From Rickettsiales bacterium (GTDB lineage Bacteria; Pseudomonadota; Alphaproteobacteria; Rs-D84): a DNA stretch of 64,000 nt. Position numbers and translations under genes: made by a program. How positions within the stretch are numbered: position 1 is the first letter of the stretch; each line of letters opens with the position of its first letter. The stretch lies in contig JAITQO010000016.1 of assembly GCA_031288835.1 (NCBI GenBank), forward strand, positions 8,167 to 72,166. The letters are read 5' to 3'. The notes below the pieces were generated by a model. It had not been told where the DNA came from, ran no database searches, and saw only the letters and a list, made by a program, of their open reading frames with translations. This document shows positions 1 to 64,000 of this stretch, piece by piece.

Positions 1-959
1 GAGGCGTGAACAGTTTGTATGTGTCCGCGGACGGCAAGGAGCTGGTGTCGGAAAGAACCGGAATCTCCGCGGCGAAACTGCCGCTTGCGCTGGCCAGGCA
101 TTCGACCGTTTCCGACATGCTGGCGGACAGGCTTGGAAAACGCATGAACGACGACCTGCGACTAGACCCGACCGGCGTGTATGCGGCGGCCGGGCTGCAG
201 TTATCGAACAAGCTGTCGTCGCGCGCGGCCGCGTTCGGCGCCGATGTCGGCAAGCATGGATTTTTCGTCGCCGGGTTGCAGTTCAATGTCGAGAATATGA
301 AAACATCCGGCGAGTTGGCCGAATTGGATTCCGCCGGAATAGGGCTGGACGCGTATGCCGGGTTTTATATGCTCGGCGGATTCCGCATTTACGCGAACGT
401 AGGCGCCGAAACGCTGTCATACTCGCATTCCCGCGTTGTCGACGGCGCCCTGTATGGCGCGGAATACAAGGGCAGGGTCATGCGCATGGGCGCCGCGGCG
501 TCGCGTCCGATATCGTTCAATTACGGGCGGTTTGTCGCGACGCCGGGAGTGTCCGTCGGGCAAATAAACCTGTCCGTCGGCGGAGCCGAGGAAATCGGTT
601 CGACGGAGAACAAATACGCGCTCGGCTTCGCGCCGCAGGAATACGGAATGCGGAATTGGGCGGCGGGAATAGATTTTTCGTATAATCCGCGCCGCGGGCT
701 GTCGTATGATTGCGTCGTCCGTTACCGCAAGTGGATTGACGAAAACGCCGTCGCCGCGCGGGTCTGGTTTGTCGAAGACAAGGATAAAAGCGCGCTTGAT
801 ATTTCGGAAGAGGCGGACGGAATGGACGCGCTGATTTTGGGATTCGGCATTTCGTCTGGGTGGACGAATTGGACGCAATTCGCGGGCAGGTATAAAATCA
901 TAATAGGCGAGTGGGCGGCGATTCACAATCTCTCCGCGAGCATATCGATAAAGTTCTAG
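1..959 (+). CDS. autotransporter-like outer-membrane beta-barrel domain protein, 5' end cut by window edge
   Basis: ORF 6..959 stays open to the window edge. It has an amphipathic beta-strand pattern, is Gly/Ala/Tyr-rich, and ends ...SASISIKF (C-terminal aromatic residue typical of OMP/autotransporter barrels). TAG stop at 957..959. Confidence 0.55.
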   Translation, partial: GVNSLYVSADGKELVSERTGISAAKLPLALARHSTVSDMLADRLGKRMNDDLRLDPTGVYAAAGLQLSNKLSSRAAAFGADVGKHGFFVAGLQFNVENMKTSGELAELDSAGIGLDAYAGFYMLGGFRIYANVGAETLSYSHSRVVDGALYGAEYKGRVMRMGAAASRPISFNYGRFVATPGVSVGQINLSVGGAEEIGSTENKYALGFAPQEYGMRNWAAGIDFSYNPRRGLSYDCVVRYRKWIDENAVAARVWFVEDKDKSALDISEEADGMDALILGFGISSGWTNWTQFAGRYKIIIGEWAAIHNLSASISIKF

Positions 960-1043
960 GGGCGTTCTTTATTTTTAGAACATATGGAAATTATCCGCGG
1001 GCGACAAAAGTGCGATTCCGCGCTTTTTTTAACCTCGGTTTTG

Positions 1044-1052
1044 TGGTATAAT
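1044..1052 (+). promoter_or_regulatory. extended -10 box TGgTATAAT upstream of OMP gene
   Basis: tgtggtataat; TATAAT at 1047..1052, 11 nt before ATG 1064. The same TGgTATAAT box occurs before the paralogous OMP gene at 35318..35326. Confidence 0.45.
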
Positions 1053-1063
1053 ATGATGAAAGA

Positions 1064-2245
1064 ATGTGGAGCGAGTTGTATATAAAAGCCAAGATTTTCG
1101 CGGTATTCATAGGATTGTCCATACTGTCGCGGACGCCCGCCTTCGCCGCGTATCCGATAAACGGATATCAGGCCCCCGCCCAATACGGACAACCCGCGCA
1201 GGTGCAGCAGCCGATTCAATACGCCCAGCAGATTCAATATCAGCAGCCCCAGGCTGCGGTTCCGGCGCAGTCGGGGGGGCAGTATATTCCGGTCAGCCAA
1301 GTCGCGCGCTATCCGCAGGCGGCGTCGCCCGGACGCGTAACCGGCTCGCTGCCGAAGGTTGGCAGCTCGTATGTGAACGCCGGCCGCAAGTATTATCAGC
1401 CCGAAGGATTCGACAGGTTGTCGGACAGCGGATTGTATGTCGGTTTGTCGCTTGGCTATACGTATTCGATAAACGGCGGCATGATTGCGAAATACATGAA
1501 CGAAGACAAGGCGTGGTTTGTTCCGGGCGCGTTCCAGAAGGCGAAGTTCAAGCACAACAGCGTTCTGCCGCTTCAGATTTCCGTCGGCGCGGCGCTTAAC
1601 AACGACGTGCGCGTGGACTTTTCGTATCTGCGGTATTCCGGCATATCCTATCCGGGCACGGCGCAGACGTCGAACGGCGCGGGCGGATTCATCGATGTGA
1701 CCGTGACCGACGGCCGTGTTTCCAGCACGGCGACGATGCTGAACCTGTATTATAACCTGGATTCGTATACGGGGGTGCTGGCGAGCGGCTCGCTGCGCCC
1801 GTATGTCGGGGTCGGCCTCGGAATCAGCATAAACACGATTTCCGATTATGTGGTTTTTGATAAGAATTTTTACAGCGCGGACGGTGTTGACGAGAATATG
1901 ACATATCCGTTGGGCACGGTGACCGGGACATCGGATATCTACGCGTATCATTCCGGCGGAACGGCCGAACAGCTCGCATATGCCGTCGAAGGCGGCGTCA
2001 CGACGGAACTGGATGGCGGATTGAAGCTGGATTTCTTTGTCCGGTGGGCGTATCTCGGAAAGGTCGAATCGAGCGGCAGCATCGTTCTTTCGCAGACGGA
2101 ATGGGTATCCAACGGCTCGGCGCCAATCAACCAGGGGGGCGAGCAGCAGGCGGAATACGACGCCGTGTTCCATTACACCAATTGGAAAGAAAGCGGCAGC
2201 CTCAACGCCCTTGACATGGGGGTCAGGATGAGGATACAATTCTAA
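1064..2245 (+). CDS. outer-membrane beta-barrel protein with Q/Y/P-rich N-terminal low-complexity region
   Basis: Signal peptide ...IFAVFIGLSILSRTPAFA/AYP, then QYGQPAQVQQPIQYAQQIQYQQPQ. The strand-rich C-terminal part ends MGVRMRIQF. Start is ambiguous: ATG 1064, or TTG 1076 preceded by GGAG. Confidence 0.7.
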   Translation: MWSELYIKAKIFAVFIGLSILSRTPAFAAYPINGYQAPAQYGQPAQVQQPIQYAQQIQYQQPQAAVPAQSGGQYIPVSQVARYPQAASPGRVTGSLPKVGSSYVNAGRKYYQPEGFDRLSDSGLYVGLSLGYTYSINGGMIAKYMNEDKAWFVPGAFQKAKFKHNSVLPLQISVGAALNNDVRVDFSYLRYSGISYPGTAQTSNGAGGFIDVTVTDGRVSSTATMLNLYYNLDSYTGVLASGSLRPYVGVGLGISINTISDYVVFDKNFYSADGVDENMTYPLGTVTGTSDIYAYHSGGTAEQLAYAVEGGVTTELDGGLKLDFFVRWAYLGKVESSGSIVLSQTEWVSNGSAPINQGGEQQAEYDAVFHYTNWKESGSLNALDMGVRMRIQF

Positions 2246-2301
2246 GTACGGGCATGCAAGGCCGCCAAGGCGGCTTGCGGGGCAATAATAAAGGAAAAAT
2301 C

Positions 2302-2724
2302 ATGAAACAATTTTTTATATTCGTTTTGACTCTTGGTCTTGGCATCGGAATCGGATGGTTCGTTAACAGTTATTGCAACCGTCCGTGCCTTGCGCTGGAA
2401 AAGCATATAATGGAGAGTTACGGGTTTGCCGACGGCGCGCGCATAGATTCCGACGACGCCGTGCAGAAGCTGCAGGTTGCCAGAATGTATGCGAATCTGG
2501 CGGACAACGGATGCCCCGAGCATCGCAAGGAATACAGGCAGCGCGCCGAGGTGATTGTAAAGTCTCTGTCGATTCAGGGGCCGGTCGGAATCAATTCCGA
2601 AATCAAAATCGACATGAACAAGGTGTCCGAGGCGGTGAATGCCGCCACCGAGAAGGCGGTTGAGGCGGTCGGAAGCTTCCTTGATAAAATGAAAGACACC
2701 AAGGTCAGCATCACGGTGGAATAA
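2302..2724 (+). CDS. small membrane-anchored hypothetical protein
   Basis: ATG 2302 preceded by aaaggaaaaa. N-terminal TM/signal segment MKQFFIFVLTLGLGIGIGWFV. The longer track ORF (2254) adds an unlikely Arg/Gly leader. Confidence 0.55.
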   Translation: MKQFFIFVLTLGLGIGIGWFVNSYCNRPCLALEKHIMESYGFADGARIDSDDAVQKLQVARMYANLADNGCPEHRKEYRQRAEVIVKSLSIQGPVGINSEIKIDMNKVSEAVNAATEKAVEAVGSFLDKMKDTKVSITVE

Positions 2725-2843
2725 ATCCGGTTGGCCCTTCGGCGCCGCAACGGAATGACGATATCTTTGTTATTATCCGCCCCTACAAAACTAATGGTCG
2801 GTCGGTAATTAGTTGCTAACTTTCCCATACTTCAATACCCAAG

Positions 2844-3016
2844 AACAGGGTAAAAACAGGGAAAATCGCGCTTTTCTGCAGGGTGTTGCCCTGCGTCCAA
2901 TCACTTGCGACCACCGGAATTCTAGCACATTCCGATACTCAGTCAATGAAAAACAGCGAAAAAGAACAGGGAAAAAATTTCGCGGAACAGGGAAACCTTT
3001 TCCGAAAACAGGGAAA
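2844..3016 (+). repeat. iteron-like phased repeats, 5 copies of AACAGGG(A/T)AA
   Basis: Copies start at 2844, 2855, 2965, 2986 and 3007 (spacings 11, 110, 21, 21 bp), plus a degenerate copy AACAGCGAAA at 2952. They lie in an AT-rich non-coding stretch next to a DnaA-box-like TTATCCGCC (2773..2781). Confidence 0.6.
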
Positions 3017-3271
3017 GGTATAAAACCGCCTTCAAAAAATCCCCAACCTTATATATTCAATTTTTTGGCCGAGAAATTAAGTGGATTTGCTTATTTTTGC
3101 AAAAATAATTTTCCCTTAAATGACTTGCTATTAGACGCGAAGTAATTTAAAATTGTCGGGAATCTAGACGGAAATCTAGGTTCGGGGCTGTTGTAAGCCC
3201 AATCACTGCGGTGCGGTTTCGCATCGTTAAAATGATGTGATGGTGCGAATGCCGCGCCGTTATATCCCCGA

Positions 3272-3283
3272 TTATGGTCGGGG
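3272..3283. repeat. left copy of 12-bp direct repeat TTATGGTCGGGG (putative att core)
   Basis: Identical 12-mer at 18383..18394, where it overlaps the 3' end of tRNA-Pro. Locally it forms the dyad CCCCGA-ttatgg-TCGGGG (3266..3283). Confidence 0.6.
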
Positions 3284-3406
3284 AGCCGAAGGTTATATAA
3301 TAGGAGCAATCCGAAAGCCACGGAATCTATCAGTGATTGATTTACAAACTCCCCGACCACCAGTTTTCCGGCTGGTGGTTGAACCATATAACAAGGGAGT
3401 AAAAAA

Positions 3407-3700
3407 ATGGCAGATTTCAAATTTGACGGCAGAGACCTTTATGACCGCAAACGTGTTAGCAACGTTGCCAAAATGGTCGGAAATCATATTAGCGTAAAAG
3501 GACAATATGTTGCCGACATCGATGGAAAATATATCCGTATCAAAGGCCGCAGGGTGGCAGAGTGGGACGGCAAGACCATTCGGATAAACGGACGTAGCGT
3601 TGCCGATGAAAGACAAATCGAAAGAGATATAGATTGTCGGGACGTGGATATGAATACCATCGCCATGTGGGTGGTTATGAACACAATTCTTGCGGAGTAA
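3407..3700 (+). CDS. small repeat protein (beta-hairpin repeats; resembles what I recall as '4-fold beta flower' proteins)
   Basis: SD aagggag 8 nt upstream. Internal repeats: VKGQYVADIDGKYIRIKGRRVAEWDGKTIRINGRSVAD. First gene of a tightly packed operon. Confidence 0.6.
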   Translation: MADFKFDGRDLYDRKRVSNVAKMVGNHISVKGQYVADIDGKYIRIKGRRVAEWDGKTIRINGRSVADERQIERDIDCRDVDMNTIAMWVVMNTILAE

Positions 3701-3703
3701 AAA

Positions 3704-3922
3704 ATGGCATCTTGTATAATATCGTCGGGAATGAAAGTCTGCGCGACCTGCGCGTTTTGGTCTGGCGACCGAAAACTCAACGGATTTTTGCGACGTGTGG
3801 AAGTGCAAAGCGGCAACACGAAAGGCACTTGTCAAAGCGGAGGGCGAAATAGGTTTAATACGAATGCAATGGCTCATTGCCCCGACTATGAAACGCACCC
3901 CGTGTTGATGAAAAGGAAATAA
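3704..3922 (+). CDS. small Cys-rich protein (possible zinc-binding)
   Basis: Starts 3 nt after the previous stop. CxxxxxxxxCxxC...C...C pattern (C4, C13, C16, C43, C59). Confidence 0.5.
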   Translation: MASCIISSGMKVCATCAFWSGDRKLNGFLRRVEVQSGNTKGTCQSGGRNRFNTNAMAHCPDYETHPVLMKRK

Positions 3923-3924
3923 AT

Positions 3925-5178
3925 ATGCAAATAAATATCCGGCGCGGCGCGGACACGATAGGCGGAACGGCGGTAGAACTGACCGCCAACAATGGGGACA
4001 GGATTATCCTTGACCTTGGTCTGCCTTTGGATGCGGAAGAAAATACCGCCGCATTATTGCCGGATATAAAAGGACTGACGGCCAAGATTCCCGACTTGAA
4101 AGGTTTATTCATCTCTCATTCGCACCAAGACCATTTCTCGCTCGGCAAACATATAGACCCTGCGATTCCGATTTATATGGGCAAGGCCGTCGACACAATA
4201 ATCAAAGCAACGGCGGACTATTTGACCAAGGCAAAAGAAGCACTGCCCGATTTGGAACTTCCGGAAATGTTCTCGTTCAAGAATGTCAGACATATCGAGG
4301 GTTTTGTTCCTGTACAAGTCGGCGCGTTCAAGGTCACGCCATATCCTGTCAACCATGCCGCCTATGAATCATTCGCGTTCTTGGTAGAGGCGGATGGCAA
4401 GAGGATTTTCTATACTGGCGACTTCCGCAATCATGGGCGCACGAACAAGCGCACGGAGCATTTAATATCCAATCCGCCATCGGACATCGATGTCTTGCTG
4501 ATGGAGGGGTCAAGCATAGAACGTCTGAATCCGGACGAGCATTTTGAGACGGAAGAGGAATTGGAAAAGCGCATGGCGGAAGTGTTCCGCAATACTCGCG
4601 GTCTGTGCATGGCTCATTCGTCCTCGCAAAATATAGACCGCATTGTCACGATTTATCGCGCCGCCAAATAGACGGGCAGGATTTTGGTCATGGCAAGCTA
4701 TACCGGATTCATTCTGATGAAATTGCAGAATGAAAATCTGCCGAGCTTCACATGGGATGATGTCAAGAAACTGATTGATAAGACTCACGGCAGAAAGCAC
4801 GAAATCATTCCCGAATATATCGAATCCATGACAAGGGTCGGGAACTTCAAATACGTCTATGTCATCGGGCGCGGCGGCCTGCCGTGGCTTGAACGATGCG
4901 GATTGCTTAATCCGGACGCGCACTATATCTATTCCATGTGGTCGGGATACAAAGACAAACTGGCCAAGGAGGTCGTAGATAAAATGCGCGAGCGCGGCGT
5001 TCCCATGACCGACACAAGCGGCCATGCGGACGTTCCGACCTTGCGCCGATTTGTAGAGGCGATAAAGCCGAAAGTACTTGTCCCGATACATACTTTCCAC
5101 CCCGACCAATTCCCCGACTTGTTCGGCGAATATGCCAAGGTGGAACTTCTTAATAACAACGAGCCATGGGAGGTATAA
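3925..5178 (+). pseudogene. beta-CASP-type MBL-fold metallo-hydrolase/nuclease interrupted by one in-frame TAG
   Basis: ORFs 3925..4671 and 4684..5178 are in the same frame, separated only by TAG 4669..4671 (...IYRAAK*TGRILVMASYTG...). The N-part has HxHxDH (ISHSHQDH). The C-part has TSGHADVPTLRRFVEAIKPKVLVPIHT, resembling beta-CASP motifs B/C. Confidence 0.7.
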
Positions 5179-5179
5179 G

Positions 5180-5539
5180 ATGGTTGAAAAATTATTCAAT
5201 GGAAGAACGGAAAAAATAGTTCCCCTTATGGATTTATTCTTATCCGCCCGCGATGAATTAGAAACGGCGGTCGATGAAAGAAAACCTGTGGACGCGCACA
5301 ATACCCTTCTACACGTGGTGGAATTCTTGGGCGAATCCGAAACCCTTTTCAAAGGCGAGTCTTGGGAAAGCATGATGGTCAAGACCCGCGAAGATATCAA
5401 AAAGTGCTTGGATAAATTTTCCGCCGACTATGCCAATAAAGATACCGCAAGTAAAGCCCTTGATTATCTGTTGGGAACGGCGGACGAGTACGTAGAGAAA
5501 TTATACGATGTGAGGCATTCCCTCGAAAAAATTATATAA
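5180..5539 (+). CDS. hypothetical helical protein (119 aa)
   Basis: ATG 5180 lies 1 nt after the MBL stop and is preceded by ggagg. The track ORF 5078 overlaps the upstream gene and is unlikely to be the start. Confidence 0.55.
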   Translation: MVEKLFNGRTEKIVPLMDLFLSARDELETAVDERKPVDAHNTLLHVVEFLGESETLFKGESWESMMVKTREDIKKCLDKFSADYANKDTASKALDYLLGTADEYVEKLYDVRHSLEKII

Positions 5540-5557
5540 ATAAAAAAGGAGAAAACG

Positions 5558-6559
5558 ATGGCGGCCAAGAAGAAAGAAAAAACGACTACACTGCAAAAGC
5601 AAGCGATACCGCGAACCATATCGAACAAGTTCATTTATGACCTTGGCAATCCGGAGGGGATTTTGTATCCGATTTTCGAGTATGCGCGGGATGACGAAGA
5701 GCTGTCGATTCAAATCCGCGATGGTTATGTGAATGTCTATTACCTCGGCGGAAGTATGCTCTGCATTTGGGCAAGCGGCGATAAATACATCGCCACGCAA
5801 GACTCGAACTATCTTAAAGGAACAAAGGTGTCGGCCAAAGAGGAAATTAAAACCTCGGTCGATGCCTCCTCGGTCGCATGGTCGTTCAAACAACGCAAAG
5901 ATGCCATGAAGAAAAAACTCGAAACCAAGAATACGGACGAGAAAATCTTTCAGCAGAAATTGTATAACGCGAACCGCAAAGGCGGGCTTGTGGTCGTGGA
6001 CACCGAAGTCCAAATCCCAGGCGATGTGTGCGAGTTCCTTTACAAGCTAGAACCGAAAGTCCGCCATCCGCGCTTTGACATGGTTGGGCTGTCCAAGATG
6101 GAAAACGGCAAATACCGCCCCGTGCTGATTGAAAATAAATGGGGGACGAAAGCCCTCTATGGCAAGGACGGGGTCGAAGACCATGCAAGGGATATGCTCC
6201 GGTTCGTGCGCTCGCGCTTTTGGGCATATTATATGGACGAATTGGAGGAACAGGCCGCGCAGTTGCAACGGCTTGGGCTGATAGAATTGGACAGATTCTT
6301 CTGCATCGACCGCGAGGAATATCCGGAGATGATGTTCGTCCTTGGGGATTCCAAAATGGAGTTGAAAGAATTGGAAGCCATGCGGGACAAGATGGTGGCC
6401 ACCATCAAAAAGGAAAAGAAAAAGCCGTCATGGATAGGATATAATCTGACCATCAGTGCGCTGACGAAATCGGCCACCAAGGATGATTACGCGATAGGCA
6501 TGAACTCTCGCACCCGCAAACCTTGGCTGACCGCCGCCATATCTGTCGGACAATCATGA
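5558..6559 (+). CDS. PD-(D/E)xK-like nuclease-fold protein (hypothetical)
   Basis: SD aaggag before the ATG. Candidate catalytic pattern ...DTEVQ...RFDMVGLSKMENGKYRPVLIENKWG (D...ExK). Last gene of the plus-strand operon, convergent with vsr. Confidence 0.5.
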   Translation: MAAKKKEKTTTLQKQAIPRTISNKFIYDLGNPEGILYPIFEYARDDEELSIQIRDGYVNVYYLGGSMLCIWASGDKYIATQDSNYLKGTKVSAKEEIKTSVDASSVAWSFKQRKDAMKKKLETKNTDEKIFQQKLYNANRKGGLVVVDTEVQIPGDVCEFLYKLEPKVRHPRFDMVGLSKMENGKYRPVLIENKWGTKALYGKDGVEDHARDMLRFVRSRFWAYYMDELEEQAAQLQRLGLIELDRFFCIDREEYPEMMFVLGDSKMELKELEAMRDKMVATIKKEKKKPSWIGYNLTISALTKSATKDDYAIGMNSRTRKPWLTAAISVGQS

Positions 6560-7021
6560 GCGTTTTATCCCAAGAAAGTCGCACAGCCGAGACAATAACG
6601 ACTGACGGCTGTGCGGAAACAAAGGGCGGAGCTTCTTAAGAAGTTTCGCCCTGTTTTTATTTTTCAGCTCGCATTCCCAAACACGAATCACGCGCCATCC
6701 TTTGGATTGCAGGATTTTCGAAACTTCAAGGTCGCGTTGTTTGTTACGGGCGATTTTGGGAGTCCAATATCTCTTGTGCGTTTTTGGCGTATTAGTCCGG
6801 CAGTCATGGCCGTGCCAAAAACACCCGTCCGCAAAAACCGCGATTTTTAACTTCGGGAACACGAAATCCGGCTTGCCGATTATCTTAAACCCGCGCCGCC
6901 ATCCCTTAATTCCAAGTTCCCGGAACACGGCCGCGAGTTTTAATTCCGTAGACGCATTGTTCTTTGAACGAACGCGACTCATAACCCACGATCGAGTTTC
7001 TTTGTCCAAGATATCAGCCAT
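6554..7021 (-). CDS. vsr: very-short-patch repair endonuclease
   Basis: TRSWVMSRVRSKNNASTE...GKPDFVFPKLKIAVFADGCFWHGHDC...YWTPKIARNKQRD...GWRVIRVWECEL matches the Vsr signature. SD aagga 7 nt upstream. Confidence 0.9.
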   Translation of the reverse strand: MADILDKETRSWVMSRVRSKNNASTELKLAAVFRELGIKGWRRGFKIIGKPDFVFPKLKIAVFADGCFWHGHDCRTNTPKTHKRYWTPKIARNKQRDLEVSKILQSKGWRVIRVWECELKNKNRAKLLKKLRPLFPHSRQSLLSRLCDFLGIKRS

Positions 7022-7047
7022 GGCGAATCCTTAAATCCAAGAGCATT

Positions 7048-9654
7048 TTACTTATTTTCTATCTCGATATCGTACTTTTTCTCTCTTTGTAAAAACGCAT
7101 CTTTAGAACCTTCCAACATTAAAATATCTTCCCTATGTGATAAGTTTTCAATAGAAGTCACCGATATATCGGTTTGAGTTTTTTCGGTAGAGTTTGGCTT
7201 TAACACAATCACCAGGTCGCTGTCTCCATTAACAACGATATTCGCATTATGTGTTGCAAATATTAGCTGGCGTTGTTTTTTGATAGACTTGATTATATTT
7301 ACCAAGTCTTTTGCTATCATCGGTTGGTCTAGGTGGGTTTCAGGTTCATCAATGATTAACGGTTTTGTCCCAAAAATCAATAGAACTAATAAGATTGCTG
7401 TCGCTCTTTGCCCAAAAGATAGCTTATCAAGCGACTTATCTTGGTATAAGATATCGTAGTTTATATAATCAGAATTATAAAAATACTTTAATAAATTCAA
7501 ATCATATATATCTTGATTTTCATTTTGTTGAAAATATTGCAATAGAATACCGTAAGTGTAATTTTTAGATTTAGTATTATCCAACGTTCTGGTATAAATT
7601 CCGTCAGCCGTAAGAACAATCGCAGATTCAAAATCAACATGAGCCCTAGTATCGATATTTTTAGAAATAAACTTGGCATAAAATTCCTTTTTCGCAACAT
7701 CGGTATTGTACGAATACTTGAAATTTAGGTCGCTAATTTCACTTTTGCTTTGCAGTTTCTTTATGTTTTGTACGGTAATGGCAAATATTTGCGTGAGCGC
7801 ATTTGTATAATCGGCATAAGCTAATTTTATCAAACGCGATAATTCTGTTGTACTTTTTATGCCTGATTTTAAACTTTTATTATTATTTTCGATTGTTGCA
7901 ATTTCTGCTGTAGTCTCTCTAAGCTCTTCTTCTGCATTGATAGAATTTTGAATTAGCTCTTCCGACAAACTGCGTTTTTCTAGATATGTCTTAAGGTCGG
8001 CCTTGTGTTTTGTTAACCCTAACAATAAATTCTTCTCTGTTTGTGATACGTCAGGCAATGGATTATCAGTTTTTATCGTTTGCAATGCTAGCACTATTTT
8101 CTTATACGATTCGCTATAACACGTATCGCCAACAACATCAATTGACAATGGAATCTTAACATTTCTGACTTCATTGATAATTTGGATATATGCGTCTTTT
8201 ACCTGCTTTATCTTTCCAAGCTCCTCAACCGCATTTTTTATGTTTTTTGATATTGATTGGTATTCTTCAGTACTCAAACCACTTATAATAGTTTCGTCTT
8301 TTTTCTTTATGTCATTTAAGGTTTTTAGTTTGACATTATTTTCTTTAATGGTGTTCAGATTTGATATAGCTACGTCTACTTCTTTCTGCAGTTTGCACAA
8401 TTCATCGCGAGGTTTGGTTAAAACATCAATAACCTTCGATAGCGGCATTGTTGGTTCTGGTTGATAGTCTTTTTTCTGCCAATACTCCTCTAATTTTTTT
8501 ATTATTTTATCATTTAACTTTGCGGGATCTCTATAAGAGCTTTCTATTTCATTTTGCCCAAAATATTCATAAATAGTATTTGGAATAGATACGCTGTTAT
8601 CTATATCTAACTCATTCATCCATGACAACTTATCGATATCTGAGATGTTTTCCTTCGCCAGACATTGAAGCAATAAGCTTTTTCCAGTACCTCGCCCTCC
8701 AATTATGCAGTTTAGACCAGGATTAAACGATATTTTCTGATTTACTCCTGAAAAACAAAATGGAATTTGTGAAATTGTTAAGCCGGCCTTGAACTTCAAA
8801 TCTATTTCTGTTATGTAGTCTAGAGCATCTATCGGAGATTCTATCGCAAGGCGAATTCTATTAACGTTGGGTAATAAAGCTTGGCGCAAAGTTTCAAATG
8901 CCGCATCTCCTTTTATCCAAGTAAAACTGCGCCCTATTTTATTACTGGCGTTCTCGGTACTATAATTGTGCGCGTCTGAGAAATGCAAATATGGTCGTTT
9001 ATACTGAGATTCGCATATCTTGTGATTGGATAACGCATTCTCAAGCGTTGGGCTCGCATTAGATAAAAATTTTATTTCTTCTAATAATGCAGACGGTATT
9101 TCACTAGGATTGCCTGTTAGATAATCAATGGTTGTAATATCGGCGAATTCGTTCTTACCATAAAATAAAATGATTTTTTTATCTAGCTTTTGTTTCTTTA
9201 ATTCATTACAAATATCGTCTTTTTTGTAAACCAATAAATGTTTATCCGTATAATTTGCATCATCCTGGCTAGGACTACTTGGACATGGGCGCAGCGCATT
9301 TATAAATCTGTCGATATCATTTTCGCATCCTTGGTCAAAGATGATATGCATATTTATATTTTTTCCGCCATCATTCGTCCACTCAATGCGATATTCAATT
9401 GCCGGTAGTATGAGCGCGATATTTTGCAACCTACCCTGTTTTTTGAATTCCAGGACTTTTTTGTATCCGTCCAATATTACATAATCACATATACCGATGA
9501 TGCTTCCGTCCGGATAGTTATTTTTATTTTCTAAATCCAGTATAAAAGATTCCCATTTGGTCTCGTTAGAATCTCCTGTAAAATTGTTATGACTGGAAAC
9601 CGGCGTATGTATATGCAAATCCCACTTCCGCCATTCTGAACCTCTATACGACAT
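7048..9654 (-). CDS. PHP-domain phosphoesterase fused to SbcC/Rad50-like ABC ATPase (Ppl/TrlF-like, from memory)
   Basis: N-terminus WRKWDLHIHTP (PHP HxH). Walker A GGRGTGKS. About 400 aa of Lys/Glu/Leu-rich, probably coiled-coil sequence. Signature/Walker B LSFGQRATAILLVLL...PLIIDEPETHLD, then ATHNANIVV. ATG 9654 has SD aaggtg; the track start GTG 9663 is an alternative. Codon usage is very AT-rich compared with neighbours. Confidence 0.75.
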   Translation of the reverse strand: MSYRGSEWRKWDLHIHTPVSSHNNFTGDSNETKWESFILDLENKNNYPDGSIIGICDYVILDGYKKVLEFKKQGRLQNIALILPAIEYRIEWTNDGGKNINMHIIFDQGCENDIDRFINALRPCPSSPSQDDANYTDKHLLVYKKDDICNELKKQKLDKKIILFYGKNEFADITTIDYLTGNPSEIPSALLEEIKFLSNASPTLENALSNHKICESQYKRPYLHFSDAHNYSTENASNKIGRSFTWIKGDAAFETLRQALLPNVNRIRLAIESPIDALDYITEIDLKFKAGLTISQIPFCFSGVNQKISFNPGLNCIIGGRGTGKSLLLQCLAKENISDIDKLSWMNELDIDNSVSIPNTIYEYFGQNEIESSYRDPAKLNDKIIKKLEEYWQKKDYQPEPTMPLSKVIDVLTKPRDELCKLQKEVDVAISNLNTIKENNVKLKTLNDIKKKDETIISGLSTEEYQSISKNIKNAVEELGKIKQVKDAYIQIINEVRNVKIPLSIDVVGDTCYSESYKKIVLALQTIKTDNPLPDVSQTEKNLLLGLTKHKADLKTYLEKRSLSEELIQNSINAEEELRETTAEIATIENNNKSLKSGIKSTTELSRLIKLAYADYTNALTQIFAITVQNIKKLQSKSEISDLNFKYSYNTDVAKKEFYAKFISKNIDTRAHVDFESAIVLTADGIYTRTLDNTKSKNYTYGILLQYFQQNENQDIYDLNLLKYFYNSDYINYDILYQDKSLDKLSFGQRATAILLVLLIFGTKPLIIDEPETHLDQPMIAKDLVNIIKSIKKQRQLIFATHNANIVVNGDSDLVIVLKPNSTEKTQTDISVTSIENLSHREDILMLEGSKDAFLQREKKYDIEIENK

Positions 9655-9669
9655 TCTGTACACCTTAAC

Positions 9670-10659
9670 CTATTTTTTCGCAAACAGCGTTTCGGATGGC
9701 TTCCAGTCTTTGGCCATCTCGTCGGCCTTTTCAAGCCACTTGCGAATCCTGTCTTTCGGAGAAACAGACTCGCTCCAATACTCTACAAACAATTCGTCAT
9801 CCATGACCAACGCGGCCTTTTTCATATCGTCTTCCAACAACTGCAAAGCCCGTGCTATGTAGATTCCGCCTTCGTCGTCATTGAACGGATTGGCGACGCT
9901 TCCGGCGGAAAACAAATCTCGCGCCTGATGGCACAGAACGCCGTGATACGTAAGCAGATAGAGAACCGCGTCATCGTATTTGTTTTTTGCGCCGCTAGGT
10001 TTGACCACGCTTGGGCAAAGCAAAACCGCTTCCGCTCGAAGACGAGTTTTTTCTTCCATCGGCAGATGCGTGTAAAGCCGCACCTGTATCGGCAAGGTAT
10101 GCTCGTCATTCTCTTTGTCTTCCAGCCACCACAGACGCTCGCCTTGCTGCAATCTTCCGCGAGCATAGCCGCGAATATGGCGCATCTTGTCTTCCATCGA
10201 CATTTTCCTAAAATCGTCGTACTTAACGCCCATCAGCTCGAACAGCGGATGCTCGGTGGACAATTCGACCTCGAACCTTGGAACATGGGACGTGCGGACA
10301 TGGCAGACGCTTTTTTCATAATCTCCCCACCGAACCTCCGGCTTACCGCCCATCTTTCCAAAAACCAAATAAACCTTTTTGACGCTTTCGATGCGATTGG
10401 TTTCAAGAACGCTGTTGGCCACGCTCCGCCATGCGTCGTTCAGAGTAAATTTTACTTCGACGCCGAAATCGCCCATATCCACATCGGGAAAAGCTTGCGG
10501 ATGCGGATTGAAGTCCACAGAATAGCCGGACAAATCGCGCAGGACTTCTCTGACCCTGTTCTCAAAAACAGCGGGCGCATTGAATCGCCCTTCTTTTGCC
10601 TCCGCTGTCAGCCGCTCGCACGCCCTGCCGAGCAGCTGTTCGAATTCTTCCTGCTTCAT
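9670..10659 (-). CDS. type II restriction endonuclease candidate (PD-(D/E)xK)
   Basis: FPDVDMGDFGVEVKF is a PD...ExK motif. ATGA 4-nt overlap with the upstream C5-methyltransferase gene. Confidence 0.65.
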   Translation of the reverse strand: MKQEEFEQLLGRACERLTAEAKEGRFNAPAVFENRVREVLRDLSGYSVDFNPHPQAFPDVDMGDFGVEVKFTLNDAWRSVANSVLETNRIESVKKVYLVFGKMGGKPEVRWGDYEKSVCHVRTSHVPRFEVELSTEHPLFELMGVKYDDFRKMSMEDKMRHIRGYARGRLQQGERLWWLEDKENDEHTLPIQVRLYTHLPMEEKTRLRAEAVLLCPSVVKPSGAKNKYDDAVLYLLTYHGVLCHQARDLFSAGSVANPFNDDEGGIYIARALQLLEDDMKKAALVMDDELFVEYWSESVSPKDRIRKWLEKADEMAKDWKPSETLFAKK

Positions 10660-11594
10660 GTTTCATCCCCTGTTAGTATAGATTCTACCGATTGCGCCAC
10701 GTGCCAAGCCAAGACCGGAGGCACGGCGTTTCCTATCTGACGCTCCGTTTCCCTCAGCTTTGACGCGAACAGAAAGGAATCTGGGAAAGATTGTATCCTT
10801 GCGGCTTCGCGCATAGAAATTCTGCGCGGCAAAGAATAATGAAACTGGATATTGCCATGGCACTCCGCGCGCATCGTGTATCCAGGCCTATCGGCTTTCA
10901 GCTTGCGATTGCCTTGCTCGGTGGTTTTATTGGCCGCGCTCCATATATGGCTGAAAGCTTCATTCTGCGGCATATCCTCAAGGTCTGCTAATGCATTCTT
11001 GGCCGTAACCGGCTTTGCGCCTAGCGGCCTTGGCGGCGTGAATTTCGGAATATCTTTTCTTGTTCCGACAATCATAACTCTTTCCCGCGTCTGCGGCACG
11101 CCGTAGTCTGCGGCATGATAAAGGTTATAGGTTACGTCATACCCTAATGCGCGAAAATCTTTCAGAATCTTTTCCAAATCTTTTTCATGACACTTCATCA
11201 GCAAGCTTTTGACATTTTCTGCGATAAAAACTTTCGGTTTCAATTTGCGGACGATTTCAACCATGTACGAATACAGGCCGCTTCTCGCGCCCGCTATGCC
11301 CGCCATTTTCCCATTTATGGATATGTCTTGGCATGGGAACCCACCGATAACGACATCAGCGTATTCAGGCAGTTTATCCATAATCTGCGTTATATCCCCC
11401 TCAACTATATGGCCGCTTATGTTGCGGCGATAGGTATCGCACGCGGCGCGGTTGATTTCGTTCGCCCAAATAACCTCGAAGCGATTCTTTTTGTAATGCT
11501 TGCCCAAGAAATCAAAACCGCCGACAAAGCCCAAGTCCATGCCGCCGCATCCGGAAAAAAGCGATAAAATTGTTATTGGTTTCTTGTCGGTCAT
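10656..11594 (-). CDS. dcm: DNA (cytosine-5)-methyltransferase
   Basis: Motifs LSLFSGCGGMDLGF (I), GGFPCQDIS (IV), AENV (VI), QTRERV (VIII), GNAVPPVLA (X). ATG 11594 is preceded by ggag; the track start 11615 is less likely. Confidence 0.9.
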   Translation of the reverse strand: MTDKKPITILSLFSGCGGMDLGFVGGFDFLGKHYKKNRFEVIWANEINRAACDTYRRNISGHIVEGDITQIMDKLPEYADVVIGGFPCQDISINGKMAGIAGARSGLYSYMVEIVRKLKPKVFIAENVKSLLMKCHEKDLEKILKDFRALGYDVTYNLYHAADYGVPQTRERVMIVGTRKDIPKFTPPRPLGAKPVTAKNALADLEDMPQNEAFSHIWSAANKTTEQGNRKLKADRPGYTMRAECHGNIQFHYSLPRRISMREAARIQSFPDSFLFASKLRETERQIGNAVPPVLAWHVAQSVESILTGDET

Positions 11595-11652
11595 ACGCGC
11601 TCCTCTACAATACATATGTTATATGCTTTGTTGTTTTTTTTCAAGTCCTAAA

Positions 11653-11973
11653 TCAGCATTCGTCGGTCAACATAACCGATAAAATTCTGCGGTTTTTTGA
11701 TGAATTGTCCGGATTTGCGCTGATTCTCTGAGATTGCGCCTCTAGGCAGTCGATTTGGAATAAAATCGTTCTGCCGGACAGATTAAAGAATCCAAAATCA
11801 TGCTCATCGCTAGGATTGCCCCCGAAGTCATCAAACTCCATTATCTTTTTAATGGCCGCTATCTGCGTTCGCGGCGACAGAGCGCGAACTCCTTGCGTGA
11901 AAAATACCTGCCCATCGGACAGAGTGCGCCGGAATTCATCATTAAGCTTTCTTATTTTTAGCACGTCGCGCAT
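11653..11973 (-). CDS. DUF3768-like protein
   Basis: IRKLNDEFRRT...SDEHDFGFF...RILSVMLTDEC resembles DUF3768. ATG 11973 has SD aaagga; the track start is a TTG at 11997. Confidence 0.65.
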   Translation of the reverse strand: MRDVLKIRKLNDEFRRTLSDGQVFFTQGVRALSPRTQIAAIKKIMEFDDFGGNPSDEHDFGFFNLSGRTILFQIDCLEAQSQRISANPDNSSKNRRILSVMLTDEC

Positions 11974-12000
11974 ATTAAATTCCTTTCGTTGTTGCAATGA

Positions 12001-12040
12001 ATGCTTACGATTCGGCTTAAGTCAAGTCTATTAGTACGGA
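12001..12040 (-). promoter_or_regulatory. conserved island promoter/operator element, copy A
   Basis: 33/40 ungapped identity with 14661..14700. Contains TTGACT flanked by ACTAAT...(A)ATCGT. Ends 27 nt upstream of the DUF3768 ATG. Confidence 0.55.
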
Positions 12041-12200
12041 CATTCATCTTTAAGCTTGTCATCGTGTGTCGCATTGAGTCGTTTTGCGACCATTGCTGGT
12101 AGTGGCAACAGAAAAAATCCCTATTATATTAACTGCAACAAGCCGACTGACGCTATTGCGTTGGTCATAAATTAACAATGGCAATCAAGGAGAAAATACC

Positions 12201-12575
12201 ATGCCAAAAAATTCAATAAAAGAAAAAAATGAAAGGAAAATCCGCTCGGACAGAATGCATTCCACAATAAAGAAACCTCAAGGGCTCATTACTAACGAAC
12301 ACGCATGGAATGGCAACAAGTTGTTGCGTGAGCTCCCGCCGTATACGATAAAGCAGTCCGTAAAAAAGGACTGCCAACTAGCTTTTGTAAAGGCGATACA
12401 GCTTGAAGCTCAAAAAATTTTTGAAGAGGTGAAACAGGCGGCCTCGCTTTTGGGCAAGAACCAAACTCTAGAGATTTGGGGTCTGATGATAAATATCGCC
12501 ACTTGTTGCGATGAGATAAAACGGGACGTAGATGCCGTTCAAAGCATCACGCCTTGGAATGAAATCGGCGGATAA
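12201..12575 (+). CDS. hypothetical protein
   Basis: ORF with SD aaggag 8 nt upstream; no recognisable motif. Confidence 0.5.
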   Translation: MPKNSIKEKNERKIRSDRMHSTIKKPQGLITNEHAWNGNKLLRELPPYTIKQSVKKDCQLAFVKAIQLEAQKIFEEVKQAASLLGKNQTLEIWGLMINIATCCDEIKRDVDAVQSITPWNEIGG

Positions 12576-12631
12576 GAACAACAACACTACCGCCGTGCCA
12601 ACGGCGGTAGGTACAAACAAAGGAAAAAATT

Positions 12632-13054
12632 ATGGAAAATTCAGAATATAAGGTAGGCAAAAATCGCCCACCGATAGAGACACGCTTCAAGCCAGGGGTT
12701 TGTCCGAACCCCTTGGGGCGCAAGAAAGGGACGCTTTCTTTGACCACCATCTTGCAAAAGATTCTCGACCAGAAAATCACCCTGTCCGAGAATGGCAACA
12801 AGGTGCGAGTTAGTAAAAGGCAGGCCGTTACCATGAGATTGGTGGCCGAGGCACTTGCGGGCAAACCGCGAGCCATTGCTCTTTTATTGCCCATCATAAA
12901 TACCGCCGATGAAAAACGCGAGGCGCAGGAAGCGGTCACAAAATCCATGTCAAAAACAGACCAAGAAATACCTAGCCGAACACAAGGGAGGAAACAATGT
13001 TTAAGAAAATTAAGGGGCTTAATGCCAAGCAACAGCTGTACGTTAATTTTATGA
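12632..13054 (+). CDS. DUF5681-like protein (phage small-terminase-associated family)
   Basis: KVGKNRPPIETRFKPGVCPNPLGRKKG matches the DUF5681 N-terminal signature as I recall it. Lies directly upstream of the TerL fragment. Confidence 0.6.
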   Translation: MENSEYKVGKNRPPIETRFKPGVCPNPLGRKKGTLSLTTILQKILDQKITLSENGNKVRVSKRQAVTMRLVAEALAGKPRAIALLLPIINTADEKREAQEAVTKSMSKTDQEIPSRTQGRKQCLRKLRGLMPSNSCTLIL

Positions 13055-13208
13055 ATGTTCAGTCTCGCAAGCGCGAGGAGGAAGAGGAGAAGGAAGAAAT
13101 AGTTTCGGCGGGCTTTCCAGAATCTTTAGCAGAACGTCGTCGCCGCTTGCTTAGAGGCGACAAGTTCGCATCGCGCACGACGTTCCGAAAAATAAAACGG
13201 AGCGCGTC

Positions 13209-13430
13209 ATGAATAACGTTGTCTCGCCTCAAGATTTCCTCTCGGCCATCTTCCGTGACGACCCTGTCAGTTTTGTCCGCAAGGTATTTGCCGAAGTATC
13301 GGGAGCTTCCACATATCAACACAACTGGCACATCGAACATATTATCGCGCACCTGCTAGATATGCGTGATGGCCACTACAATCGTGAAGTGATAAACATC
13401 CCTCCCCGCGCACTCAAATCCATGCCCCAA
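13209..13430 (+). pseudogene. terminase large-subunit N-terminal fragment
   Basis: ...HNWHIEHIIAHLLDMRDGHYNREVINIPPRALKSM resembles the TerL N-terminus up to the PPRxxKS ATPase loop. Beyond about 13430 the ORF runs antisense to minus-strand genes and loses similarity. ORF 12997..13212 may be a frameshifted upstream piece. Confidence 0.5.
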
Positions 13431-13562
13431 GATATAGAACACGTTGCCCTCCGGACTGGCGAGGTCTATGACCACGCCAGTCGGGACACGCGCCCCATCT
13501 ATTATTTCCTGCTGTTTCTTCGCGGCGGCGAGTTTTCTTTCAATAGAGTATATGTTTTCCAT
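13356..13562 (-). CDS. small hypothetical phage-like protein
   Basis: 68-aa ORF. IDLASPEGNVFYILG resembles a small phage protein family. Its 3' end overlaps the TerL remnant. Confidence 0.3.
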   Translation of the reverse strand: MENIYSIERKLAAAKKQQEIIDGARVPTGVVIDLASPEGNVFYILGHGFECAGRDVYHFTIVVAITHI

Positions 13563-13574
13563 AGTTTTTCCTTT

Positions 13575-14192
13575 TTATCCACGGGCGTAGTAGTAGCTCC
13601 ACCACTGCCTCATTTCCTCGATGGTCAGCTTGGCGATGTTATGCAACACCTTGCCGCTTGTGATTTGGCCTTGCATATCAACCAAGCGGTCTGCCAAGTG
13701 GCGGCCAATGCGATTGTCCAAGAACCGCATAATCTCGAAATCCTTTTTCTCCGGATACAGGGACTTGATTTTTCCGACCATCTCCAACCAAATCTTTTTG
13801 GTCACGGCCTCGGAGAATCCGCCTGCCGACCTAATCGTTCCGTAGAATCCCCATTCGGGATTCTGAGTGTTCACGACCGCCGTCCGTTTTCCGGTAATTT
13901 CGATTCCGACATAGCGGGCGTAGTCATAGCCCTCCGGATTTATCAGAAGCGATGGGCGACCTTTCGATGTGACGCGAATCCATTTGTCATCGCCGCCCTT
14001 GCGCGAGATGAATGAGAAGGTGTCGAAGAAGTTATCGATGAGCGCGTCATAGTTCTTTTTATCAAGGTCGATGGTTTCGACCACCACGACCAATTCTATG
14101 TCGTCAATCGAACGCGCCTTGGTTTGTTTTTCAAGGTCGTCCATGTCGATTGGCTTGCGGATGATTATTGCTTGTGCTTTTTCTTTTGGCAT
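13575..14192 (-). CDS. hypothetical protein
   Basis: 205-aa ORF, separated by 2 nt from the upstream DUF2924 gene; no recognised motif. Confidence 0.5.
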   Translation of the reverse strand: MPKEKAQAIIIRKPIDMDDLEKQTKARSIDDIELVVVVETIDLDKKNYDALIDNFFDTFSFISRKGGDDKWIRVTSKGRPSLLINPEGYDYARYVGIEITGKRTAVVNTQNPEWGFYGTIRSAGGFSEAVTKKIWLEMVGKIKSLYPEKKDFEIMRFLDNRIGRHLADRLVDMQGQITSGKVLHNIAKLTIEEMRQWWSYYYARG

Positions 14193-14194
14193 TT

Positions 14195-14632
14195 TTATGC
14201 TCCTTTGTTGTTGAACCCGAAGAAGTCATAGCCCGACACCTTGTGACCGCAGATGAGCGTTGCGATGGCGGACAGACTCTTGTAGGTTTGGTTTTCATAG
14301 TTGAACTCGTCGGGCGCGGTCACATGAACCATGTAATCCTTGCCCTTGAATTTTTTCAGCAGTTGCGTCCCTGGCTTCACGTGGTACTTGGTCTTGTGCG
14401 ACCGCTCTATGCTCTCGTCCGGATTCTCGGAACAGGCATTTAGCTTCGTGACGTGCTTCTGCTCGATGACGAGGCCGCCGCGCTCGCATTGAATCTTGAA
14501 CCACAGCGGTTTGAACTGCGGACGACCGGACGCGAAGTATCGCGCCCACAATTCCTGCAACTGGGATGGAGACAGCGACTTTAATTTCGCCGCCGATTCC
14601 GGCAGGTTTTCAATGCATTTTTTGACTTTCAT
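14195..14632 (-). CDS. DUF2924-like protein
   Basis: ...SPSQLQELWARYF...VKPGTQLLKKFKGKDYMVHV...YKSLSAIATLICGHKVSGYDFFGF matches the DUF2924 pattern. SD aaggag. Confidence 0.7.
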   Translation of the reverse strand: MKVKKCIENLPESAAKLKSLSPSQLQELWARYFASGRPQFKPLWFKIQCERGGLVIEQKHVTKLNACSENPDESIERSHKTKYHVKPGTQLLKKFKGKDYMVHVTAPDEFNYENQTYKSLSAIATLICGHKVSGYDFFGFNNKGA

Positions 14633-14660
14633 AATCGACTCCTTGGTTACACCACAATCA

Positions 14661-14700
14661 ATGCTTACTAATCGGGCTAAGTCAAATCTATTAGTGCGAA
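14661..14700 (-). promoter_or_regulatory. conserved island promoter/operator element, copy B
   Basis: ACTAATagatTTGACTTagcccgATTAGTAAGCAT (minus-strand reading). Ends 28 nt upstream of the DUF2924 ATG. Confidence 0.55.
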
Positions 14701-14721
14701 AAGCGCAGAAAGCCCCTTTCG

Positions 14722-16038
14722 TTATCCCTCGCGCTTGGCGCGATGTTCCGCCAACAGCTCGTCATACTTCCTGCCGCTTGCCGCATGGATGACATCGCCG
14801 CCGAAGCATTGCTGATAGCGGCGGATTATCGTGTCCACGTACAATCCCTCGTATTCTATGCCGTAAAAAACGCGCTTGGCCTTTTCGCAGGCGATAAGGC
14901 ACGAACCACTTCCGGCAAAACTATCAAGAACAATATCGCCGCGATTGCTGACATCTAAAATGGCCGAGCGCAGGAGTTTTTCCGGCTTGCTAGTCGGGTG
15001 CATTTTGAGCGCGGCTTTATTCTTGCCAAAGACGTTCACGCCATAGCAAGACCAAACGTTGCTACGCACGCGCCCTGTCGAACCGAGGAGTACATTATTG
15101 ACATGGCTTTCTTTGCCGTTCTTGAAGACGTGAATTTCTTCGTACTGACTGCGCCACAGCGAACCCGTTCCAGGGACGATTTTGTCCCATATGCATTTGT
15201 TGACGTAGCCGGAGAACACGGCGCGTCCCGCCGAGAGGATATGCCACCCGTGCCGCCAATCCATGAAATTCAGGTGCAACGAGCCATCGGTGGAATACTT
15301 GGCGCACAGGCGGAAATTTGACGTGAGGAAATCGACGAATTCTCCATCGTTCATCTCGCCGGACGCAAAGGCGAATTCCTTGTGCTTTGTTTCGCCTGCG
15401 CCGCATACATGGCCTTGCACCTTGACGTTGAACGGCGGGTCTTGCACGCACAGGTTCGCTTTCTTGTCGCCGAATAGGATTTGGAACGATTCCTCTTTCA
15501 AACTGTCGCCATGATAGAGGCGATGGTCGTTGGGAAAAAGCCAAAGGTCGCCCATGACGGACACAACATCGTTTTCTTCTATCAGCGGCGCGGAGTTCAG
15601 TTTCGGGTCTTCCTCCTTCTGCTCTTGTATAAGGTCAAGCTTCACGGAATCATATCCGCTGAGCTCGATTTCGATGTCAATATCCGCGCAAGCCAATTCC
15701 AGTTCTTCAAGCTCGATCTTGAGCAACTGCTCGTCCGTTTTTCCTAACTCCCCAAGGCGGTTGCTTGCCAGTGCCTGCAGTCGCGCCTTTACATCGCCGA
15801 GGTCTGCATACATGACAGGGATGCTTTCCAATTCCAAAAGCTTGGCCGCCTCCCATCGGCAATGGCCGGATATTATTTCGCCGTCCGGCTTTGCGAGGAT
15901 TGGCTCGTTAAATCCCAATTGGCTGATGATTTCACTTGTTTTCTGAATCTGCCCTTTTGAATGCTTTTTTACGTTTCGCAGAGATGGGCGGAGAGTCGAT
16001 GGGTTCACATATTTAATTTCTAAATCGTTTGTTTTCAT
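14722..16038 (-). CDS. ParB-like N-terminal domain fused to beta-class N6A/N4C DNA methyltransferase (orphan)
   Basis: ParB-like N-terminus (...NPSTLRPSLRNVKKHSKGQI...PILAKPDGEIISGHCRWEAA). Motif IV VQDPPFNV comes before motif I VLDSFAGSGS, which is the beta-class order. Confidence 0.8.
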   Translation of the reverse strand: MKTNDLEIKYVNPSTLRPSLRNVKKHSKGQIQKTSEIISQLGFNEPILAKPDGEIISGHCRWEAAKLLELESIPVMYADLGDVKARLQALASNRLGELGKTDEQLLKIELEELELACADIDIEIELSGYDSVKLDLIQEQKEEDPKLNSAPLIEENDVVSVMGDLWLFPNDHRLYHGDSLKEESFQILFGDKKANLCVQDPPFNVKVQGHVCGAGETKHKEFAFASGEMNDGEFVDFLTSNFRLCAKYSTDGSLHLNFMDWRHGWHILSAGRAVFSGYVNKCIWDKIVPGTGSLWRSQYEEIHVFKNGKESHVNNVLLGSTGRVRSNVWSCYGVNVFGKNKAALKMHPTSKPEKLLRSAILDVSNRGDIVLDSFAGSGSCLIACEKAKRVFYGIEYEGLYVDTIIRRYQQCFGGDVIHAASGRKYDELLAEHRAKREG

Positions 16039-16131
16039 AATAACACCTTTTTGTTTTTATTAGGTGTAATATAATTCTAGGGAAATTTATCCGCCACTGC
16101 CGATGATGGTCGTAATGCGACATTAAGAGAC

Positions 16132-16155
16132 AAAAACGCCGGTCTTGCGACCGGC
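16132..16155 (-). terminator. Rho-independent terminator after HTH gene
   Basis: Minus-strand reading GCCGGTC-gcaa-GACCGGC followed by GTTTTTG. Confidence 0.6.
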
Positions 16156-16161
16156 GAATTG

Positions 16162-16395
16162 TTATGCGACTCTGCAAAAAGAGTCCGACAAGTACTTATT
16201 CACGGCTTCAACCGGATAAAGGATATTTTTTCCGCGTTTATAAAACGCGATACCCTTTCTGGCATTCCGCCATCTCATAAGCGTGCGCGGGTCACAACAT
16301 AAAATTGTGCTGACTTCTTTAGGGGAAAGCTCTCCCTCAAAGACCACTTGTTTCGGAGTTCTATCTGTCGCTGGCTGAAGTTTGTATCTTGCCAT
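16162..16395 (-). CDS. helix-turn-helix DNA-binding protein (excisionase/AlpA-like)
   Basis: 77 aa; ...EVSTILCCDPRTLMRWRNARKGIAFYKRGKNILYPVEAVNKYL. Divergent from the recombinase gene. Confidence 0.6.
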   Translation of the reverse strand: MARYKLQPATDRTPKQVVFEGELSPKEVSTILCCDPRTLMRWRNARKGIAFYKRGKNILYPVEAVNKYLSDSFCRVA

Positions 16396-16474
16396 CGGAG
16401 ATACCCCCTTGATGAAAATGGGTTAACTCCTGGGAAACGCCTAAAACCAGTATTGTTTGGTTTTTGTGCTGTCT

Positions 16475-16492
16475 GAGTCCTGTACAGGACTC
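16475..16492. promoter_or_regulatory. perfect 18-bp palindrome GAGTCCTGTACAGGACTC (candidate operator)
   Basis: Located in the divergent HTH/recombinase intergenic region. Confidence 0.5.
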
Positions 16493-16597
16493 CGCGACGT
16501 TTACCCCATTAATATAGCGCGATTTTTTTAATTTTCAAGCCCCCCTGTATTTCCGTCTAAAAATCTGCATTTGCACCCCTAAAACAAAGTTATTTTT

Positions 16598-16637
16598 TAG
16601 TCGCTAATTAATTTGACTTCCTGCGATTAGTAAGGCC
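16598..16637 (+). promoter_or_regulatory. conserved island promoter/operator element, copy C
   Basis: gCTAATtaatTTGACTTcctgCGATTAGTAAGg; 27/40 ungapped identity to copy B. GTAAG ends 30 nt upstream of the recombinase ATG, the same offset as copies A and B. Confidence 0.5.
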
Positions 16638-16664
16638 AAATGGACGTAACAAAGAGGTAGAAAC

Positions 16665-18153
16665 ATGAACAAAACCAAATGCGCGATATACGTCCGAAAG
16701 TCCAGTGAGCGCGGACTCGACCAAGAATTCAACAGCTTGGACAATCAAGAACTCGCGTGCAAGAGCTATATCACGTCACAGCAGTTCCAAGGATGGCGGC
16801 ATATTAAAACATACGCCGATGGAGGCATCTCCGGCGGCACGATGGCGCGGCCTGGATTGCAGGAACTACTGACCGACATCCGCGATGGGAAAGCTGACCT
16901 TGAATATGCTCCTATCGTTCGCAGAGTTCGAGCGCGAGATCGCGTCCGAGCGCGTACGCGATAAAATGAGAGCGACCAAATCCAAAGGATTGTGGGTCGG
17001 CGGCGTGCCTCCGCTCGGCTACGATATAGAATACGGAAAACTCGTTCCGAATGAAACCGAAATCCCCATCGTGCTTGACGTGTTCAATACATATTTGGAA
17101 AGCACCGGACTAATGGAATGCCGCGACAAGATTATCGCCAAAGGCATCCATCGCAAGGAGTGGACAACTAAAAAAGGTGAAATAAAAGGCGGATTGGAAT
17201 TTATCTGCAACAGCGTGGAACGGATTCTGAAAAACCAAATCTACCTTGGCAAGCTTCCCAACAAATCCACCAACGAGGTGTTCGATGGTCAGCACGAAGC
17301 CATCGTGCCGCAGGAGCTGTTCGATGCCGTTCAGAAAAAACTCAGCGACAATAACAATCATAAGGACAGACCATACTGCCGTGGGCTACCGCTCCTGCAC
17401 CAAAAGGTATTCACCGCCGATGGGGTTCAGTTCAAGAATCAGAAATGCAATAAAGACCAACTCCGCCAGTACCGCTACTACAAATGCGGCAAGGTATCGC
17501 TCCCTGCCGGAGACGTTGAAACCATCGTCTGCGACCAAGTCAAAAAGTTCCTGGACTCTGATATGTTCTGCCTAACCAAAGACAAGCGCGGAGAGTTGAA
17601 AAAATTGGAATACAGCGAGCCGCTAGTAAAACAGATAGTCGACAGAGTCGTGTACGCAAACCATAAACTGACCATCTTCCTCAATGTGGCTGACATGGAT
17701 GGCCTCGCGCCGTTCAAGAAAGACGGATACATCAACCAAGCGAATGAGTTCATGGACAGCTATCTGACCGAGGATGGCAAGCAGGCTGTGCTTGAAAAAG
17801 AGATATTCATATCAAGCCGGACTTGCATCAACCGCCTGCACGAGGGCGGCGAAGTCAACGTGCTGACCAAGACCGAAACCGCGACCATGCTCATCAAGGC
17901 ATTGTCCTACGGGTGGAAATACAAAAAGGATTATGAGTCCGGCACAGGTATCAAAGCCCTTGCCGAGCAGGAACAGCGCAATCAGCGAACCATATACAAA
18001 TATCTGAACCTTGCATACCTGTCGCCGAGGATTACCAACGACATCATGAACAACGAAATCCCCACAGGCATGAACCTGCAGACCCTGTTCAAGATTGCGT
18101 CTGCCTGCGATGACTTCTCGGTGCAGGAAAAGTTCTTCTACGCCGCCGCATAA
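16665..18153 (+). pseudogene. large serine recombinase with internal out-of-frame deletion
   Basis: ORF 16665.. (CAIYVRKSSERGLDQEFNSLDNQ...YADGGISGG...RPGLQELLTDIRDGK) switches frame at gATGGGAAAg (16885..16892) into ORF 16885.. (GKLTLNMLLSFAEFEREIASERVRDK...). The roughly 45-aa segment normally carrying the DRLSR-type motif is absent. Confidence 0.75.
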
Positions 18154-18176
18154 GCCCCCCCCATACCATAGTCAAC

Positions 18177-18200
18177 CCGCCGGAAACGGCGGTGATTTTT
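18177..18200 (+). terminator. Rho-independent terminator after recombinase gene
   Basis: CCGCCG-gaaa-CGGCGG followed by tgaTTTTT. Confidence 0.6.
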
Positions 18201-18348
18201 CGCGCCGTCCGGCGCGTGCGCTGGCTTTATTGACTCGGTGGAAATGGGCATTGTATAGAAAGCCGGATATTTGGCGGCAAAAAGGCACTTTCGAACCCCA
18301 TACCTAAGTCAATAGATGTGTGAAGCCCGCAGATAGCGGGCTTCACAC

Positions 18349-18375
18349 GAGAAAAGTCGCCGTGACTGGCGACTT
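18349..18375 (-). terminator. hairpin plus T-rich tract downstream of tRNA-Pro
   Basis: Minus-strand reading AAGTCGCC-agtcac-GGCGACTT-TTCTC. A second 13-bp-stem hairpin lies at 18318..18348. Confidence 0.4.
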
Positions 18376-18382
18376 CCTAATC

Positions 18383-18394
18383 TTATGGTCGGGG
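18383..18394. repeat. right copy of 12-bp direct repeat TTATGGTCGGGG
   Basis: Covers the last 9 nt of tRNA-Pro (CCCCG-A-CCA on the minus strand) plus 3 nt of trailer. Confidence 0.6.
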
Positions 18395-18462
18395 CGAGAG
18401 GGTTCGAACCTCCGACATCTTGCTCCCAAAGCAAGCACTCTACCAGGCTGAGCTACGCCCCG
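18386..18462 (-). tRNA. tRNA-Pro (anticodon UGG)
   Basis: Reverse complement CGGGGCGTAGCTCAGCCTGGTAGAGTGCTTGCTTTGGGAGCAAG...GGTTCGAACCCTCTCGCCCCGACCA folds as a cloverleaf. Anticodon loop TTTGGGA; CCA is encoded. Confidence 0.9.
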
Positions 18463-18497
18463 TTTTGACCCTGCGATTATATTATAAAACTTTTCTT

Positions 18498-18525
18498 TTG
18501 CAAGGTGTTATTTTTGGTGTATAAT
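18498..18525 (+). promoter_or_regulatory. sigma70-type promoter TTGCAA-N16-TATAAT
   Basis: TTGCAA 18498..18503, TATAAT 18520..18525, upstream of the TolC-family gene. Confidence 0.45.
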
Positions 18526-18547
18526 TGCCGAAAAGAGAGAATAAATC

Positions 18548-19834
18548 ATGAAAATTATGAAAAAATGCATTCTTCCGCTGCTAGCGGTTTTCCCGTTCGC
18601 CGCCCATGCCGCCGAATGCCCGGAGCTGAGGTCGGAAAATACGCTGCACGAAATCATCGAAATCGGTTTGTGCCGCAACCCGACGACAAAGATGGGATAT
18701 TTGTCGCTTGAAACCTCGCGCCTGTCCAAAAACTCCGCGTATTCCAAATACTTGCCGTCGATTAGCGCCAACGCTGGCGCGAGCGCATCTTCCCGCGACA
18801 ACTTCGACGCGTGGGGCAAAAGCGCCTCCATTTCCGCGTCGTATCTGATATTTGATTTTGGAAAAAGATACAGCGAACTGTCGCGCCTGGCCGCGATTTG
18901 GCGCGCGACCGGATTCGATTACGAGGAATCCGTTCAAAACTATGTCTATTCCGTCATCGGCGCGTATTACGGCCTGCTGACCAGCGACGCGGAGCTGAAG
19001 GCGAACGCGGAGGTCTTCCGCGTGGCCGGTGACGCGAAGACGACCGCCGATAAAAAGTTCAAGGCGGGCGCCGTGGCCAAGGCGGACGTGCTGAAGGCCG
19101 AAACGACGCTGGCGTCGCGGAAAACCGATTTGGAGCGCTCGAAAGGAAACCGCGAGATTGCGAGCGCGAAATTGTTGTCCCTTTTGTCCCTGCCGCAGGG
19201 AACAAAAATAAAAATCAAGGACATGCCGGCGGAGTTCGGCGGCTCGTCGGAGGCGGAAGATATAGAGGAGCTGCTGGAAACGGCGCGGAAACAGCGCCCC
19301 GACCTGATGTCGGCCGCGGCCTCGGTCGACGCCGCGTGGCATGCGCGGAACATCGCGTTCATGCAGCATCTGCCGACAATCAATGCGTCTGGCAAAATCA
19401 TTTATGATTTGGATGCGAATACGAAAAGCTCCGAAATCGGCGTCAGTGTCTCGGTGCCGTTGTTCGCCGGGTTCGCGAATGTTTACAACGACCGGATTGC
19501 GATGCTGAATTACGAGCGCGCGAAGGAGTCCGAGCGCGCGAAACGGGATTCGGTCGCGCTGGACGTATGGACGGCGTTCGAAAATTACAAGACCGCGCGG
19601 GAAGTGTTGGAATCGACGAACGCGCTCTTGAAATCCGCGAAGGAATCTGAAAAAGTCGTCGCCGGAATGTATAAAGTGGGGCGCAGCACCATGCTGGACT
19701 GGCAGTCGAGCCAGGCGGATTTGGCCAGCGCGCAGCGCCAGAACGCCGCGGCGAAATACGACTTGTTCATAAAGCGCGCCGCGCTGGCAATGGCAGTCGG
19801 GGATTTGAGGGACGATGGACAAGGGATAGAGTGA
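18548..19834 (+). CDS. TolC-family outer-membrane efflux protein
   Basis: Signal peptide MKIMKKCILPLLAVFPFAAHA. Two-repeat helical/strand pattern with motifs such as LSL..S.....NS.YSKYLPSISANA and YKVGRSTMLDWQSSQADLASAQRQ. Confidence 0.75.
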   Translation: MKIMKKCILPLLAVFPFAAHAAECPELRSENTLHEIIEIGLCRNPTTKMGYLSLETSRLSKNSAYSKYLPSISANAGASASSRDNFDAWGKSASISASYLIFDFGKRYSELSRLAAIWRATGFDYEESVQNYVYSVIGAYYGLLTSDAELKANAEVFRVAGDAKTTADKKFKAGAVAKADVLKAETTLASRKTDLERSKGNREIASAKLLSLLSLPQGTKIKIKDMPAEFGGSSEAEDIEELLETARKQRPDLMSAAASVDAAWHARNIAFMQHLPTINASGKIIYDLDANTKSSEIGVSVSVPLFAGFANVYNDRIAMLNYERAKESERAKRDSVALDVWTAFENYKTAREVLESTNALLKSAKESEKVVAGMYKVGRSTMLDWQSSQADLASAQRQNAAAKYDLFIKRAALAMAVGDLRDDGQGIE

Positions 19835-19871
19835 TAAAGTTATGAAACTCTGCCGCTTTGTTGCTGATAAT

Positions 19872-19900
19872 TTGTGTTTGCCGAAATTATCCGGTATAAT
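19872..19900 (+). promoter_or_regulatory. promoter with TATAAT 6 nt before the obg ATG (leaderless candidate)
   Basis: TTGTGT 19872..19877, 17-nt spacer, TATAAT 19895..19900, ATG 19907. Confidence 0.45.
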
Positions 19901-19906
19901 CCGTTT

Positions 19907-20902
19907 ATGAAGTTCCTAGACCGGGCGAAGATTACCGTGCGCTCCGGAAACGGCGGCAACGGTTCCGCCAGCTTCCGGCATGCGAAATACGTCGAATACG
20001 GCGGGCCGGACGGCGGCGACGGCGGCCGCGGCGGCGACGTGATTTTCCGCGCGGTGCCGAATGTGAACACATTGATAGACTTTCGGTTCAAACAGCGGTT
20101 CGACGCCGAAAACGGCGCATCCGGCAGCGGCGCGATGAAAACCGGCAAATCCGGCGCCGCCATTGTCATAAACGTTCCGACCGGCACGGAAATATTGTCG
20201 GAGAACGAGGAATTGGTTTACGCCGATTTGGCGCGCGACGGGGACGAATGGCTGGCGTGCCGCGGCGGAAACGGCGGATGGGGCAACCTGCATTTCAAGT
20301 CTTCGACAAACCGCGCGCCGACGCAGCGCAACGACGGGCTGCCGGGCGAGGAGCGGACATTGATATTGCGGCTGAAACTGATTGCGGACGCGGGATTGGT
20401 CGGATTTCCGAACGCGGGCAAAAGTTCGCTTTTGGCGGCGATTACGAACGCGCGGCCGAAAATCGCGGATTATCAATTCACGACCCTGCATCCGGGATTG
20501 GGCGTCATGTATTCGCATGGAAAAGAGTTCGTGCTGGTGGATTTGCCCGGACTGCTTGAAGGCGCGGCGGACGGGGTGGGGCTGGGCGACAGATTCCTCG
20601 GGCATGCCGAGCGGACAAAGCTGATTCTGCATGTGATTGACGCGTCCGAGGATGATATCGCCGGACGATATCTGACAATCAGAAAGGAAATGAGGCTATA
20701 TGGCGGCGACCTGGTGTCGAAGCCGGAAATCATCGTCCTGAACAAAATTGATTTGCTGGACGCCGGGATGGTACGGGACAAGGCGAATCAGTTGAAAAAG
20801 GCTGCGAAAAAAACTTTGGTTGTTCCAATCAGCGCCGCGGGGCGTCTTGGGTTGGACGAATTGAAATCCGCCGTGGAAAAGGTGTTTGTGCCCGGAAAGT
20901 GA
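19907..20902 (+). CDS. obg: GTPase Obg/CgtA
   Basis: MKFLDRAKITVRSGNGGNGSASFRHAKYVEYGGPDGGDGGRGGDV..., then G1 GFPNAGKSS and NKIDL. Confidence 0.95.
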   Translation: MKFLDRAKITVRSGNGGNGSASFRHAKYVEYGGPDGGDGGRGGDVIFRAVPNVNTLIDFRFKQRFDAENGASGSGAMKTGKSGAAIVINVPTGTEILSENEELVYADLARDGDEWLACRGGNGGWGNLHFKSSTNRAPTQRNDGLPGEERTLILRLKLIADAGLVGFPNAGKSSLLAAITNARPKIADYQFTTLHPGLGVMYSHGKEFVLVDLPGLLEGAADGVGLGDRFLGHAERTKLILHVIDASEDDIAGRYLTIRKEMRLYGGDLVSKPEIIVLNKIDLLDAGMVRDKANQLKKAAKKTLVVPISAAGRLGLDELKSAVEKVFVPGK

Positions 20903-20985
20903 TGTAGTGACGGAATTACGGCGCATTTTGTTCTTTTTACAGAAATCACAATGTTATTTTGTTTGAGATAGATACAAATACCTTT

Positions 20986-21013
20986 TTGAAAACAGCAGCT
21001 TTTATGATAAAAT
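20986..21013 (+). promoter_or_regulatory. promoter TTGAAA-N16-TGaTAAAAT
   Basis: TTGAAA 20986..20991 and TAAAAT 21008..21013, upstream of the gene at 21027. Confidence 0.4.
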
Positions 21014-21026
21014 ACCGAAAGAGAGA

Positions 21027-22637
21027 ATGATAAAGCGCTTTTTTCCGTTTGCCGTTTGTTTTTTGATTTCCGCGCCGCTGCGGGCCGCGCAATACGGCCG
21101 CGATGTTGTGCAGATGATGGCGTTGCAGGCGTCGGCCGGCGCGAATCAGGCGGAACTGGCGGGGGAGTTGCCGGTGCGAATATTGGAGCAGCAATTGGAG
21201 AACGAAATCCGCGCCGGAAACCATGCCGTGACGCTTGCAGACCTTGAAAAATGCAAGTTCGTTTACCCGAACGGTTCGTTCGCTTGGGGCAAGCCGACGG
21301 TGGGGGCGGTATCGCCGGACAAGCCGACGTGCGTTGCCGAGGTCTATATAAAAAACGGCGACGGCGTCCAGTCCGACAAGGCGGTCGCCTTAGCGTATGT
21401 CCCGGCCGGCAGTTCAATCAAATGCAATATCAGCGAGTTTCCCGAGGCCGGATATCAGCCCGCGGCGGAACAGGTAATGTTCCCAGCGGACAGAGAGCCG
21501 ACGGTTGAGGAAGTCGAAGAGGCGATGAACAAGGAGCAGAAGCAGAACGCCGGAATAAAATCCCTGACCGCCGCGCTGATTGGCGGCGCCGGAATGTTCA
21601 TCGCGTCCGGGGACGCCGGCATGGGCAAGAAAGTGGCCGCGACGGCCGCCGGCGCCGCGGGCGCCGGCGGCCTGGCATACGCCAGCACCCAGACGGGCAA
21701 GGTCATGGGCGACACGATTATGTCCGCCGGAATGAACGCCGCCGCGGGCGCGGTTGTCGGAAATATGGGCGCGGGCATGGCGTCGGGCGGGGATTCCATA
21801 CTGATGGTTAAAGATTGCCTGAACGACGAGGGCAAGCCCGACGGCCGGAAATGCCTGTGGGGGTATGTTAGGACAGACGGAACCTCTGTGCTAACATATA
21901 GCGATAGCTCTAGTGGTAGCAGAACTTGTTATTATAAAAATGATGGCACTGTGGTTTGTCAGGTAAAAGAAGAAAATGTAAAATATGAACCAGTATTCAA
22001 CACGTCAAATATAAAGTTTAACAATACGCCTGACGACGTATCCTCGATGACGGATAAAACTTGGGCGGATTATTTTAATACAAACAAAAACGAGAGTGGT
22101 AATATAGGGTGTTTTGAAAGGGAAGAAAATTATTACAAGCATAATGATATCAACGGCTGCACGGTGGAAAACTTTTTCGTAAAAATAAAATCTGGAATGG
22201 TGAATGCCAAAAGCAAACTGGCGATGATAGAGGATTTCGGCAAGGACGGGTTTTTTGGAACAACGATGCGGGAATACAACGCGAACAAGCCGGATGGCAA
22301 AATCGTCGTCGGACGCAAAACCGACGGCACCAGAAATCATGTGGAAAACGAGGAGTACACGGTCGCCAATTTCGTCCCGCTGACCGTCGGCGCGGATGAC
22401 GGCGACACGGTCGACTTTCAAAACAAGGCGCGATTGAAAGGAACGATGATTGGCGCGGGGGCCGGCGCGGCCGTCGGGGCGCTGGCGTCGTTCCAGGGCG
22501 CGAAAGCCGAGGTTCAGGAAAGATATCTTGTCGAATTGGAAAAATACGAAGGCTCGCTTAAAAACTTTTACTGCATCACCGGAAGTAGGTACCTCGGCAA
22601 ATACAACGAAGAAATCTTGATAGACCCGATGAAATGA
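21027..22637 (+). CDS. secreted hypothetical protein with Gly/Ala-rich glycine-zipper-like segments
   Basis: Signal peptide MIKRFFPFAVCFLISAPLRA/AQ. Also LIGGAGMFIASGDAGMG...AAGAAGAGGLAYA...AAAGAVVGNMGAGMASGG and GTMIGAGAGAAVGALASF. Confidence 0.6.
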   Translation: MIKRFFPFAVCFLISAPLRAAQYGRDVVQMMALQASAGANQAELAGELPVRILEQQLENEIRAGNHAVTLADLEKCKFVYPNGSFAWGKPTVGAVSPDKPTCVAEVYIKNGDGVQSDKAVALAYVPAGSSIKCNISEFPEAGYQPAAEQVMFPADREPTVEEVEEAMNKEQKQNAGIKSLTAALIGGAGMFIASGDAGMGKKVAATAAGAAGAGGLAYASTQTGKVMGDTIMSAGMNAAAGAVVGNMGAGMASGGDSILMVKDCLNDEGKPDGRKCLWGYVRTDGTSVLTYSDSSSGSRTCYYKNDGTVVCQVKEENVKYEPVFNTSNIKFNNTPDDVSSMTDKTWADYFNTNKNESGNIGCFEREENYYKHNDINGCTVENFFVKIKSGMVNAKSKLAMIEDFGKDGFFGTTMREYNANKPDGKIVVGRKTDGTRNHVENEEYTVANFVPLTVGADDGDTVDFQNKARLKGTMIGAGAGAAVGALASFQGAKAEVQERYLVELEKYEGSLKNFYCITGSRYLGKYNEEILIDPMK

Positions 22638-22734
22638 CTATCGGGCTTTCCCTGCGATTCCGGCCATATCCGAAATGACAAAAAACTTTTACCGCCAGGG
22701 TTCCGTTCCGTCGCGGGCGGGATGAAAAAACCAT

Positions 22735-22762
22735 TTGCAAAACGGCGAAAAAGTATTAGAAT
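22735..22762 (+). promoter_or_regulatory. promoter TTGCAA-N16-TAGAAT for rpmF-plsX
   Basis: TTGCAA 22735..22740 and TAGAAT 22757..22762; SD aaggaag lies before ATG 22798. Confidence 0.4.
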
Positions 22763-22797
22763 GAATCGTCAAATAACGAAATCGAAAGGAAGATGCC

Positions 22798-22971
22798 ATG
22801 GCAGTGCCGAAAAAGAAAAAGTCAGCCGCGAAAAGCAAACAACACCGCTCGCATGACGCGTTGGATGCAATGCCGGCCTCGAGATGCCCGAAATGCGGCG
22901 AGATGCGTCGCCCGCACCATATATGTCCCGCTTGCGGCTCATACGGCGACTTGCAGGTTATTTCCAAATAA
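22798..22971 (+). CDS. rpmF: 50S ribosomal protein L32
   Basis: Hand translation gives MAVPKKKKSAAKSKQHRSHDALDAMPASRCPKCGEMRRPHHICPACGSYGDLQVISK* (57 aa, below the track's size cutoff). Classic rpmF-plsX arrangement. Confidence 0.9.
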   Translation: MAVPKKKKSAAKSKQHRSHDALDAMPASRCPKCGEMRRPHHICPACGSYGDLQVISK

Positions 22972-22976
22972 TCGAA

Positions 22977-24032
22977 ATGCCACGCGAAAAGAAGATTATC
23001 GCAATCGACGCCTTTGGCGGCGACCACGCCCCGAAGGCGGTCTTTGGCGGAATGAACCAATTCTTGTTCCTGAACGGCGAGGATTCGGTGTTCTTCCGCA
23101 TTTTCGGCGACGAAGAGCAGCTGCGCCCGCTGCTGAACAAATATCCGCGCGTGGCGCGCAACTCGGTCATCGTGAGCGCCGCGGACAAAATCAAGCCGAC
23201 CGACAAAGTATCCGAAGTAATCCGACGCGCCTCCGAAACGTCGATGTTCAAGGCAATCAAGGATGTCCGCGACGGCGCGTCCTGCGCCGTCGTGTCGGCC
23301 GGGAACACGGGCGTTCTGATGGCGCTGGCGAAACTGGGGCTGAAAGCCATCGAAGGCATATCGCGTCCGGCAATCACCACCATGCTGCCCGCGGGCGGAG
23401 GGGACGAGCGCGTCGTCGTGCTCGATTTGGGCGCGAATATCAACTGCGACGAAAAGATGCTGTTCGACTTCGCAATCCTGGGCGTCGTTTATTCCGAAAC
23501 AATCGGCGGGCGGCCGCGCCCTAAACTCGGGCTCTTGAACATAGGCGAGGAAGACCAGAAGGGATTGGAGGCGCTGCGGAAGCTTAACAAGGTTCTTCAG
23601 GAGCGCAGGGACGAGCTGCCATACGAATACATCGGATTCATCGAGGGCAACGACATCGGCGGCGGCAGGGTTCAGGTTGTCGTCACGGACGGATTCACCG
23701 GAAACATAGTCCTTAAAACAGTCGAGGGAACCGCGAAGCTGATAAAGCGCATTCTTATGGACGCGTTGAAAAAGTCCGTGCTGGCGATAATCGGCGCGTT
23801 TTTCCTGGTGAACGTCTTCAAGCAGCTGAAGCACAAAATCGACCCGCGCTCCTACGCCGGCGCGGTCCTTATGGGCGTGAACGGATTCGTGGTGAAGACG
23901 CACGGGTCAAGCGACGCGCTGACATTCTCGAACGCAATCGGATATGCGGCGAAAATGGCGGACAATGACGTCATCGGCAAAATCAGATACCATGCAGAAA
24001 AACTGGCGGAAGTCAAAAAGCTGCTGAAATGA
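22977..24032 (+). CDS. plsX: phosphate acyltransferase PlsX
   Basis: MPREKKIIAIDAFGGDHAPKAV...VVSAGNTGVLMA...GFTGNIVLKTVEG. ATG 22977 lies 5 nt after the rpmF stop. Confidence 0.9.
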   Translation: MPREKKIIAIDAFGGDHAPKAVFGGMNQFLFLNGEDSVFFRIFGDEEQLRPLLNKYPRVARNSVIVSAADKIKPTDKVSEVIRRASETSMFKAIKDVRDGASCAVVSAGNTGVLMALAKLGLKAIEGISRPAITTMLPAGGGDERVVVLDLGANINCDEKMLFDFAILGVVYSETIGGRPRPKLGLLNIGEEDQKGLEALRKLNKVLQERRDELPYEYIGFIEGNDIGGGRVQVVVTDGFTGNIVLKTVEGTAKLIKRILMDALKKSVLAIIGAFFLVNVFKQLKHKIDPRSYAGAVLMGVNGFVVKTHGSSDALTFSNAIGYAAKMADNDVIGKIRYHAEKLAEVKKLLK

Positions 24033-24067
24033 GAACTGCGAAAACCTTTTGCCCCGGTTCCCGTTCG

Positions 24068-24076
24068 TGCTATAAT
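24068..24076 (+). promoter_or_regulatory. extended -10 TGcTATAAT upstream of olsB-like gene
   Basis: TATAAT 24071..24076; SD aaaggag lies before ATG 24100. Confidence 0.4.
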
Positions 24077-24099
24077 TCGAAGCAAAGGAGTTATCGCGC

Positions 24100-31961: not shown

Positions 31962-34898
31962 CTATTTATCATGCTGCTGAATCGCGTCATAATACGCCTC
32001 GGGACGAATATACATCCCGCCTGCGCGACCAACGGCGTTTCCGTCGTAAATTATTCCGTTCGCGCTGGACAAGACGCCGGTGAATCCGTATTCTCCGTTT
32101 CCTTTTTCATAAAACAGGGGGCCTCCGGAGTTTCCACTGACTATCAGGCAGTCCGTTTTGACATCATAAACGAGCGCTACGTCCTTGTCCTTGCCTTTTG
32201 TAATAAGATTAAATCCCTTGCCGATAAGATTATACCATTTCAAATTCTTCGTTGCGGCCTTGATTCCAGAATCGCGTCCGGTTGTTTCATTCATAAGGGT
32301 TACTGAGTTGAGCGACAAAACCGAGCATCCATGCTGTATTTTCAGATTGTTCGCGTCATTGAAAAAAGGCTCATATCCAATTTCTATCGCTTCTTTATTC
32401 ATAGCTTTCATAAGACTTCTTGGAATGCTGTCGTATTGTCTTACCGCGTCCCCGGCCAAGGTATCGAGAATCCCAAACTGGTTTTTGTAATAATCTGGAT
32501 TTCTGGATATGACTGTGGATACGATTTTGTCCACAATCGGATATTCGTCGTTCTTGATGACACGCATTATGCCGTATCCGGCCGCGACCAGAGACTCTAC
32601 GTGACGCGCCATTTTCGGGGCGATTTCCGGAAACGGTCCTTCGTAGTATTCTGGATTTTCCTCCCTGTGTTTTTCGTTGATTCTGATAAGGGCGACATCC
32701 TCGTCGACGGACTTTCTGCGCCATACGACGCGGCCGCCATCCGTCTCGAGTTTTTGGCCGTATTGAAAGTCATATCTGACATTGTCGTCCACATGATTTT
32801 TCGTAGTATTGTCAACGCAGTGGTTGGCCGTGATTATCAAGTTTCTAGTTATCAGAGTCCCGGTGCACCCGTCGTTCAAACGAACTATGTTTTTCCACGG
32901 ATATTGGCCTTTTTCCCCGCGATTCAGATACCGGCGCGGGTCGGTGTTCTGGATTTTGCTCATAATCCCCGCATGCCTTTTCATCAGCTCCTCGGTATGC
33001 TTTTCACATTCCCTGGCCATCTTTATATTCGCGTCCATCGTCGCAATCATCGCAATGGAGAGTCCGGTTGAAACGCCCGATGTTACGGTCGTCGTCCCGG
33101 CCAGTATGTTCGCCGAAATATCCATGACTCTGCCGAACGTCTTGACCTTGTCGTTATCGCTGTTTTTAACGCTGTTCATATTCGCGATGAAAGACGTGAC
33201 CCCGCCCGCGGCCGCTGTGCCGATGCCGATTTTTGAGAATACGCCGGCGGCATCAATCTGCTTTACGACACTCCGCATTTTGCCTACATCATATGGTTCG
33301 CATTTGTCCAGAACGGAATTGACCATTTGGAATAACTCGCTGCCGAAATTAAGCGAACCCCTGTATGCCGTCATTTTCTGCAGCCAGAGGTTGTATGTTT
33401 CCATGAATTCCGCGGCCTCCTCCGGCCCGCGCCACAGATTGTTTATGACGTGCGAGCCGAGCGCGCTGACCAGCGATGTCACGGCGGCGCCAAAGAGCAA
33501 ACCTGTGCGGATGGTTCCCGCCGTTACGCCGGCCGCCTTTTGGGCATCGTGCGCGCAATCCATTCCATTAAAGGACTCTCTCTTGCTTTTGCATACGCAT
33601 TTGGCAGATTTTTTCTTCCACTTTGCCCGTGAAAACCCCAGCTTGGATTTCGGCGCATCCAGGCATTTCTGTTTCAGCGCGTTGGTATCCGGCGATTCCA
33701 GTTCGGCGACCGCGTCTTCCGGCTCGTCTTCCTTAAAGGCCTCGTCAATGTCCTCCTCGTTTTCGCCGTCATCGGCAACTTCGGGCAACGTTCCGGACGC
33801 TATGCTGTTCAGTAGGTTGAATCCGTCCCGCCCGTTCATTTCTTTCACCGCGGCCTCCGCCTCTTTTTTTGCCTCGGCGTCCGCTTTTTTTATGGCATGG
33901 GCGCGATAGAGCCCCGCGCCAAGGGCTCCGCCCGCCATTCCGGTTCCGACCGCATTCACGACAATGCCGCCGACGGCGACCCCCTTCACCACATCGACGT
34001 TCGATTTGATTGTCTGTGCCAGTTTTATCAGCCCCAGGAACAAGTTCGCGACCTTGTCTTCCTTGGTTACAATTGGCTCCGGATGGTCGGGGGTGTATTC
34101 CCTTACATACTTGAACGGCATTTTGGCGAAAAACTCGGCATTCCGATAGTCATAATTTTCCAAGGAATAATCTCTGTTGTATTTCTTAGAGCGGACATTG
34201 GTCAACAATGCCACTCCCTCGTCCACTCCGTCGCATTTTTGCAAAATATCTTCCGTAATGGGCAAAAAACCTGTATTATCATCTGCTTCAACCCCGCACA
34301 GAATCGGAAAAAAGTCCCCGGCGAAATATTTGTTGGCGACTATTTCATACGGGATAAAAAAATACTCGCCCGACATAAATAAATCTTTAGAGGGCAGGCC
34401 TATCATCCATTCTTGAAATTCCGGCCGATTTGTATAAAAGACACTCGCCGCTCCCGTTGGAATCCAGGATTGGTAAAGATTATTGCCTGGTTCCTCATAT
34501 CCTCCGTCGGTGTTTCGGGTACTTTTTTTCGTATCTCGCAATATATCTTCAATATTTTCCTCTACCGCATGCTCCCTGATTTTATATTTGAAATAATCTT
34601 TCGGGCCGCTTATCATAACCTTTATCCAGCTTGGATTTTCCCCGTCTTCTATCGTGATAAATATGTCGCCGCGTTTAAGCGGCCCGTCTAATTTCTTATT
34701 GCATTCGTTCTCATTGTCTTCCGGGGTGCAGTAAGATGTATAATAAATCTTGCCACCGGCCATTTCGTCCGTCAAAATCGTATCAATCGGGAAAGGCAAT
34801 TCGTCATTTTCTTCCGCCTCTGCGGCAAGCGGGTAGGGCCTCGCCGTCATAAAAAAGAAACTGGCGGCCATTGCAATGATTTTTGGAATAATTCTCAT
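31962..34898 (-). CDS. 978-aa secreted protein with glycine-zipper-like segments and C-terminal trypsin-like (S1) serine protease domain
   Basis: Signal peptide MRIIPKIIAMAASFFFMTARPYPLAAEA. Central GVAVGGIVVNAVGTGMAGGALGAGL, IGIGTAAAGGVTSF and similar. Catalytic triad context LIITANHCV / DEDVALIRI / VSGNSGGPLF. Confidence 0.75.
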   Translation of the reverse strand: MRIIPKIIAMAASFFFMTARPYPLAAEAEENDELPFPIDTILTDEMAGGKIYYTSYCTPEDNENECNKKLDGPLKRGDIFITIEDGENPSWIKVMISGPKDYFKYKIREHAVEENIEDILRDTKKSTRNTDGGYEEPGNNLYQSWIPTGAASVFYTNRPEFQEWMIGLPSKDLFMSGEYFFIPYEIVANKYFAGDFFPILCGVEADDNTGFLPITEDILQKCDGVDEGVALLTNVRSKKYNRDYSLENYDYRNAEFFAKMPFKYVREYTPDHPEPIVTKEDKVANLFLGLIKLAQTIKSNVDVVKGVAVGGIVVNAVGTGMAGGALGAGLYRAHAIKKADAEAKKEAEAAVKEMNGRDGFNLLNSIASGTLPEVADDGENEEDIDEAFKEDEPEDAVAELESPDTNALKQKCLDAPKSKLGFSRAKWKKKSAKCVCKSKRESFNGMDCAHDAQKAAGVTAGTIRTGLLFGAAVTSLVSALGSHVINNLWRGPEEAAEFMETYNLWLQKMTAYRGSLNFGSELFQMVNSVLDKCEPYDVGKMRSVVKQIDAAGVFSKIGIGTAAAGGVTSFIANMNSVKNSDNDKVKTFGRVMDISANILAGTTTVTSGVSTGLSIAMIATMDANIKMARECEKHTEELMKRHAGIMSKIQNTDPRRYLNRGEKGQYPWKNIVRLNDGCTGTLITRNLIITANHCVDNTTKNHVDDNVRYDFQYGQKLETDGGRVVWRRKSVDEDVALIRINEKHREENPEYYEGPFPEIAPKMARHVESLVAAGYGIMRVIKNDEYPIVDKIVSTVISRNPDYYKNQFGILDTLAGDAVRQYDSIPRSLMKAMNKEAIEIGYEPFFNDANNLKIQHGCSVLSLNSVTLMNETTGRDSGIKAATKNLKWYNLIGKGFNLITKGKDKDVALVYDVKTDCLIVSGNSGGPLFYEKGNGEYGFTGVLSSANGIIYDGNAVGRAGGMYIRPEAYYDAIQQHDK

Positions 34899-34916
34899 TT
34901 AACTCCCTTTAGTGAT

Positions 34917-34946
34917 AAAAAAGACCGTCAAACAAAGTTGACGGTC
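34917..34946 (-). terminator. intrinsic terminator/attenuator hairpin immediately upstream of the protease gene SD
   Basis: Minus-strand reading GACCGTCAA-ctttgt-TTGACGGTC-TTTTTT. It is nested inside a 9-bp inverted repeat, TTAACTCCC (34955..34947) and GGGAGTTAA (34907..34899), that covers the SD. Confidence 0.55.
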
Positions 34947-35151
34947 GGGAGTTAAAGAAGTCAGATAATGATTTGACCCCGCATTCTTGCGAGATGCGGC
35001 ATCCCGACCACAAGGCCGGGACAAAGCGAATCAATTTGTATTCACTTTATATTCATTATCGGGTTCTTTAAGCCCTTAGAACTAACTTTGTCCAACGACA
35101 GAATAAATCATATGCGAAAAAATTGCAAGTCAAAAATTGATGGAAAGAAAT

Positions 35152-35227
<76 letters not shown>

Positions 35228-35317
35228 TGGGCGGTGGCATTTTACCGCGCGTTGCGGAAAATTGCAAATTAAAAATAAGCCCCGTGCGCGTTTTCGTTTT
35301 TTTTAGCCCCCTTTTTA

Positions 35318-35326
35318 TGGTATAAT
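35318..35326 (+). promoter_or_regulatory. extended -10 TGgTATAAT upstream of OMP gene
   Basis: TATAAT 35321..35326; SD aaagaggg lies before ATG 35347. Confidence 0.45.
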
Positions 35327-35346
35327 ATGGGAGATTAAAGAGGGTT

Positions 35347-36879
35347 ATGAGAGCAAAAATTGCAGCATTTTTGGCCTTTCTGGCATTGCCGGCCGCACTG
35401 TTCGCGCGCGAGGGAACGCCGTCCTATTACCAAAACAACTACGGACAGCCGCGCTATCAGCAGATGCCGAGCCAATATCAAAACCAGAATGTTTACGTCG
35501 GCAGTCAGCAGTCGCGGCAAGTTGTCGGGCAGCGCTCGTATTCGTATCAGGTTCCGCGCCAGACAAATCCACTGCAGAACGGCGGCATGACGCCGAACGG
35601 AGTTGCGATTCCGCGCGAAAACAGCAATCGCGATTTGGCCATATCAGTGATTGTCGGCCGCGAGTTCGCGGACTTTCAATTCGAAACCGGCGTGCGGTCG
35701 ATTCTCGAGTGGGACGACATGATTGTCAACAAAATCGGGCTCCATGTGGAAAAGGACTTCAGCCTGCGCGATTTCGATTTGTTCGCGTTCGGCGAATACG
35801 AATACGGGACATTGTCGCACGGCGGGCTGTCGATGGATTACGACCTGATGCCGTATAACGAATCCGAGCCGGCAAGCGGAATCTTTACGATTTCCATGGG
35901 AGACCAAAGCGGCACGATGCAGAACATGAAGGTTGGAATCGGCGCGCGCCACATATTGGACGTTTCCGGGTGGAAAATATCGCCGATTATAGGGTATCAG
36001 ATTTTCTCGCACGATTTGAAGATGAGCAATCATGTTTATCCGAATCCCGCCGTTTATATTCCGTTGATGAATCAATACGGCGATTATATCTATGGCGACT
36101 CGTCCGGAAATTATTACAGCGTGCCGCAGGGAACCGCCGTCCCGGACGATTATTACCAGGTCTGCATGTCGCCCGAGGATTTGTCGCTGGCCGCGGCGGA
36201 CCCGAACACGCATGCCCCGATTTTGACAGACTCGAACGGAGACGGATACGCGGACTCCCTGATGACGACGCCGTATGACCCGCTGTTCGGAAACCCGTAT
36301 CTGCCGTGGGGCGTGGCGCCCGGCGAATGCGTTGTAATCGGCGGCGACGGCATCATCAAGGTCGATGGCACGACCCATATTTACAACACCAAATGGTCGG
36401 GCGTGTTTCTGGGCGTCGAGGTTGAAAAGCAGATGACGTATGTCGACAAGCTGCGCTTTTACGCCGAGGTTTCCATGCCGCACTACAAGAGCGAGGGGAT
36501 ATGGCCGAACCGCACCGACTGGCAGCAGAATCCATCCTTTATCGACGAAGGAGACTCGAGCGCGCTGCATTATCAGCTTGAAATGGAATACATATACCAG
36601 TTCAGCGACAGGTTGCAGCTGTCAATCAAAGCGAATACAAGATATTTTTACGTCGGCGCGATTCCGGGCAAACTGTTTGTCGCCGGATACCAGTACTATG
36701 TGACGGATGCCGATGGAAATCTGGTATACCAGGACACAAACGGCAACGGGCTTGTCGACCCGGGCGAGCCGCCGCAATTGGCCACGCAAGACCCGTATGT
36801 CGAGAAGGTCAGCGATTCTTTGAGAAATGCGACGTGGCAGTCGTTCGGTTTGCATTTTGGTGTGAAATATGCGTTTTAA
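35347..36879 (+). CDS. outer-membrane beta-barrel protein with Q/N/Y-rich N-terminal region
   Basis: Signal peptide MRAKIAAFLAFLALPAALFA, then YYQNNYGQPRYQQMPSQYQNQNVYVGSQQSRQ. The barrel-like remainder ends FGLHFGVKYAF. Confidence 0.7.
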   Translation: MRAKIAAFLAFLALPAALFAREGTPSYYQNNYGQPRYQQMPSQYQNQNVYVGSQQSRQVVGQRSYSYQVPRQTNPLQNGGMTPNGVAIPRENSNRDLAISVIVGREFADFQFETGVRSILEWDDMIVNKIGLHVEKDFSLRDFDLFAFGEYEYGTLSHGGLSMDYDLMPYNESEPASGIFTISMGDQSGTMQNMKVGIGARHILDVSGWKISPIIGYQIFSHDLKMSNHVYPNPAVYIPLMNQYGDYIYGDSSGNYYSVPQGTAVPDDYYQVCMSPEDLSLAAADPNTHAPILTDSNGDGYADSLMTTPYDPLFGNPYLPWGVAPGECVVIGGDGIIKVDGTTHIYNTKWSGVFLGVEVEKQMTYVDKLRFYAEVSMPHYKSEGIWPNRTDWQQNPSFIDEGDSSALHYQLEMEYIYQFSDRLQLSIKANTRYFYVGAIPGKLFVAGYQYYVTDADGNLVYQDTNGNGLVDPGEPPQLATQDPYVEKVSDSLRNATWQSFGLHFGVKYAF

Positions 36880-37867
36880 GAAACAATCGACAAGATATAA
36901 GAGGCTGATTTTTGGCAAGATTCTCTTTCTTGTCGCGTGTTTTTTATCGCTTGTCTCTTTTGCGGACGAAACGAACGAATTCGACATAGACCGCTGGTAT
37001 ACGATTCTTCATCGCGTCCAGAATGCCGCGTTGGAGCAAAAAATCAGCGCAAAGACAATCAACGCGACGATTCAGGAATCCGGATTCATTCCGGAAATAG
37101 TACAGCGCGATAAAAATCAGGCCGAATTCGTGCTGACACTGGGGCAGTATTTGGACAACTCCGTCGGCGAGCCCAGAATTGGAAACGGAAAAAAGGCCGC
37201 GAAGAAATACCGGACACTGCTGGCGCGCATGGAGAAAAGATACGGCGTTCCGAAAAACGTCATGCTGGCATTTTGGGGAATGGAAAGCGATTACGGGACA
37301 TTCAAGGGGCAATATAAAATCAGCGACGCGTTTTTAACGCTGATTTATGACGGCCGGCGCGAACAGTTTTTTGAGCAGCAACTGCTGGCGCTGATGAAAA
37401 TAGCCGATAAGAACAAATTGAATATCCTGAACATTATCGGCTCGTGGGCGGGCGCGATGGGACATTTTCAATTCATTCCGACGACGCTGTCGCAATACGG
37501 CGCGGACGGAAACGACGACGGGAAAATCGACATAGCCAATTCGCTGGCGGACGCGATGGCCAGCGCCGGAAATTACCTGAAGAAAATGGGGTGGGAAAAA
37601 AGCGGCCTCATTATCCGCCGCGTGAAATTGCCGGCGGGATTCAATATGGAACTGTGCGACGGGAATACGAAAAAAACGCTGGGCGGGTGGCGGAATCTGG
37701 GCATAACGGGGGTTCCGCAGGCGAACAAGACGGCGGGATTGGTATGCGACGCCAGCATTTATCCGAACGCGTATCTGGCATATGACAATTTTTACCGCAT
37801 AAAAAAATGGAACAATTCGAATTATTACGCCGTTGCGATTGCTTTATTGGCGGAGAAGTTCAAATAG
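36869..37867 (+). CDS. lytic murein transglycosylase (MltB/SLT_2 family)
   Basis: ...VPKNVMLAFWGMESDYGTFKG...GSWAGAMGHFQFIPTT...DGKIDI... Confidence 0.8.
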   Translation: MRFKKQSTRYKRLIFGKILFLVACFLSLVSFADETNEFDIDRWYTILHRVQNAALEQKISAKTINATIQESGFIPEIVQRDKNQAEFVLTLGQYLDNSVGEPRIGNGKKAAKKYRTLLARMEKRYGVPKNVMLAFWGMESDYGTFKGQYKISDAFLTLIYDGRREQFFEQQLLALMKIADKNKLNILNIIGSWAGAMGHFQFIPTTLSQYGADGNDDGKIDIANSLADAMASAGNYLKKMGWEKSGLIIRRVKLPAGFNMELCDGNTKKTLGGWRNLGITGVPQANKTAGLVCDASIYPNAYLAYDNFYRIKKWNNSNYYAVAIALLAEKFK

Positions 37868-37929
37868 TCCAAACGCGGCGATACCGGAAGAATCGGCCTC
37901 CGCGCTATCAAAACCTTATGACATTTGAT

Positions 37930-38361
37930 TTATAGGTGCCTGATTTTTAGTCTCGGAAAGCGGCGGGCAAGATATTCCGCCACGATTTTCCTGTGGCAGT
38001 TGTCGGCGGATTTTTCGGAACACATCAGGCACGCTCCGTCAAGGTTCGTTTGCAAAAATAGAGTTTCAATTCGGCGTTCCGACAGAAGTTTTTCAATTTC
38101 TGCGAAGGCGTCCGCCAGCGCCATTCGTTTTTCTTTGACGCCGGATAGCAACTCAACGGTCGGAGCCAGTTCCTTCGCCCATTTATATTTGTGCCCGCAC
38201 CGCGCCGCCAAATACGAACCCTTTGCCCAGGCGAAATATTCGCTGACGCTGTCGCGCCATAGGCGGATGTCCCAAATGCACCGCACGCCGGCGTCACGGA
38301 GAATCTTGTAGAATTCTTCCTCCGTTTTTCCAGCAAAGCCGATTGTGTAAAGCGTCGCCAT
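37930..38361 (-). CDS. DUF488-family protein
   Basis: MATLYTIGFAGKTEEEFYKILRDAGVRCIWDIRLW... The start is taken at the ATG giving MATLYTIGF. Confidence 0.65.
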   Translation of the reverse strand: MATLYTIGFAGKTEEEFYKILRDAGVRCIWDIRLWRDSVSEYFAWAKGSYLAARCGHKYKWAKELAPTVELLSGVKEKRMALADAFAEIEKLLSERRIETLFLQTNLDGACLMCSEKSADNCHRKIVAEYLARRFPRLKIRHL

Positions 38362-38420
38362 GGCATTTGTTATACCAAATCGCCGCATGGAAGCAAACGA
38401 TTATAGAATCAGCCAGCGAC

Positions 38421-39227
38421 TCATAACCGAACAACGGTTATTCCTTTTTTCTCCCATTCCGGAATCAGTGCGTCCATATTCATGATATTTTTTGTTTTCA
38501 AAACCAAAATGCGCTTATCAGCGTCCTCTTCAAGCAGCAGTCTTATCGGCGATGCGATTTGCTTTCCGGTCGCGAACCAATTGTCTTCGTCGTCCGCAAT
38601 CCAAAAATCCGTGTCGTCGAAAACATAGGTCGCCGTTTTCAGTCCATTTTCCTCGTCAAGCGTTACGGGCGATTCCATGTCGAAATCGACATCGCGGAAT
38701 ATCGGCGCGGAATCGTCGGGCGCGTCGAATGAGTCGGGCAGGGGCATCATGATATCCGGCGCGGTCTCGGCCTCTGGAACGTCGTTATTTTGGGCGACGC
38801 TTTTTATAAAATCCACCGCGTTTTTCGTCAGAAATCCGGAATGGGCGCGGACATACGGCTCGCGCAGTTCATCCGGCAATATTTCCGGAAATGTTATTTT
38901 ATTTTCCGGTTCCGCGGTTTCCGCCTGCGGAGAGGAGGGGGCCTTTTTCGGGACGGGAAGTTTCGGCAGATTGAACGGGCTTTTCTCGTTTTTCCAAACG
39001 AACCATGCGGACGCGACGTAAACGGGAACGGCGGCAATCAGGGATATTCCGAAAGCAAGCCCCGAAAGTCCGCGGATTGTCGCATGCGCCAGCCAATTCC
39101 AGTGCCTTGGCGACCAAATGTCGAAATTGAATACGACGTGAAAGAACAAGGCGACGGCGGCCGCGAAAATTATGCTCCATAGCAGTAAAAAGTATAACTT
39201 TTTCAACATAGTTAAAATATAATACAA
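38421..39227 (-). CDS. hypothetical membrane protein
   Basis: Two or three N-terminal TM helices (LLLWSIIFAAAVALFFHVVF, GLAFGISLIAAVPVYVASAWFVW) followed by an acidic C-terminal domain. Confidence 0.5.
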   Translation of the reverse strand: MYYILTMLKKLYFLLLWSIIFAAAVALFFHVVFNFDIWSPRHWNWLAHATIRGLSGLAFGISLIAAVPVYVASAWFVWKNEKSPFNLPKLPVPKKAPSSPQAETAEPENKITFPEILPDELREPYVRAHSGFLTKNAVDFIKSVAQNNDVPEAETAPDIMMPLPDSFDAPDDSAPIFRDVDFDMESPVTLDEENGLKTATYVFDDTDFWIADDEDNWFATGKQIASPIRLLLEEDADKRILVLKTKNIMNMDALIPEWEKKGITVVRL

Positions 39228-39430
39228 AAGTAATTATTTGTCAATTATTTAGCAATTGGTTTTGGGGCCAAAATCCGCGGTTTGGAACAGTGGCTGTAAA
39301 CCGCGGGCGAAGCGAGCCATTTTCATCCATATGATTGGTCGTTGATTGTTTGCGCATTCTGCTTTTGTTCGGACAAAGTTTTTGCCTGCGGGTTGCGACC
39401 ATGTTCCCGTTGGGACGAAAAGGCGGGACG

Positions 39431-40060
39431 CTATGCCATTCGCCTGATTTTTTGCAGAATCTCTTTGATTTTGTTGTTCCCGTAAATCAATTCCTGGGAC
39501 TCTATGTCGCGCGCGCCCATGTTTGCGAGACGCAAGACCTGTTTGTTGTCGACCGCCCATACGAACGTGAAGTTGCGGACGATTTTCCGCGCGAACCTTT
39601 TCGCCCATTTCCAGCGGCGGTATGATTTGCCCGACACCCTGCCATTGATTAAAAAACTCGGAATATTGTTTTTTTTCAGCAGATGCAGCTGATACGGACG
39701 CAATTCCGAACCGATTCGTAGGGCGAGCGCCGGCTCCCAGAAATGCAGGAAGTTCCGGACCGCCATATACGTGTCAATCGGCGCGAACTGGCATATCGCT
39801 CCGTATTCGTTTCCGCCGCCTTGTCTTTTGTTGTATGTCAGCAGGATTTTGTGCGGCATCGCGCCCGACACGCAGCGCATAATGTCGCCCGCCTCGGCAA
39901 AGTCGTTGCAATGCACCCAGACGATTTCGCCCTTCGGCCTGTCTTCGGTCGGCAGGCCGATTTTCTCGTGGAATCTAGCCTTGTTCTCCTTGCTTTTGAT
40001 TTTGAGCCATGTCCATAGAAACGGGAAGGTGATGAAGCGGATTATTCGGTAGAAAAGCAT
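39431..40060 (-). CDS. Kdo-transferase (WaaA/KdtA) N-terminal-domain-only protein, truncated or degenerate
   Basis: EKIGLPTEDRP..EIVWVHCNDFAEAGD...ILLTYN...FAPIDTYMAVRNFLHFWEP...IPSFLINGRVSGKSYRRW aligns by eye with the N-terminal half of WaaA. The SvGE motif is altered, and there is no room for the C-terminal half downstream (only about 200 nt before the next gene). Confidence 0.55.
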   Translation of the reverse strand: MLFYRIIRFITFPFLWTWLKIKSKENKARFHEKIGLPTEDRPKGEIVWVHCNDFAEAGDIMRCVSGAMPHKILLTYNKRQGGGNEYGAICQFAPIDTYMAVRNFLHFWEPALALRIGSELRPYQLHLLKKNNIPSFLINGRVSGKSYRRWKWAKRFARKIVRNFTFVWAVDNKQVLRLANMGARDIESQELIYGNNKIKEILQKIRRMA

Positions 40061-40071
40061 TTATCGTCCTT

Positions 40072-41331
40072 TTACTGCCTGCATATTATAACATACGGCG
40101 GAAGCGATGCAACCTCGTCTATTCCGTTCGGGCATTCCATGCAGTTGAATTTGCGGTTTCTCGAATGCGAATCGTCCAGCGGGATTGCCGCGCCGTCCAG
40201 TTCGGGCAGGTTTTTGCGCGCGTTCGCGACATACCTCGTGTCCGGAAATCCGAAATAAAAGTTCCGGCACGCGCCGTCATAGCATGTTTTTTTCGATATC
40301 GCCGCCGCGTCCGGCACGCATTCGGCGGTGCAGTCGTCGCGCACAATCATCTTTTCGCAGTCGTTGCAGGAAACCAGGTTTCCGCGCAGGGTGGTTGTTC
40401 CGCCGCCGTAAATCCTGTCGTAAACCTTGTCGCATTTTTTCACCGCGGCCTCTTCGGCGCCGACGGCCGCGACGCATTCCCATTCCATGCCGTCATAGTT
40501 CATTTCCGCGGAATATCCGGCGGGGCATTCGATTTTCGGCGCGGCGCCGACGCATTCCCAAACATCGTCAACCATGACCGCGGACTGGTTCGACTGGCAC
40601 AACGGCCGCTTGCCGGCGTCCGGAACGCACGAGCCGGAATCCGCGCTCCAAATATAGTCGCCGCCGCATACCGGGACGATATTGCGCGGCGCGCAGGTCC
40701 ATTTGTTCTGGCGGTAGACCTGGATTTCCCCGTATGCGCATTTTATTTTGGCCATTTGGCTTATGACGGCGGGATTTTTTCTGCCGGTGATTTTGTATTG
40801 GGTTATATAGGCCAGCTCGCCGTCCTTGAACGCGGTTTCCCTGGCTATGGCCTTCGATATCTCCCGCTTTGTCCCGCCGGACAGCAGCAGATACGGAACC
40901 TTGTCTTCCCCGACGGATATGATTCCGAGATTCGCGGCATACGGGTAATCCTGCGCCAGAACCTCCAATATCTTGCCCGCGCCGTTTTCCGTGATTATGT
41001 CCGTCGTCGTGATGATATAGTTGGATATAGATTTGTCGATTTTGTCGGGCACGCAGGACGACACGATTTTTTTGTCGTCGCTGCATAATTTTCTGGTTTT
41101 GATTTCATACCGCTCGACGCAGGGGATTTCGGAATTGGAGACGGCCTTCGCGCGCTCGTCCGCCATCATCGCCTCGGAATGCGCGCGGAGGACGCACGAC
41201 AGAACGGATTTCAATTCCGCGGACTCGAGCGCCTCCTCTTTTGATTCTCCGGCCAGGTTTGCGTTCGGCGCGTCCGTCAGATAATACCCCGCCGCGAACA
41301 GGGCCATCAAAATAATCACGAATATGTTCAT
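40072..41331 (-). CDS. secreted/membrane-anchored Cys-rich hypothetical protein
   Basis: Start taken at MNIFVIILMALFAAGYYL (ATG 41331). Many Cys pairs, e.g. WTCAPRNIVPVCGGDYIWSADSGSCVPDAGKRPLC and WECVGAAPKIECPAGY. The longer track ORF extends through the divergent promoter region. Confidence 0.55.
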   Translation of the reverse strand: MNIFVIILMALFAAGYYLTDAPNANLAGESKEEALESAELKSVLSCVLRAHSEAMMADERAKAVSNSEIPCVERYEIKTRKLCSDDKKIVSSCVPDKIDKSISNYIITTTDIITENGAGKILEVLAQDYPYAANLGIISVGEDKVPYLLLSGGTKREISKAIARETAFKDGELAYITQYKITGRKNPAVISQMAKIKCAYGEIQVYRQNKWTCAPRNIVPVCGGDYIWSADSGSCVPDAGKRPLCQSNQSAVMVDDVWECVGAAPKIECPAGYSAEMNYDGMEWECVAAVGAEEAAVKKCDKVYDRIYGGGTTTLRGNLVSCNDCEKMIVRDDCTAECVPDAAAISKKTCYDGACRNFYFGFPDTRYVANARKNLPELDGAAIPLDDSHSRNRKFNCMECPNGIDEVASLPPYVIICRQ

Positions 41332-41402
41332 ACCATAGATTATAGAGAATAAGCCGCGAATAGGAAAGAGGAAAAAAACAATCGCGCACCGTAAAAAAAC
41401 AC

Positions 41403-41432
41403 TTGCCCTTGGGGCGGCATTTTTTGTAAAAT
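41403..41432 (+). promoter_or_regulatory. promoter TTGCCC-N18-TAAAAT
   Basis: TTGCCC 41403..41408 and TAAAAT 41427..41432; SD aagga lies before ATG 41457. Confidence 0.35.
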
Positions 41433-41456
41433 CGGTAAACAAAGGATTGGGAAGTA

Positions 41457-44400
41457 ATGGTTCTTCACAGATTTTCGGTGGGTTTGCTTGCATTGCTTGC
41501 AGTGGCGTTCTTACCGTCGGATTCCGCGCGCGCGGCATATTCCTGTCCCATAACCTATACATCGTGCAATGCGAACTATTATTATTCCGGCGGAAATTGC
41601 ACGGCATGCTCGTCTCTTTCCGGCAGCTACACATTGAAGGACGGCGCGAATACCAACGGCAGCACGTCCTGCTATAAAACGTGCGCCGCCGCGTCAACCT
41701 GCACGAATTGCTCGCTTGTGCGGGCGGCGGAAAAGGTTTACTCTCCATCGGGTGCATGTTCTTATGCTCTTACCTGCAGCAATGGATATTACAGTTCCTC
41801 GCACGGCGGGAGCGTTTCGACCAGTACTGCAAGCTGCACAGCGTGCACGAATACTCCGACATACTATACATACGCGAATTGGAGTTATTCAAGCGCGGCG
41901 ACATCGGCAACGGGTTGTTCGACGTCAATCAGCTCGTGCAAAACCAATTCGGTGACCAATACGTGCGGAAACGCATGCACTCCGACGACGGCCACCAGCT
42001 GCAATCCGACTTCATGCACTCCGGCGGCGTGCACGTCGCAGGCGTCATACAATTTGAACGGCGGTTCCGGCACCGCGCCGAGCGCGACAACATGCACGAA
42101 CGGGACGAGCTGTACGCTGGCCAGCGCCGCGACGAACACGTTCTATCGCGCCGGATACCAGTTTGTCGGATGGAACGCCAGTTCCAGCGCGACGACGGGC
42201 AGCACGGCCGCGACGATATCGGCCAACACTACGTTTTATGCGATATGGACCGCGTGCGCTACGGGCACATCCAAGGGAGCCAGCGCGAACGCGAATGCGG
42301 CGTGCACCAGCTGTAGCGCTGGAACATATAGTGCATCCACTGGTTCGTCGTCATGTGCTTCGTGTGCTGCTGGAACTTATAATACTTCCGCCGGTTCTAC
42401 GTCATGCACATCATGTGCCGCCGGAACGTATAATACTTCCGCCGGTTCGACGTCGTGCACGTCATGTGCCGCTGGAACTTATAATACCTCTGCCGGTTCT
42501 ACGTCGTGTACATCGTGTGCCGCCGGAACATATAATAATGCGAGTAAGTCAACTTCATGTACTGACTGCAATGCTGGAACGTATAATACTTCCGCTGGTT
42601 CTACGTCGTGCACATCGTGCGCCATCGGAACGTATAACAATGTAAAGAAGTCGACCTCGTGTACTGACTGCAATGCTGGAACGTATAATGCATCCGCCGG
42701 TTCGACATCGTGCACTTCGTGCGTTATCGGTTCGTATAATAATGCAAAGAAGTCGTCTTCGTGCTCCGCGTGCGGTAACGGCTCGACAACCGGAGCGGCG
42801 GGAAGAACTTCTTGCGACGCGACCTGCTCCAATGGGGCGAACGCGTCCGCATGGTCGGCGGCGTCCTGGGTTTCGGCCAGCAACACGATAACCAATCTCT
42901 GCACGATTTCGACGTGCGGCGCGGGATATGATTTGTCCGGCAACGCCTGCGGCGTCCACACATACAAGATTACATATTATAACGTGACCAACGGAGTCGA
43001 CGGAGTTACCGGAATAACGAGCAACGGCGGCAATGCGGCGACCTATACTGTCGTAACGGCCGTCACGTTTGCCAATCCAGCGCGCACCGGGTATACGTTC
43101 GGAGGCTGGTATGCCGCCAGCAACTTCTCTGGGACGGCCGCAACCGGCATATCTGTCGGCAATACCGGGGACAAAGTATTTTATGCAAAGTGGACGGTGA
43201 ACACATACACGGTTTCATTTAATGGAAACGGACAGACCAGCGAGGTCAGCACAGAGCCCAATTCGATAACCTGCACATATGACGCCGACTGCACGCTGCC
43301 CGGGCGCGGAAGCCTGGCAAGGGCCGGCTATATATGGAGTGGGTGGTGCACAAATACGGCCGGAACCGCGAATTGCAGCACCACCACCGTGAAAAATCTG
43401 TCCACGGGCGCCGCGGTCACAATGTATGCGAAATGGGAGGGATGCGGCGCCGGAAAGTTCTCCAATACCTCGGCGAACACATGCGACACATGCGCGGCGG
43501 GAAGTTACAGCACAAGCGCCGCGAATGCGTCCTGCACTATGTGCGAAGCCGGGAACAAGTGCGTGAATGGCGCGAAAACTGCGTGCGGTGGCGCCAACGA
43601 GTGGCAGGAATTGCCGGAGAAATCGGTCTGCGATACGGTTGAGGACGGAAAGAAAAAAGTGTCCGGCAAAAACGACAAGATTGAAGACTGCGGCTATGGG
43701 TATTATTGCAAGAACGGGGTTTCAACCGCATGCCCGGCAGGGACGAAGCCGCTGCCAGGAAGCGCCGAGACTACCTTGGCTCCGACAAAATCGCTGATTA
43801 CCGATTGTGCTCAGACCGGAGTAGGGTGTACGCCCGACGGCGGCGGAATTGGCGAGCAGTTGTGCTATTGGAAACCAAGCGATTCGGCTTATAACACCTG
43901 CGAAACATGCAATTTGATAGGGTGTCCTCCCGGCGAGCATCAGGTCGGCATGTCGTGTAAAAGCAACATCCAGCCATGCACAAACAGCGAAGTCGGGCTG
44001 AACAGCGCAGGCGGCATGACGGTCTCTGGAAATGCCAAATATGTCTCGGACGGAGTTTGGGATGTGTCCCAGTGCTACGCCACGGGATTGCCGCACGGGG
44101 GAACCGGATTCCACGGCACAGGAACAAAAGCATGTTATTGGACATCCGGCCTCGGAGATGCCGGCGTGGCAAAATTCGAATCATCCTGCAACAATTATAA
44201 CCTGACATCCTGCGACGGCGGATACTACCGCGATGTAGCCAATGCGAGCAGTTGCGTCCCTGCGGGGATTGGATATTACAGCCCGAACACCAGCATTTCG
44301 CGGACAAGATGCCAGGACAGCGGTACCACCGCAACGGATACGGAGGATTCGCAGAACAAGTGCTATAAGGAGAATCTTCCGTTCGACGGAACGCATTGCG

Positions 44401-46415
44401 ACGGAAGGCAGACATGCTGGCTTGGCAGCTCCGGCAGCGAATACAAGACAAATTGCCAGGTCACCGCCATAACGTCCTGCGACGCCGGATACTATTATTA
44501 TAACGACGGCACGGGAAGCGCACCGCACGGAACGATTGCGCCTAAGGGCTTTTACAGCCCCGATGGAGCGATTTCCGCCATCGCCTGTTCGGGCGGCGGC
44601 GATACGGACGGCACGGGCAGCACGAGCGTCAACGCATGCTTTAAGAAATGCTCGGCCCCGGCGCTGCCGGCAAATGCCGACGCAATCAGCCCCGTCAACG
44701 GCAAGGAATATTATTCCGGCGCCGGATATCCGGCTTGCACTTATAACGTTGTCTGCAAGCCGGGCTTTACCGCCGCCGACAATCATACGACGTCTCCGTC
44801 GTGCGTCAGAAACACGATAACCGTCTATTATGACCCGAATGGAGGAACCGAGGCCATGAATCCGCAGAATTGTCCGTTCGGAGACGATTGCTACGCGGTG
44901 GACAACGCGTTCAGAAGGGCCGGATATGTCTTTGTCAAATGGTGCACGACCGCATCCGGCGGCGGGATATGCATCAACCAGAACGGAAACATCGGAAGCT
45001 TTGTGAACGGCATCGTGACGCTATATGCTCAGTGGGCGCCGTGCAACAACGGCATGTATAGCGACAATAATAATTCGTCGGGTTTGGTTTGCCGGTATTG
45101 CCCGAAGGGAACATATGCTCCTGCCGGAGCCACGGCATACGCGTCGTGTTTGAATGCGGGCGTCGGATATCGAACCTCTAACTGCGCCAACAGCGATTGG
45201 ACCGGATGCAGAGAAAGGGTTCAGTGCGAAATCGGAACGTATTCCGATATAGAGAACGCCGCGGCAATCTGCACGTTATGCCCGGCCGGGAAGTATTGCC
45301 CGACGGCGGGCGCCGGCAGCGTCGGAGCTTTGCCGAATTGCGGCGCGGGATATTACTGTCCGATTGGCTCTATAAACGGCAAGGGTTGGGATGGATACGA
45401 TAACGACGACAAACTGTGCGCGGCGGGATATTACTGCCCGGCCGGCTCGGATACCGCAACCGAAATAATTTGCCCGGTCGGCAGTTTCTGCCCAGAGGGA
45501 AGCGGTCAGCCGACGCCGTGTCCGTCGAATAATTATTGCGTGCAAACCAAGCTTGCCGAGGCGGTCTGCAATCCGGGATACGCTCTGAATGTTAGCATCG
45601 GCGGCGTCCGGACATGCGACATCATTGCCGGCCCGTGCCCGATTGACAACGGAGTCGGAGAACGGAACGTCGTGACCGGAATCTGCGAAGTCGTGTCATG
45701 CAATGCCGGATACAGCAAATCCTCCGACGGGCTTGCCTGCAAATCAAAGACGTCGTGCCAGCGCGGCCAGGGCTGGAACGGCACTTCGTGCGTGCCTTGC
45801 AGTTTGCCGGGCGCCCTGGACTACAGTCTTGCCGCCAATGGGGAATGCGTGATTGCCGCGTGCGCGGCGGGACATCATTTGGACAAGGACAAGAACGAAT
45901 GCGCGCCGAACACCAGGGAATGTTCGATTGAAAAAGGCGAGGGTGTGCAGAGTTGGACAAATAAATCGTGGGGCGGGTGCGTCGTTTCCGATTGCGACAG
46001 CGATTATCATATCGAAAACAACATGTGCGTGGAAAACACTCTGCCATGCGCGATTGATAACGGCCGCGGCGTGAAAAAATGGATTGGCAGCGCCGCGAAC
46101 GGGCATTGGAGCGACTGCGAGGCGGAGCTTTGCAATGCGGGCTATACTTCAGACCGCGCGCTGACCAACGATTGGACGGTTCCGTGCGGCCGCTGCAACA
46201 ATTACTATGGATATGACGGCTCGCCCGCGGTCGGCAGTTATTCTTCGGAATGCAATATAGCGGTGTGCTTGTATCAGGGAGAAAAGTATGTCCTTGAAGG
46301 CGACGAGTGCGTTCCGATTTGCGAAAACCGCGAAGATGACACCGGAATAATGAAGTTTAATTCGGGTACGAATAAGTGCGAGCGTAATTGCGAAGATGGA
46401 TACGTGTCATGGTAG
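41457..46415 (+). CDS. 1652-aa Cys-rich repeat surface protein (ephrin-receptor-like/GCC2-GCC3-type CxxC..GxY repeats plus Listeria-Bacteroides-type repeats)
   Basis: Signal peptide MVLHRFSVGLLALLAVAFLPSDSARA. Nine tandem CTSCAAGTYNTSAGSTS units. Segments such as YNLNGGSGTAPS...FYRAGYQFVGWN...TTFYAIWT, ITYYN...RTGYTFGGWY...FYAKWT and VYYDPNGG...RAGYVFVKWC...LYAQWA. Confidence 0.75.
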   Translation: MVLHRFSVGLLALLAVAFLPSDSARAAYSCPITYTSCNANYYYSGGNCTACSSLSGSYTLKDGANTNGSTSCYKTCAAASTCTNCSLVRAAEKVYSPSGACSYALTCSNGYYSSSHGGSVSTSTASCTACTNTPTYYTYANWSYSSAATSATGCSTSISSCKTNSVTNTCGNACTPTTATSCNPTSCTPAACTSQASYNLNGGSGTAPSATTCTNGTSCTLASAATNTFYRAGYQFVGWNASSSATTGSTAATISANTTFYAIWTACATGTSKGASANANAACTSCSAGTYSASTGSSSCASCAAGTYNTSAGSTSCTSCAAGTYNTSAGSTSCTSCAAGTYNTSAGSTSCTSCAAGTYNNASKSTSCTDCNAGTYNTSAGSTSCTSCAIGTYNNVKKSTSCTDCNAGTYNASAGSTSCTSCVIGSYNNAKKSSSCSACGNGSTTGAAGRTSCDATCSNGANASAWSAASWVSASNTITNLCTISTCGAGYDLSGNACGVHTYKITYYNVTNGVDGVTGITSNGGNAATYTVVTAVTFANPARTGYTFGGWYAASNFSGTAATGISVGNTGDKVFYAKWTVNTYTVSFNGNGQTSEVSTEPNSITCTYDADCTLPGRGSLARAGYIWSGWCTNTAGTANCSTTTVKNLSTGAAVTMYAKWEGCGAGKFSNTSANTCDTCAAGSYSTSAANASCTMCEAGNKCVNGAKTACGGANEWQELPEKSVCDTVEDGKKKVSGKNDKIEDCGYGYYCKNGVSTACPAGTKPLPGSAETTLAPTKSLITDCAQTGVGCTPDGGGIGEQLCYWKPSDSAYNTCETCNLIGCPPGEHQVGMSCKSNIQPCTNSEVGLNSAGGMTVSGNAKYVSDGVWDVSQCYATGLPHGGTGFHGTGTKACYWTSGLGDAGVAKFESSCNNYNLTSCDGGYYRDVANASSCVPAGIGYYSPNTSISRTRCQDSGTTATDTEDSQNKCYKENLPFDGTHCDGRQTCWLGSSGSEYKTNCQVTAITSCDAGYYYYNDGTGSAPHGTIAPKGFYSPDGAISAIACSGGGDTDGTGSTSVNACFKKCSAPALPANADAISPVNGKEYYSGAGYPACTYNVVCKPGFTAADNHTTSPSCVRNTITVYYDPNGGTEAMNPQNCPFGDDCYAVDNAFRRAGYVFVKWCTTASGGGICINQNGNIGSFVNGIVTLYAQWAPCNNGMYSDNNNSSGLVCRYCPKGTYAPAGATAYASCLNAGVGYRTSNCANSDWTGCRERVQCEIGTYSDIENAAAICTLCPAGKYCPTAGAGSVGALPNCGAGYYCPIGSINGKGWDGYDNDDKLCAAGYYCPAGSDTATEIICPVGSFCPEGSGQPTPCPSNNYCVQTKLAEAVCNPGYALNVSIGGVRTCDIIAGPCPIDNGVGERNVVTGICEVVSCNAGYSKSSDGLACKSKTSCQRGQGWNGTSCVPCSLPGALDYSLAANGECVIAACAAGHHLDKDKNECAPNTRECSIEKGEGVQSWTNKSWGGCVVSDCDSDYHIENNMCVENTLPCAIDNGRGVKKWIGSAANGHWSDCEAELCNAGYTSDRALTNDWTVPCGRCNNYYGYDGSPAVGSYSSECNIAVCLYQGEKYVLEGDECVPICENREDDTGIMKFNSGTNKCERNCEDGYVSW
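42312..42770 (+). repeat. in-frame tandem repeat, 9 x 51 nt (17-aa Cys-containing unit)
   Basis: A Cys codon recurs at 42312, 42363, 42414, 42465, 42516, 42567, 42618, 42669 and 42720. The middle units are near-identical at the protein level with synonymous DNA drift. Confidence 0.85.
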
Positions 46416-46425
46416 AAAACAGCCC

Positions 46426-46454
46426 TTGCTATTTCCGCGGTGGCTATTTATAAT
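46426..46454 (+). promoter_or_regulatory. promoter TTGCTA-N17-TATAAT, 6 nt before the murE ATG (leaderless candidate)
   Basis: TTGCTA 46426..46431, TATAAT 46449..46454, ATG 46461. Confidence 0.5.
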
Positions 46455-46460
46455 GCGGGC

Positions 46461-47906
46461 ATGAAAATCAATGGTATCGAGATTACCGGAATAACGAAAG
46501 ATTCGCGCGCCGTCAGGCCCGGATGGGCATACTTTGCCATTGCCGGGAAATACGACGGGTCTATGAATTATATCCCCATGGCGCTGGAAAAGGGTGCGGC
46601 ACTGATAATCGCGGACGAAAAGGACGAGATTCCGGTCGATGTTCCGACGGGCAAATTATTCAAAGTCCCGAATATCCGCCGGTTTCTGGCCGAATGCGCG
46701 ACCGAATTCTTTCAGCCGCTGCCCGAAAATATCATCGCCGTCACTGGGACCAACGGAAAAACGTCGACAATTCATTTCTGCCGTCATATTTTGGAAAAAT
46801 TGGGCAAAAACGCCGCGTCCATCGGAACCATGGGATTGATTCACAAGGGTGTCCAGGCCGATATAGGCGTTGCCGGGAACACGTCGCCCGATCCTGTATT
46901 GCTGTGCGACGTTTTGCATAAATTGAAGACACAGGACTGCGATTATATCGCGATGGAAGCGACAAGCGTAGGGCTGGATCAGGAGCGCATGAACACGCTG
47001 CCGGTAAAGGTCGCCGGTTTTACCAATTTGTCGCGCGACCATTTGGAATATCACGGCGATATGGAAAATTACTTCGCCGCGAAGAAAAAGCTGTTTTCAG
47101 AGGTTTTGACGGCGGACGGCGCGGCGGTCTTGAATGCGGATGACGCGAGTTTTAAGGAACTGTCGGAAATAAATCAGAACAGGAAAATAATTTCATACGG
47201 GCGCGCCGGCGGCCAAATAAAATTGATTTCCGCGGAATACGACGAAGAAAGCCAGAAAATCACCGCCGGAGTATTCGGCAAGGTATATGAATATTCGTTG
47301 TTCGCGGCGGGCGAGTTCCAAACGATAAACTCGTTGTGCGCTATAGGAATGATTATCGGGCTTGGTTTCGCGCCCGAGGACGTGGTTCGCGCCCTTGACC
47401 GGACGCCCGCGCCCGCCGGCCGCTTGCAGTATGTAGGCAGTCCTGTCAAGGGCGGCGGCGTTTATGTCGACTTTGCCCATACGCCGGACGCGCTGCGCAG
47501 CATGTTGGAATCCGCAAGGCGTTTTTGCAAGGGACGGCTGATGGTGCTAAGCGGCACCGGCGCGCCCAGGGACCCCGGCAAAAGGCCGATAATGGGCGCG
47601 GTCATGCAGGAGCTGGCGGACGTCGTGTATATCACGGACGGGTTTTACCGGACATACGATCCGGCGCCAATACGGGCGCAGATTGCCGCGGGGTGTCCCA
47701 AAGGGATAGAGATCCCGGGGCGCAGAAATGCGATTGCCCGCGCAATCAGGGATATGCGGGATGACGACGTTTTGGTACTTGCCGGAATGGCGGACGAGCA
47801 GTGGATATATGTCGGAACCGGCCGGTATCACTTCTCCGACATCGAGGAGGCGAGAAAGGCGATGGATTTGCGCGCCTGTTTTCCCGACCAGGATTTGCCG
47901 CTATGA
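46461..47906 (+). CDS. murE: UDP-N-acetylmuramoyl-L-alanyl-D-glutamate--2,6-diaminopimelate ligase
   Basis: ITKDSRAVRPGWAYFAI...VTGTNGKTST...NLSRDHLEYHGDMENYFAAKKKLF...DFAHTPDAL. The track start GTG 46440 lies inside the predicted promoter. Confidence 0.85.
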   Translation: MKINGIEITGITKDSRAVRPGWAYFAIAGKYDGSMNYIPMALEKGAALIIADEKDEIPVDVPTGKLFKVPNIRRFLAECATEFFQPLPENIIAVTGTNGKTSTIHFCRHILEKLGKNAASIGTMGLIHKGVQADIGVAGNTSPDPVLLCDVLHKLKTQDCDYIAMEATSVGLDQERMNTLPVKVAGFTNLSRDHLEYHGDMENYFAAKKKLFSEVLTADGAAVLNADDASFKELSEINQNRKIISYGRAGGQIKLISAEYDEESQKITAGVFGKVYEYSLFAAGEFQTINSLCAIGMIIGLGFAPEDVVRALDRTPAPAGRLQYVGSPVKGGGVYVDFAHTPDALRSMLESARRFCKGRLMVLSGTGAPRDPGKRPIMGAVMQELADVVYITDGFYRTYDPAPIRAQIAAGCPKGIEIPGRRNAIARAIRDMRDDDVLVLAGMADEQWIYVGTGRYHFSDIEEARKAMDLRACFPDQDLPL

Positions 47907-47914
47907 TTTCATGG

Positions 47915-48589
47915 TTATTTGGAGCGTTCCGTCGTCCGACTCAATATTGAATTAATCGGTGCGTAGCTAATTCCGGTGATGCTGAGATACAGCGGAATAT
48001 TCTTCCCATCCTGACTCTCCACGATATGGTCGAAGTCTATCGTTTCGGCCACCTTCCGCATTCCGAGTTTTTTGGAATAAAAACGCTGAGACTGCGTGTT
48101 GTTTATATTATATTCGACGATCAGGTTTTTGTATTTCGCGCCGATTTCTCTTAATGCCGCCGATACCAGTAGCCCCCCCAGCCCCTGGTGCTGGAAACTC
48201 GGCTTCAGGTAAATCTGGTTCAGTATCGCGGTTTTGTCGGTCAGGTTGGGCGCGTTCTGCGAGAACTCTATCCGGCGCATGAACTGGTATTCGAATCCGT
48301 TCAGTTCCTTGATTTCCATGGCGCAATGCGTACCGTTGGTTTTATAGTGGTCGGGAATGCCGTTGAATCTGGCGAATCCGATCGGCTCATTGTCGTCGCT
48401 TAGCACGAACACCATCTTTTCCTTGGAGAATTTCCGAATTCGGTCGATGAAATACGGGTAGGTATAGCGCATCATTTCAATGGGGTCCTTGTATCCCGCG
48501 GACACCGCGCGATATGATTCCATGTATGCGCCCGCCAATGTTTCAAGATCGTCCAAGTGTTCGCCGATTGGTTTTGTATTGATTTTCAT
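47915..48589 (-). CDS. GNAT-family N-acetyltransferase
   Basis: ...IYLKPSFQHQGLGGLLVSAALREIGAKYKNLIVEYNINNTQSQRFYSKKLGM (acetyl-CoA binding Q/RxxGxG/A-like motif). Confidence 0.65.
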   Translation of the reverse strand: MKINTKPIGEHLDDLETLAGAYMESYRAVSAGYKDPIEMMRYTYPYFIDRIRKFSKEKMVFVLSDDNEPIGFARFNGIPDHYKTNGTHCAMEIKELNGFEYQFMRRIEFSQNAPNLTDKTAILNQIYLKPSFQHQGLGGLLVSAALREIGAKYKNLIVEYNINNTQSQRFYSKKLGMRKVAETIDFDHIVESQDGKNIPLYLSITGISYAPINSILSRTTERSK

Positions 48590-48639
48590 TTTTCCTCTTA
48601 TTTTTTTGTCAAGTGGTATTTTAAAACAAAAAAAATAGT

Positions 48640-48668
48640 TTGCAAGTTATTTTTTTGAGGTATATAAT
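48640..48668 (+). promoter_or_regulatory. promoter TTGCAA-N17-TATAAT, 7 nt before ATG 48676 (leaderless candidate)
   Basis: TTGCAA 48640..48645 and TATAAT 48663..48668. Confidence 0.5.
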
Positions 48669-48675
48669 TTTTGGC

Positions 48676-49590
48676 ATGATATTGTTGAAAAGGTTGCTAT
48701 TCAGGGCGAAAAATATATTTCTTGGGAAACCGAAGCGTGCGAACAATGCCGATATTTCCATTCTGTTGTGTGGGGATTTCATGTTGGATTCCAGGATAGA
48801 GCCGTATTTGTTGAAATACGGAATGATGTATCCGTTCAGGGGATTGATGGCGGCGATGTCCGAATACGATGTCCGCGCAGTCAATTTGGAAACGCCGGTC
48901 AGCAATTTAGCCGGAATAAAATGGCCGGACAAGAAGTTTAATTTCAAGGGCGCCCCGTACATCGCGCGAATGCTGTCGCGCGCCGGATTCGGCTACGCGT
49001 CTTTGGCGAACAATCATATTTTGGATTTCGGGACGGCCGTCGCGAAAGATACCGTAAATAACTTGAATCGATGGGAGATAAAAAGTTCCGGCGTTCCGTT
49101 CGCGCCCAATCCGGGGATTGTGAAATCGAACGGATATAAAATCGCGTTTTTGTCGTTCATGGATGCGGAAATCGCGCCCGAGGGATTCGAGAAATCGGTT
49201 TGCATTTACGATAAAAGAGCCGCGGAAATCGCGCGAGCGAAAAGGGCGGCCGACTTTGTCATCGTCTCCATGCATTGGGGAGAAGAGCTGGCGCCGCACG
49301 CAAGCGGGCGTCAGAAAAAAATCGCGCGGGAAATCATAGATGCCGGCGCGTCCGTCGTATGGGGGCATCATCCGCACGTAATTCAGGAAATGGAAAAATA
49401 TAAAAACGGATTCATATTTTACAGTTTGGGAAACTTTATATTCTCGCATTTGTCGCCGAGCATCACTCGCGGCATGATTGCGGGTTTGGAAGTGAAAGAC
49501 AATAAGGTAAAAAGCGTGAGAAAATACATAATCAACAACGATAATTATCTGGTCAACTATGCGCCGCGCATAGTCCGGATTGTGTCGTAG
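48676..49590 (+). CDS. CapA/PGA_cap-family metallophosphatase-like protein
   Basis: ...LLCGDFMLD...VNLETPVS...ASLANNHILDFG...VSMHWGEE...VWGHHPHVIQ... The start is moved to ATG 48676 on promoter geometry. Confidence 0.65.
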   Translation: MILLKRLLFRAKNIFLGKPKRANNADISILLCGDFMLDSRIEPYLLKYGMMYPFRGLMAAMSEYDVRAVNLETPVSNLAGIKWPDKKFNFKGAPYIARMLSRAGFGYASLANNHILDFGTAVAKDTVNNLNRWEIKSSGVPFAPNPGIVKSNGYKIAFLSFMDAEIAPEGFEKSVCIYDKRAAEIARAKRAADFVIVSMHWGEELAPHASGRQKKIAREIIDAGASVVWGHHPHVIQEMEKYKNGFIFYSLGNFIFSHLSPSITRGMIAGLEVKDNKVKSVRKYIINNDNYLVNYAPRIVRIVS

Positions 49591-50189
49591 ACCGCGTTTT
49601 TCTTGCGCGAGTATGCCGCCCACATTTTATCGCCGTATGAAAAATGCCACCATTCGCGCGGGTAATTTGTAAAACCGGCTTCTTTCATCGCGCAGACAAG
49701 CATTCTTCGATTTTTGTTTTTGACAGCTTTGGTCGGCGTCGCGTCGTCGAAGTTCAGATATTTTCCGCCCATGTCCAGTTCGTGTCCGTGCGAATCGCAA
49801 AGCGTCAGGTCGACCGCGCCGCCGGTCTGATGCCCGCCGCCGCCGTTCGCCGGGTCCGCGACGCGCAGACGCGCCGTTCTTTTCAGTTCTTCTTCGCCGG
49901 CGTTTGGATACAGATGCCGCAATTCCGCAATCTTTTCATCCCATATTTTTTGCTGTTCGGAAAGCGGACGAAATCCGGAAAGTATTTTGATTCTGATTCC
50001 ATTCGGAAGTTTCGATTGCGCGGCACGCAATCTTTCGCACACGCCGCTTCTTAATTCCGTGTTTTGTATTTTTTTCAGTTTTTCCCCATTGTCGGCGACG
50101 CGCACTCGGTTGACAATCGCCGCGGGCAAAACATCGCGCAATCCGACGCGCCATAACAGGTAATTTATGTATATTTTGTAACCAAGCAT
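49557..50189 (-). CDS. M15-family D-Ala-D-Ala dipeptidase/carboxypeptidase (VanX/VanY-like)
   Basis: SGFRPLSEQQKIW...GGGGHQTGGAVDLTL...EWWHFSYGD. Confidence 0.75.
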   Translation of the reverse strand: MLGYKIYINYLLWRVGLRDVLPAAIVNRVRVADNGEKLKKIQNTELRSGVCERLRAAQSKLPNGIRIKILSGFRPLSEQQKIWDEKIAELRHLYPNAGEEELKRTARLRVADPANGGGGHQTGGAVDLTLCDSHGHELDMGGKYLNFDDATPTKAVKNKNRRMLVCAMKEAGFTNYPREWWHFSYGDKMWAAYSRKKNAVYDTIRTMRGA

Positions 50190-51241
50190 TAAAAATAATC
50201 CAACTTCATCGCGCGCTTGACGCGGGCAACCGTTTCGGCGGCGACGCCACGCGCCTTTTCCGTTCCGTCGCGCAGGATTTTCATGATCGCGCCCGGGTCT
50301 TTCTCCAATTCCTCGCGCCGCGTCCGAATCGGGCGCAGCGTTTCCTGCATCACTTCGTTCAGGAACTTTTTGACCTTTACATCGCCGAGCCCGCCGCGTT
50401 CGTAATGCGCGGCCAATTCGCCGTAATTTTTATATTCCGGCAAGAACGCCGCAAAATGCTCCGGCTTTGCGAACACGGACAGATAAATGAACACGGGATT
50501 GTTTTCGGTATGCCCCCGGTCTTCGATACGGAGGTGCAGCGGGTCGGTGAACATTGTTTTTATTTTCGCCGCGATATCGTTCGCGCTGTCTTTTAACGAA
50601 ATCACGTTGCCTAGGGATTTTCCCATCTTTGCGTTGCCGTCCGTTCCGGGCAGCCTGGCCTCGGACTCCGATTTCGGCACGACCGCCTTCGGCATGACAA
50701 GCGTTTCGCCATAAATCGAATTGAATCTTTTCACGATTTCCTGCGCCTGCTCCAGCATAGGCAACTGGTCTTCGCCGACCGGAACGATATTCGCGTCGAA
50801 CGCGGTTATATCGGCGGTTTGGGAAACCGGATACGTGAAGAACCCCACCGGCACGCCGCCGCTGAACTTTTCTTTCTGCGCGATTTCCGCCTTTACCGTG
50901 GGATTGCGCTGCAGCCGCGCGACGCTGACCAGATTCATGTAATAAAATGTCAATTCCGTCAGTTCGGATACCTCGGACTGGACGAACATAATCGTTTTCT
51001 TCTGGTCGTATCCGGCGGCAAGCATGTCGAGCGTTATTTCCATAACGTTCTCTCGCACCTTGGACGGGTTGTCGAAATTGTCGGTCAATCCCTGCGCGTC
51101 GGCAATCATGCAATACATTTTTTCATAACCGCCTTCATTTTGCAGCGCTATGTTCGGCCTCAGCGCGCCGACAAGATGCCCGATATGTAGCGCGCCCGTC
51201 GGCCTGACGCCCGTCAAGATTATGTTTTTATTCCGTGCCAT
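50189..51241 (-). CDS. trpS: tryptophan--tRNA ligase
   Basis: ILTGVRPTGALHIGHLVGAL (HIGH) and KMGKSLGN (KMSKS). Confidence 0.9.
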   Translation of the reverse strand: MARNKNIILTGVRPTGALHIGHLVGALRPNIALQNEGGYEKMYCMIADAQGLTDNFDNPSKVRENVMEITLDMLAAGYDQKKTIMFVQSEVSELTELTFYYMNLVSVARLQRNPTVKAEIAQKEKFSGGVPVGFFTYPVSQTADITAFDANIVPVGEDQLPMLEQAQEIVKRFNSIYGETLVMPKAVVPKSESEARLPGTDGNAKMGKSLGNVISLKDSANDIAAKIKTMFTDPLHLRIEDRGHTENNPVFIYLSVFAKPEHFAAFLPEYKNYGELAAHYERGGLGDVKVKKFLNEVMQETLRPIRTRREELEKDPGAIMKILRDGTEKARGVAAETVARVKRAMKLDYF

Positions 51242-51247
51242 GCGCCG

Positions 51248-51275
51248 ATTATAGCATTAAATTGACATTTGGCAA
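51248..51275 (-). promoter_or_regulatory. trpS promoter TTGCCA-N16-TGcTATAAT, 6 nt before ATG (leaderless candidate)
   Basis: On the minus strand: TTGCCA (51275..51270), TATAAT (51253..51248), cggcgc, ATG (51241). Confidence 0.5.
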
Positions 51276-51290
51276 AAGTTTTGTTATTCT
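51262..51290 (+). promoter_or_regulatory. infA promoter TTGACA-N17-TATTCT, 8 nt before ATG
   Basis: TTGACA 51262..51267, TATTCT 51285..51290, ATG 51299. Interleaved with the divergent trpS promoter. Confidence 0.45.
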
Positions 51291-51298
51291 TTGCCCAT

Positions 51299-51541
51299 AT
51301 GGCGAAAGACGATGTGATTGTTTTTTCCGGCGTTGTTTTGGACAAGATGCCGAACACTATGTTTTCAGTGCGATTGGAAAACGGGCATACCGTCACCGCG
51401 ACCGTTTCGGGCAAAATGCGCAAGAACCGCATTTGGGTCGGCCTGGGCGAAAAGGTTCAGGTTGAGATGACGCCGTATGATTTGACGAAGGGCCGGATTG
51501 TTTATGCCGAACGCAACCGCACCAGCCCGAACCAGCCCTAG
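51299..51541 (+). CDS. infA: translation initiation factor IF-1
   Basis: [69 protein letters not shown]. Confidence 0.9.
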
Positions 51542-51972
51542 TTTTGTCCGCATGATTCCGCCGCTCCGCGCGCCAGCTCGTCGCAGCGATTGTTCATTTC
51601 GTCATCGCAATGCCCGCGCGTCCATTTCCAGTGAATGCGGAACCGCGACGACAGTTCATCCAGCCGCTCCCACAAGTCCTTGTTCGCGACGGGCTTTTTA
51701 TTGCTGGTTTTCCATCCGTTTTTCTTCCAATCGGCCAACCATGACTCCATTCCATTTTTTACATACTGGCTGTCCGTGAGCAATTCTATTTCATCATGAT
51801 TCTTGATTGAGGAAAGCGCGTTGATGACCGCCAGCAGTTCCATGCGGTTGTTTGTCGTGTCGGAAGCGCCGCCGCTGCGCTCCGCAATCCTGTCGCCGTC
51901 CGTCATCACGAAAGCCCATCCGCCGTTTCCGGGATTTCCTAAACAAGAGCCGTCGGTCCATACTTTTAGCAT
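51538..51972 (-). CDS. rnhA: ribonuclease HI
   Basis: [22 protein letters not shown]...[14 protein letters not shown]...LLTDSQYV...[20 protein letters not shown]. The track ORF (to 52659) is an antisense-to-tkt extension. Confidence 0.9.
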
Positions 51973-52020
51973 TGCGTTTCCTTTTGTTTTTTTTATATAA
52001 TACCATAAATCAGGGAAAAA

Positions 52021-53823
52021 ATGTTCTGGAAAAAATCCGTTTTTGACAAAAGGGAATTGCGCGTCATGGCGAACGCCGCCCGGCTGCTGGCGCTGGATTC
52101 GATACAAACGGCCGGCTCCGGGCATCCGGGCGTGGCGCTCGGCTTCGCGGACGTAATCACGACGTTGTTCGCTAATCATCTGCAGTTTGACCCGAAGGTC
52201 GGCGATTGGGAAGACCGCGATCGGCTGGTTTTGTCGATGGGCCACGCGTCCGCGCTGCTTTACAGCGTTCTCCACCTTGCCGGATATCCGGTTTCGCGCC
52301 AGAAATTGAGAACTTTCCGACGAATCGGAGGCCTGCCCGGGCACCCGGAGCGAAACCCGAAAATGGGCGTGGAGCTGACCACGGGGCCGCTGGGGCAGGG
52401 TTTTGCGAGCGCGGTGGGCATCGCGCTCGCAAGGCCCGGGAACAAGGTCTATGTCCTTGCGTCCGACGGCGATTTGATGGAGGGCGTGACGCAGGAGGCG
52501 GCCTCGTTCGCGGGATTCCGAAAATTGCGCAATCTGATAGTCCTGTGGGATGACAATGGAATCACGATTGACGGCCCCGCGGCGACAAGCGAGAATGTTC
52601 CGGCGAAGTTTCGCGCGATGGGCTGGAACACGATTGAATTGAACGGAATGAACGCGCATGAGGTCGACCGGGCGTTGCGCATCGCAAGAAAAATGAAGTC
52701 GCCGGTTTTATTGGCGTGCAAAACAATCATCGGTTTTGGCAGCAAGGATGCGGGAACGGAAAGGGTTCACGGGGCTCCGCTTGATTACGACGACGGCCTG
52801 CGTCTGATATCGGAACTGACGGATGATTTCGAGGCCGCGAAAATCCTGTGGAAAAGATTGTCGGGGGCGAGAAAGGACAATGGGCGTAAATCCGAAGCTC
52901 GGCAGAAAATAAAATTATTCGCTGCGCCCGAGGTTTCGAAAAAAGAATGCTCCACCCGCGAATTATTTAACGTTATGATAAAAAGCGCTGCCGAGAAGAA
53001 TCCCGGCCTGATTGTCGGCGGCAGCGCGGATTTGTCGAACAGCACCGGCTCGCTGCTTGACGGAAAGGATTATATTCATTACGGCGTGCGCGAGCATGCG
53101 ATGGCCGCGATAATGAACGGTTTGGCGGCATCCGGCGTATATCCATACGGCGGGACGTTTCTGGTGTTTTCGGATTATATGCGCGGCGCGATGCGCGAAG
53201 CGGCGATTATGAATCTGCCGGTTTTGTTTGTTTTTTCGCACGATTCCATCGCGCTTGGCGAAGACGGCCCGACGCACCAGCCAGTGGAGCAATTGCCGTC
53301 GCTCAGGATGATTCCGAATATGGCGGTGTTCCGCCCGTGCAATGCGCGCGAGATGTTTTTGTGTTTGAAGCGTCATTTTGATTCCGGCGCGCCGTCGGCG
53401 ATAATTCTGTCGCGCCAGGCGTTCGCGCAGGTTCCGGAAAACACGGCCGCGAATTGCGGATGTTATGTGGCACTTGGGACGAAAAACGCGCAGGTGAAAC
53501 TGATTGCCACGGGCAGCGAGGTCGCGCTGGCGGCCGCAATCCGCGGGATTCTGGAATTGAAAAACATCCGGGCGGCCGTGCTTTCCGTGCCGTCGATGGA
53601 GGTGATGATGAAGGAAAACCGCGGAGAGTTGGCAAGGTTTTTATCCGGCGGATTCGCTGTGTGGCTTGAAGCGTCGGCGCAGATGCCTCCGTTTTCGGTG
53701 TCGATGATTGTTCGCGTCGCAAACTTCGGCGAATCGGGCGGCGGCGCGGATATTTATAAAAAATACGGGTTCGACGCCGAATACATAGCGGAAGAAATCG
53801 CGAAGAAAATAAAAAAATTATGA
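52021..53823 (+). CDS. tkt: transketolase
   Basis: ...[17 protein letters not shown]...GHASALLYS...[12 protein letters not shown]...[11 protein letters not shown]...[12 protein letters not shown]... Confidence 0.9.
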
Positions 53824-54251
53824 AAATCCGCGCCGGCGATATTCTGACCGTTTTTGGCGAGCCGTATGAAATCGTCCAATCAGAGGTCGGCGGCGCGCCC
53901 GAGTTTCTCGACCGCCGCGTCAGGGACAGAATAAAGAGTCAGTTTTTGCTGAAGACGCGGGAGATTATGCGCGCGATGCCGCCGGAATTGCGCCCGACCC
54001 GGATTGCGGTGCGCGATACGCGGAGCCGCTGGGGCTCGTGCTCGTCGATCGGGACGATTTCGTTATCATGGCGCCTTGCGTTCGCGCCGTCGGAAATCAT
54101 GCGCTATGTAATCATCCACGAGTGCTGCCATCTTCGTGAAATGAACCACTCCGCCGCTTTTTGGACGCTGGTCGGCAGGCATTTCGGAACGGGATACGAG
54201 AACGCGAGAAAATGGCTGCTACGGAACGGCCATAGGATGTTTGAAATATAG
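53820..54251 (+). CDS. YgjP/DUF45-like (SprT-like) metal-dependent hydrolase, short form
   Basis: [48 protein letters not shown] (HExxH). 4-nt overlap with tkt. Confidence 0.7.
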
Positions 54252-54318
54252 CTTGTAATTTTTCTTGTTTTTTTACGCTTGATTGCACCGTGATTTTTTT
54301 ATTATCATTTCTTCATAA

Positions 54319-57300
54319 ATGAGGAAGGTATTTTCGTTTTTGGCAATTGCCGCATTGCTGGGCGGTTTCGCGTACGCGGACGACGGGGCGGAAACCGCGC
54401 GCGCCGCCGCCCGAAGCGCGCCCGCGCAGCGTCCGAGCCAAAAGGCCGCGCCGCAGGGGCGCGGAAAGGCGGAGCCGTCGCGCGAGCAAAAAAGCGCCGC
54501 GACGACAAGCCGGGCCGCTGCGGTGCGAAAAATCGCCGCGTCGTCGTCCGCGTCCGCGCCGCAGTCTCCGCGCGATTCCGCAACGCGCCAGCAGGTTGTG
54601 TCCCGCGCGGCCGTAACGGGCAAGATTTCCCAACCCGCGTCCCGAAATACGGGCGCGTTGTCCAAAACCGTTCGCCCTGTTCTTGGCCGCGGAAGCATGT
54701 CGCGCTCCGCGCATGCGCCCGTTATATCTTCCTCTGCTACGCGGGCGACCGCAAGCGCCGCGCGCAACGCCGCGAATTCGGGACGCGTGTCCCGCGCGGC
54801 CGTAACGGGCAAGGTTGTGGGCGCGTCCGTCAGTCCGGCCTACAATACGTGCCGGGAGACGTATTTTTCCTGCATGGACGAGTTTTGCGCGAACAAGGAC
54901 GCGTCGCTGCGCCGCTGCGCGTGTTCGAGCCGTCTGCATGATTTCGACGGCGACAAGAAGATTCTTGAGCAGGCGCAGGTGAAGTTGTCGGATTTCAACG
55001 ACCGACTGCTTGCCGTCAACATGGACAAGGAGGACGCCGAGGCCATGCTGAAGTCCACCGCCGGCGAGGATGCATACAATGACCCCGACAAATCGGCATC
55101 GCAAAAAGCCCTTGACGAAATTCTCAAAAAGATAAAGGCGAAAACCGGGGAAACGCAGCAGACGCAGTCGCTGGCGGCGATAACGTTCTCCGCGGCGAAC
55201 ATGGACGGCGATATGTTCGACGCCGTGGATTCGATGCTGGGCGCGGAAACGGCGGCGAAGGAGGGCGATGCCCTGTATCGCGCCGCGCTGCCCACATGCG
55301 TCGAGATGGCGAACGAAGTCTGCGAGCCGGCGGATGTCAAAATCGTCCAGTCGGCGTATCAAATGTCGATAGAACAGGACTGCAACACCTTGTCGAAGAA
55401 TTACGCGCTCTTGAAATCGACCGCGCTTGAAAAGGCGAAGGAAGGAAGCGCGCTTCTGGATATGTCGCGCCTGACGAATTATCAGGAAAGAAACAGCGCC
55501 GACATATTGGCCTGCGCCAAGCAGATGATAGAGATGGTAAACACGGACGCGGTTTGCGGCGGCAATTTTGACAAATGTCTGGATTGGACCGGAAAATACA
55601 TCGACCCGTCGACGGGAAGCGCGATTTTGTCAGAAGATTTGGCAGATTTGGGCGATATGCTGACGCCGCCGGCGGCCAACGAAAGATGGGCGGACATTCC
55701 GGCGAACGCAAGCATGGTCAGATTTTTGGAATCGAAAAAGCTGTATATAGAGCCCGCGATGAAGAATTGCGAGGAAATCAGCGCGGCGGCTTGGGATAAT
55801 TTCATGGAGGACGCGCTGGCGAAAATAAAAATCGCGCAAAGGAAGAAATTGGACGATATGCGTCAGAGTTGCACGGTTTTGGTGGGTCAATGCAAATCGG
55901 AGCAGATGCAGTCGATTCAGGACTTTGACGCGCGCGCGCTGTCTATTTTCGGCGTGCTGGCGAACGTGATGGTCAGCAGCATGTGCAGCGATGTCCAATC
56001 CGCGTGCGGCGCGCTGATGAAAAAAATCGAACCCACAACAGAAGAAGGTTCCACCACGGTCGGCGAGGGATGGGGCAATGCGATGCACAAAGCAGACCTG
56101 GAAAGAATGTACCGGACGATTCTGCAGACCTGCAAACTGGTCGGGCAGGAATGCATAAAAACCATGTGTCAGACAAGAGACCAGCAGTTTGGCCTGTGCC
56201 TTGAAGACAACTCGTCGCAGCGGCGCGCGATATTGTCCACAAAAAATGGCAATAATTGTTACGATGAAGTCGAACAATGCGTAGGACAGGCGGATTATGA
56301 TGAATATCTAAAAGATATAGTGGATGAATATGACGCGGATTTTCATGTAAAAAGACCTGGTGACTATACGTCGATTTATTCCGATGACAAACCGAAGGCA
56401 AAAATTGGCAAAAACATATGGGGAATGTGCGAAAAGGAAGGCGTGTTCGAAGTGGATAACAGGATAGTTCTAGATAACGAAACCGTGTTGGGATGGTTTG
56501 GAAGAGGCACCAATGTGCCAAGTTGTTATACCGGCGAGTGCGAAGATGGTTCTTATATAATATTCAGAAATTATGATACGAAAGTGGGAAAATGGACTGA
56601 AAATTGTAACATGTATGGAAGTTCGGCTTATGAATTTTGCGGCGCCGACAAAAGTGGAATGGAGGCTGGAGGAATAGTTGGGGGTGAGGATAAGTCTATT
56701 TTGCTGGTTGGTAATATTCCCGCAGGCAGCGTTTTGCCGGACAATTTCAAGCATAAAGGTCAATTTACAAATTGCTGTAATTCCGAAATAAAAGACAAAT
56801 GGGAAAATTGTTGCGGTGAAGGAATGGGAGATTATAGCACGGGAATTAATAAGGATTCATTATATGATGGTATTAACATGTGTTCATTTGACTATTATGT
56901 AGCAGGTAGTAATACTTATCCAGAGCTTATTATTAGCCATACAAATACTTATAATTATTGTGTCCCTACAGATATGGGTATAGGTGTGGGTTGGAAATAC
57001 ATCGCTACAAATGTATGGGGTGATAGTACCAGCTATAAACATCTGTTTTGCTTGGGAAATTTGCGTAACGGCGCATATGGAACCAATGACTCAGATAATG
57101 ATAATACAGAGACATGCGAAGGCACCTTTGTGACTGTGGATGAAAATGGAATATATAGTTCCAGACTTGGAAGTAGTGGAGATGCAGTTGAAAGATATTT
57201 GAATTATTTTTATGCCAATACAAATGATGCCCCTGATAAGGGGGGCGAACATCATAAATTATACGTATATTTGCCTGCTAATTTTTATAATAGTAACCAA

Positions 57301-57492
57301 CCAAAGGAGGCTGGATATTACCCTATAGCAAGTAGTGATTATGTAAAAAATGAAACCTATGGAAATTATCCGCGACATCATGTCGCCTATTGCGAAGAAG
57401 GTTTTTATATAGATACGGACAATGATAAGTTTGGCTGCTGTAAAAATGATGGTATTTCAACAGAAAATTGCAAAACATATTTTAAAAAATAA
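54319..57492 (+). CDS. 1057-aa secreted Cys-rich hypothetical protein
   Basis: Signal peptide MRKVFSFLAIAALLGGFAYA. Ala/Ser/Arg-rich region with a duplicated SRAAVTGK. Then YNTCRETYFSCMDEFCANKDASLRRCACS and many further Cys. The 3' third is AT-richer. Confidence 0.6.
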   Translation: MRKVFSFLAIAALLGGFAYADDGAETARAAARSAPAQRPSQKAAPQGRGKAEPSREQKSAATTSRAAAVRKIAASSSASAPQSPRDSATRQQVVSRAAVTGKISQPASRNTGALSKTVRPVLGRGSMSRSAHAPVISSSATRATASAARNAANSGRVSRAAVTGKVVGASVSPAYNTCRETYFSCMDEFCANKDASLRRCACSSRLHDFDGDKKILEQAQVKLSDFNDRLLAVNMDKEDAEAMLKSTAGEDAYNDPDKSASQKALDEILKKIKAKTGETQQTQSLAAITFSAANMDGDMFDAVDSMLGAETAAKEGDALYRAALPTCVEMANEVCEPADVKIVQSAYQMSIEQDCNTLSKNYALLKSTALEKAKEGSALLDMSRLTNYQERNSADILACAKQMIEMVNTDAVCGGNFDKCLDWTGKYIDPSTGSAILSEDLADLGDMLTPPAANERWADIPANASMVRFLESKKLYIEPAMKNCEEISAAAWDNFMEDALAKIKIAQRKKLDDMRQSCTVLVGQCKSEQMQSIQDFDARALSIFGVLANVMVSSMCSDVQSACGALMKKIEPTTEEGSTTVGEGWGNAMHKADLERMYRTILQTCKLVGQECIKTMCQTRDQQFGLCLEDNSSQRRAILSTKNGNNCYDEVEQCVGQADYDEYLKDIVDEYDADFHVKRPGDYTSIYSDDKPKAKIGKNIWGMCEKEGVFEVDNRIVLDNETVLGWFGRGTNVPSCYTGECEDGSYIIFRNYDTKVGKWTENCNMYGSSAYEFCGADKSGMEAGGIVGGEDKSILLVGNIPAGSVLPDNFKHKGQFTNCCNSEIKDKWENCCGEGMGDYSTGINKDSLYDGINMCSFDYYVAGSNTYPELIISHTNTYNYCVPTDMGIGVGWKYIATNVWGDSTSYKHLFCLGNLRNGAYGTNDSDNDNTETCEGTFVTVDENGIYSSRLGSSGDAVERYLNYFYANTNDAPDKGGEHHKLYVYLPANFYNSNQPKEAGYYPIASSDYVKNETYGNYPRHHVAYCEEGFYIDTDNDKFGCCKNDGISTENCKTYFKK

Positions 57493-57499
57493 TTGTGAT

Positions 57500-58018
57500 T
57501 CACAACCATTCGGCGCAAATGGTTGGTATTTTCTGCATAACTGTGTCATCGATTATATTTTGTTCTGATTTTGCAAACTTTCCAAGAACCCAATCACTGA
57601 TGTCATAATCTTTGGATTCGGGACGCCCGACGCCGATTCGAATGCGCCGGTAATCGTTCCCAATCGCCGCGCTGATTGATTTCAATCCATTGTGTCCGGC
57701 GTTTCCGCCGCCAATTTTTGTCCGTATGTCGCCCAGTCTCAGGTCTATGTCGTCGTGAATCACAACTATGTCCTCCGGCGGGATTTTGTATTTTGCCATT
57801 GCCGCCTGGACAGCCAGGCCGGACAGATTCATGAAAGTCTGCGGTTTTATGAAAACCGCATGCCCGGATTTCGCCGCAAGATAATTTTTTTCTTTTTTCC
57901 AAACCGCGCCGGCGCCGGCAAGCGCGTTTACCGCCATAAATCCGGCATTATGCCGCGTATCGGCGTATTCGGGTTCGGGATTTCCCAGGCCTATAATTAA
58001 ACTTGCTTTTTCCGCCAT
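57500..58018 (-). CDS. pth: peptidyl-tRNA hydrolase
   Basis: LIIGLGNPEPEYADTRHNAGFMAV...IHDDIDL...GGNAGHNGLKSI. Confidence 0.9.
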   Translation of the reverse strand: MAEKASLIIGLGNPEPEYADTRHNAGFMAVNALAGAGAVWKKEKNYLAAKSGHAVFIKPQTFMNLSGLAVQAAMAKYKIPPEDIVVIHDDIDLRLGDIRTKIGGGNAGHNGLKSISAAIGNDYRRIRIGVGRPESKDYDISDWVLGKFAKSEQNIIDDTVMQKIPTICAEWL

Positions 58019-58060
58019 TTTTTCTATAATTCGATTATAACACAACAAAAGGAAAAAATT

Positions 58061-58624
58061 ATGAAAAAAACTTTGCTATCGATTATTTTCGGATTATTGC
58101 TCGCGCCGGCCGCGCACGCGGGAGTCCTGATTGATTTTTATGCCGGGGCGTTCGGGGGAATGGGCGAAAACATAACGTATATTCCGGCGGGAACGACCCT
58201 CCCAAGCGCAAAGGATTTAAGGAAATCCGGAAAATCGTTCGGCGCGGTCGCCGGAATCAACATTCCGCTCGTTCGAATCGAAGGCGAATACGATTACATT
58301 TCGGCAAAGAATCTGAACCTGAATGCGGCAATGGCCAATGTGTATGTCAAGCTGCTTCCGACCCCGGTTGTGAAGCCGTATATCGGAATCGGCGCCGGCA
58401 TGACTTTCGGCGGAAAAATCGACACCAACGTTTTGGACGTGAAGTTTGAAAAATCCAAGGCGCTTCAAGGGATGTTGGGTCTGCAGGTTGAAATCCCTCT
58501 GACGTCGCTGGCGGTCGATTTGGAATGGCGCGTGCTGTATGCGCCGAAAGTTTATGAAATCGTCGGCAAGGAAATCGGGTTTTTGCAGTCGGACATCCGC
58601 GCGAAAATCAGATATGTGTTTTAG
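58061..58624 (+). CDS. small outer-membrane beta-barrel protein (OmpW/Opa-like porin-family fold)
   Basis: Signal peptide MKKTLLSIIFGLLLAPAAHA. Eight or so amphipathic strands; ends RAKIRYVF. Confidence 0.65.
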   Translation: MKKTLLSIIFGLLLAPAAHAGVLIDFYAGAFGGMGENITYIPAGTTLPSAKDLRKSGKSFGAVAGINIPLVRIEGEYDYISAKNLNLNAAMANVYVKLLPTPVVKPYIGIGAGMTFGGKIDTNVLDVKFEKSKALQGMLGLQVEIPLTSLAVDLEWRVLYAPKVYEIVGKEIGFLQSDIRAKIRYVF

Positions 58625-58740
58625 TCCAATAGTTGTAAGCTATAAGTGATAAGCCGGTGCGGCATGCATGCGCGTTTTATAGAAAATGCAGTGCCGCCAA
58701 TCAAATCCGACTTATGCTTATAATTAATAACTGAAATGTC

Positions 58741-60990
58741 ATGCGCAGCATAATCGACGGCAATTCTTTATTGTTTCGGGCGTTCTATGGGGTGCGCCAG
58801 CGTCTGACCAGGCCGGACGGCGTTCCCATGAACGCCGTATATGGATTCTCAAATATGGTTCTGCCGCTGCTGGCGGACGCGGAAGAGGGCGACGAGTTCA
58901 TCTGCGTTTTCGACGCGCACCGCAGGAATTGGCGGAACGACATATATCCCGAATATAAAATGAACCGCGACGAGACGCCCGCGGACTTGCTGGCGCAGAT
59001 TGAAATCACCAGAAACGCCGTGCGGGCGATGGGAATGCCGTGCCTGGTGGTTGATAATGTCGAGGCGGACGACGTGATTGCGACCCTGGCGCAGGAACAA
59101 TGCCCGACCCGGATTATTTCCAGCGACAAGGATTTGATGCAGTTGGTGTCGCCGTGCTGCTTTGTCTATGATACCATGAAGGGCGAGGAAATCGACGAGC
59201 GGGGCGTTTTGGACAAATACGGCGTTCGCCCGTCCCAGATGATTGATTACCAGGCTTTGGTCGGCGATGCGTCCGACAATGTGCCCGGGGTTTATGGAAT
59301 CGGCCCGAAAAAGGCGGCGGAATTGCTGGGCGAATACGGGACGCTTGAAAAAATCTATGAAAATCTGGACAAAATCAAAAACGACAGGGTGCGGCAATTG
59401 CTGGCCGGCGGCAAGGACTCGGCGTTTATGTCGAAAAAATTGGTCTCGCTGAAAACGGATGTGGAAATCCCGCCGTTCGCGCCATACCTGTTTGACGCCG
59501 AAGCGGCGCGGCGGTTTTTTATAACCGAGGTCGGTTCGCCCTCGCTTGCCGAAAAGGCCAGAAAAATCGGCGGGCTTGCCCCTGCGGCGGAGAGTGTCCC
59601 CGGCGACATATATGTCTTCAATCCTGACGCCATCGATTGGGGAAAATTGACCGACGAAAATGTCAAAAAAATCACATACGACTGGAAAACTATTTTTCAC
59701 GGGCTTGACGCGCGCGGGTTCGACGTGTCGCGGATTCGTCCGATTGACGACGTGATGCTGATGAATTATGCGCTCAACAGAAAAGACAGCGGCGACGTTC
59801 TGGCCGATTATAATTATTTTGTCGCGCACCCGAACAAGATTTATGAAATGGACTTGGCGATTCTGCGCCCGCTGTTCCGGATGGAAAAAAACGGGGTTCT
59901 TGTCGACGTGCGGAAGCTGAAGGAGATTTCCGATTTGCTGCATAGGCGGGCGGACGAGTTGCAGGCGAGAATATGGGAATTGGCCGGAGCGGAGTTCAAT
60001 ATCGCCAGCCCGAAGCAGCTGGCCGAGGTTTTGTTCGACAAACTTGGATTGCCGACAGATAAAAAACGCAGCACCGAGGCGGACAAGTTGTCGGAGTTGT
60101 CGGATGAAAACGAGATTGTGCGGCTGGTTCTGGATTGGCGCTCGCAGACGAAACTTTCCGGCACATACGCGGACGCATTGCCGAAATCAATCGCCGCGGA
60201 CGGCCGGATTCACACGACTTATCTGCAAACCAGCACGAACACGGGACGATTATCTTCGCGCGACCCGAACCTGCAGAATATTCCGATTAAGACTGAAATC
60301 GGCGCGGAAATCAGAAAATGTTTCGTGGCGTCTCCGGGGAATGTTTTAATCGCCGCCGATTATTCGCAGATTCAGTTGCGGCTGCTGGCGCATTTGGCCG
60401 ACGCGAAGATGCTGAAAGAGGCGTTTCTGACCGGCAAGGACATACACGCGGAAACAGCGGAGAAAATCTTCGGCATGTGCACGCCCGAAAACCGCAGGAT
60501 TGCGAAAACGATAAACTTTTCGATTATTTACGGCGTCTCGCCGTTCGGCTTGGCGGCGCAGCTTGGCATCACGCAACGCGACGCGGCGGCGATTATCGAA
60601 AATTACATGGCCGGATTGCCCGAGATTAAAAAGTTCATAGAGGATACGAAAAAAATCGCGCTTGCCCGCGGGTTCGTCGAAACTCCGTTCGGCCGCCGCA
60701 TAATGTTTCCGGATATAAACGAGCCCGCGCTGCGCGCATATTCGCTGCGCGCGGCCGTGAACGCGCCCATCCAGGGGTTCGAGGCGGACATAATGCGGCT
60801 CGCGCTGGCGAAATTGGCGGAATTGCCGATAAGGATGATTTTGCAGGTTCACGACGAGATTATATTCGAATGCGCCGCGGCCGACGCGAAAAAGTATGCG
60901 GCGCAAATCAAGGAGATTATGGAGTCAATCGTCAAGATTTCTGTTCCTCTCACCGCCGGATATACCATTTCGGAAAGATGGGATAAATGA
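58741..60990 (+). CDS. polA: DNA polymerase I (5'-nuclease plus polymerase; 3'-5' exonuclease domain largely missing)
   Basis: IDGNSLLFRAFYG...GDASDNVPGV (5' nuclease). DYSQIQLRLLAH, KTINFSIIYG and QVHDEIIFE (pol motifs A/B/C). Only about 80 aa lie between the two domains. Confidence 0.9.
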   Translation: MRSIIDGNSLLFRAFYGVRQRLTRPDGVPMNAVYGFSNMVLPLLADAEEGDEFICVFDAHRRNWRNDIYPEYKMNRDETPADLLAQIEITRNAVRAMGMPCLVVDNVEADDVIATLAQEQCPTRIISSDKDLMQLVSPCCFVYDTMKGEEIDERGVLDKYGVRPSQMIDYQALVGDASDNVPGVYGIGPKKAAELLGEYGTLEKIYENLDKIKNDRVRQLLAGGKDSAFMSKKLVSLKTDVEIPPFAPYLFDAEAARRFFITEVGSPSLAEKARKIGGLAPAAESVPGDIYVFNPDAIDWGKLTDENVKKITYDWKTIFHGLDARGFDVSRIRPIDDVMLMNYALNRKDSGDVLADYNYFVAHPNKIYEMDLAILRPLFRMEKNGVLVDVRKLKEISDLLHRRADELQARIWELAGAEFNIASPKQLAEVLFDKLGLPTDKKRSTEADKLSELSDENEIVRLVLDWRSQTKLSGTYADALPKSIAADGRIHTTYLQTSTNTGRLSSRDPNLQNIPIKTEIGAEIRKCFVASPGNVLIAADYSQIQLRLLAHLADAKMLKEAFLTGKDIHAETAEKIFGMCTPENRRIAKTINFSIIYGVSPFGLAAQLGITQRDAAAIIENYMAGLPEIKKFIEDTKKIALARGFVETPFGRRIMFPDINEPALRAYSLRAAVNAPIQGFEADIMRLALAKLAELPIRMILQVHDEIIFECAAADAKKYAAQIKEIMESIVKISVPLTAGYTISERWDK

Positions 60991-61008
60991 AGTTATAACT
61001 TATAACTT
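60990..61008. other. 19-bp AT-rich palindrome AAGTTATAAcTTATAACTT between convergent polA and ABC exporter stops
   Basis: 9-bp perfect arms span exactly the gap between the two stop codons; possibly a bidirectional terminator. Confidence 0.35.
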
Positions 61009-62824
61009 AAAGTTTTGCTTGTTCTTTCGTCTTAAACTGTATGTCTTTCAATTTCTTGTATTCGCCGTTCATGGCGACCAGTTCTTTGTCGGTTCCGCGT
61101 TCGATAATCCGCCCGTTTTTCACAACGCAAATCATGTCGGCGTCCAGAATGGTCGACAGGCGGTGCGCGATTACAAACACCGTCCGCCCGGCCATCAGTT
61201 TCTTCAGCGCCTCTTGAATCAATTTCTCCGATTCGGTATCCAACGCGCTCGTCGCTTCGTCCAGCAGCAGAATCGGGGCATTTTTCAGCACGGCGCGCGC
61301 AATCGCGATTCTTTGCTTTTGCCCGCCGGACAATAGGCTCCCGCGCTCGCCGGCATTCGTTTCGTATTTGTGCGGCAATCGCATGATGAAATCATGGGCG
61401 TTCGCGATTTTCGCAGCTTCGACAATCTGTTTCTTGGCCGCCGATTCGTTTCCGTATTTTATATTCTCCTCGATTGTCCCGTTGAACAGAAACACGTCCT
61501 GGGACACTTCGGCGATGTTTTTCCGGACGCTTTCCAAGGTGTATTTTCTTATGTCCGCGCCGTCGATTTCAACCGTGCCATCCTGCGGGTCATAGAACCG
61601 TTCCAGCAGATTGAACATTGTCGTTTTTCCGCCGCCGGACGGCCCGACAAACGCGCATATGTTTCCGGACGGAACGTCGAGGTTTATATCGTGCAGCACG
61701 TTTCCGTCGCCGCCGTTGTATGCGAACGAGACATCCTTGAAGGAAACGCCCATTTTTCCGCCCTTCAGCGGAACCGCGTTTTTGGCGTCGCTGATTGTGG
61801 GCTTGCTGTCCAGAAAATCGAACAGGACTTCGGCGGCAATCAGCCCGTGCTGTATGCTGTCCCCTATTCCCGTAGACGATTTCATCGGCTTATATGCCGC
61901 GGTGAACGCCAGAATGAACGCGGTGAAATCGCCGACGGTCATGGCCCCGCTTGTTATGAAATATCCGCCGAAAACCAGCGACATGCCGAGCCCGATGGAA
62001 ATGATTAGTTCCATCAGCGGCACGCGGAGCGACGATATCGTCGTGTTTTTATACGCGTTTTTGATTGCCTGCCCCAATATGTCATGGAACTTTTTCGATT
62101 CGTAATTTTCCGTTCCGAACGCCTGAATCGTCTTGATTCCTGCCAGCGACTGGCTCAGGTGCTGGCTGGACGTGTTCGCAATCGAGAATGATTTTCTGGT
62201 CAGTTTGTTTTTCTGGTGCGTGATTATCAGCAGCGGAATCAGCAAAACCGGAATCAGACCGAACAGCCATACGACCAGTTGCGGCGCGAACCAAATCATC
62301 AGCGAGAACATGATTAGCAAAGACGCCGCGTCCTGGATAATTTTTATAATCTGCGCAGTTACCAGGTTCAGAACCGCGCCGGCCTGCACGCCGAAATAGT
62401 TCATGAACGTGCCGACGCCGTTTTTCTGAATATTGGAAATATCCGTGTGAATCGTGTGGCGATAAATCCTTTCCTGCAGCGCCGCCGAAGTCTTCAATCC
62501 GGTTTTCGACATAATCAGCGATTTCACATAATTGAAGAAGCCTTTCAGCAGGAACGCGAAAACAACCTGACCTCCGATGAAAATCAGCGAGTTCATGTTT
62601 TTTGATATGAATCCCTTGTCCATTACCTGCTTTATCAGCGTTACCGTGTAGCCCTCGGCGCTTGCGGCGACAATGGTGCAGACAACGCCCGCCAACAGCC
62701 ATTTCCAATACGGCCGTCCGATTTCGCGCCACACGCGCCCGTAAAGCGACCATTTGATTTTGGTTTTTGGGTCTTTTTCCTTCAATCCCAGAACACGTTT
62801 GATTTTTTTAAGCATTTTTTTCAT
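61007..62824 (-). CDS. ABC transporter permease/ATP-binding fusion, MsbA-like lipid exporter
   Basis: Six-TM N-terminal domain. GPSGGGKTT (Walker A), LSGGQKQRIAIARA (signature), ILLLDEATSALD (Walker B). Confidence 0.8.
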   Translation of the reverse strand: MKKMLKKIKRVLGLKEKDPKTKIKWSLYGRVWREIGRPYWKWLLAGVVCTIVAASAEGYTVTLIKQVMDKGFISKNMNSLIFIGGQVVFAFLLKGFFNYVKSLIMSKTGLKTSAALQERIYRHTIHTDISNIQKNGVGTFMNYFGVQAGAVLNLVTAQIIKIIQDAASLLIMFSLMIWFAPQLVVWLFGLIPVLLIPLLIITHQKNKLTRKSFSIANTSSQHLSQSLAGIKTIQAFGTENYESKKFHDILGQAIKNAYKNTTISSLRVPLMELIISIGLGMSLVFGGYFITSGAMTVGDFTAFILAFTAAYKPMKSSTGIGDSIQHGLIAAEVLFDFLDSKPTISDAKNAVPLKGGKMGVSFKDVSFAYNGGDGNVLHDINLDVPSGNICAFVGPSGGGKTTMFNLLERFYDPQDGTVEIDGADIRKYTLESVRKNIAEVSQDVFLFNGTIEENIKYGNESAAKKQIVEAAKIANAHDFIMRLPHKYETNAGERGSLLSGGQKQRIAIARAVLKNAPILLLDEATSALDTESEKLIQEALKKLMAGRTVFVIAHRLSTILDADMICVVKNGRIIERGTDKELVAMNGEYKKLKDIQFKTKEQAKL

Positions 62825-62830
62825 GGCTTT

Positions 62831-62859
62831 ATTATATGTTTGTATCGCTGCGTTTGCAA
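62831..62859 (-). promoter_or_regulatory. promoter TTGCAA-N17-TATAAT, 6 nt before the exporter ATG (leaderless candidate)
   Basis: Minus-strand reading TTGCAA (62859..62854), 17-nt spacer, TATAAT (62836..62831), aaagcc, ATG (62824). Confidence 0.5.
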
Positions 62860-62871
62860 GAATCGGGAAGT

Positions 62872-64000
62872 TTATATTTCAAGCGGCGGAAAGCAGTCGC
62901 CCCCGGCATCCGGACAACAATTCCATCCCTCTTCGCCCATATCCGTGAAGGTTTCTCCCGGGCAGCAGCCGTTGCCGTCGGGCGGCATTCCGCCATCGCA
63001 GGTCAGTCCCTCGTCGACGATTTCCGATTTAGGCTTTGGAATGCTCGCGTTCGGATTAATGATGAGTTCGGTTTCGTTTCCATCGGCGTCCTTTTTATAT
63101 TGCAGCCCCAGAACCTCCTTGTTGTATTCCTTGGTGCCCTGTTTTAGGACTGTGCCGTCATCTTTCATGACACCGCCGGCATTGCTGACCTGCGCCTGAT
63201 AAACTTCGTTCGCCGCCATACTTTTGGATTGATATTGCCTGAATCCTTTCATCAATTGGTTCATCCGCTCGTCTTTGATTTTGCTTTCGTCTCCGCTGAC
63301 ATACGCCGATACCTGGCCGATATGGGTTTCCGGCTCTTTAACGCCGACCGAATACTGAGACATCTCGGCCTTGGCATAATCGGGCGATGGCGTAACCTCA
63401 TCCGGCGTGCATTTGCCCGCGTCGTCGCACCACGCGACAATCAGGTCGGTCGGCGAATAAACGGTGATTCGCGTTCCTGACGCGATTGAAAACGGGGGCT
63501 TCGTATTGTCCAGCATGTCGATGAACAGTTTTTCCGTCACTTTGTTCCACGATTGTATCAATTCCTGCTTCGCCAATTCGGACGAACGCATGGTTCCGGT
63601 CTGCACTACGACATTGTTGTCCAAATCGATTTGATTCACCACCTTGTCGGCAATCGGCGCAATCAGGTTCGTCGCCGCCGGAACAATCGCCGTCAACAGC
63701 GGCATGACCATTTGCTCCAGATAATCGGACGAGCCGTATCCCGGAACTCCGATGCGCCCCTGGGAATCGCCGCTGAACGGCCTTTCGCCGGTGAAATTGA
63801 ACTCTACGCCGTCCGGACGGATAAAGCGATACCATTCGATTTCAATGCGCCCGATTGTCTTGTATGGCCCGGGCAGGTCGCCCCCCTTCACGTTGCCAAG
63901 CATCAGCGTTCCGGCTGGAATGACAACCGTCCGTCCGTTATCCGAGTAAACATGCCTGTCGACAGTCGCCATTACCGGCAGGATGCTGTAGTTTTCCACG
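62872..64000 (-). CDS. VirB10/TrbI-family type IV secretion protein with Cys-rich C-terminal extension; 5' end beyond window
   Basis: ...VIPAGTLMLGNV...RIEIEWYRFIRPDGVEF...SGDSQGRIGVPGY...PFSIASGTRITVYSPTDL resembles the TrbI/VirB10 C-terminal domain. It is followed by about 180 extra aa ending CDGGMPPDGNGCCPGETFTDMGEEGWNCCPDAGGDCFPPLEI. The ORF is open to the window end. Confidence 0.65.
   Translation of the reverse strand, partial: VENYSILPVMATVDRHVYSDNGRTVVIPAGTLMLGNVKGGDLPGPYKTIGRIEIEWYRFIRPDGVEFNFTGERPFSGDSQGRIGVPGYGSSDYLEQMVMPLLTAIVPAATNLIAPIADKVVNQIDLDNNVVVQTGTMRSSELAKQELIQSWNKVTEKLFIDMLDNTKPPFSIASGTRITVYSPTDLIVAWCDDAGKCTPDEVTPSPDYAKAEMSQYSVGVKEPETHIGQVSAYVSGDESKIKDERMNQLMKGFRQYQSKSMAANEVYQAQVSNAGGVMKDDGTVLKQGTKEYNKEVLGLQYKKDADGNETELIINPNASIPKPKSEIVDEGLTCDGGMPPDGNGCCPGETFTDMGEEGWNCCPDAGGDCFPPLEI

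Follow-up and report, generated by a model that had tools for sequence, protein, structure and literature searches.

What delimits the foreign DNA beside the tRNA-Pro(UGG) gene of this termite-gut bacterium, and which recombinase placed it there? Within the 64,000-nucleotide window (the whole stretch of DNA that was analyzed), an initial annotation had described a ~15-kb island at the 3' end of the tRNA gene, bounded by a 12-bp direct repeat and carrying a serine recombinase gene next to the tRNA. The island at the tRNA end, the recombinase, and the composition breaks all stand; the interpretation of the 12-bp repeat as an att pair and of a dyad as attB does not. The foreign island comprises positions 2802-18392 (15,591 bp, ~15.6 kb) at the extreme 3' end of tRNA-Pro(UGG), and it is very probably a single integrative element that was placed by a large serine recombinase, an enzyme crippled later.

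Extent, composition, and cargo of the island

The integration target, tRNA-Pro(UGG) (18386-18462, minus strand; ARAGORN and Rfam), is intact. GC by position drops from 0.55-0.58 to ~0.45 near 2.7 kb and is back to at least 0.555 past 18.5 kb, and a composition profile breaks at ~2.8 kb and 18.4 kb. The GC of 2802-18385 is 0.461 against 0.52 for the genome, which ranks it in the lowest 0.2% among genome windows of equal size, and its tetranucleotide profile is the most deviant among such windows. The chromosomal flank outside the island (2725-2793, the B' side) is intergenic, follows a gene encoding 156 aa, and contains a REP-like repeat (2734-2770) with at least nine copies elsewhere in the genome; core-like GC extends to ~2.7 kb. 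The higher AT content noted initially is borne out, and horizontal acquisition of the island is supported.

The cargo is of the predicted defence and phage type. A plus-strand cluster of five genes (3407-6559) encodes proteins of 97 and 72 aa, an MBL/beta-CASP nuclease (Pfam Lactamase_B_2 and RMMBL), and proteins of 153 and 333 aa; the nuclease gene is split by an in-frame TAG (3925-4671 and 4684-5178, plus strand), and PADLOC returned no match over the cluster. On the minus strand follow genes for Vsr (6554-7021; Pfam Vsr), a Ppl-like ABC/SMC ATPase (7048-9663; Pfam AAA_21/SMC_N; PADLOC Ppl, 6e-25), a type II restriction endonuclease (9670-10659; PADLOC REase_II, 9e-141), and a C5 cytosine methyltransferase (Dcm; 10656-11615; Pfam DNA_methylase), and this defence stretch (6554-11615) forms the GC minimum of the island, at 0.33-0.35. 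Phage-like remnants (11653-14192; Pfam and PHROGs) include DUF3768 (11653-11997, minus strand), a 124-aa ORF, DUF5681 (12632-13054), a fragment resembling the N terminus of a terminase large subunit (13209-14015, plus strand), and, overlapping it on the minus strand, a 205-aa ORF. Next come, on the minus strand, a DUF2924 protein that is the conserved partner of the recombinase clade (14195-14632; Pfam, 5e-23), a ParB-N6/N4 DNA methyltransferase fusion (14722-16038; Pfam; PADLOC MTase_II), and an HTH_17 (excisionase/AlpA-like) protein (16162-16395; Pfam; weak PHROG excisionase match). The recombinase gene, in two pieces (16665-18153, plus strand), stops 232 nt from the tRNA, in agreement with its reported position.

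Junctions and attachment arms

The tRNA-proximal copy of the putative crossover core, ATGGTCGG (18385-18392, minus strand), consists of the last 7 nt of the tRNA, CCGACCA, plus 1 nt. The distal copy, formed by the displaced tRNA-Pro tail (its last 7 nt with 1 nt added), lies at 2794-2801 on the minus strand (ATGGTCGG; minus-strand reading, CCGACCAT), and when it is widened to 2791-2801, 10 of 11 positions agree with 18382-18392. Because ATGGTCGG occurs eight times in the window, the repetition of a core of just 8 bp proves nothing alone. Other islands of this type become alignable exactly from position 2794 on, with no homology to the left of it. Beside the core is the P arm of attP (2802-2831, minus strand), which reads GTATGGGAAAGTTAGCAACTAATTACCGA-CCGACCA together with the core on the minus strand and matches the distal end of the island in genome G017 (96% over 25 nt). 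Of the 201 family genomes, 11 contain a single copy of the 24-nt arm motif beside the core (2795-2818; minus strand, TAGCAACTAATTACCGACCGACCA), against 0 for a reversed control, and the same motif terminates same-recombinase islands at tRNA-Pro in other genera. In G148 and G211, one contig carries the arm, the recombinase gene, and tRNA-Pro; the arm has the orientation seen here and is separated from the other two by 9.4 and 13 kb, respectively. Five iterons, AACAGGG(A/T)AA, lie just inside the P arm (2844-3016, plus strand; starts at 2844, 2855, 2965, 2986, and 3007), and TTCCCTGTT repeats are also found inside the P arm of the G017, G148, G211, G081, and G036 islands.

At the other end, the P' arm (18154-18384, minus strand) is conserved downstream of tRNA-Pro in G003, G010, and G017, and G004 and G008 diverge directly after the CCA. 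This arm contains two TTGACTnnGGTATGGGG motifs (18159-18175 and 18296-18312), an TATACAATGCCCATTT box (18242-18257), a hairpin (18318-18348), and the terminator that now serves the tRNA (18352-18375); it matches no Rfam family. Both arms are single copy in this genome.

The G017 island, which has the same recombinase-DUF2924 backbone with other defence cargo (AlwI restriction-modification and a KAP NTPase), ends in TAGCAACTAAATACCGACCGACCA, and beyond it comes sequence that is found 3' of tRNA-Pro in the island-free sister species G095. The G017 flank and this empty site align over 71 bp at 91.5%, and the core CCGACCA is present at the distal junction, which the empty site validates base for base. 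Among same-genus genomes there is no empty site with both window flanks, and gene order near tRNA-Pro and the 393- and 156-aa genes is not kept in G002, G004, and G005; the left junction of the window therefore rests on arm homology and the validated G017 island instead of a direct empty site. The true distal junction is very probably 2794-2801, ~480 bases outside the left copy of the 12-bp repeat. The initial annotation had noted this copy as a weaker, partial one and as an alternative outer boundary, and it is this fallback that the arm homology upholds.

We propose that attP (P arm-CCGACCA-P' arm) recombined with attB, the CCGACCA that forms the last 7 nt of tRNA-Pro(UGG), through the large serine recombinase; catalysis by this enzyme and crossover within the 7-bp core are what we infer from these sites. 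The tRNA would have stayed intact, with a terminator that is now island borne and derives from the P' arm, and the original tRNA tail would have been moved 15.6 kb away, to the side of the P arm. The small backbone consists of the recombinase, its DUF2924 partner, the att arms, and the iterons, and with it the island carries the defence cargo (Dcm/REase/Vsr, Ppl-like ATPase, ParB-methylase, and MBL-nuclease cluster) and prophage debris. Later, a 146-nt deletion between short direct repeats removed the DRLSR segment and shifted the reading frame.

The leader RNA and alternative boundaries

The 12-bp direct repeat exists as described: the window contains two copies of TTATGGTCGGGG and no more (3272-3283 and 18383-18394), and the right copy spans the last 9 nt of the tRNA, including CCA, and 3 trailer nt. 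Compared with shuffles, it is only mildly unusual (at one mismatch or fewer, a mean of 0.28 matches, and at least two matches in 5 of 100 shuffles). The left copy forms the 3' strand of a hairpin (3266-3283) in a structured leader RNA of ~215 nt (3150-3375, plus strand), which runs from promoter to terminator and is recognized by its multiple copies, its fold, and a weak Rfam match. This genome holds six uninterrupted copies, with many more in relatives; the hairpin is kept in all six, and the fold common to the C16 copy has 9 compensatory pairs with the hairpin conserved. The Rfam model RF02221 (sRNA-Xcc1), covered in its entirety by the 3' domain of the RNA (3277-3365; E value, 1.4e-5), scores 38.9 bits, under its gathering score of 53. 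sRNA-Xcc1 is likewise known from integron cassettes and islands, whereas the leader RNA is longer and has its own promoter-like box and terminator. The copies in this genome are situated mostly upstream of genes whose products are secreted and rich in cysteine.

Logan contigs of the source run end at 3259-3283 and 18407-18432, so continuity through the RNA hairpin is owed to the original assembler. An assembly chimera, mis-joined at a 35-mer of the leader RNA with everything left of ~3254, including the P arm, taken from another locus, would fit a branch of the Logan graph at 3254-3288, where a second contig of depth 7.6 enters the same node. We consider this very improbable: depth on the two sides of the break agrees (20 versus 18.3), and the entering contig belongs to another strain or species, given its 2 substitutions, 2 gaps, and different depth. 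Furthermore, each of the other five RNA copies sits inside a contig, which leaves no copy partnerless, and the single-copy P and P' arms share a contig in an orientation that fits one island. The breaks themselves are accounted for by words shared with other organisms of the metagenome (35-mer depth, 31 versus ~19) and by the tRNA itself.

The initial annotation had also raised an older tandem insertion, by which 2794-3271 would be the remnant of one island and 3272-18394 a younger one. Tandem arrays or scars of this island type do occur (G051, G053, G016, and G036, with P' scars in G003 and G010), and in G051, G053, and G016 the P arm is joined via the core straight to the P' arm, as expected of the attP-like joint between tandem copies. 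However, neither the window nor the whole assembly contains an internal P arm-core-P' arm joint, the P arm and the set of P' motifs each occur once, and the supposed boundary at 3272 is an RNA hairpin, making a composite array very improbable.

Hardly any likelihood attaches to an island of 3284-18382 bounded by the 12-bp repeat, with CCCCGA-TTATGG-TCGGGG as attB. The repeat is exact, its right copy overlaps the true core, and the Logan breaks happen to fall at both places, for which the shared words are explanation enough. Against this, the left copy lies midway in an RNA that is contiguous in all six copies and in relatives and therefore cannot be a junction; sequence resembling neither the P nor the P' arm adjoins 3272-3283, and iterons and island-type homology extend left to 2794. 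The dyad, supposedly created by joining the flanks, already exists unjoined as the hairpin. The 12-bp match is a coincidence between a tRNA end and a leader RNA hairpin inside the island, arising because the acceptor end and the hairpin are two separately conserved G+C-rich stems.

The recombinase and its relation to known systems

The recombinase gene is a pseudogene of an N fragment (16665-16964) and a C fragment (16885-18153). The Pfam Resolvase match is divided between two frames (positions 2-65 in one and 109-144 in the other), and the Recombinase domain is retained. In comparison with the intact 560-aa G017 orthologue, residues 87-132 (...KIDRLSRS...) are gone and the DNA alignment has a gap of 146 columns, with the deletion joint at ~16885-16893 (gATGGGAAAg, plus strand) in short direct repeats. 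The loss takes out the DRLSR active-site segment and causes the frameshift. Bxb1 residues D81, R82, L83, and R85 are listed as essential (PMC12884075), and the deleted segment includes their equivalents; this copy is catalytically dead. An independent Logan assembly of the source run has the same broken sequence, and intact relatives have frames of ~526-584 aa, mostly 530-562. The breakage was absent from the initial annotation of this island.

Apart from these fragments, no Resolvase-domain gene was found in the assembly (82.6% complete), and because the broken gene is the only one of its kind there, the island is most likely immobile at present, locked in place and decaying. Given that completeness, the assembly might lack an intact recombinase that acts in trans.

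Relatives of the recombinase are present in 76 of 201 family genomes. A tRNA gene is convergent with the recombinase relative in 22 of 30 sampled loci, 176-1309 nt beyond its stop (Pro(UGG), 9; Ser, 11; Val, 1; Leu, 1), and a DUF2924 gene adjoins it in 26 of 29. Targeting of tRNA genes is a classical trait of tyrosine integrases, and serine integrases are said not to use such genes. The Islander paper states that tyrosine integrases alone were known to target tDNAs (PMC4383910). That another agent inserted the island, such as a tyrosine integrase since lost or a general tRNA hotspot, with the serine recombinase as mere cargo, is nevertheless very improbable, as the island lacks a tyrosine recombinase (all three in the assembly lie outside it), recombinase, convergent tRNA, and both arms recur together across genera, and the backbone of recombinase, DUF2924, and att arms recurs in mapped islands, with different cargo in G017.

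The G017 orthologue has complete Resolvase and Recombinase domains, and among solved structures it is closest to the catalytic domain of TP901-1 integrase (E value, 5e-23), SprA, and phiC31 integrase. As with the large serine integrases (TP901-1, SPbeta SprA/YokA, phiC31, Bxb1, and A118), the gene lies beside one att junction, and attB and attP have a short core alone in common. The target here, in contrast, consists of the final 7 nt of a tRNA gene and not of a protein-coding or intergenic site, DUF2924 is a near-constant neighbor, and the window copy is catalytically dead. Classical att sites of this family are simple and ~50 bp long, whereas the arms here have conserved repeated motifs and iterons 50-230 bp from the core.

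Islander-type tDNA islands likewise combine an intact tRNA with a displaced 3' tRNA fragment at the opposite end, have an integrase gene beside the tRNA, restore the tRNA and provide the sequence downstream of it, and occur as tandem arrays and scars. They differ in using tyrosine recombinases, and the 7-8 nt fragment duplicated here is too short for fragment-based finders.

SCCmec cassettes are likewise islands of serine recombinases: Ccr enzymes insert them at the very 3' end of a conserved housekeeping gene, rlmH/orfX. They too have a short core and cargo that varies, and they occur in tandem arrays and as remnants without a recombinase. They differ in target gene, host phylum, and recombinase subfamily, and no DUF2924 partner is known for SCCmec. 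By its description, the Paracoccus phage vB_PamS_Pami6 also comes from an alphaproteobacterium, encodes a serine recombinase, and is predicted to integrate at tRNA-Met (PMC6536676); it is one phage with a predicted site, whereas the islands here represent an entire clade for which arms are mapped, an empty site is available, and several tRNAs serve as targets.

Ends of the island and its attachment arms

On comparative sequence grounds, the island is placed at 2802-18392, or 15,591 bp with one core copy counted. The initial annotation had proposed a search of related genomes for an empty tRNA-Pro site, and this succeeded for an orthologous island in another genus. No syntenic empty site with both window flanks was found in the window's own genus, because gene order is not conserved: in G002, G004, and G005 of this genus, unrelated genes come after the left-flank 393-aa and 156-aa genes, and the tRNA-Pro on G004:C62 has REP-like repeats alongside it and a different upstream gene. 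We picked G017, a near-complete genome of another genus that carries an orthologous island with an intact 560-aa recombinase and a DUF2924 gene. Its tRNA-Pro locus was compared with those of 40 congeneric species, from which the sequences 3' of the tRNA were retrieved. In G095, an island-free sister species, the tRNA is followed by GAAAATTCAAACCGTCGCAAATGCGGCGG..., a native terminator, which recurs 10.8 kb away in G017 after ...TAGCAACTAAATACCGA-CCGACCA (71 bp, 91.5%). This displaced native sequence delimits the G017 island and defines a 7-bp core, CCGACCA, which is the last 7 nt of the tRNA. Short-repeat BLAST alone yielded only noise at the distal end of this island; the end was found by the sister-species comparison. 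The 10.8-kb G017 island (L033, C2:144101-154942) shares the recombinase-DUF2924 backbone of the window island and has, as cargo, genes for an AlwI-type endonuclease, two D12 adenine methylases, and a KAP NTPase.

At one end of the window island, tRNA-Pro(UGG) is intact (18386-18462, minus strand), and at the other, a displaced tRNA-Pro 3' fragment, CCGACCA(T), at 2794-2801 adjoins a conserved arm. The corresponding direct repeat, ATGGTCGG, lies at 2794-2801 and 18385-18392, with agreement at 10 of 11 positions when lengthened by three bases. The arm, read on the minus strand from 2831 to 2791, is GTATGGGAAAGTTAGCAACTAATTACCGA-CCGACCA-TTAG and matches the distal arm of the G017 island with 96% identity over 25 nt. 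Of the 201 family genomes sampled, 11 contain a 24-nt arm motif, with one occurrence apiece, and a reversed control gave none. The G148 and G211 motifs share a contig with the recombinase and tRNA-Pro, at distances of 9.4 and 13 kb, respectively, and are oriented as in the window. In G036, an identical motif is accompanied by about 75 nt of nearly identical iteron sequence. In G051, G053, and G016, the core links the P arm to a P'-type arm, which is the arrangement predicted for the joint between tandem copies. When the island was compared by BLAST with all fetched loci, island-type homology started exactly at 2794, and the arm motifs are each single copy in the assembly of the window's genome (G000). 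Collectively, the match to G017, the motif distribution, the tandem joints, the homology start, and the single-copy state support 2831-2802 as the P arm of attP. On the other side, the 230 nt from the recombinase stop to the tRNA (P' arm, 18154-18384) are kept 3' of tRNA-Pro in G003, G010, and G017, while in G004 and G008 the sequence departs directly after the CCA of the tRNA. The partial repeat copy at 2794-2801, for which two readings had been offered, is thus the outer boundary, as the arm match to G017 indicates; the other reading, an older tandem insertion, is rejected on the basis of the single-copy P and P' motifs. The octamer ATGGTCGG itself is found eight times in the whole window (seven on the plus strand) against 2.4 expected, a count reached in 0 of 100 shuffles.

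The following steps are drawn from the general workings of large serine integrases. A circular form carrying attP (P arm, core, P' arm) would recombine with an attB made up of the tRNA-Pro 3' end and its native downstream sequence. The crossover would fall within the common 7-bp core, with B- or P-specific sequence to its left and B'- or P'-specific sequence to its right; the sequences compared appear to bracket it no closer than this CCGACCA, common to both sites. A CTAAT...ATTAG symmetry has centres that disagree between G000 and G017 and therefore sets neither the dyad centre of attP nor a crossover dinucleotide. The tRNA would remain intact, now followed by a hairpin-plus-T-run of the island (18352-18375). 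Excision by a large serine integrase requires the integrase together with a directionality factor, for which the DUF2924 and HTH_17 proteins of the island would be candidates.

The attachment arms also contain repeats. Five iterons, AACAGGG(A/T)AA, lie immediately to the island side of the P arm (2844-3016) and occur at the same position in the G017, G148, G211, G081, and G036 islands, which makes them part of the backbone rather than a chance occurrence. TTGACTnnGGTATGGGG is present twice in the P' arm (18159-18175 and 18296-18312), with the related GTATGGGAAAG in the P arm (2812-2830), and the TTGACTnnGGTATGGGG motifs are conserved across genera. This motif may be an accessory-factor site, which would be unusual for serine-integrase att sites; more speculatively, motifs and iterons may be accessory-protein or replication sites.

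A leader RNA and the 12-bp repeat

The 12-mer TTATGGTCGGGG, which had been taken as the island boundary, is present exactly as described at 3272-3283 and 18383-18394, and its right copy does comprise the last 9 nt of tRNA-Pro, CCA included, plus 3 nt of trailer. The left copy, however, lies inside a multicopy RNA. A left-flank search revealed that 3160-3390 is a repeated element, with five further copies in the 789-kb assembly and many in related genomes. This leader RNA, about 215 nt long and present in six copies in this 0.79-Mb genome, occupies 3150-3375 in the window, and its other copies in G000 are at C16:73362-73570, C7:6224-6355, C13:7442-7544, C4:91932-92032, and C11:24115-24203. Aligned copies have in common a TATAAT-like box and a conserved GAATCC start, fold over a long range, and end in a stem-loop with a T run after it. 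In Rfam, sRNA-Xcc1 (RF02221) matched 3277-3365 with 38.9 bits (E value, 1.4e-5), short of its gathering score of 53; at gathering level, only tRNAs were found, and the P' arm matches no RNA family. RNAalifold, applied to the window and C16 copies, predicted 70 pairs, of which 9 show compensatory changes. Among the predicted helices is the hairpin CCCCGAtt...atGGTCGGGG; the left 12-mer copy is its 3' strand, and the dyad-symmetric sequence previously proposed as attB is merely this hairpin. Since the RNA is unbroken over 3272-3283 in all copies, there is no recombination joint at this position. The other copies mostly lie upstream of genes for secreted cysteine-rich proteins, which makes the element a lineage-typical leader rather than an island end. 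The perfect 12-bp repeat therefore arises from a chance match to an RNA hairpin. With a true att core of only 7 to 8 bp, the case shows why repeat-based island calling fails for serine integrases.

The leader RNA holds the tRNA-Pro 3' end CCCCGACCA twice, in sense at 3347-3355 and in antisense at 3275-3283, and GGTCGGGG is retained in five of the six copies. We rate it unlikely that the hairpin acts as a mimic of the att core or as a pairing partner of tRNA-Pro; stem conservation alone would also predict the retention of GGTCGGGG.

In the independent Logan assembly graph of the source run, the contig join over the RNA hairpin falls at a branch point. In favour of the join, the depths match, the arms are single copy and correctly oriented, and no RNA copy is left unpartnered. 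The excised circle or empty-site joint that had been suggested as a check was not found in Logan contigs from four termite-gut runs, which is weak negative evidence. A REP-like repeat of 27 to 37 nt at 2734-2770 is present nine or more times in the genome, and several of these copies are at contig ends.

Recombinase pseudogene and island decay

As had been reported, a serine recombinase gene adjoins the tRNA, its end lying 232 nt from the tRNA 3' end; the two genes are convergent. The gene is broken. The open reading frame at 16665-16964 corresponds to Pfam Resolvase positions 2-65, and that at 16885-18153 to positions 109-144 plus the Recombinase domain (PF07508, full-model match, 1.7e-14). 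The serine-bearing N-terminal segment is kept (YVRKSS), while Resolvase positions 66-108 are gone and the frame is shifted, making this a pseudogene of the large serine recombinase family. The intact G017 orthologue, in comparison, covers Resolvase positions 2-144 of 145, and its residues 87-132 of 560 (INCVLVYKIDRLSRS...STA) are absent from the window gene. In the DNA alignment, this is a clean 146-nt gap, and ATGGnAAA repeats border the segment in intact genes. The gap spans the segment equivalent to D81, R82, L83, and R85 of Bxb1, which are listed as essential (PMC12884075). Beyond PF07508, where large serine recombinases have a zinc-ribbon and coiled-coil domain, neither the window gene nor its G017 orthologue has a Pfam match, although cysteines are seen (…YCRG…KC…YYKC…). 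The Logan assembly of the source run, a termite-gut metagenome, contains the identical recombinase sequence, with zero differences. No Resolvase-domain gene besides the two fragments was found in the G000 assembly (82.6% complete), and none of its three tyrosine recombinases is located in the island. Because the catalytic pocket is deleted and the assembly contains no further resolvase-domain gene, the island is expected to be fixed in the chromosome.

The composition check suggested earlier was run and supports an island. Near 2.7 kb, GC content changes from 0.55-0.58 to about 0.45, and after 18.5 kb it rises again; over 2802-18385, it is 0.461 against 0.52 for the genome, within the lowest 0.2% of equal-sized assembly windows, and the tetranucleotide distance of this segment is the largest in the genome. 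The genes between the ends, described earlier as phage-, plasmid-, or defence-type, are an MBL/beta-CASP cluster, Vsr, a Ppl-like ATPase, a type II endonuclease, a Dcm methylase, DUF3768, DUF5681, a terminase-like fragment, DUF2924, a ParB-methylase, an HTH_17 protein, and the serine recombinase. The MBL/beta-CASP nuclease gene is interrupted by an in-frame TAG at 4669-4671, which leaves two parts, 3925-4671 and 4684-5178, and the terminase-like reading frame is truncated; both are further signs of decay. We regard the island itself as an ordinary defence island in decay and place the novelty in the integrase and its att system. The island shows how hosts with genomes below 1 Mb still gain genes for restriction-modification and defence, which become fixed once the integrase is lost.

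A 44-nt direct repeat with 84% identity, at 11995-12038 and 14655-14698, lies upstream of the DUF3768 and DUF2924 genes and is probably a common promoter or operator. A termite-gut run from a different study contained low-depth contigs 90 to 97% identical to scattered parts of 5577-17966, indicating that a close relative of the island exists elsewhere.

A recombinase clade near tRNA 3' ends

Relatives of the recombinase, with open frames of about 526 to 584 aa (mostly 530 to 562), are present in 76 of the 201 sampled family genomes (0.6 to 1.3 Mb). A related-locus search of genome contigs with the C fragment of the window gene gave no matches. Among the best 30 loci, 22 have a tRNA within 1.5 kb, convergent with the recombinase in every case and with its 3' end 176 to 1,309 nt beyond the recombinase stop. 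The linked tRNAs are Ser (11 loci), Pro(UGG) (9 loci), Val (1 locus), and Leu (1 locus). In 26 of 29 loci, the recombinase has a DUF2924 gene as its neighbour, either divergent or immediately upstream. The DUF2924 protein of G017 has weak similarity to the RAMA domain, and a limited literature search for DUF2924 returned only three Wolbachia papers, which do not state its function. Among solved proteins, the closest relatives are TP901-1 integrase, SprA, and phiC31 integrase.

Taken together, we consider it fairly probable that the island is a fossil of a clade of large serine integrases that has not been described before, has DUF2924 as its partner, and is widespread in gut Alphaproteobacteria with reduced genomes. 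This clade would use the last 6 to 7 nt of tRNA genes (Pro, Ser, Val, and Leu) as its core and ferry small defence islands across genera. Under this same reading, the extra att-arm repeats suggest that an accessory factor or a directionality factor takes part, for which DUF2924 is a possible candidate. The mode of working is that of a classical tDNA island, except that the integrase here belongs to the serine family. According to the Islander paper (PMC4383910), tRNA genes were not among the known targets of serine-family integrases, and tRNA goes unmentioned in the large recombinase survey by Durrant et al. (2022). Our limited literature search for serine integration into tRNA genes returned a single case, predicted for a Paracoccus phage (PMC6536676). 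The present loci place serine integrases systematically at tRNA 3' ends, now with mapped arms and an empty site; if the reading of the clade is true, tDNAs are serine-integrase targets after all. Since the tRNA end that forms attB is highly conserved, clade members with an intact gene could be useful integrases in organisms without engineered landing pads.

The tRNA tail is not used by every tRNA-adjacent relative, as G101, whose recombinase near tRNA-Pro has 41% identity, keeps the native terminator after the tRNA; at least one subgroup therefore has its site farther downstream. In G076 (L102), G073 (L099), and G219 (L100), the tRNA-Pro 3' end and native terminator are duplicated about 190 bp downstream, with a small insert containing tRNA-like T-arm sequence between the duplicated ends. 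Together with G101, these duplications suggest a second attB slightly downstream of tRNA-Pro. In the tRNA-Ser group, the conserved arm begins directly after the CCA, and G123:C2 (L121) has an internal joint, ...CCGCCA|GTGATAAG..., at about 11295-11470 and a second copy of the post-tRNA arm. These sequences are consistent with the same sublocation, and G123 suggests that tandem islands occur at the extreme 3' end of tRNA-Ser too. Tandem arrays or scars of the window's island type were observed at tRNA-Pro in L114 (G053), L119 (G051), L116 (G016), L117 (G036), L032 (G003), and L027 (G010). Of these, G053 has a P-core-P' joint with only a 33-aa recombinase tail left, G036 has two P arms in succession, and G003 and G010 have P' remnants from which the recombinase is absent.

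Follow-up and report, generated by a model that had tools for sequence, protein, structure and literature searches.

Why should a large ATPase gene lie between the restriction gene and the vsr gene of a type II restriction-modification (R-M) operon? In the 64-kb window (the whole stretch of DNA analysed here), four co-oriented minus-strand genes span positions 6554-11594 in the order M, R, PHP-ATPase, vsr: a Dcm-type C5 cytosine DNA methyltransferase (M, 10656-11594), a type II restriction endonuclease (R, 9670-10659), an 868-aa TrlF-family protein that joins a PHP nuclease to an SMC/Rad50-like ABC ATPase (7048-9654; hereafter the ATPase), and the 155-aa very-short-patch-repair endonuclease Vsr (6554-7021). 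An earlier note on this DNA called the arrangement unfamiliar, and indeed M-R-ATPase-V was seen nowhere else in the loci surveyed; the note offered as readings a composite defence unit or the nested insertion of a stand-alone system. We believe the locus is likely a conventional M-R-Vsr cassette, carried on an element at a tRNA-Pro gene, into which a stand-alone foreign defence gene was inserted at the R-vsr junction, and with similar assurance we see here defence genes stacking at a cargo hotspot rather than a new composite system.

The four open reading frames are all present as the note described, and its account of their junctions can be read directly in the sequence. The M stop and R start share an ATGA, and through this overlap R is translationally coupled to M. 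The ATPase ATG, at 9654, lies 15 nt past the R stop TAG, and the spacer between them (9655-9669, minus strand, GTTAAGGTGTACAGA) holds the gene's own Shine-Dalgarno sequence, AAGGTG, 6 nt upstream. The vsr ATG, at 7021, follows the ATPase stop by 26 nt and is preceded by AAGGA, the vsr Shine-Dalgarno sequence, in the second spacer (7022-7047, minus strand, AATGCTCTTGGATTTAAGGATTCGCC). No convincing terminators were found between the four genes, and promoter-like matches within the operon did not exceed the chance level. Given the short gaps, a Shine-Dalgarno sequence for each gene and the lack of an internal terminator, the four genes are probably co-transcribed from a promoter upstream of M, and the foreign gene probably borrows the promoter of the R-M operon.

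The components of the cassette itself are readily recognized. M matches PF00145 (E=9e-74), TIGR00675 (221 bits) and PADLOC MTase_II (325 bits), its start at the ATG at 11594 gives a protein of 312 aa (a longer reading frame begins at 11615), and its translation contains FSGCGG, GFPCQ, ENV, QTRER, REAARIQSFPD and GNAVPP; C5-methyltransferase motifs I, IV, VI, VIII, IX and X are readable, in keeping with the earlier claim of an enzyme with all canonical motifs. R gives a full-length match to PADLOC REase_II PDLC03508 (E=9e-141; residues 1-327), which confirms the endonuclease part of its proposed identity as a PD-(D/E)xK endonuclease. The fold assignment is weakly supported, with P58-D59...E68-V69-K70 invariant among 28 homologues, weak top fold matches to the PD-(D/E)xK enzymes Hjc and HincII (E 0.3-0.5) and no sequence relatives found in the PDB; R is a probable PD-(D/E)xK enzyme. 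Of 79 R loci surveyed, 53 have a dcm gene immediately before R, as do L002-L009 and L100-L102, and the M-R pair is kept in every close relative looked up. Vsr matches TIGR00632 (120 bits, cutoff 97.85) and PF03852 (E=4e-23), contains the motif ADGCFWHGH and carries a C-terminal extension of about 30 aa; its nearest relative (72%) adjoins a different Dcm. The recognition site shared by M and R is possibly GGNCC, which occurs 0 times in the element against 38 expected, the flanks being depleted as well (ratio 0.35).

The cassette is carried by an integrative element of about 15.1 kb (3272-18394) with a 12-nt direct repeat, TTATGGTCGGGG, at either end (3272-3283 and 18383-18394). The repeat is the 3' end of a tRNA-Pro (TGG) gene located by ARAGORN (18386-18462, minus strand), the integration target of the element, and is duplicated at 3272-3283. 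A backbone of serine recombinase, ParB-MTase, DUF5681, DUF2924 and DUF3768 genes is common to this element, L002-L005 and L101/L102. The serine recombinase is frameshifted here, and the element itself may therefore be decaying.

By its composition, the ATPase gene is of foreign origin. Its GC content is 0.34, compared with a window mean of 0.51 (sd 0.043), and no other 2.6-kb stretch of the window is as poor in GC, this one falling about 4 sd under the mean. Its GC3 is 0.325, while values across its neighbours range from 0.53 to 0.66 (M 0.53, R 0.61, vsr 0.55, orf333 0.63), vsr resembling M and R. What marks the gene as foreign is not only this deviation but the sharpness of its edges at the gene ends: the GC transitions fall within the 100-nt bins that contain those ends, with the R-ATPase spacer as the upstream edge of the drop and the ATPase-vsr spacer as the downstream edge. 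In blastn comparisons, similarity to five independent M-R relatives stops at 9682-9691, which corresponds to the R stop. The cassette probably acquired the ATPase recently, and exactly between R and vsr. The earlier note had proposed that insertion scars of the gene's own would speak for chance juxtaposition, and none flank it: we found no scars, flanking repeats or mobility gene accompanying the ATPase, and the strongest candidate for a flanking repeat is 9 nt long and would arise by chance with a probability of about 0.1. TTAAGG does occur in both flanking spacers, but at this length it could be either a target duplication or a pair of Shine-Dalgarno sites.

The uninterrupted state of the cassette is preserved in its relatives. 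Among 51 related M-R loci with 450 nt or more of sequence past R, none of the 51 has a TrlF-like gene, and in nine vsr follows R directly on the same strand (-20 to +33 nt). The nine are the uninterrupted M-R-V form of the same R-M family; vsr stands 2.65 kb from R here and 0-33 nt from it in these relatives. The closest M-R relatives (79-84% identity) are without vsr, and we infer that vsr was acquired first and the ATPase afterwards, an order that rests on distant relatives (R identity 65-72%, Vsr identity 32-52%). The same slot 3' of R holds PDC-S06 (AAA_13) and bSEFIR in L002-L005 and OLD-family ATPase-TOPRIM genes in L132, L180 and L182, and is vacant in L006-L009, L100 and L101/L102. The site directly 3' of R thus appears to be a recurrent landing place for ATPase-nuclease genes in this R-M family.

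The inserted protein, an N-terminal metal-dependent PHP nuclease joined to an ABC ATPase that carries a coiled-coil insertion, belongs to the TrlF family, matching NCBIfam NF045780 at 400.5 bits (cutoff 350) with residues 7-864 aligned to model positions 1-943 of 944; its nearest homologue has 41% identity. In a 20-sequence family alignment the PHP residues D12, H14, H16, E87, H103, D227 and H229 are invariant and intact here, as are the Walker A motif, Q-loop, SFGQR signature, Walker B DEPE and H-loop of the ATPase. In an AlphaFold (AF2) model (pLDDT 82), Foldseek matches the ATPase to SMC/Rad50/JetC/AriA heads with coiled coils, and the PHP domain to RNase AM and the Pol III alpha PHP domain. 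The catalytic residues and the model together bear out the earlier description of a PHP domain joined to an ABC ATPase. The further label 'SbcC-like' is apt as a fold class, but not as membership of SbcC/Rad50, since the protein has no CxxC zinc hook and there is no SbcD/Mre11-like gene nearby. Other identities were rejected: an OLD/Gabija-type enzyme (no TOPRIM or OLD match), PrrC/RloC (domain order reversed, with PHP N-terminal and ABC C-terminal, no PrrC match and no CxxC hook), Ppl (NCBIfam NF042955 at 94.8 bits, cutoff 1000) and a Photorhabdus-type trlR-trlF-trlG operon (the ATPase's neighbours are R and vsr). PADLOC Ppl PDLC02208 matches at 85.5 bits, mainly over residues 722-827. Searches of the whole 64-kb window with phmmer and tblastn, seeded with a TrlG-like protein from L032, found no TrlG-like gene, and no DUF2130 gene occurs anywhere in the window. 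We regard the ATPase as a distant relative of Ppl and a candidate for Ppl-like single-protein defence.

The relatives of the ATPase keep other company. In 80 genomic loci, none has a Dcm, a REase of the same family or a Vsr nearby, and so the earlier note's other proposed sign of chance juxtaposition, homologues that never occur with R-M or vsr genes, holds for these partners. It fails for R-M genes of other kinds, for 10 or more of 63 loci (at least 16%) show a TrlF-family gene in tight linkage with another DNA methylase or R-M gene, mostly in the same orientation and separated by -47 to +50 nt; among them are N6_N4 MTase-TrlF-TrlG (L032), MTase-TrlF-Fic (L086) and SNF2-TrlF-MmeI-like IIG (L073). 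These methylase-linked members belong to clades other than that of the window's ATPase. Immediate neighbours are heterogeneous overall, and the closest relatives are partnered by DUF2130, by HEPN-RES or by no identified gene. A DUF2130 gene lies 11-18 nt from the sister sequence (41%, L010) and from P0007 (34%, L013-L017), and is also paired with a TrlF-family gene in H. pylori (L026, L034) and in L068.

A functional composite, in which the PHP-ATPase cooperates with the R-M system, is in our judgement unlikely. The ATPase might process ends made by R, whose cuts would supply 3'-OH ends to a Ppl-like exonuclease, or it might be a PrrC-like back-up that fires when phage anti-restriction inhibits the R-M system. 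Such cooperation would accord with the operon-like embedding of the gene, its 15- and 26-nt gaps and the absence of an internal terminator, with the linkage of TrlF-family genes to other classes of methylase and R-M, and with the three families of ABC-ATPase nuclease that fill the slot after R in this one R-M family; Ppl is reported to require 3'-OH DNA ends (PMC12904381), and PrrC and RloC are R-M-linked ABC-ATPase effectors (PMC2610378, PMC3458546). Yet the pairing is unique, being absent from all 51 R-M relatives and all 80 loci of ATPase relatives, the same M-R pair appears to work without the ATPase in many genomes, the foreign GC content implies little or no co-evolution, and the methylase-linked TrlF members are of other clades. 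Adjacency alone is weak evidence, since in defence islands most defence genes have R-M genes as their most frequent neighbours. What remains of the proposed composite unit is the recurrence of TrlF genes beside other methylases and R-M genes, without conservation at this locus; the nested insertion, the other reading of the earlier note, is well supported by the deviant GC content, the end of homology at the R stop, the nine M-R-V relatives and the 80 loci lacking the pairing. A broader proposal, slightly less likely again, is that PHP-SMC-like ATPases of the TrlF family are 'restriction-linked' effectors that act through DNA ends or through the modification state that an adjacent methylase or REase imposes. 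If so, cuts by the type II enzyme here would leave the 3'-OH ends on which action of the PHP exonuclease depends, a single transcript would provide a cut-then-shred two-tier defence along with mutation repair by Vsr, and MTase-TrlF pairs would represent a previously undescribed R-M-like system with the PHP-ATPase as its restriction component.

It is doubtful, though conceivable, that the ATPase is an orphaned passenger, captured without a partner that it needs (DUF2130 within its clade, or TrlG/TrlR as in Photorhabdus) and now inactive or decaying cargo. The DUF2130 pairings described above would fit, as would the trlR-trlF-trlG operon, in which the phenotype arises from trlG mutations only (bioRxiv 10.1101/2020.06.02.129163), the lack of either partner gene in the window and the frameshifted recombinase. 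Decay is nonetheless hard to reconcile with a full-length 868-aa reading frame in which every PHP and ABC catalytic residue is intact, and dependence on a partner with the observations that most family members have neither DUF2130 nor TrlG as a neighbour, that the P0007 protein occurs without DUF2130 in L016, and that Ppl functions as a single gene (PMC12904381). We give very little weight to a role in repair rather than defence, wherein the ATPase-nuclease would be a partner of Vsr in very-short-patch repair and might, for instance, resect DNA from the nick that Vsr makes. The gene does adjoin vsr in the same orientation, and PHP domains are proofreading exonucleases in some polymerases (work cited in bioRxiv 10.1101/2025.09.30.679545), but Vsr occurs in none of the 80 family loci, the ATPase is missing from the nine M-R-V relatives, and the genes around family members serve defence rather than repair. 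An assembly chimera, in which metagenome misassembly joined a low-GC gene into the cassette, might be suspected from the abrupt GC change and from a source that appears to be a metagenome-assembled genome. It is extremely unlikely, since both junctions fall in short spacers and the stops, Shine-Dalgarno sites and starts of three genes are kept intact there; moreover, the independently assembled Logan contig L001 is identical to positions 3259-18432 of the window (15,174 bp), both junctions included, although the two assemblies may share reads.

If, as we prefer, a stand-alone gene was inserted into a conventional cassette, M would methylate cytosine-5 at the R site, R would cut unmethylated invading DNA, Vsr would mend the T:G mismatches left by 5mC deamination, and the ATPase would act alone as a second, mechanistically independent layer of defence. 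Its autonomy is assumed by analogy with Ppl, which in E. coli is described as a single-gene 3'-5' ssDNA PHP exonuclease that bound NTPs hold in check and that depletion of nucleotides, together with 3'-OH ends, switches on (reviewed in PMC12904381); by the same analogy the ATPase may use its PHP domain as an exonuclease against DNA ends in infection, with nucleotides gating this activity. Counting against autonomy are its score of 95 bits against the 1000 required for Ppl and the absence here of the DUF2130 gene that adjoins its nearest relatives, and the methylase-operonic family members hint at a link to DNA modification in parts of the family. Ppl is still the best mechanistic analogue: both combine a PHP nuclease and an ABC-type NTPase in one polypeptide of about 870-900 aa in a defence neighbourhood, but they are different families of one architecture class, with partial weak matches (85 and 95 bits) mainly in the C-terminal ATPase.

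As in type II M-R-V cassettes, M is of the Dcm type and translationally coupled to R, and vsr follows in the same orientation, but here a 2.6-kb foreign gene splits R from vsr. The ATPase shares with Photorhabdus TrlF a PHP domain (annotated there as 'histidinol phosphatase') and an ATPase (bioRxiv 10.1101/2020.06.02.129163), a paper that gives TrlF no function; unlike that TRL system, it has no TrlG (AlbA_2/HATPase_c_4) or TrlR partner and lies in a type II R-M operon rather than at the chromosomal polA-dsbA site. PrrC and RloC offer precedent for ABC-ATPase effector genes in or beside R-M operons (PMC2610378, PMC3458546), and RloC shares the Rad50-like coiled coil. They differ in having a C-terminal anticodon-nuclease domain, rather than an N-terminal PHP nuclease, and a type I rather than type II host R-M system; there is no zinc hook in the ATPase, and silencing of the ATPase by the R-M system is without support here. 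In OLD/Gabija enzymes a TOPRIM domain lies C-terminal to the ABC ATPase, and OLD-TOPRIM genes occupy the slot in L132 and L182. As in defence islands, the element keeps a conserved backbone while one slot varies, receiving different defence genes in different relatives; in this case, though, the slot falls within an operon, after R and before vsr, and not in the gap that separates one transcription unit from the next. Insertion at a cargo hotspot accounts best for the odd gene order, which reveals no new kind of system. In this context, the locus is a clean natural example of defence-gene stacking, whose relatives preserve the uninterrupted 'before' state, and the little-studied TrlF, known only by a temperature-restriction phenotype, gains a concrete defence-island context. 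The survey also yields two leads, the recurrent DUF2130-TrlF pairs and the recurrent MTase-TrlF pairs.

Overall, we consider it likely that a stand-alone PHP-ATPase defence gene was inserted between R and vsr of a conventional M-R-V cassette, in a slot where this R-M family repeatedly takes up ATPase-nuclease cargo; the inserted gene would probably be co-transcribed with the R-M genes, and its product would probably act independently of them, as Ppl does. The sequence bears out all four minus-strand genes at the positions given in the earlier note. M (10656-11594, minus strand) is a C5 cytosine methyltransferase (PF00145, E=9e-74; TIGR00675, 221 bits) in whose translation every canonical motif can be read, and its stop overlaps the ATG of R as ATGA. 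R (9670-10659, minus strand) is an end-to-end match to a PADLOC type II restriction enzyme model (E=9e-141). The 868-aa ATPase ORF (7048-9654, minus strand), with the ATG at 9654 as its most plausible start and AAGGTG upstream of it, begins 15 nt past the R stop, and vsr (6554-7021, minus strand), which scores above the NCBIfam Vsr cutoff, starts 26 nt beyond the ATPase end. No convincing terminator lies between the four genes, and a promoter scan returned as many matches as expected from shuffled or random sequence and is uninformative on internal promoters. For the REase, a PDB sequence search gave zero matches and a fold search nothing significant. A near-identity search of annotated E. coli genomes, phages and plasmids gave no useful match, the sole one being a Pelobacter plasmid that is 72% identical across a 630-bp part of the REase.

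The large protein belongs to the NCBIfam TrlF family of AAA-like ATPases, which it matches over its full length at 400.5 bits (curated cutoff 350); its match to Ppl is weak (95 bits, where the cutoff is 1000; 85 bits with the PADLOC Ppl model). In a 20-sequence family alignment the PHP metal-binding residues D12, H14, H16, E87, H103, D227 and H229 are invariant and intact in this protein, as are the Walker A motif, Q-loop, SFGQR signature, Walker B DEPE and H-loop. An AlphaFold model (pLDDT 82, pTM 0.68) has two parts: a predicted N-terminal domain resembling the PHP nucleases RNase AM and Pol III alpha, and a predicted ABC head, split by long helices, resembling JetC, MukB, Rad50, cohesin and AriA. 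The description "PHP-SbcC-like ATPase" in the earlier note is thus borne out for PHP and ABC; because a CxxC zinc hook is absent, the likeness to SbcC goes no further than fold class, and with SbcD absent as well we reject an SbcC/Rad50 identity. Membership of MADS, prompted by weak mad3 matches and by mad2/mad5 neighbours, was likewise rejected: the mad3 match is confined to the ABC region, and the MADS paper describes mad2 and mad5 as homologues of ordinary R-M components. The TrlF family takes its name from the Photorhabdus temperature-restriction locus trlR-trlF-trlG, where the mutations obtained by selection for temperature tolerance lay in trlG, so that TrlF, in which none was found, was given no function (bioRxiv 10.1101/2020.06.02.129163). 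The window protein finds its best mechanistic analogue in E. coli Ppl; according to a 2026 review, this single-gene system is a 3'-5' ssDNA PHP exonuclease, with bound NTPs inhibiting it and nucleotide depletion together with 3'-OH ends activating it (PMC12904381).

Composition sets the ATPase gene apart from the rest of the cassette. The gene has a GC of 0.34 and a GC3 of 0.325, against GC3 values of 0.53 for M, 0.61 for R, 0.55 for vsr and 0.63 for the convergent downstream ORF, and it is the lowest-GC 2.6-kb segment within the 64-kb window (mean 0.509, sd 0.043), with both GC transitions falling inside the 100-nt bins that hold the gene ends. Setting one identical copy aside, the closest database relative of the protein is 41% identical; R, by contrast, has many relatives at 79-84% identity. 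By composition and relatedness, then, we regard the ATPase gene as foreign. Insertion scars were not found in its flanks, except for a chance-level 9-mer and TTAAGG, a Shine-Dalgarno-like hexamer that the two flanks share.

The relatives of the R-M pair point to where the gene entered. When five independent M-R relatives are compared with the window by blastn, their homology stops at 9682-9691, practically at the R stop codon. Scanning metagenomes with the REase alignment gave 80 loci, and in 51 of them the sequence reaches at least 450 nt past R. Within that set, R is followed by a same-strand vsr, offset by -20 to +33 nt, in nine loci (plain M-R-V), by an OLD-family ATPase-TOPRIM gene in three (L132, L180, L182) and by a TrlF-like gene in none. 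To judge from these gene orders, the pre-insertion state of the cassette survives in relatives. In the closest relatives, contigs L002-L005 (84%), which have the element backbone in common with the window, the slot holds a PDC-S06 (AAA_13) ATPase (~9100-13500), followed by bSEFIR in L002 and L004 and by two integrase-family genes in L003, while the L005 contig stops there. Locus L187 has a caspase-like peptidase in the slot, and in L100, L101/L102 and L006-L009 it is empty. The window Vsr is 32-52% identical to those of the nine M-R-V relatives and 72% identical to one whose neighbours are an unrelated Dcm and, after it, an OLD/HEC-04-like ATPase, and for this reason we take vsr itself to be a mobile accessory. 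Its ORF carries a C-terminal extension of ~30 aa (6554-6652 region) that reads through a hairpin with a 13-bp stem (6623-6652); the hairpin resembles a terminator of the convergent 333-aa ORF (5558-6559, function not assigned), whose 3' end overlaps that of vsr by 6 nt. P0242, the nearest Vsr relative, is likewise 155 aa. On the human-gut contigs L006-L009, an 81%-identical M-R pair adjoins a type II CRISPR-Cas9 locus, and in L006 an 85-bp stretch preceding M-R (6790-6874) is 93% identical to the window tRNA-Pro region, so the R-M module may also travel with a tRNA-Pro-targeting context.

The earlier note left two readings, a nested insertion and a composite of the ATPase with the R-M system. 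In the composite, the ATPase would work on DNA ends left by the restriction enzyme, or would be a back-up of the PrrC type (PMC2610378, PMC3458546), and the recurrent linkage of the TrlF family to methylases speaks for it. A DNA methylase is the immediate neighbour in at least 10 of 63 family loci, mostly co-oriented and -47 to +50 nt away, a fraction that is a lower bound counted with no matched control family for comparison. Among the 80 genomic loci retrieved for the family, the commonest neighbour category is R-M parts of other classes; a homologue of the window's own Dcm, REase or Vsr within 6 kb occurs in 0 of 80. Methylase-linked members also sit in clades other than that of the window protein in a neighbour-joining tree, and at the window locus itself nothing shows co-evolution. 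We therefore favour the nested insertion and think the composite improbable. Less probable still, and a minor alternative, is that the gene was orphaned from a DUF2130 partner: DUF2130 adjoins TrlF-family genes in the sister lineage of the window protein and several others, but no DUF2130 or TrlG-like partner gene occurs anywhere in the window, and the protein's own clade has variable partners (DUF2130, HEPN-RES or none). Immediate neighbours across the family are heterogeneous, and judged by them the family is without a fixed partner. A repair role alongside Vsr is also minor, as is an assembly chimera, against which an independently assembled contig carries both ATPase junctions too.

The arrangement was new to the earlier note, and the M-R-ATPase-V order was found nowhere else; it is a juxtaposition of known kinds, namely a type II R-M system with Vsr, a TrlF/Ppl-class protein and a mobile-element defence hotspot. 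Its value lies in a clear view of cargo capture inside an operon, before and after the event, and the family survey adds two leads, the DUF2130 pairs and the methylase pairs. In several unrelated genomes, Helicobacter pylori among them, a DUF2130 gene flanks the TrlF-family gene on one side or the other at a distance of 1-43 nt (L010 1011-4857; L013 7001-10950; L026 1326-5262; L034; L068 5947-9949), a candidate two-gene system that is seemingly undescribed. The methylases (L032, L042, L072, L073, L084, L086, L087; also L023, L029, L045) are of long N6_N4, HsdM-like and MmeI-like IIG types, co-oriented with the TrlF-family gene and overlapping it or within ~50 nt of it, and include one MTase-TrlF-TrlG and one SNF2-TrlF-IIG locus; such loci may be R-M-like systems with the PHP-ATPase as nuclease.

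The cassette lies in an integrative element of ~15.1 kb bounded by 12-nt direct repeats (3272-3283 and 18383-18394) that equal the 3' end of tRNA-Pro, and the independently assembled contig corresponds to window 3259-18432, its two ends lying no more than ~40 nt from the repeats. The element's large serine recombinase (16665-18153, plus strand) is split into a 99-aa resolvase-domain ORF (16665-16964) and an overlapping 422-aa ORF (16885-18153), the latter aligning with the L002 homologue, which is intact at 543 aa, over residues 130-543; the split is probably a frameshift, and the element may therefore no longer be able to excise. A metallo-beta-lactamase-fold gene (3925-5178, plus strand) is apparently split as well, into two ORFs 12 nt apart, Lactamase_B_2, RNase J-like (3925-4671), and RMMBL (4684-5178), the former with a faint anti-Pycsar Apyc1 match in precomputed annotation.

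Since GATC is nearly missing window-wide (14 sites against ~247 expected under a maximal-order Markov model, a ratio of ~0.05 inside and outside the element alike), a GATC-specific restriction system in the host is suggested to exert strong selection. GGNCC, with no sites against 38 expected in the element (3284-18382) and 54 against 156 in the flanks, is a candidate recognition site of a resident C5 R-M system, possibly that of this cassette. GCWGC (3 against 24) and CCSGG (1 against 12) are depleted inside the element only, and GTAC outside it only.
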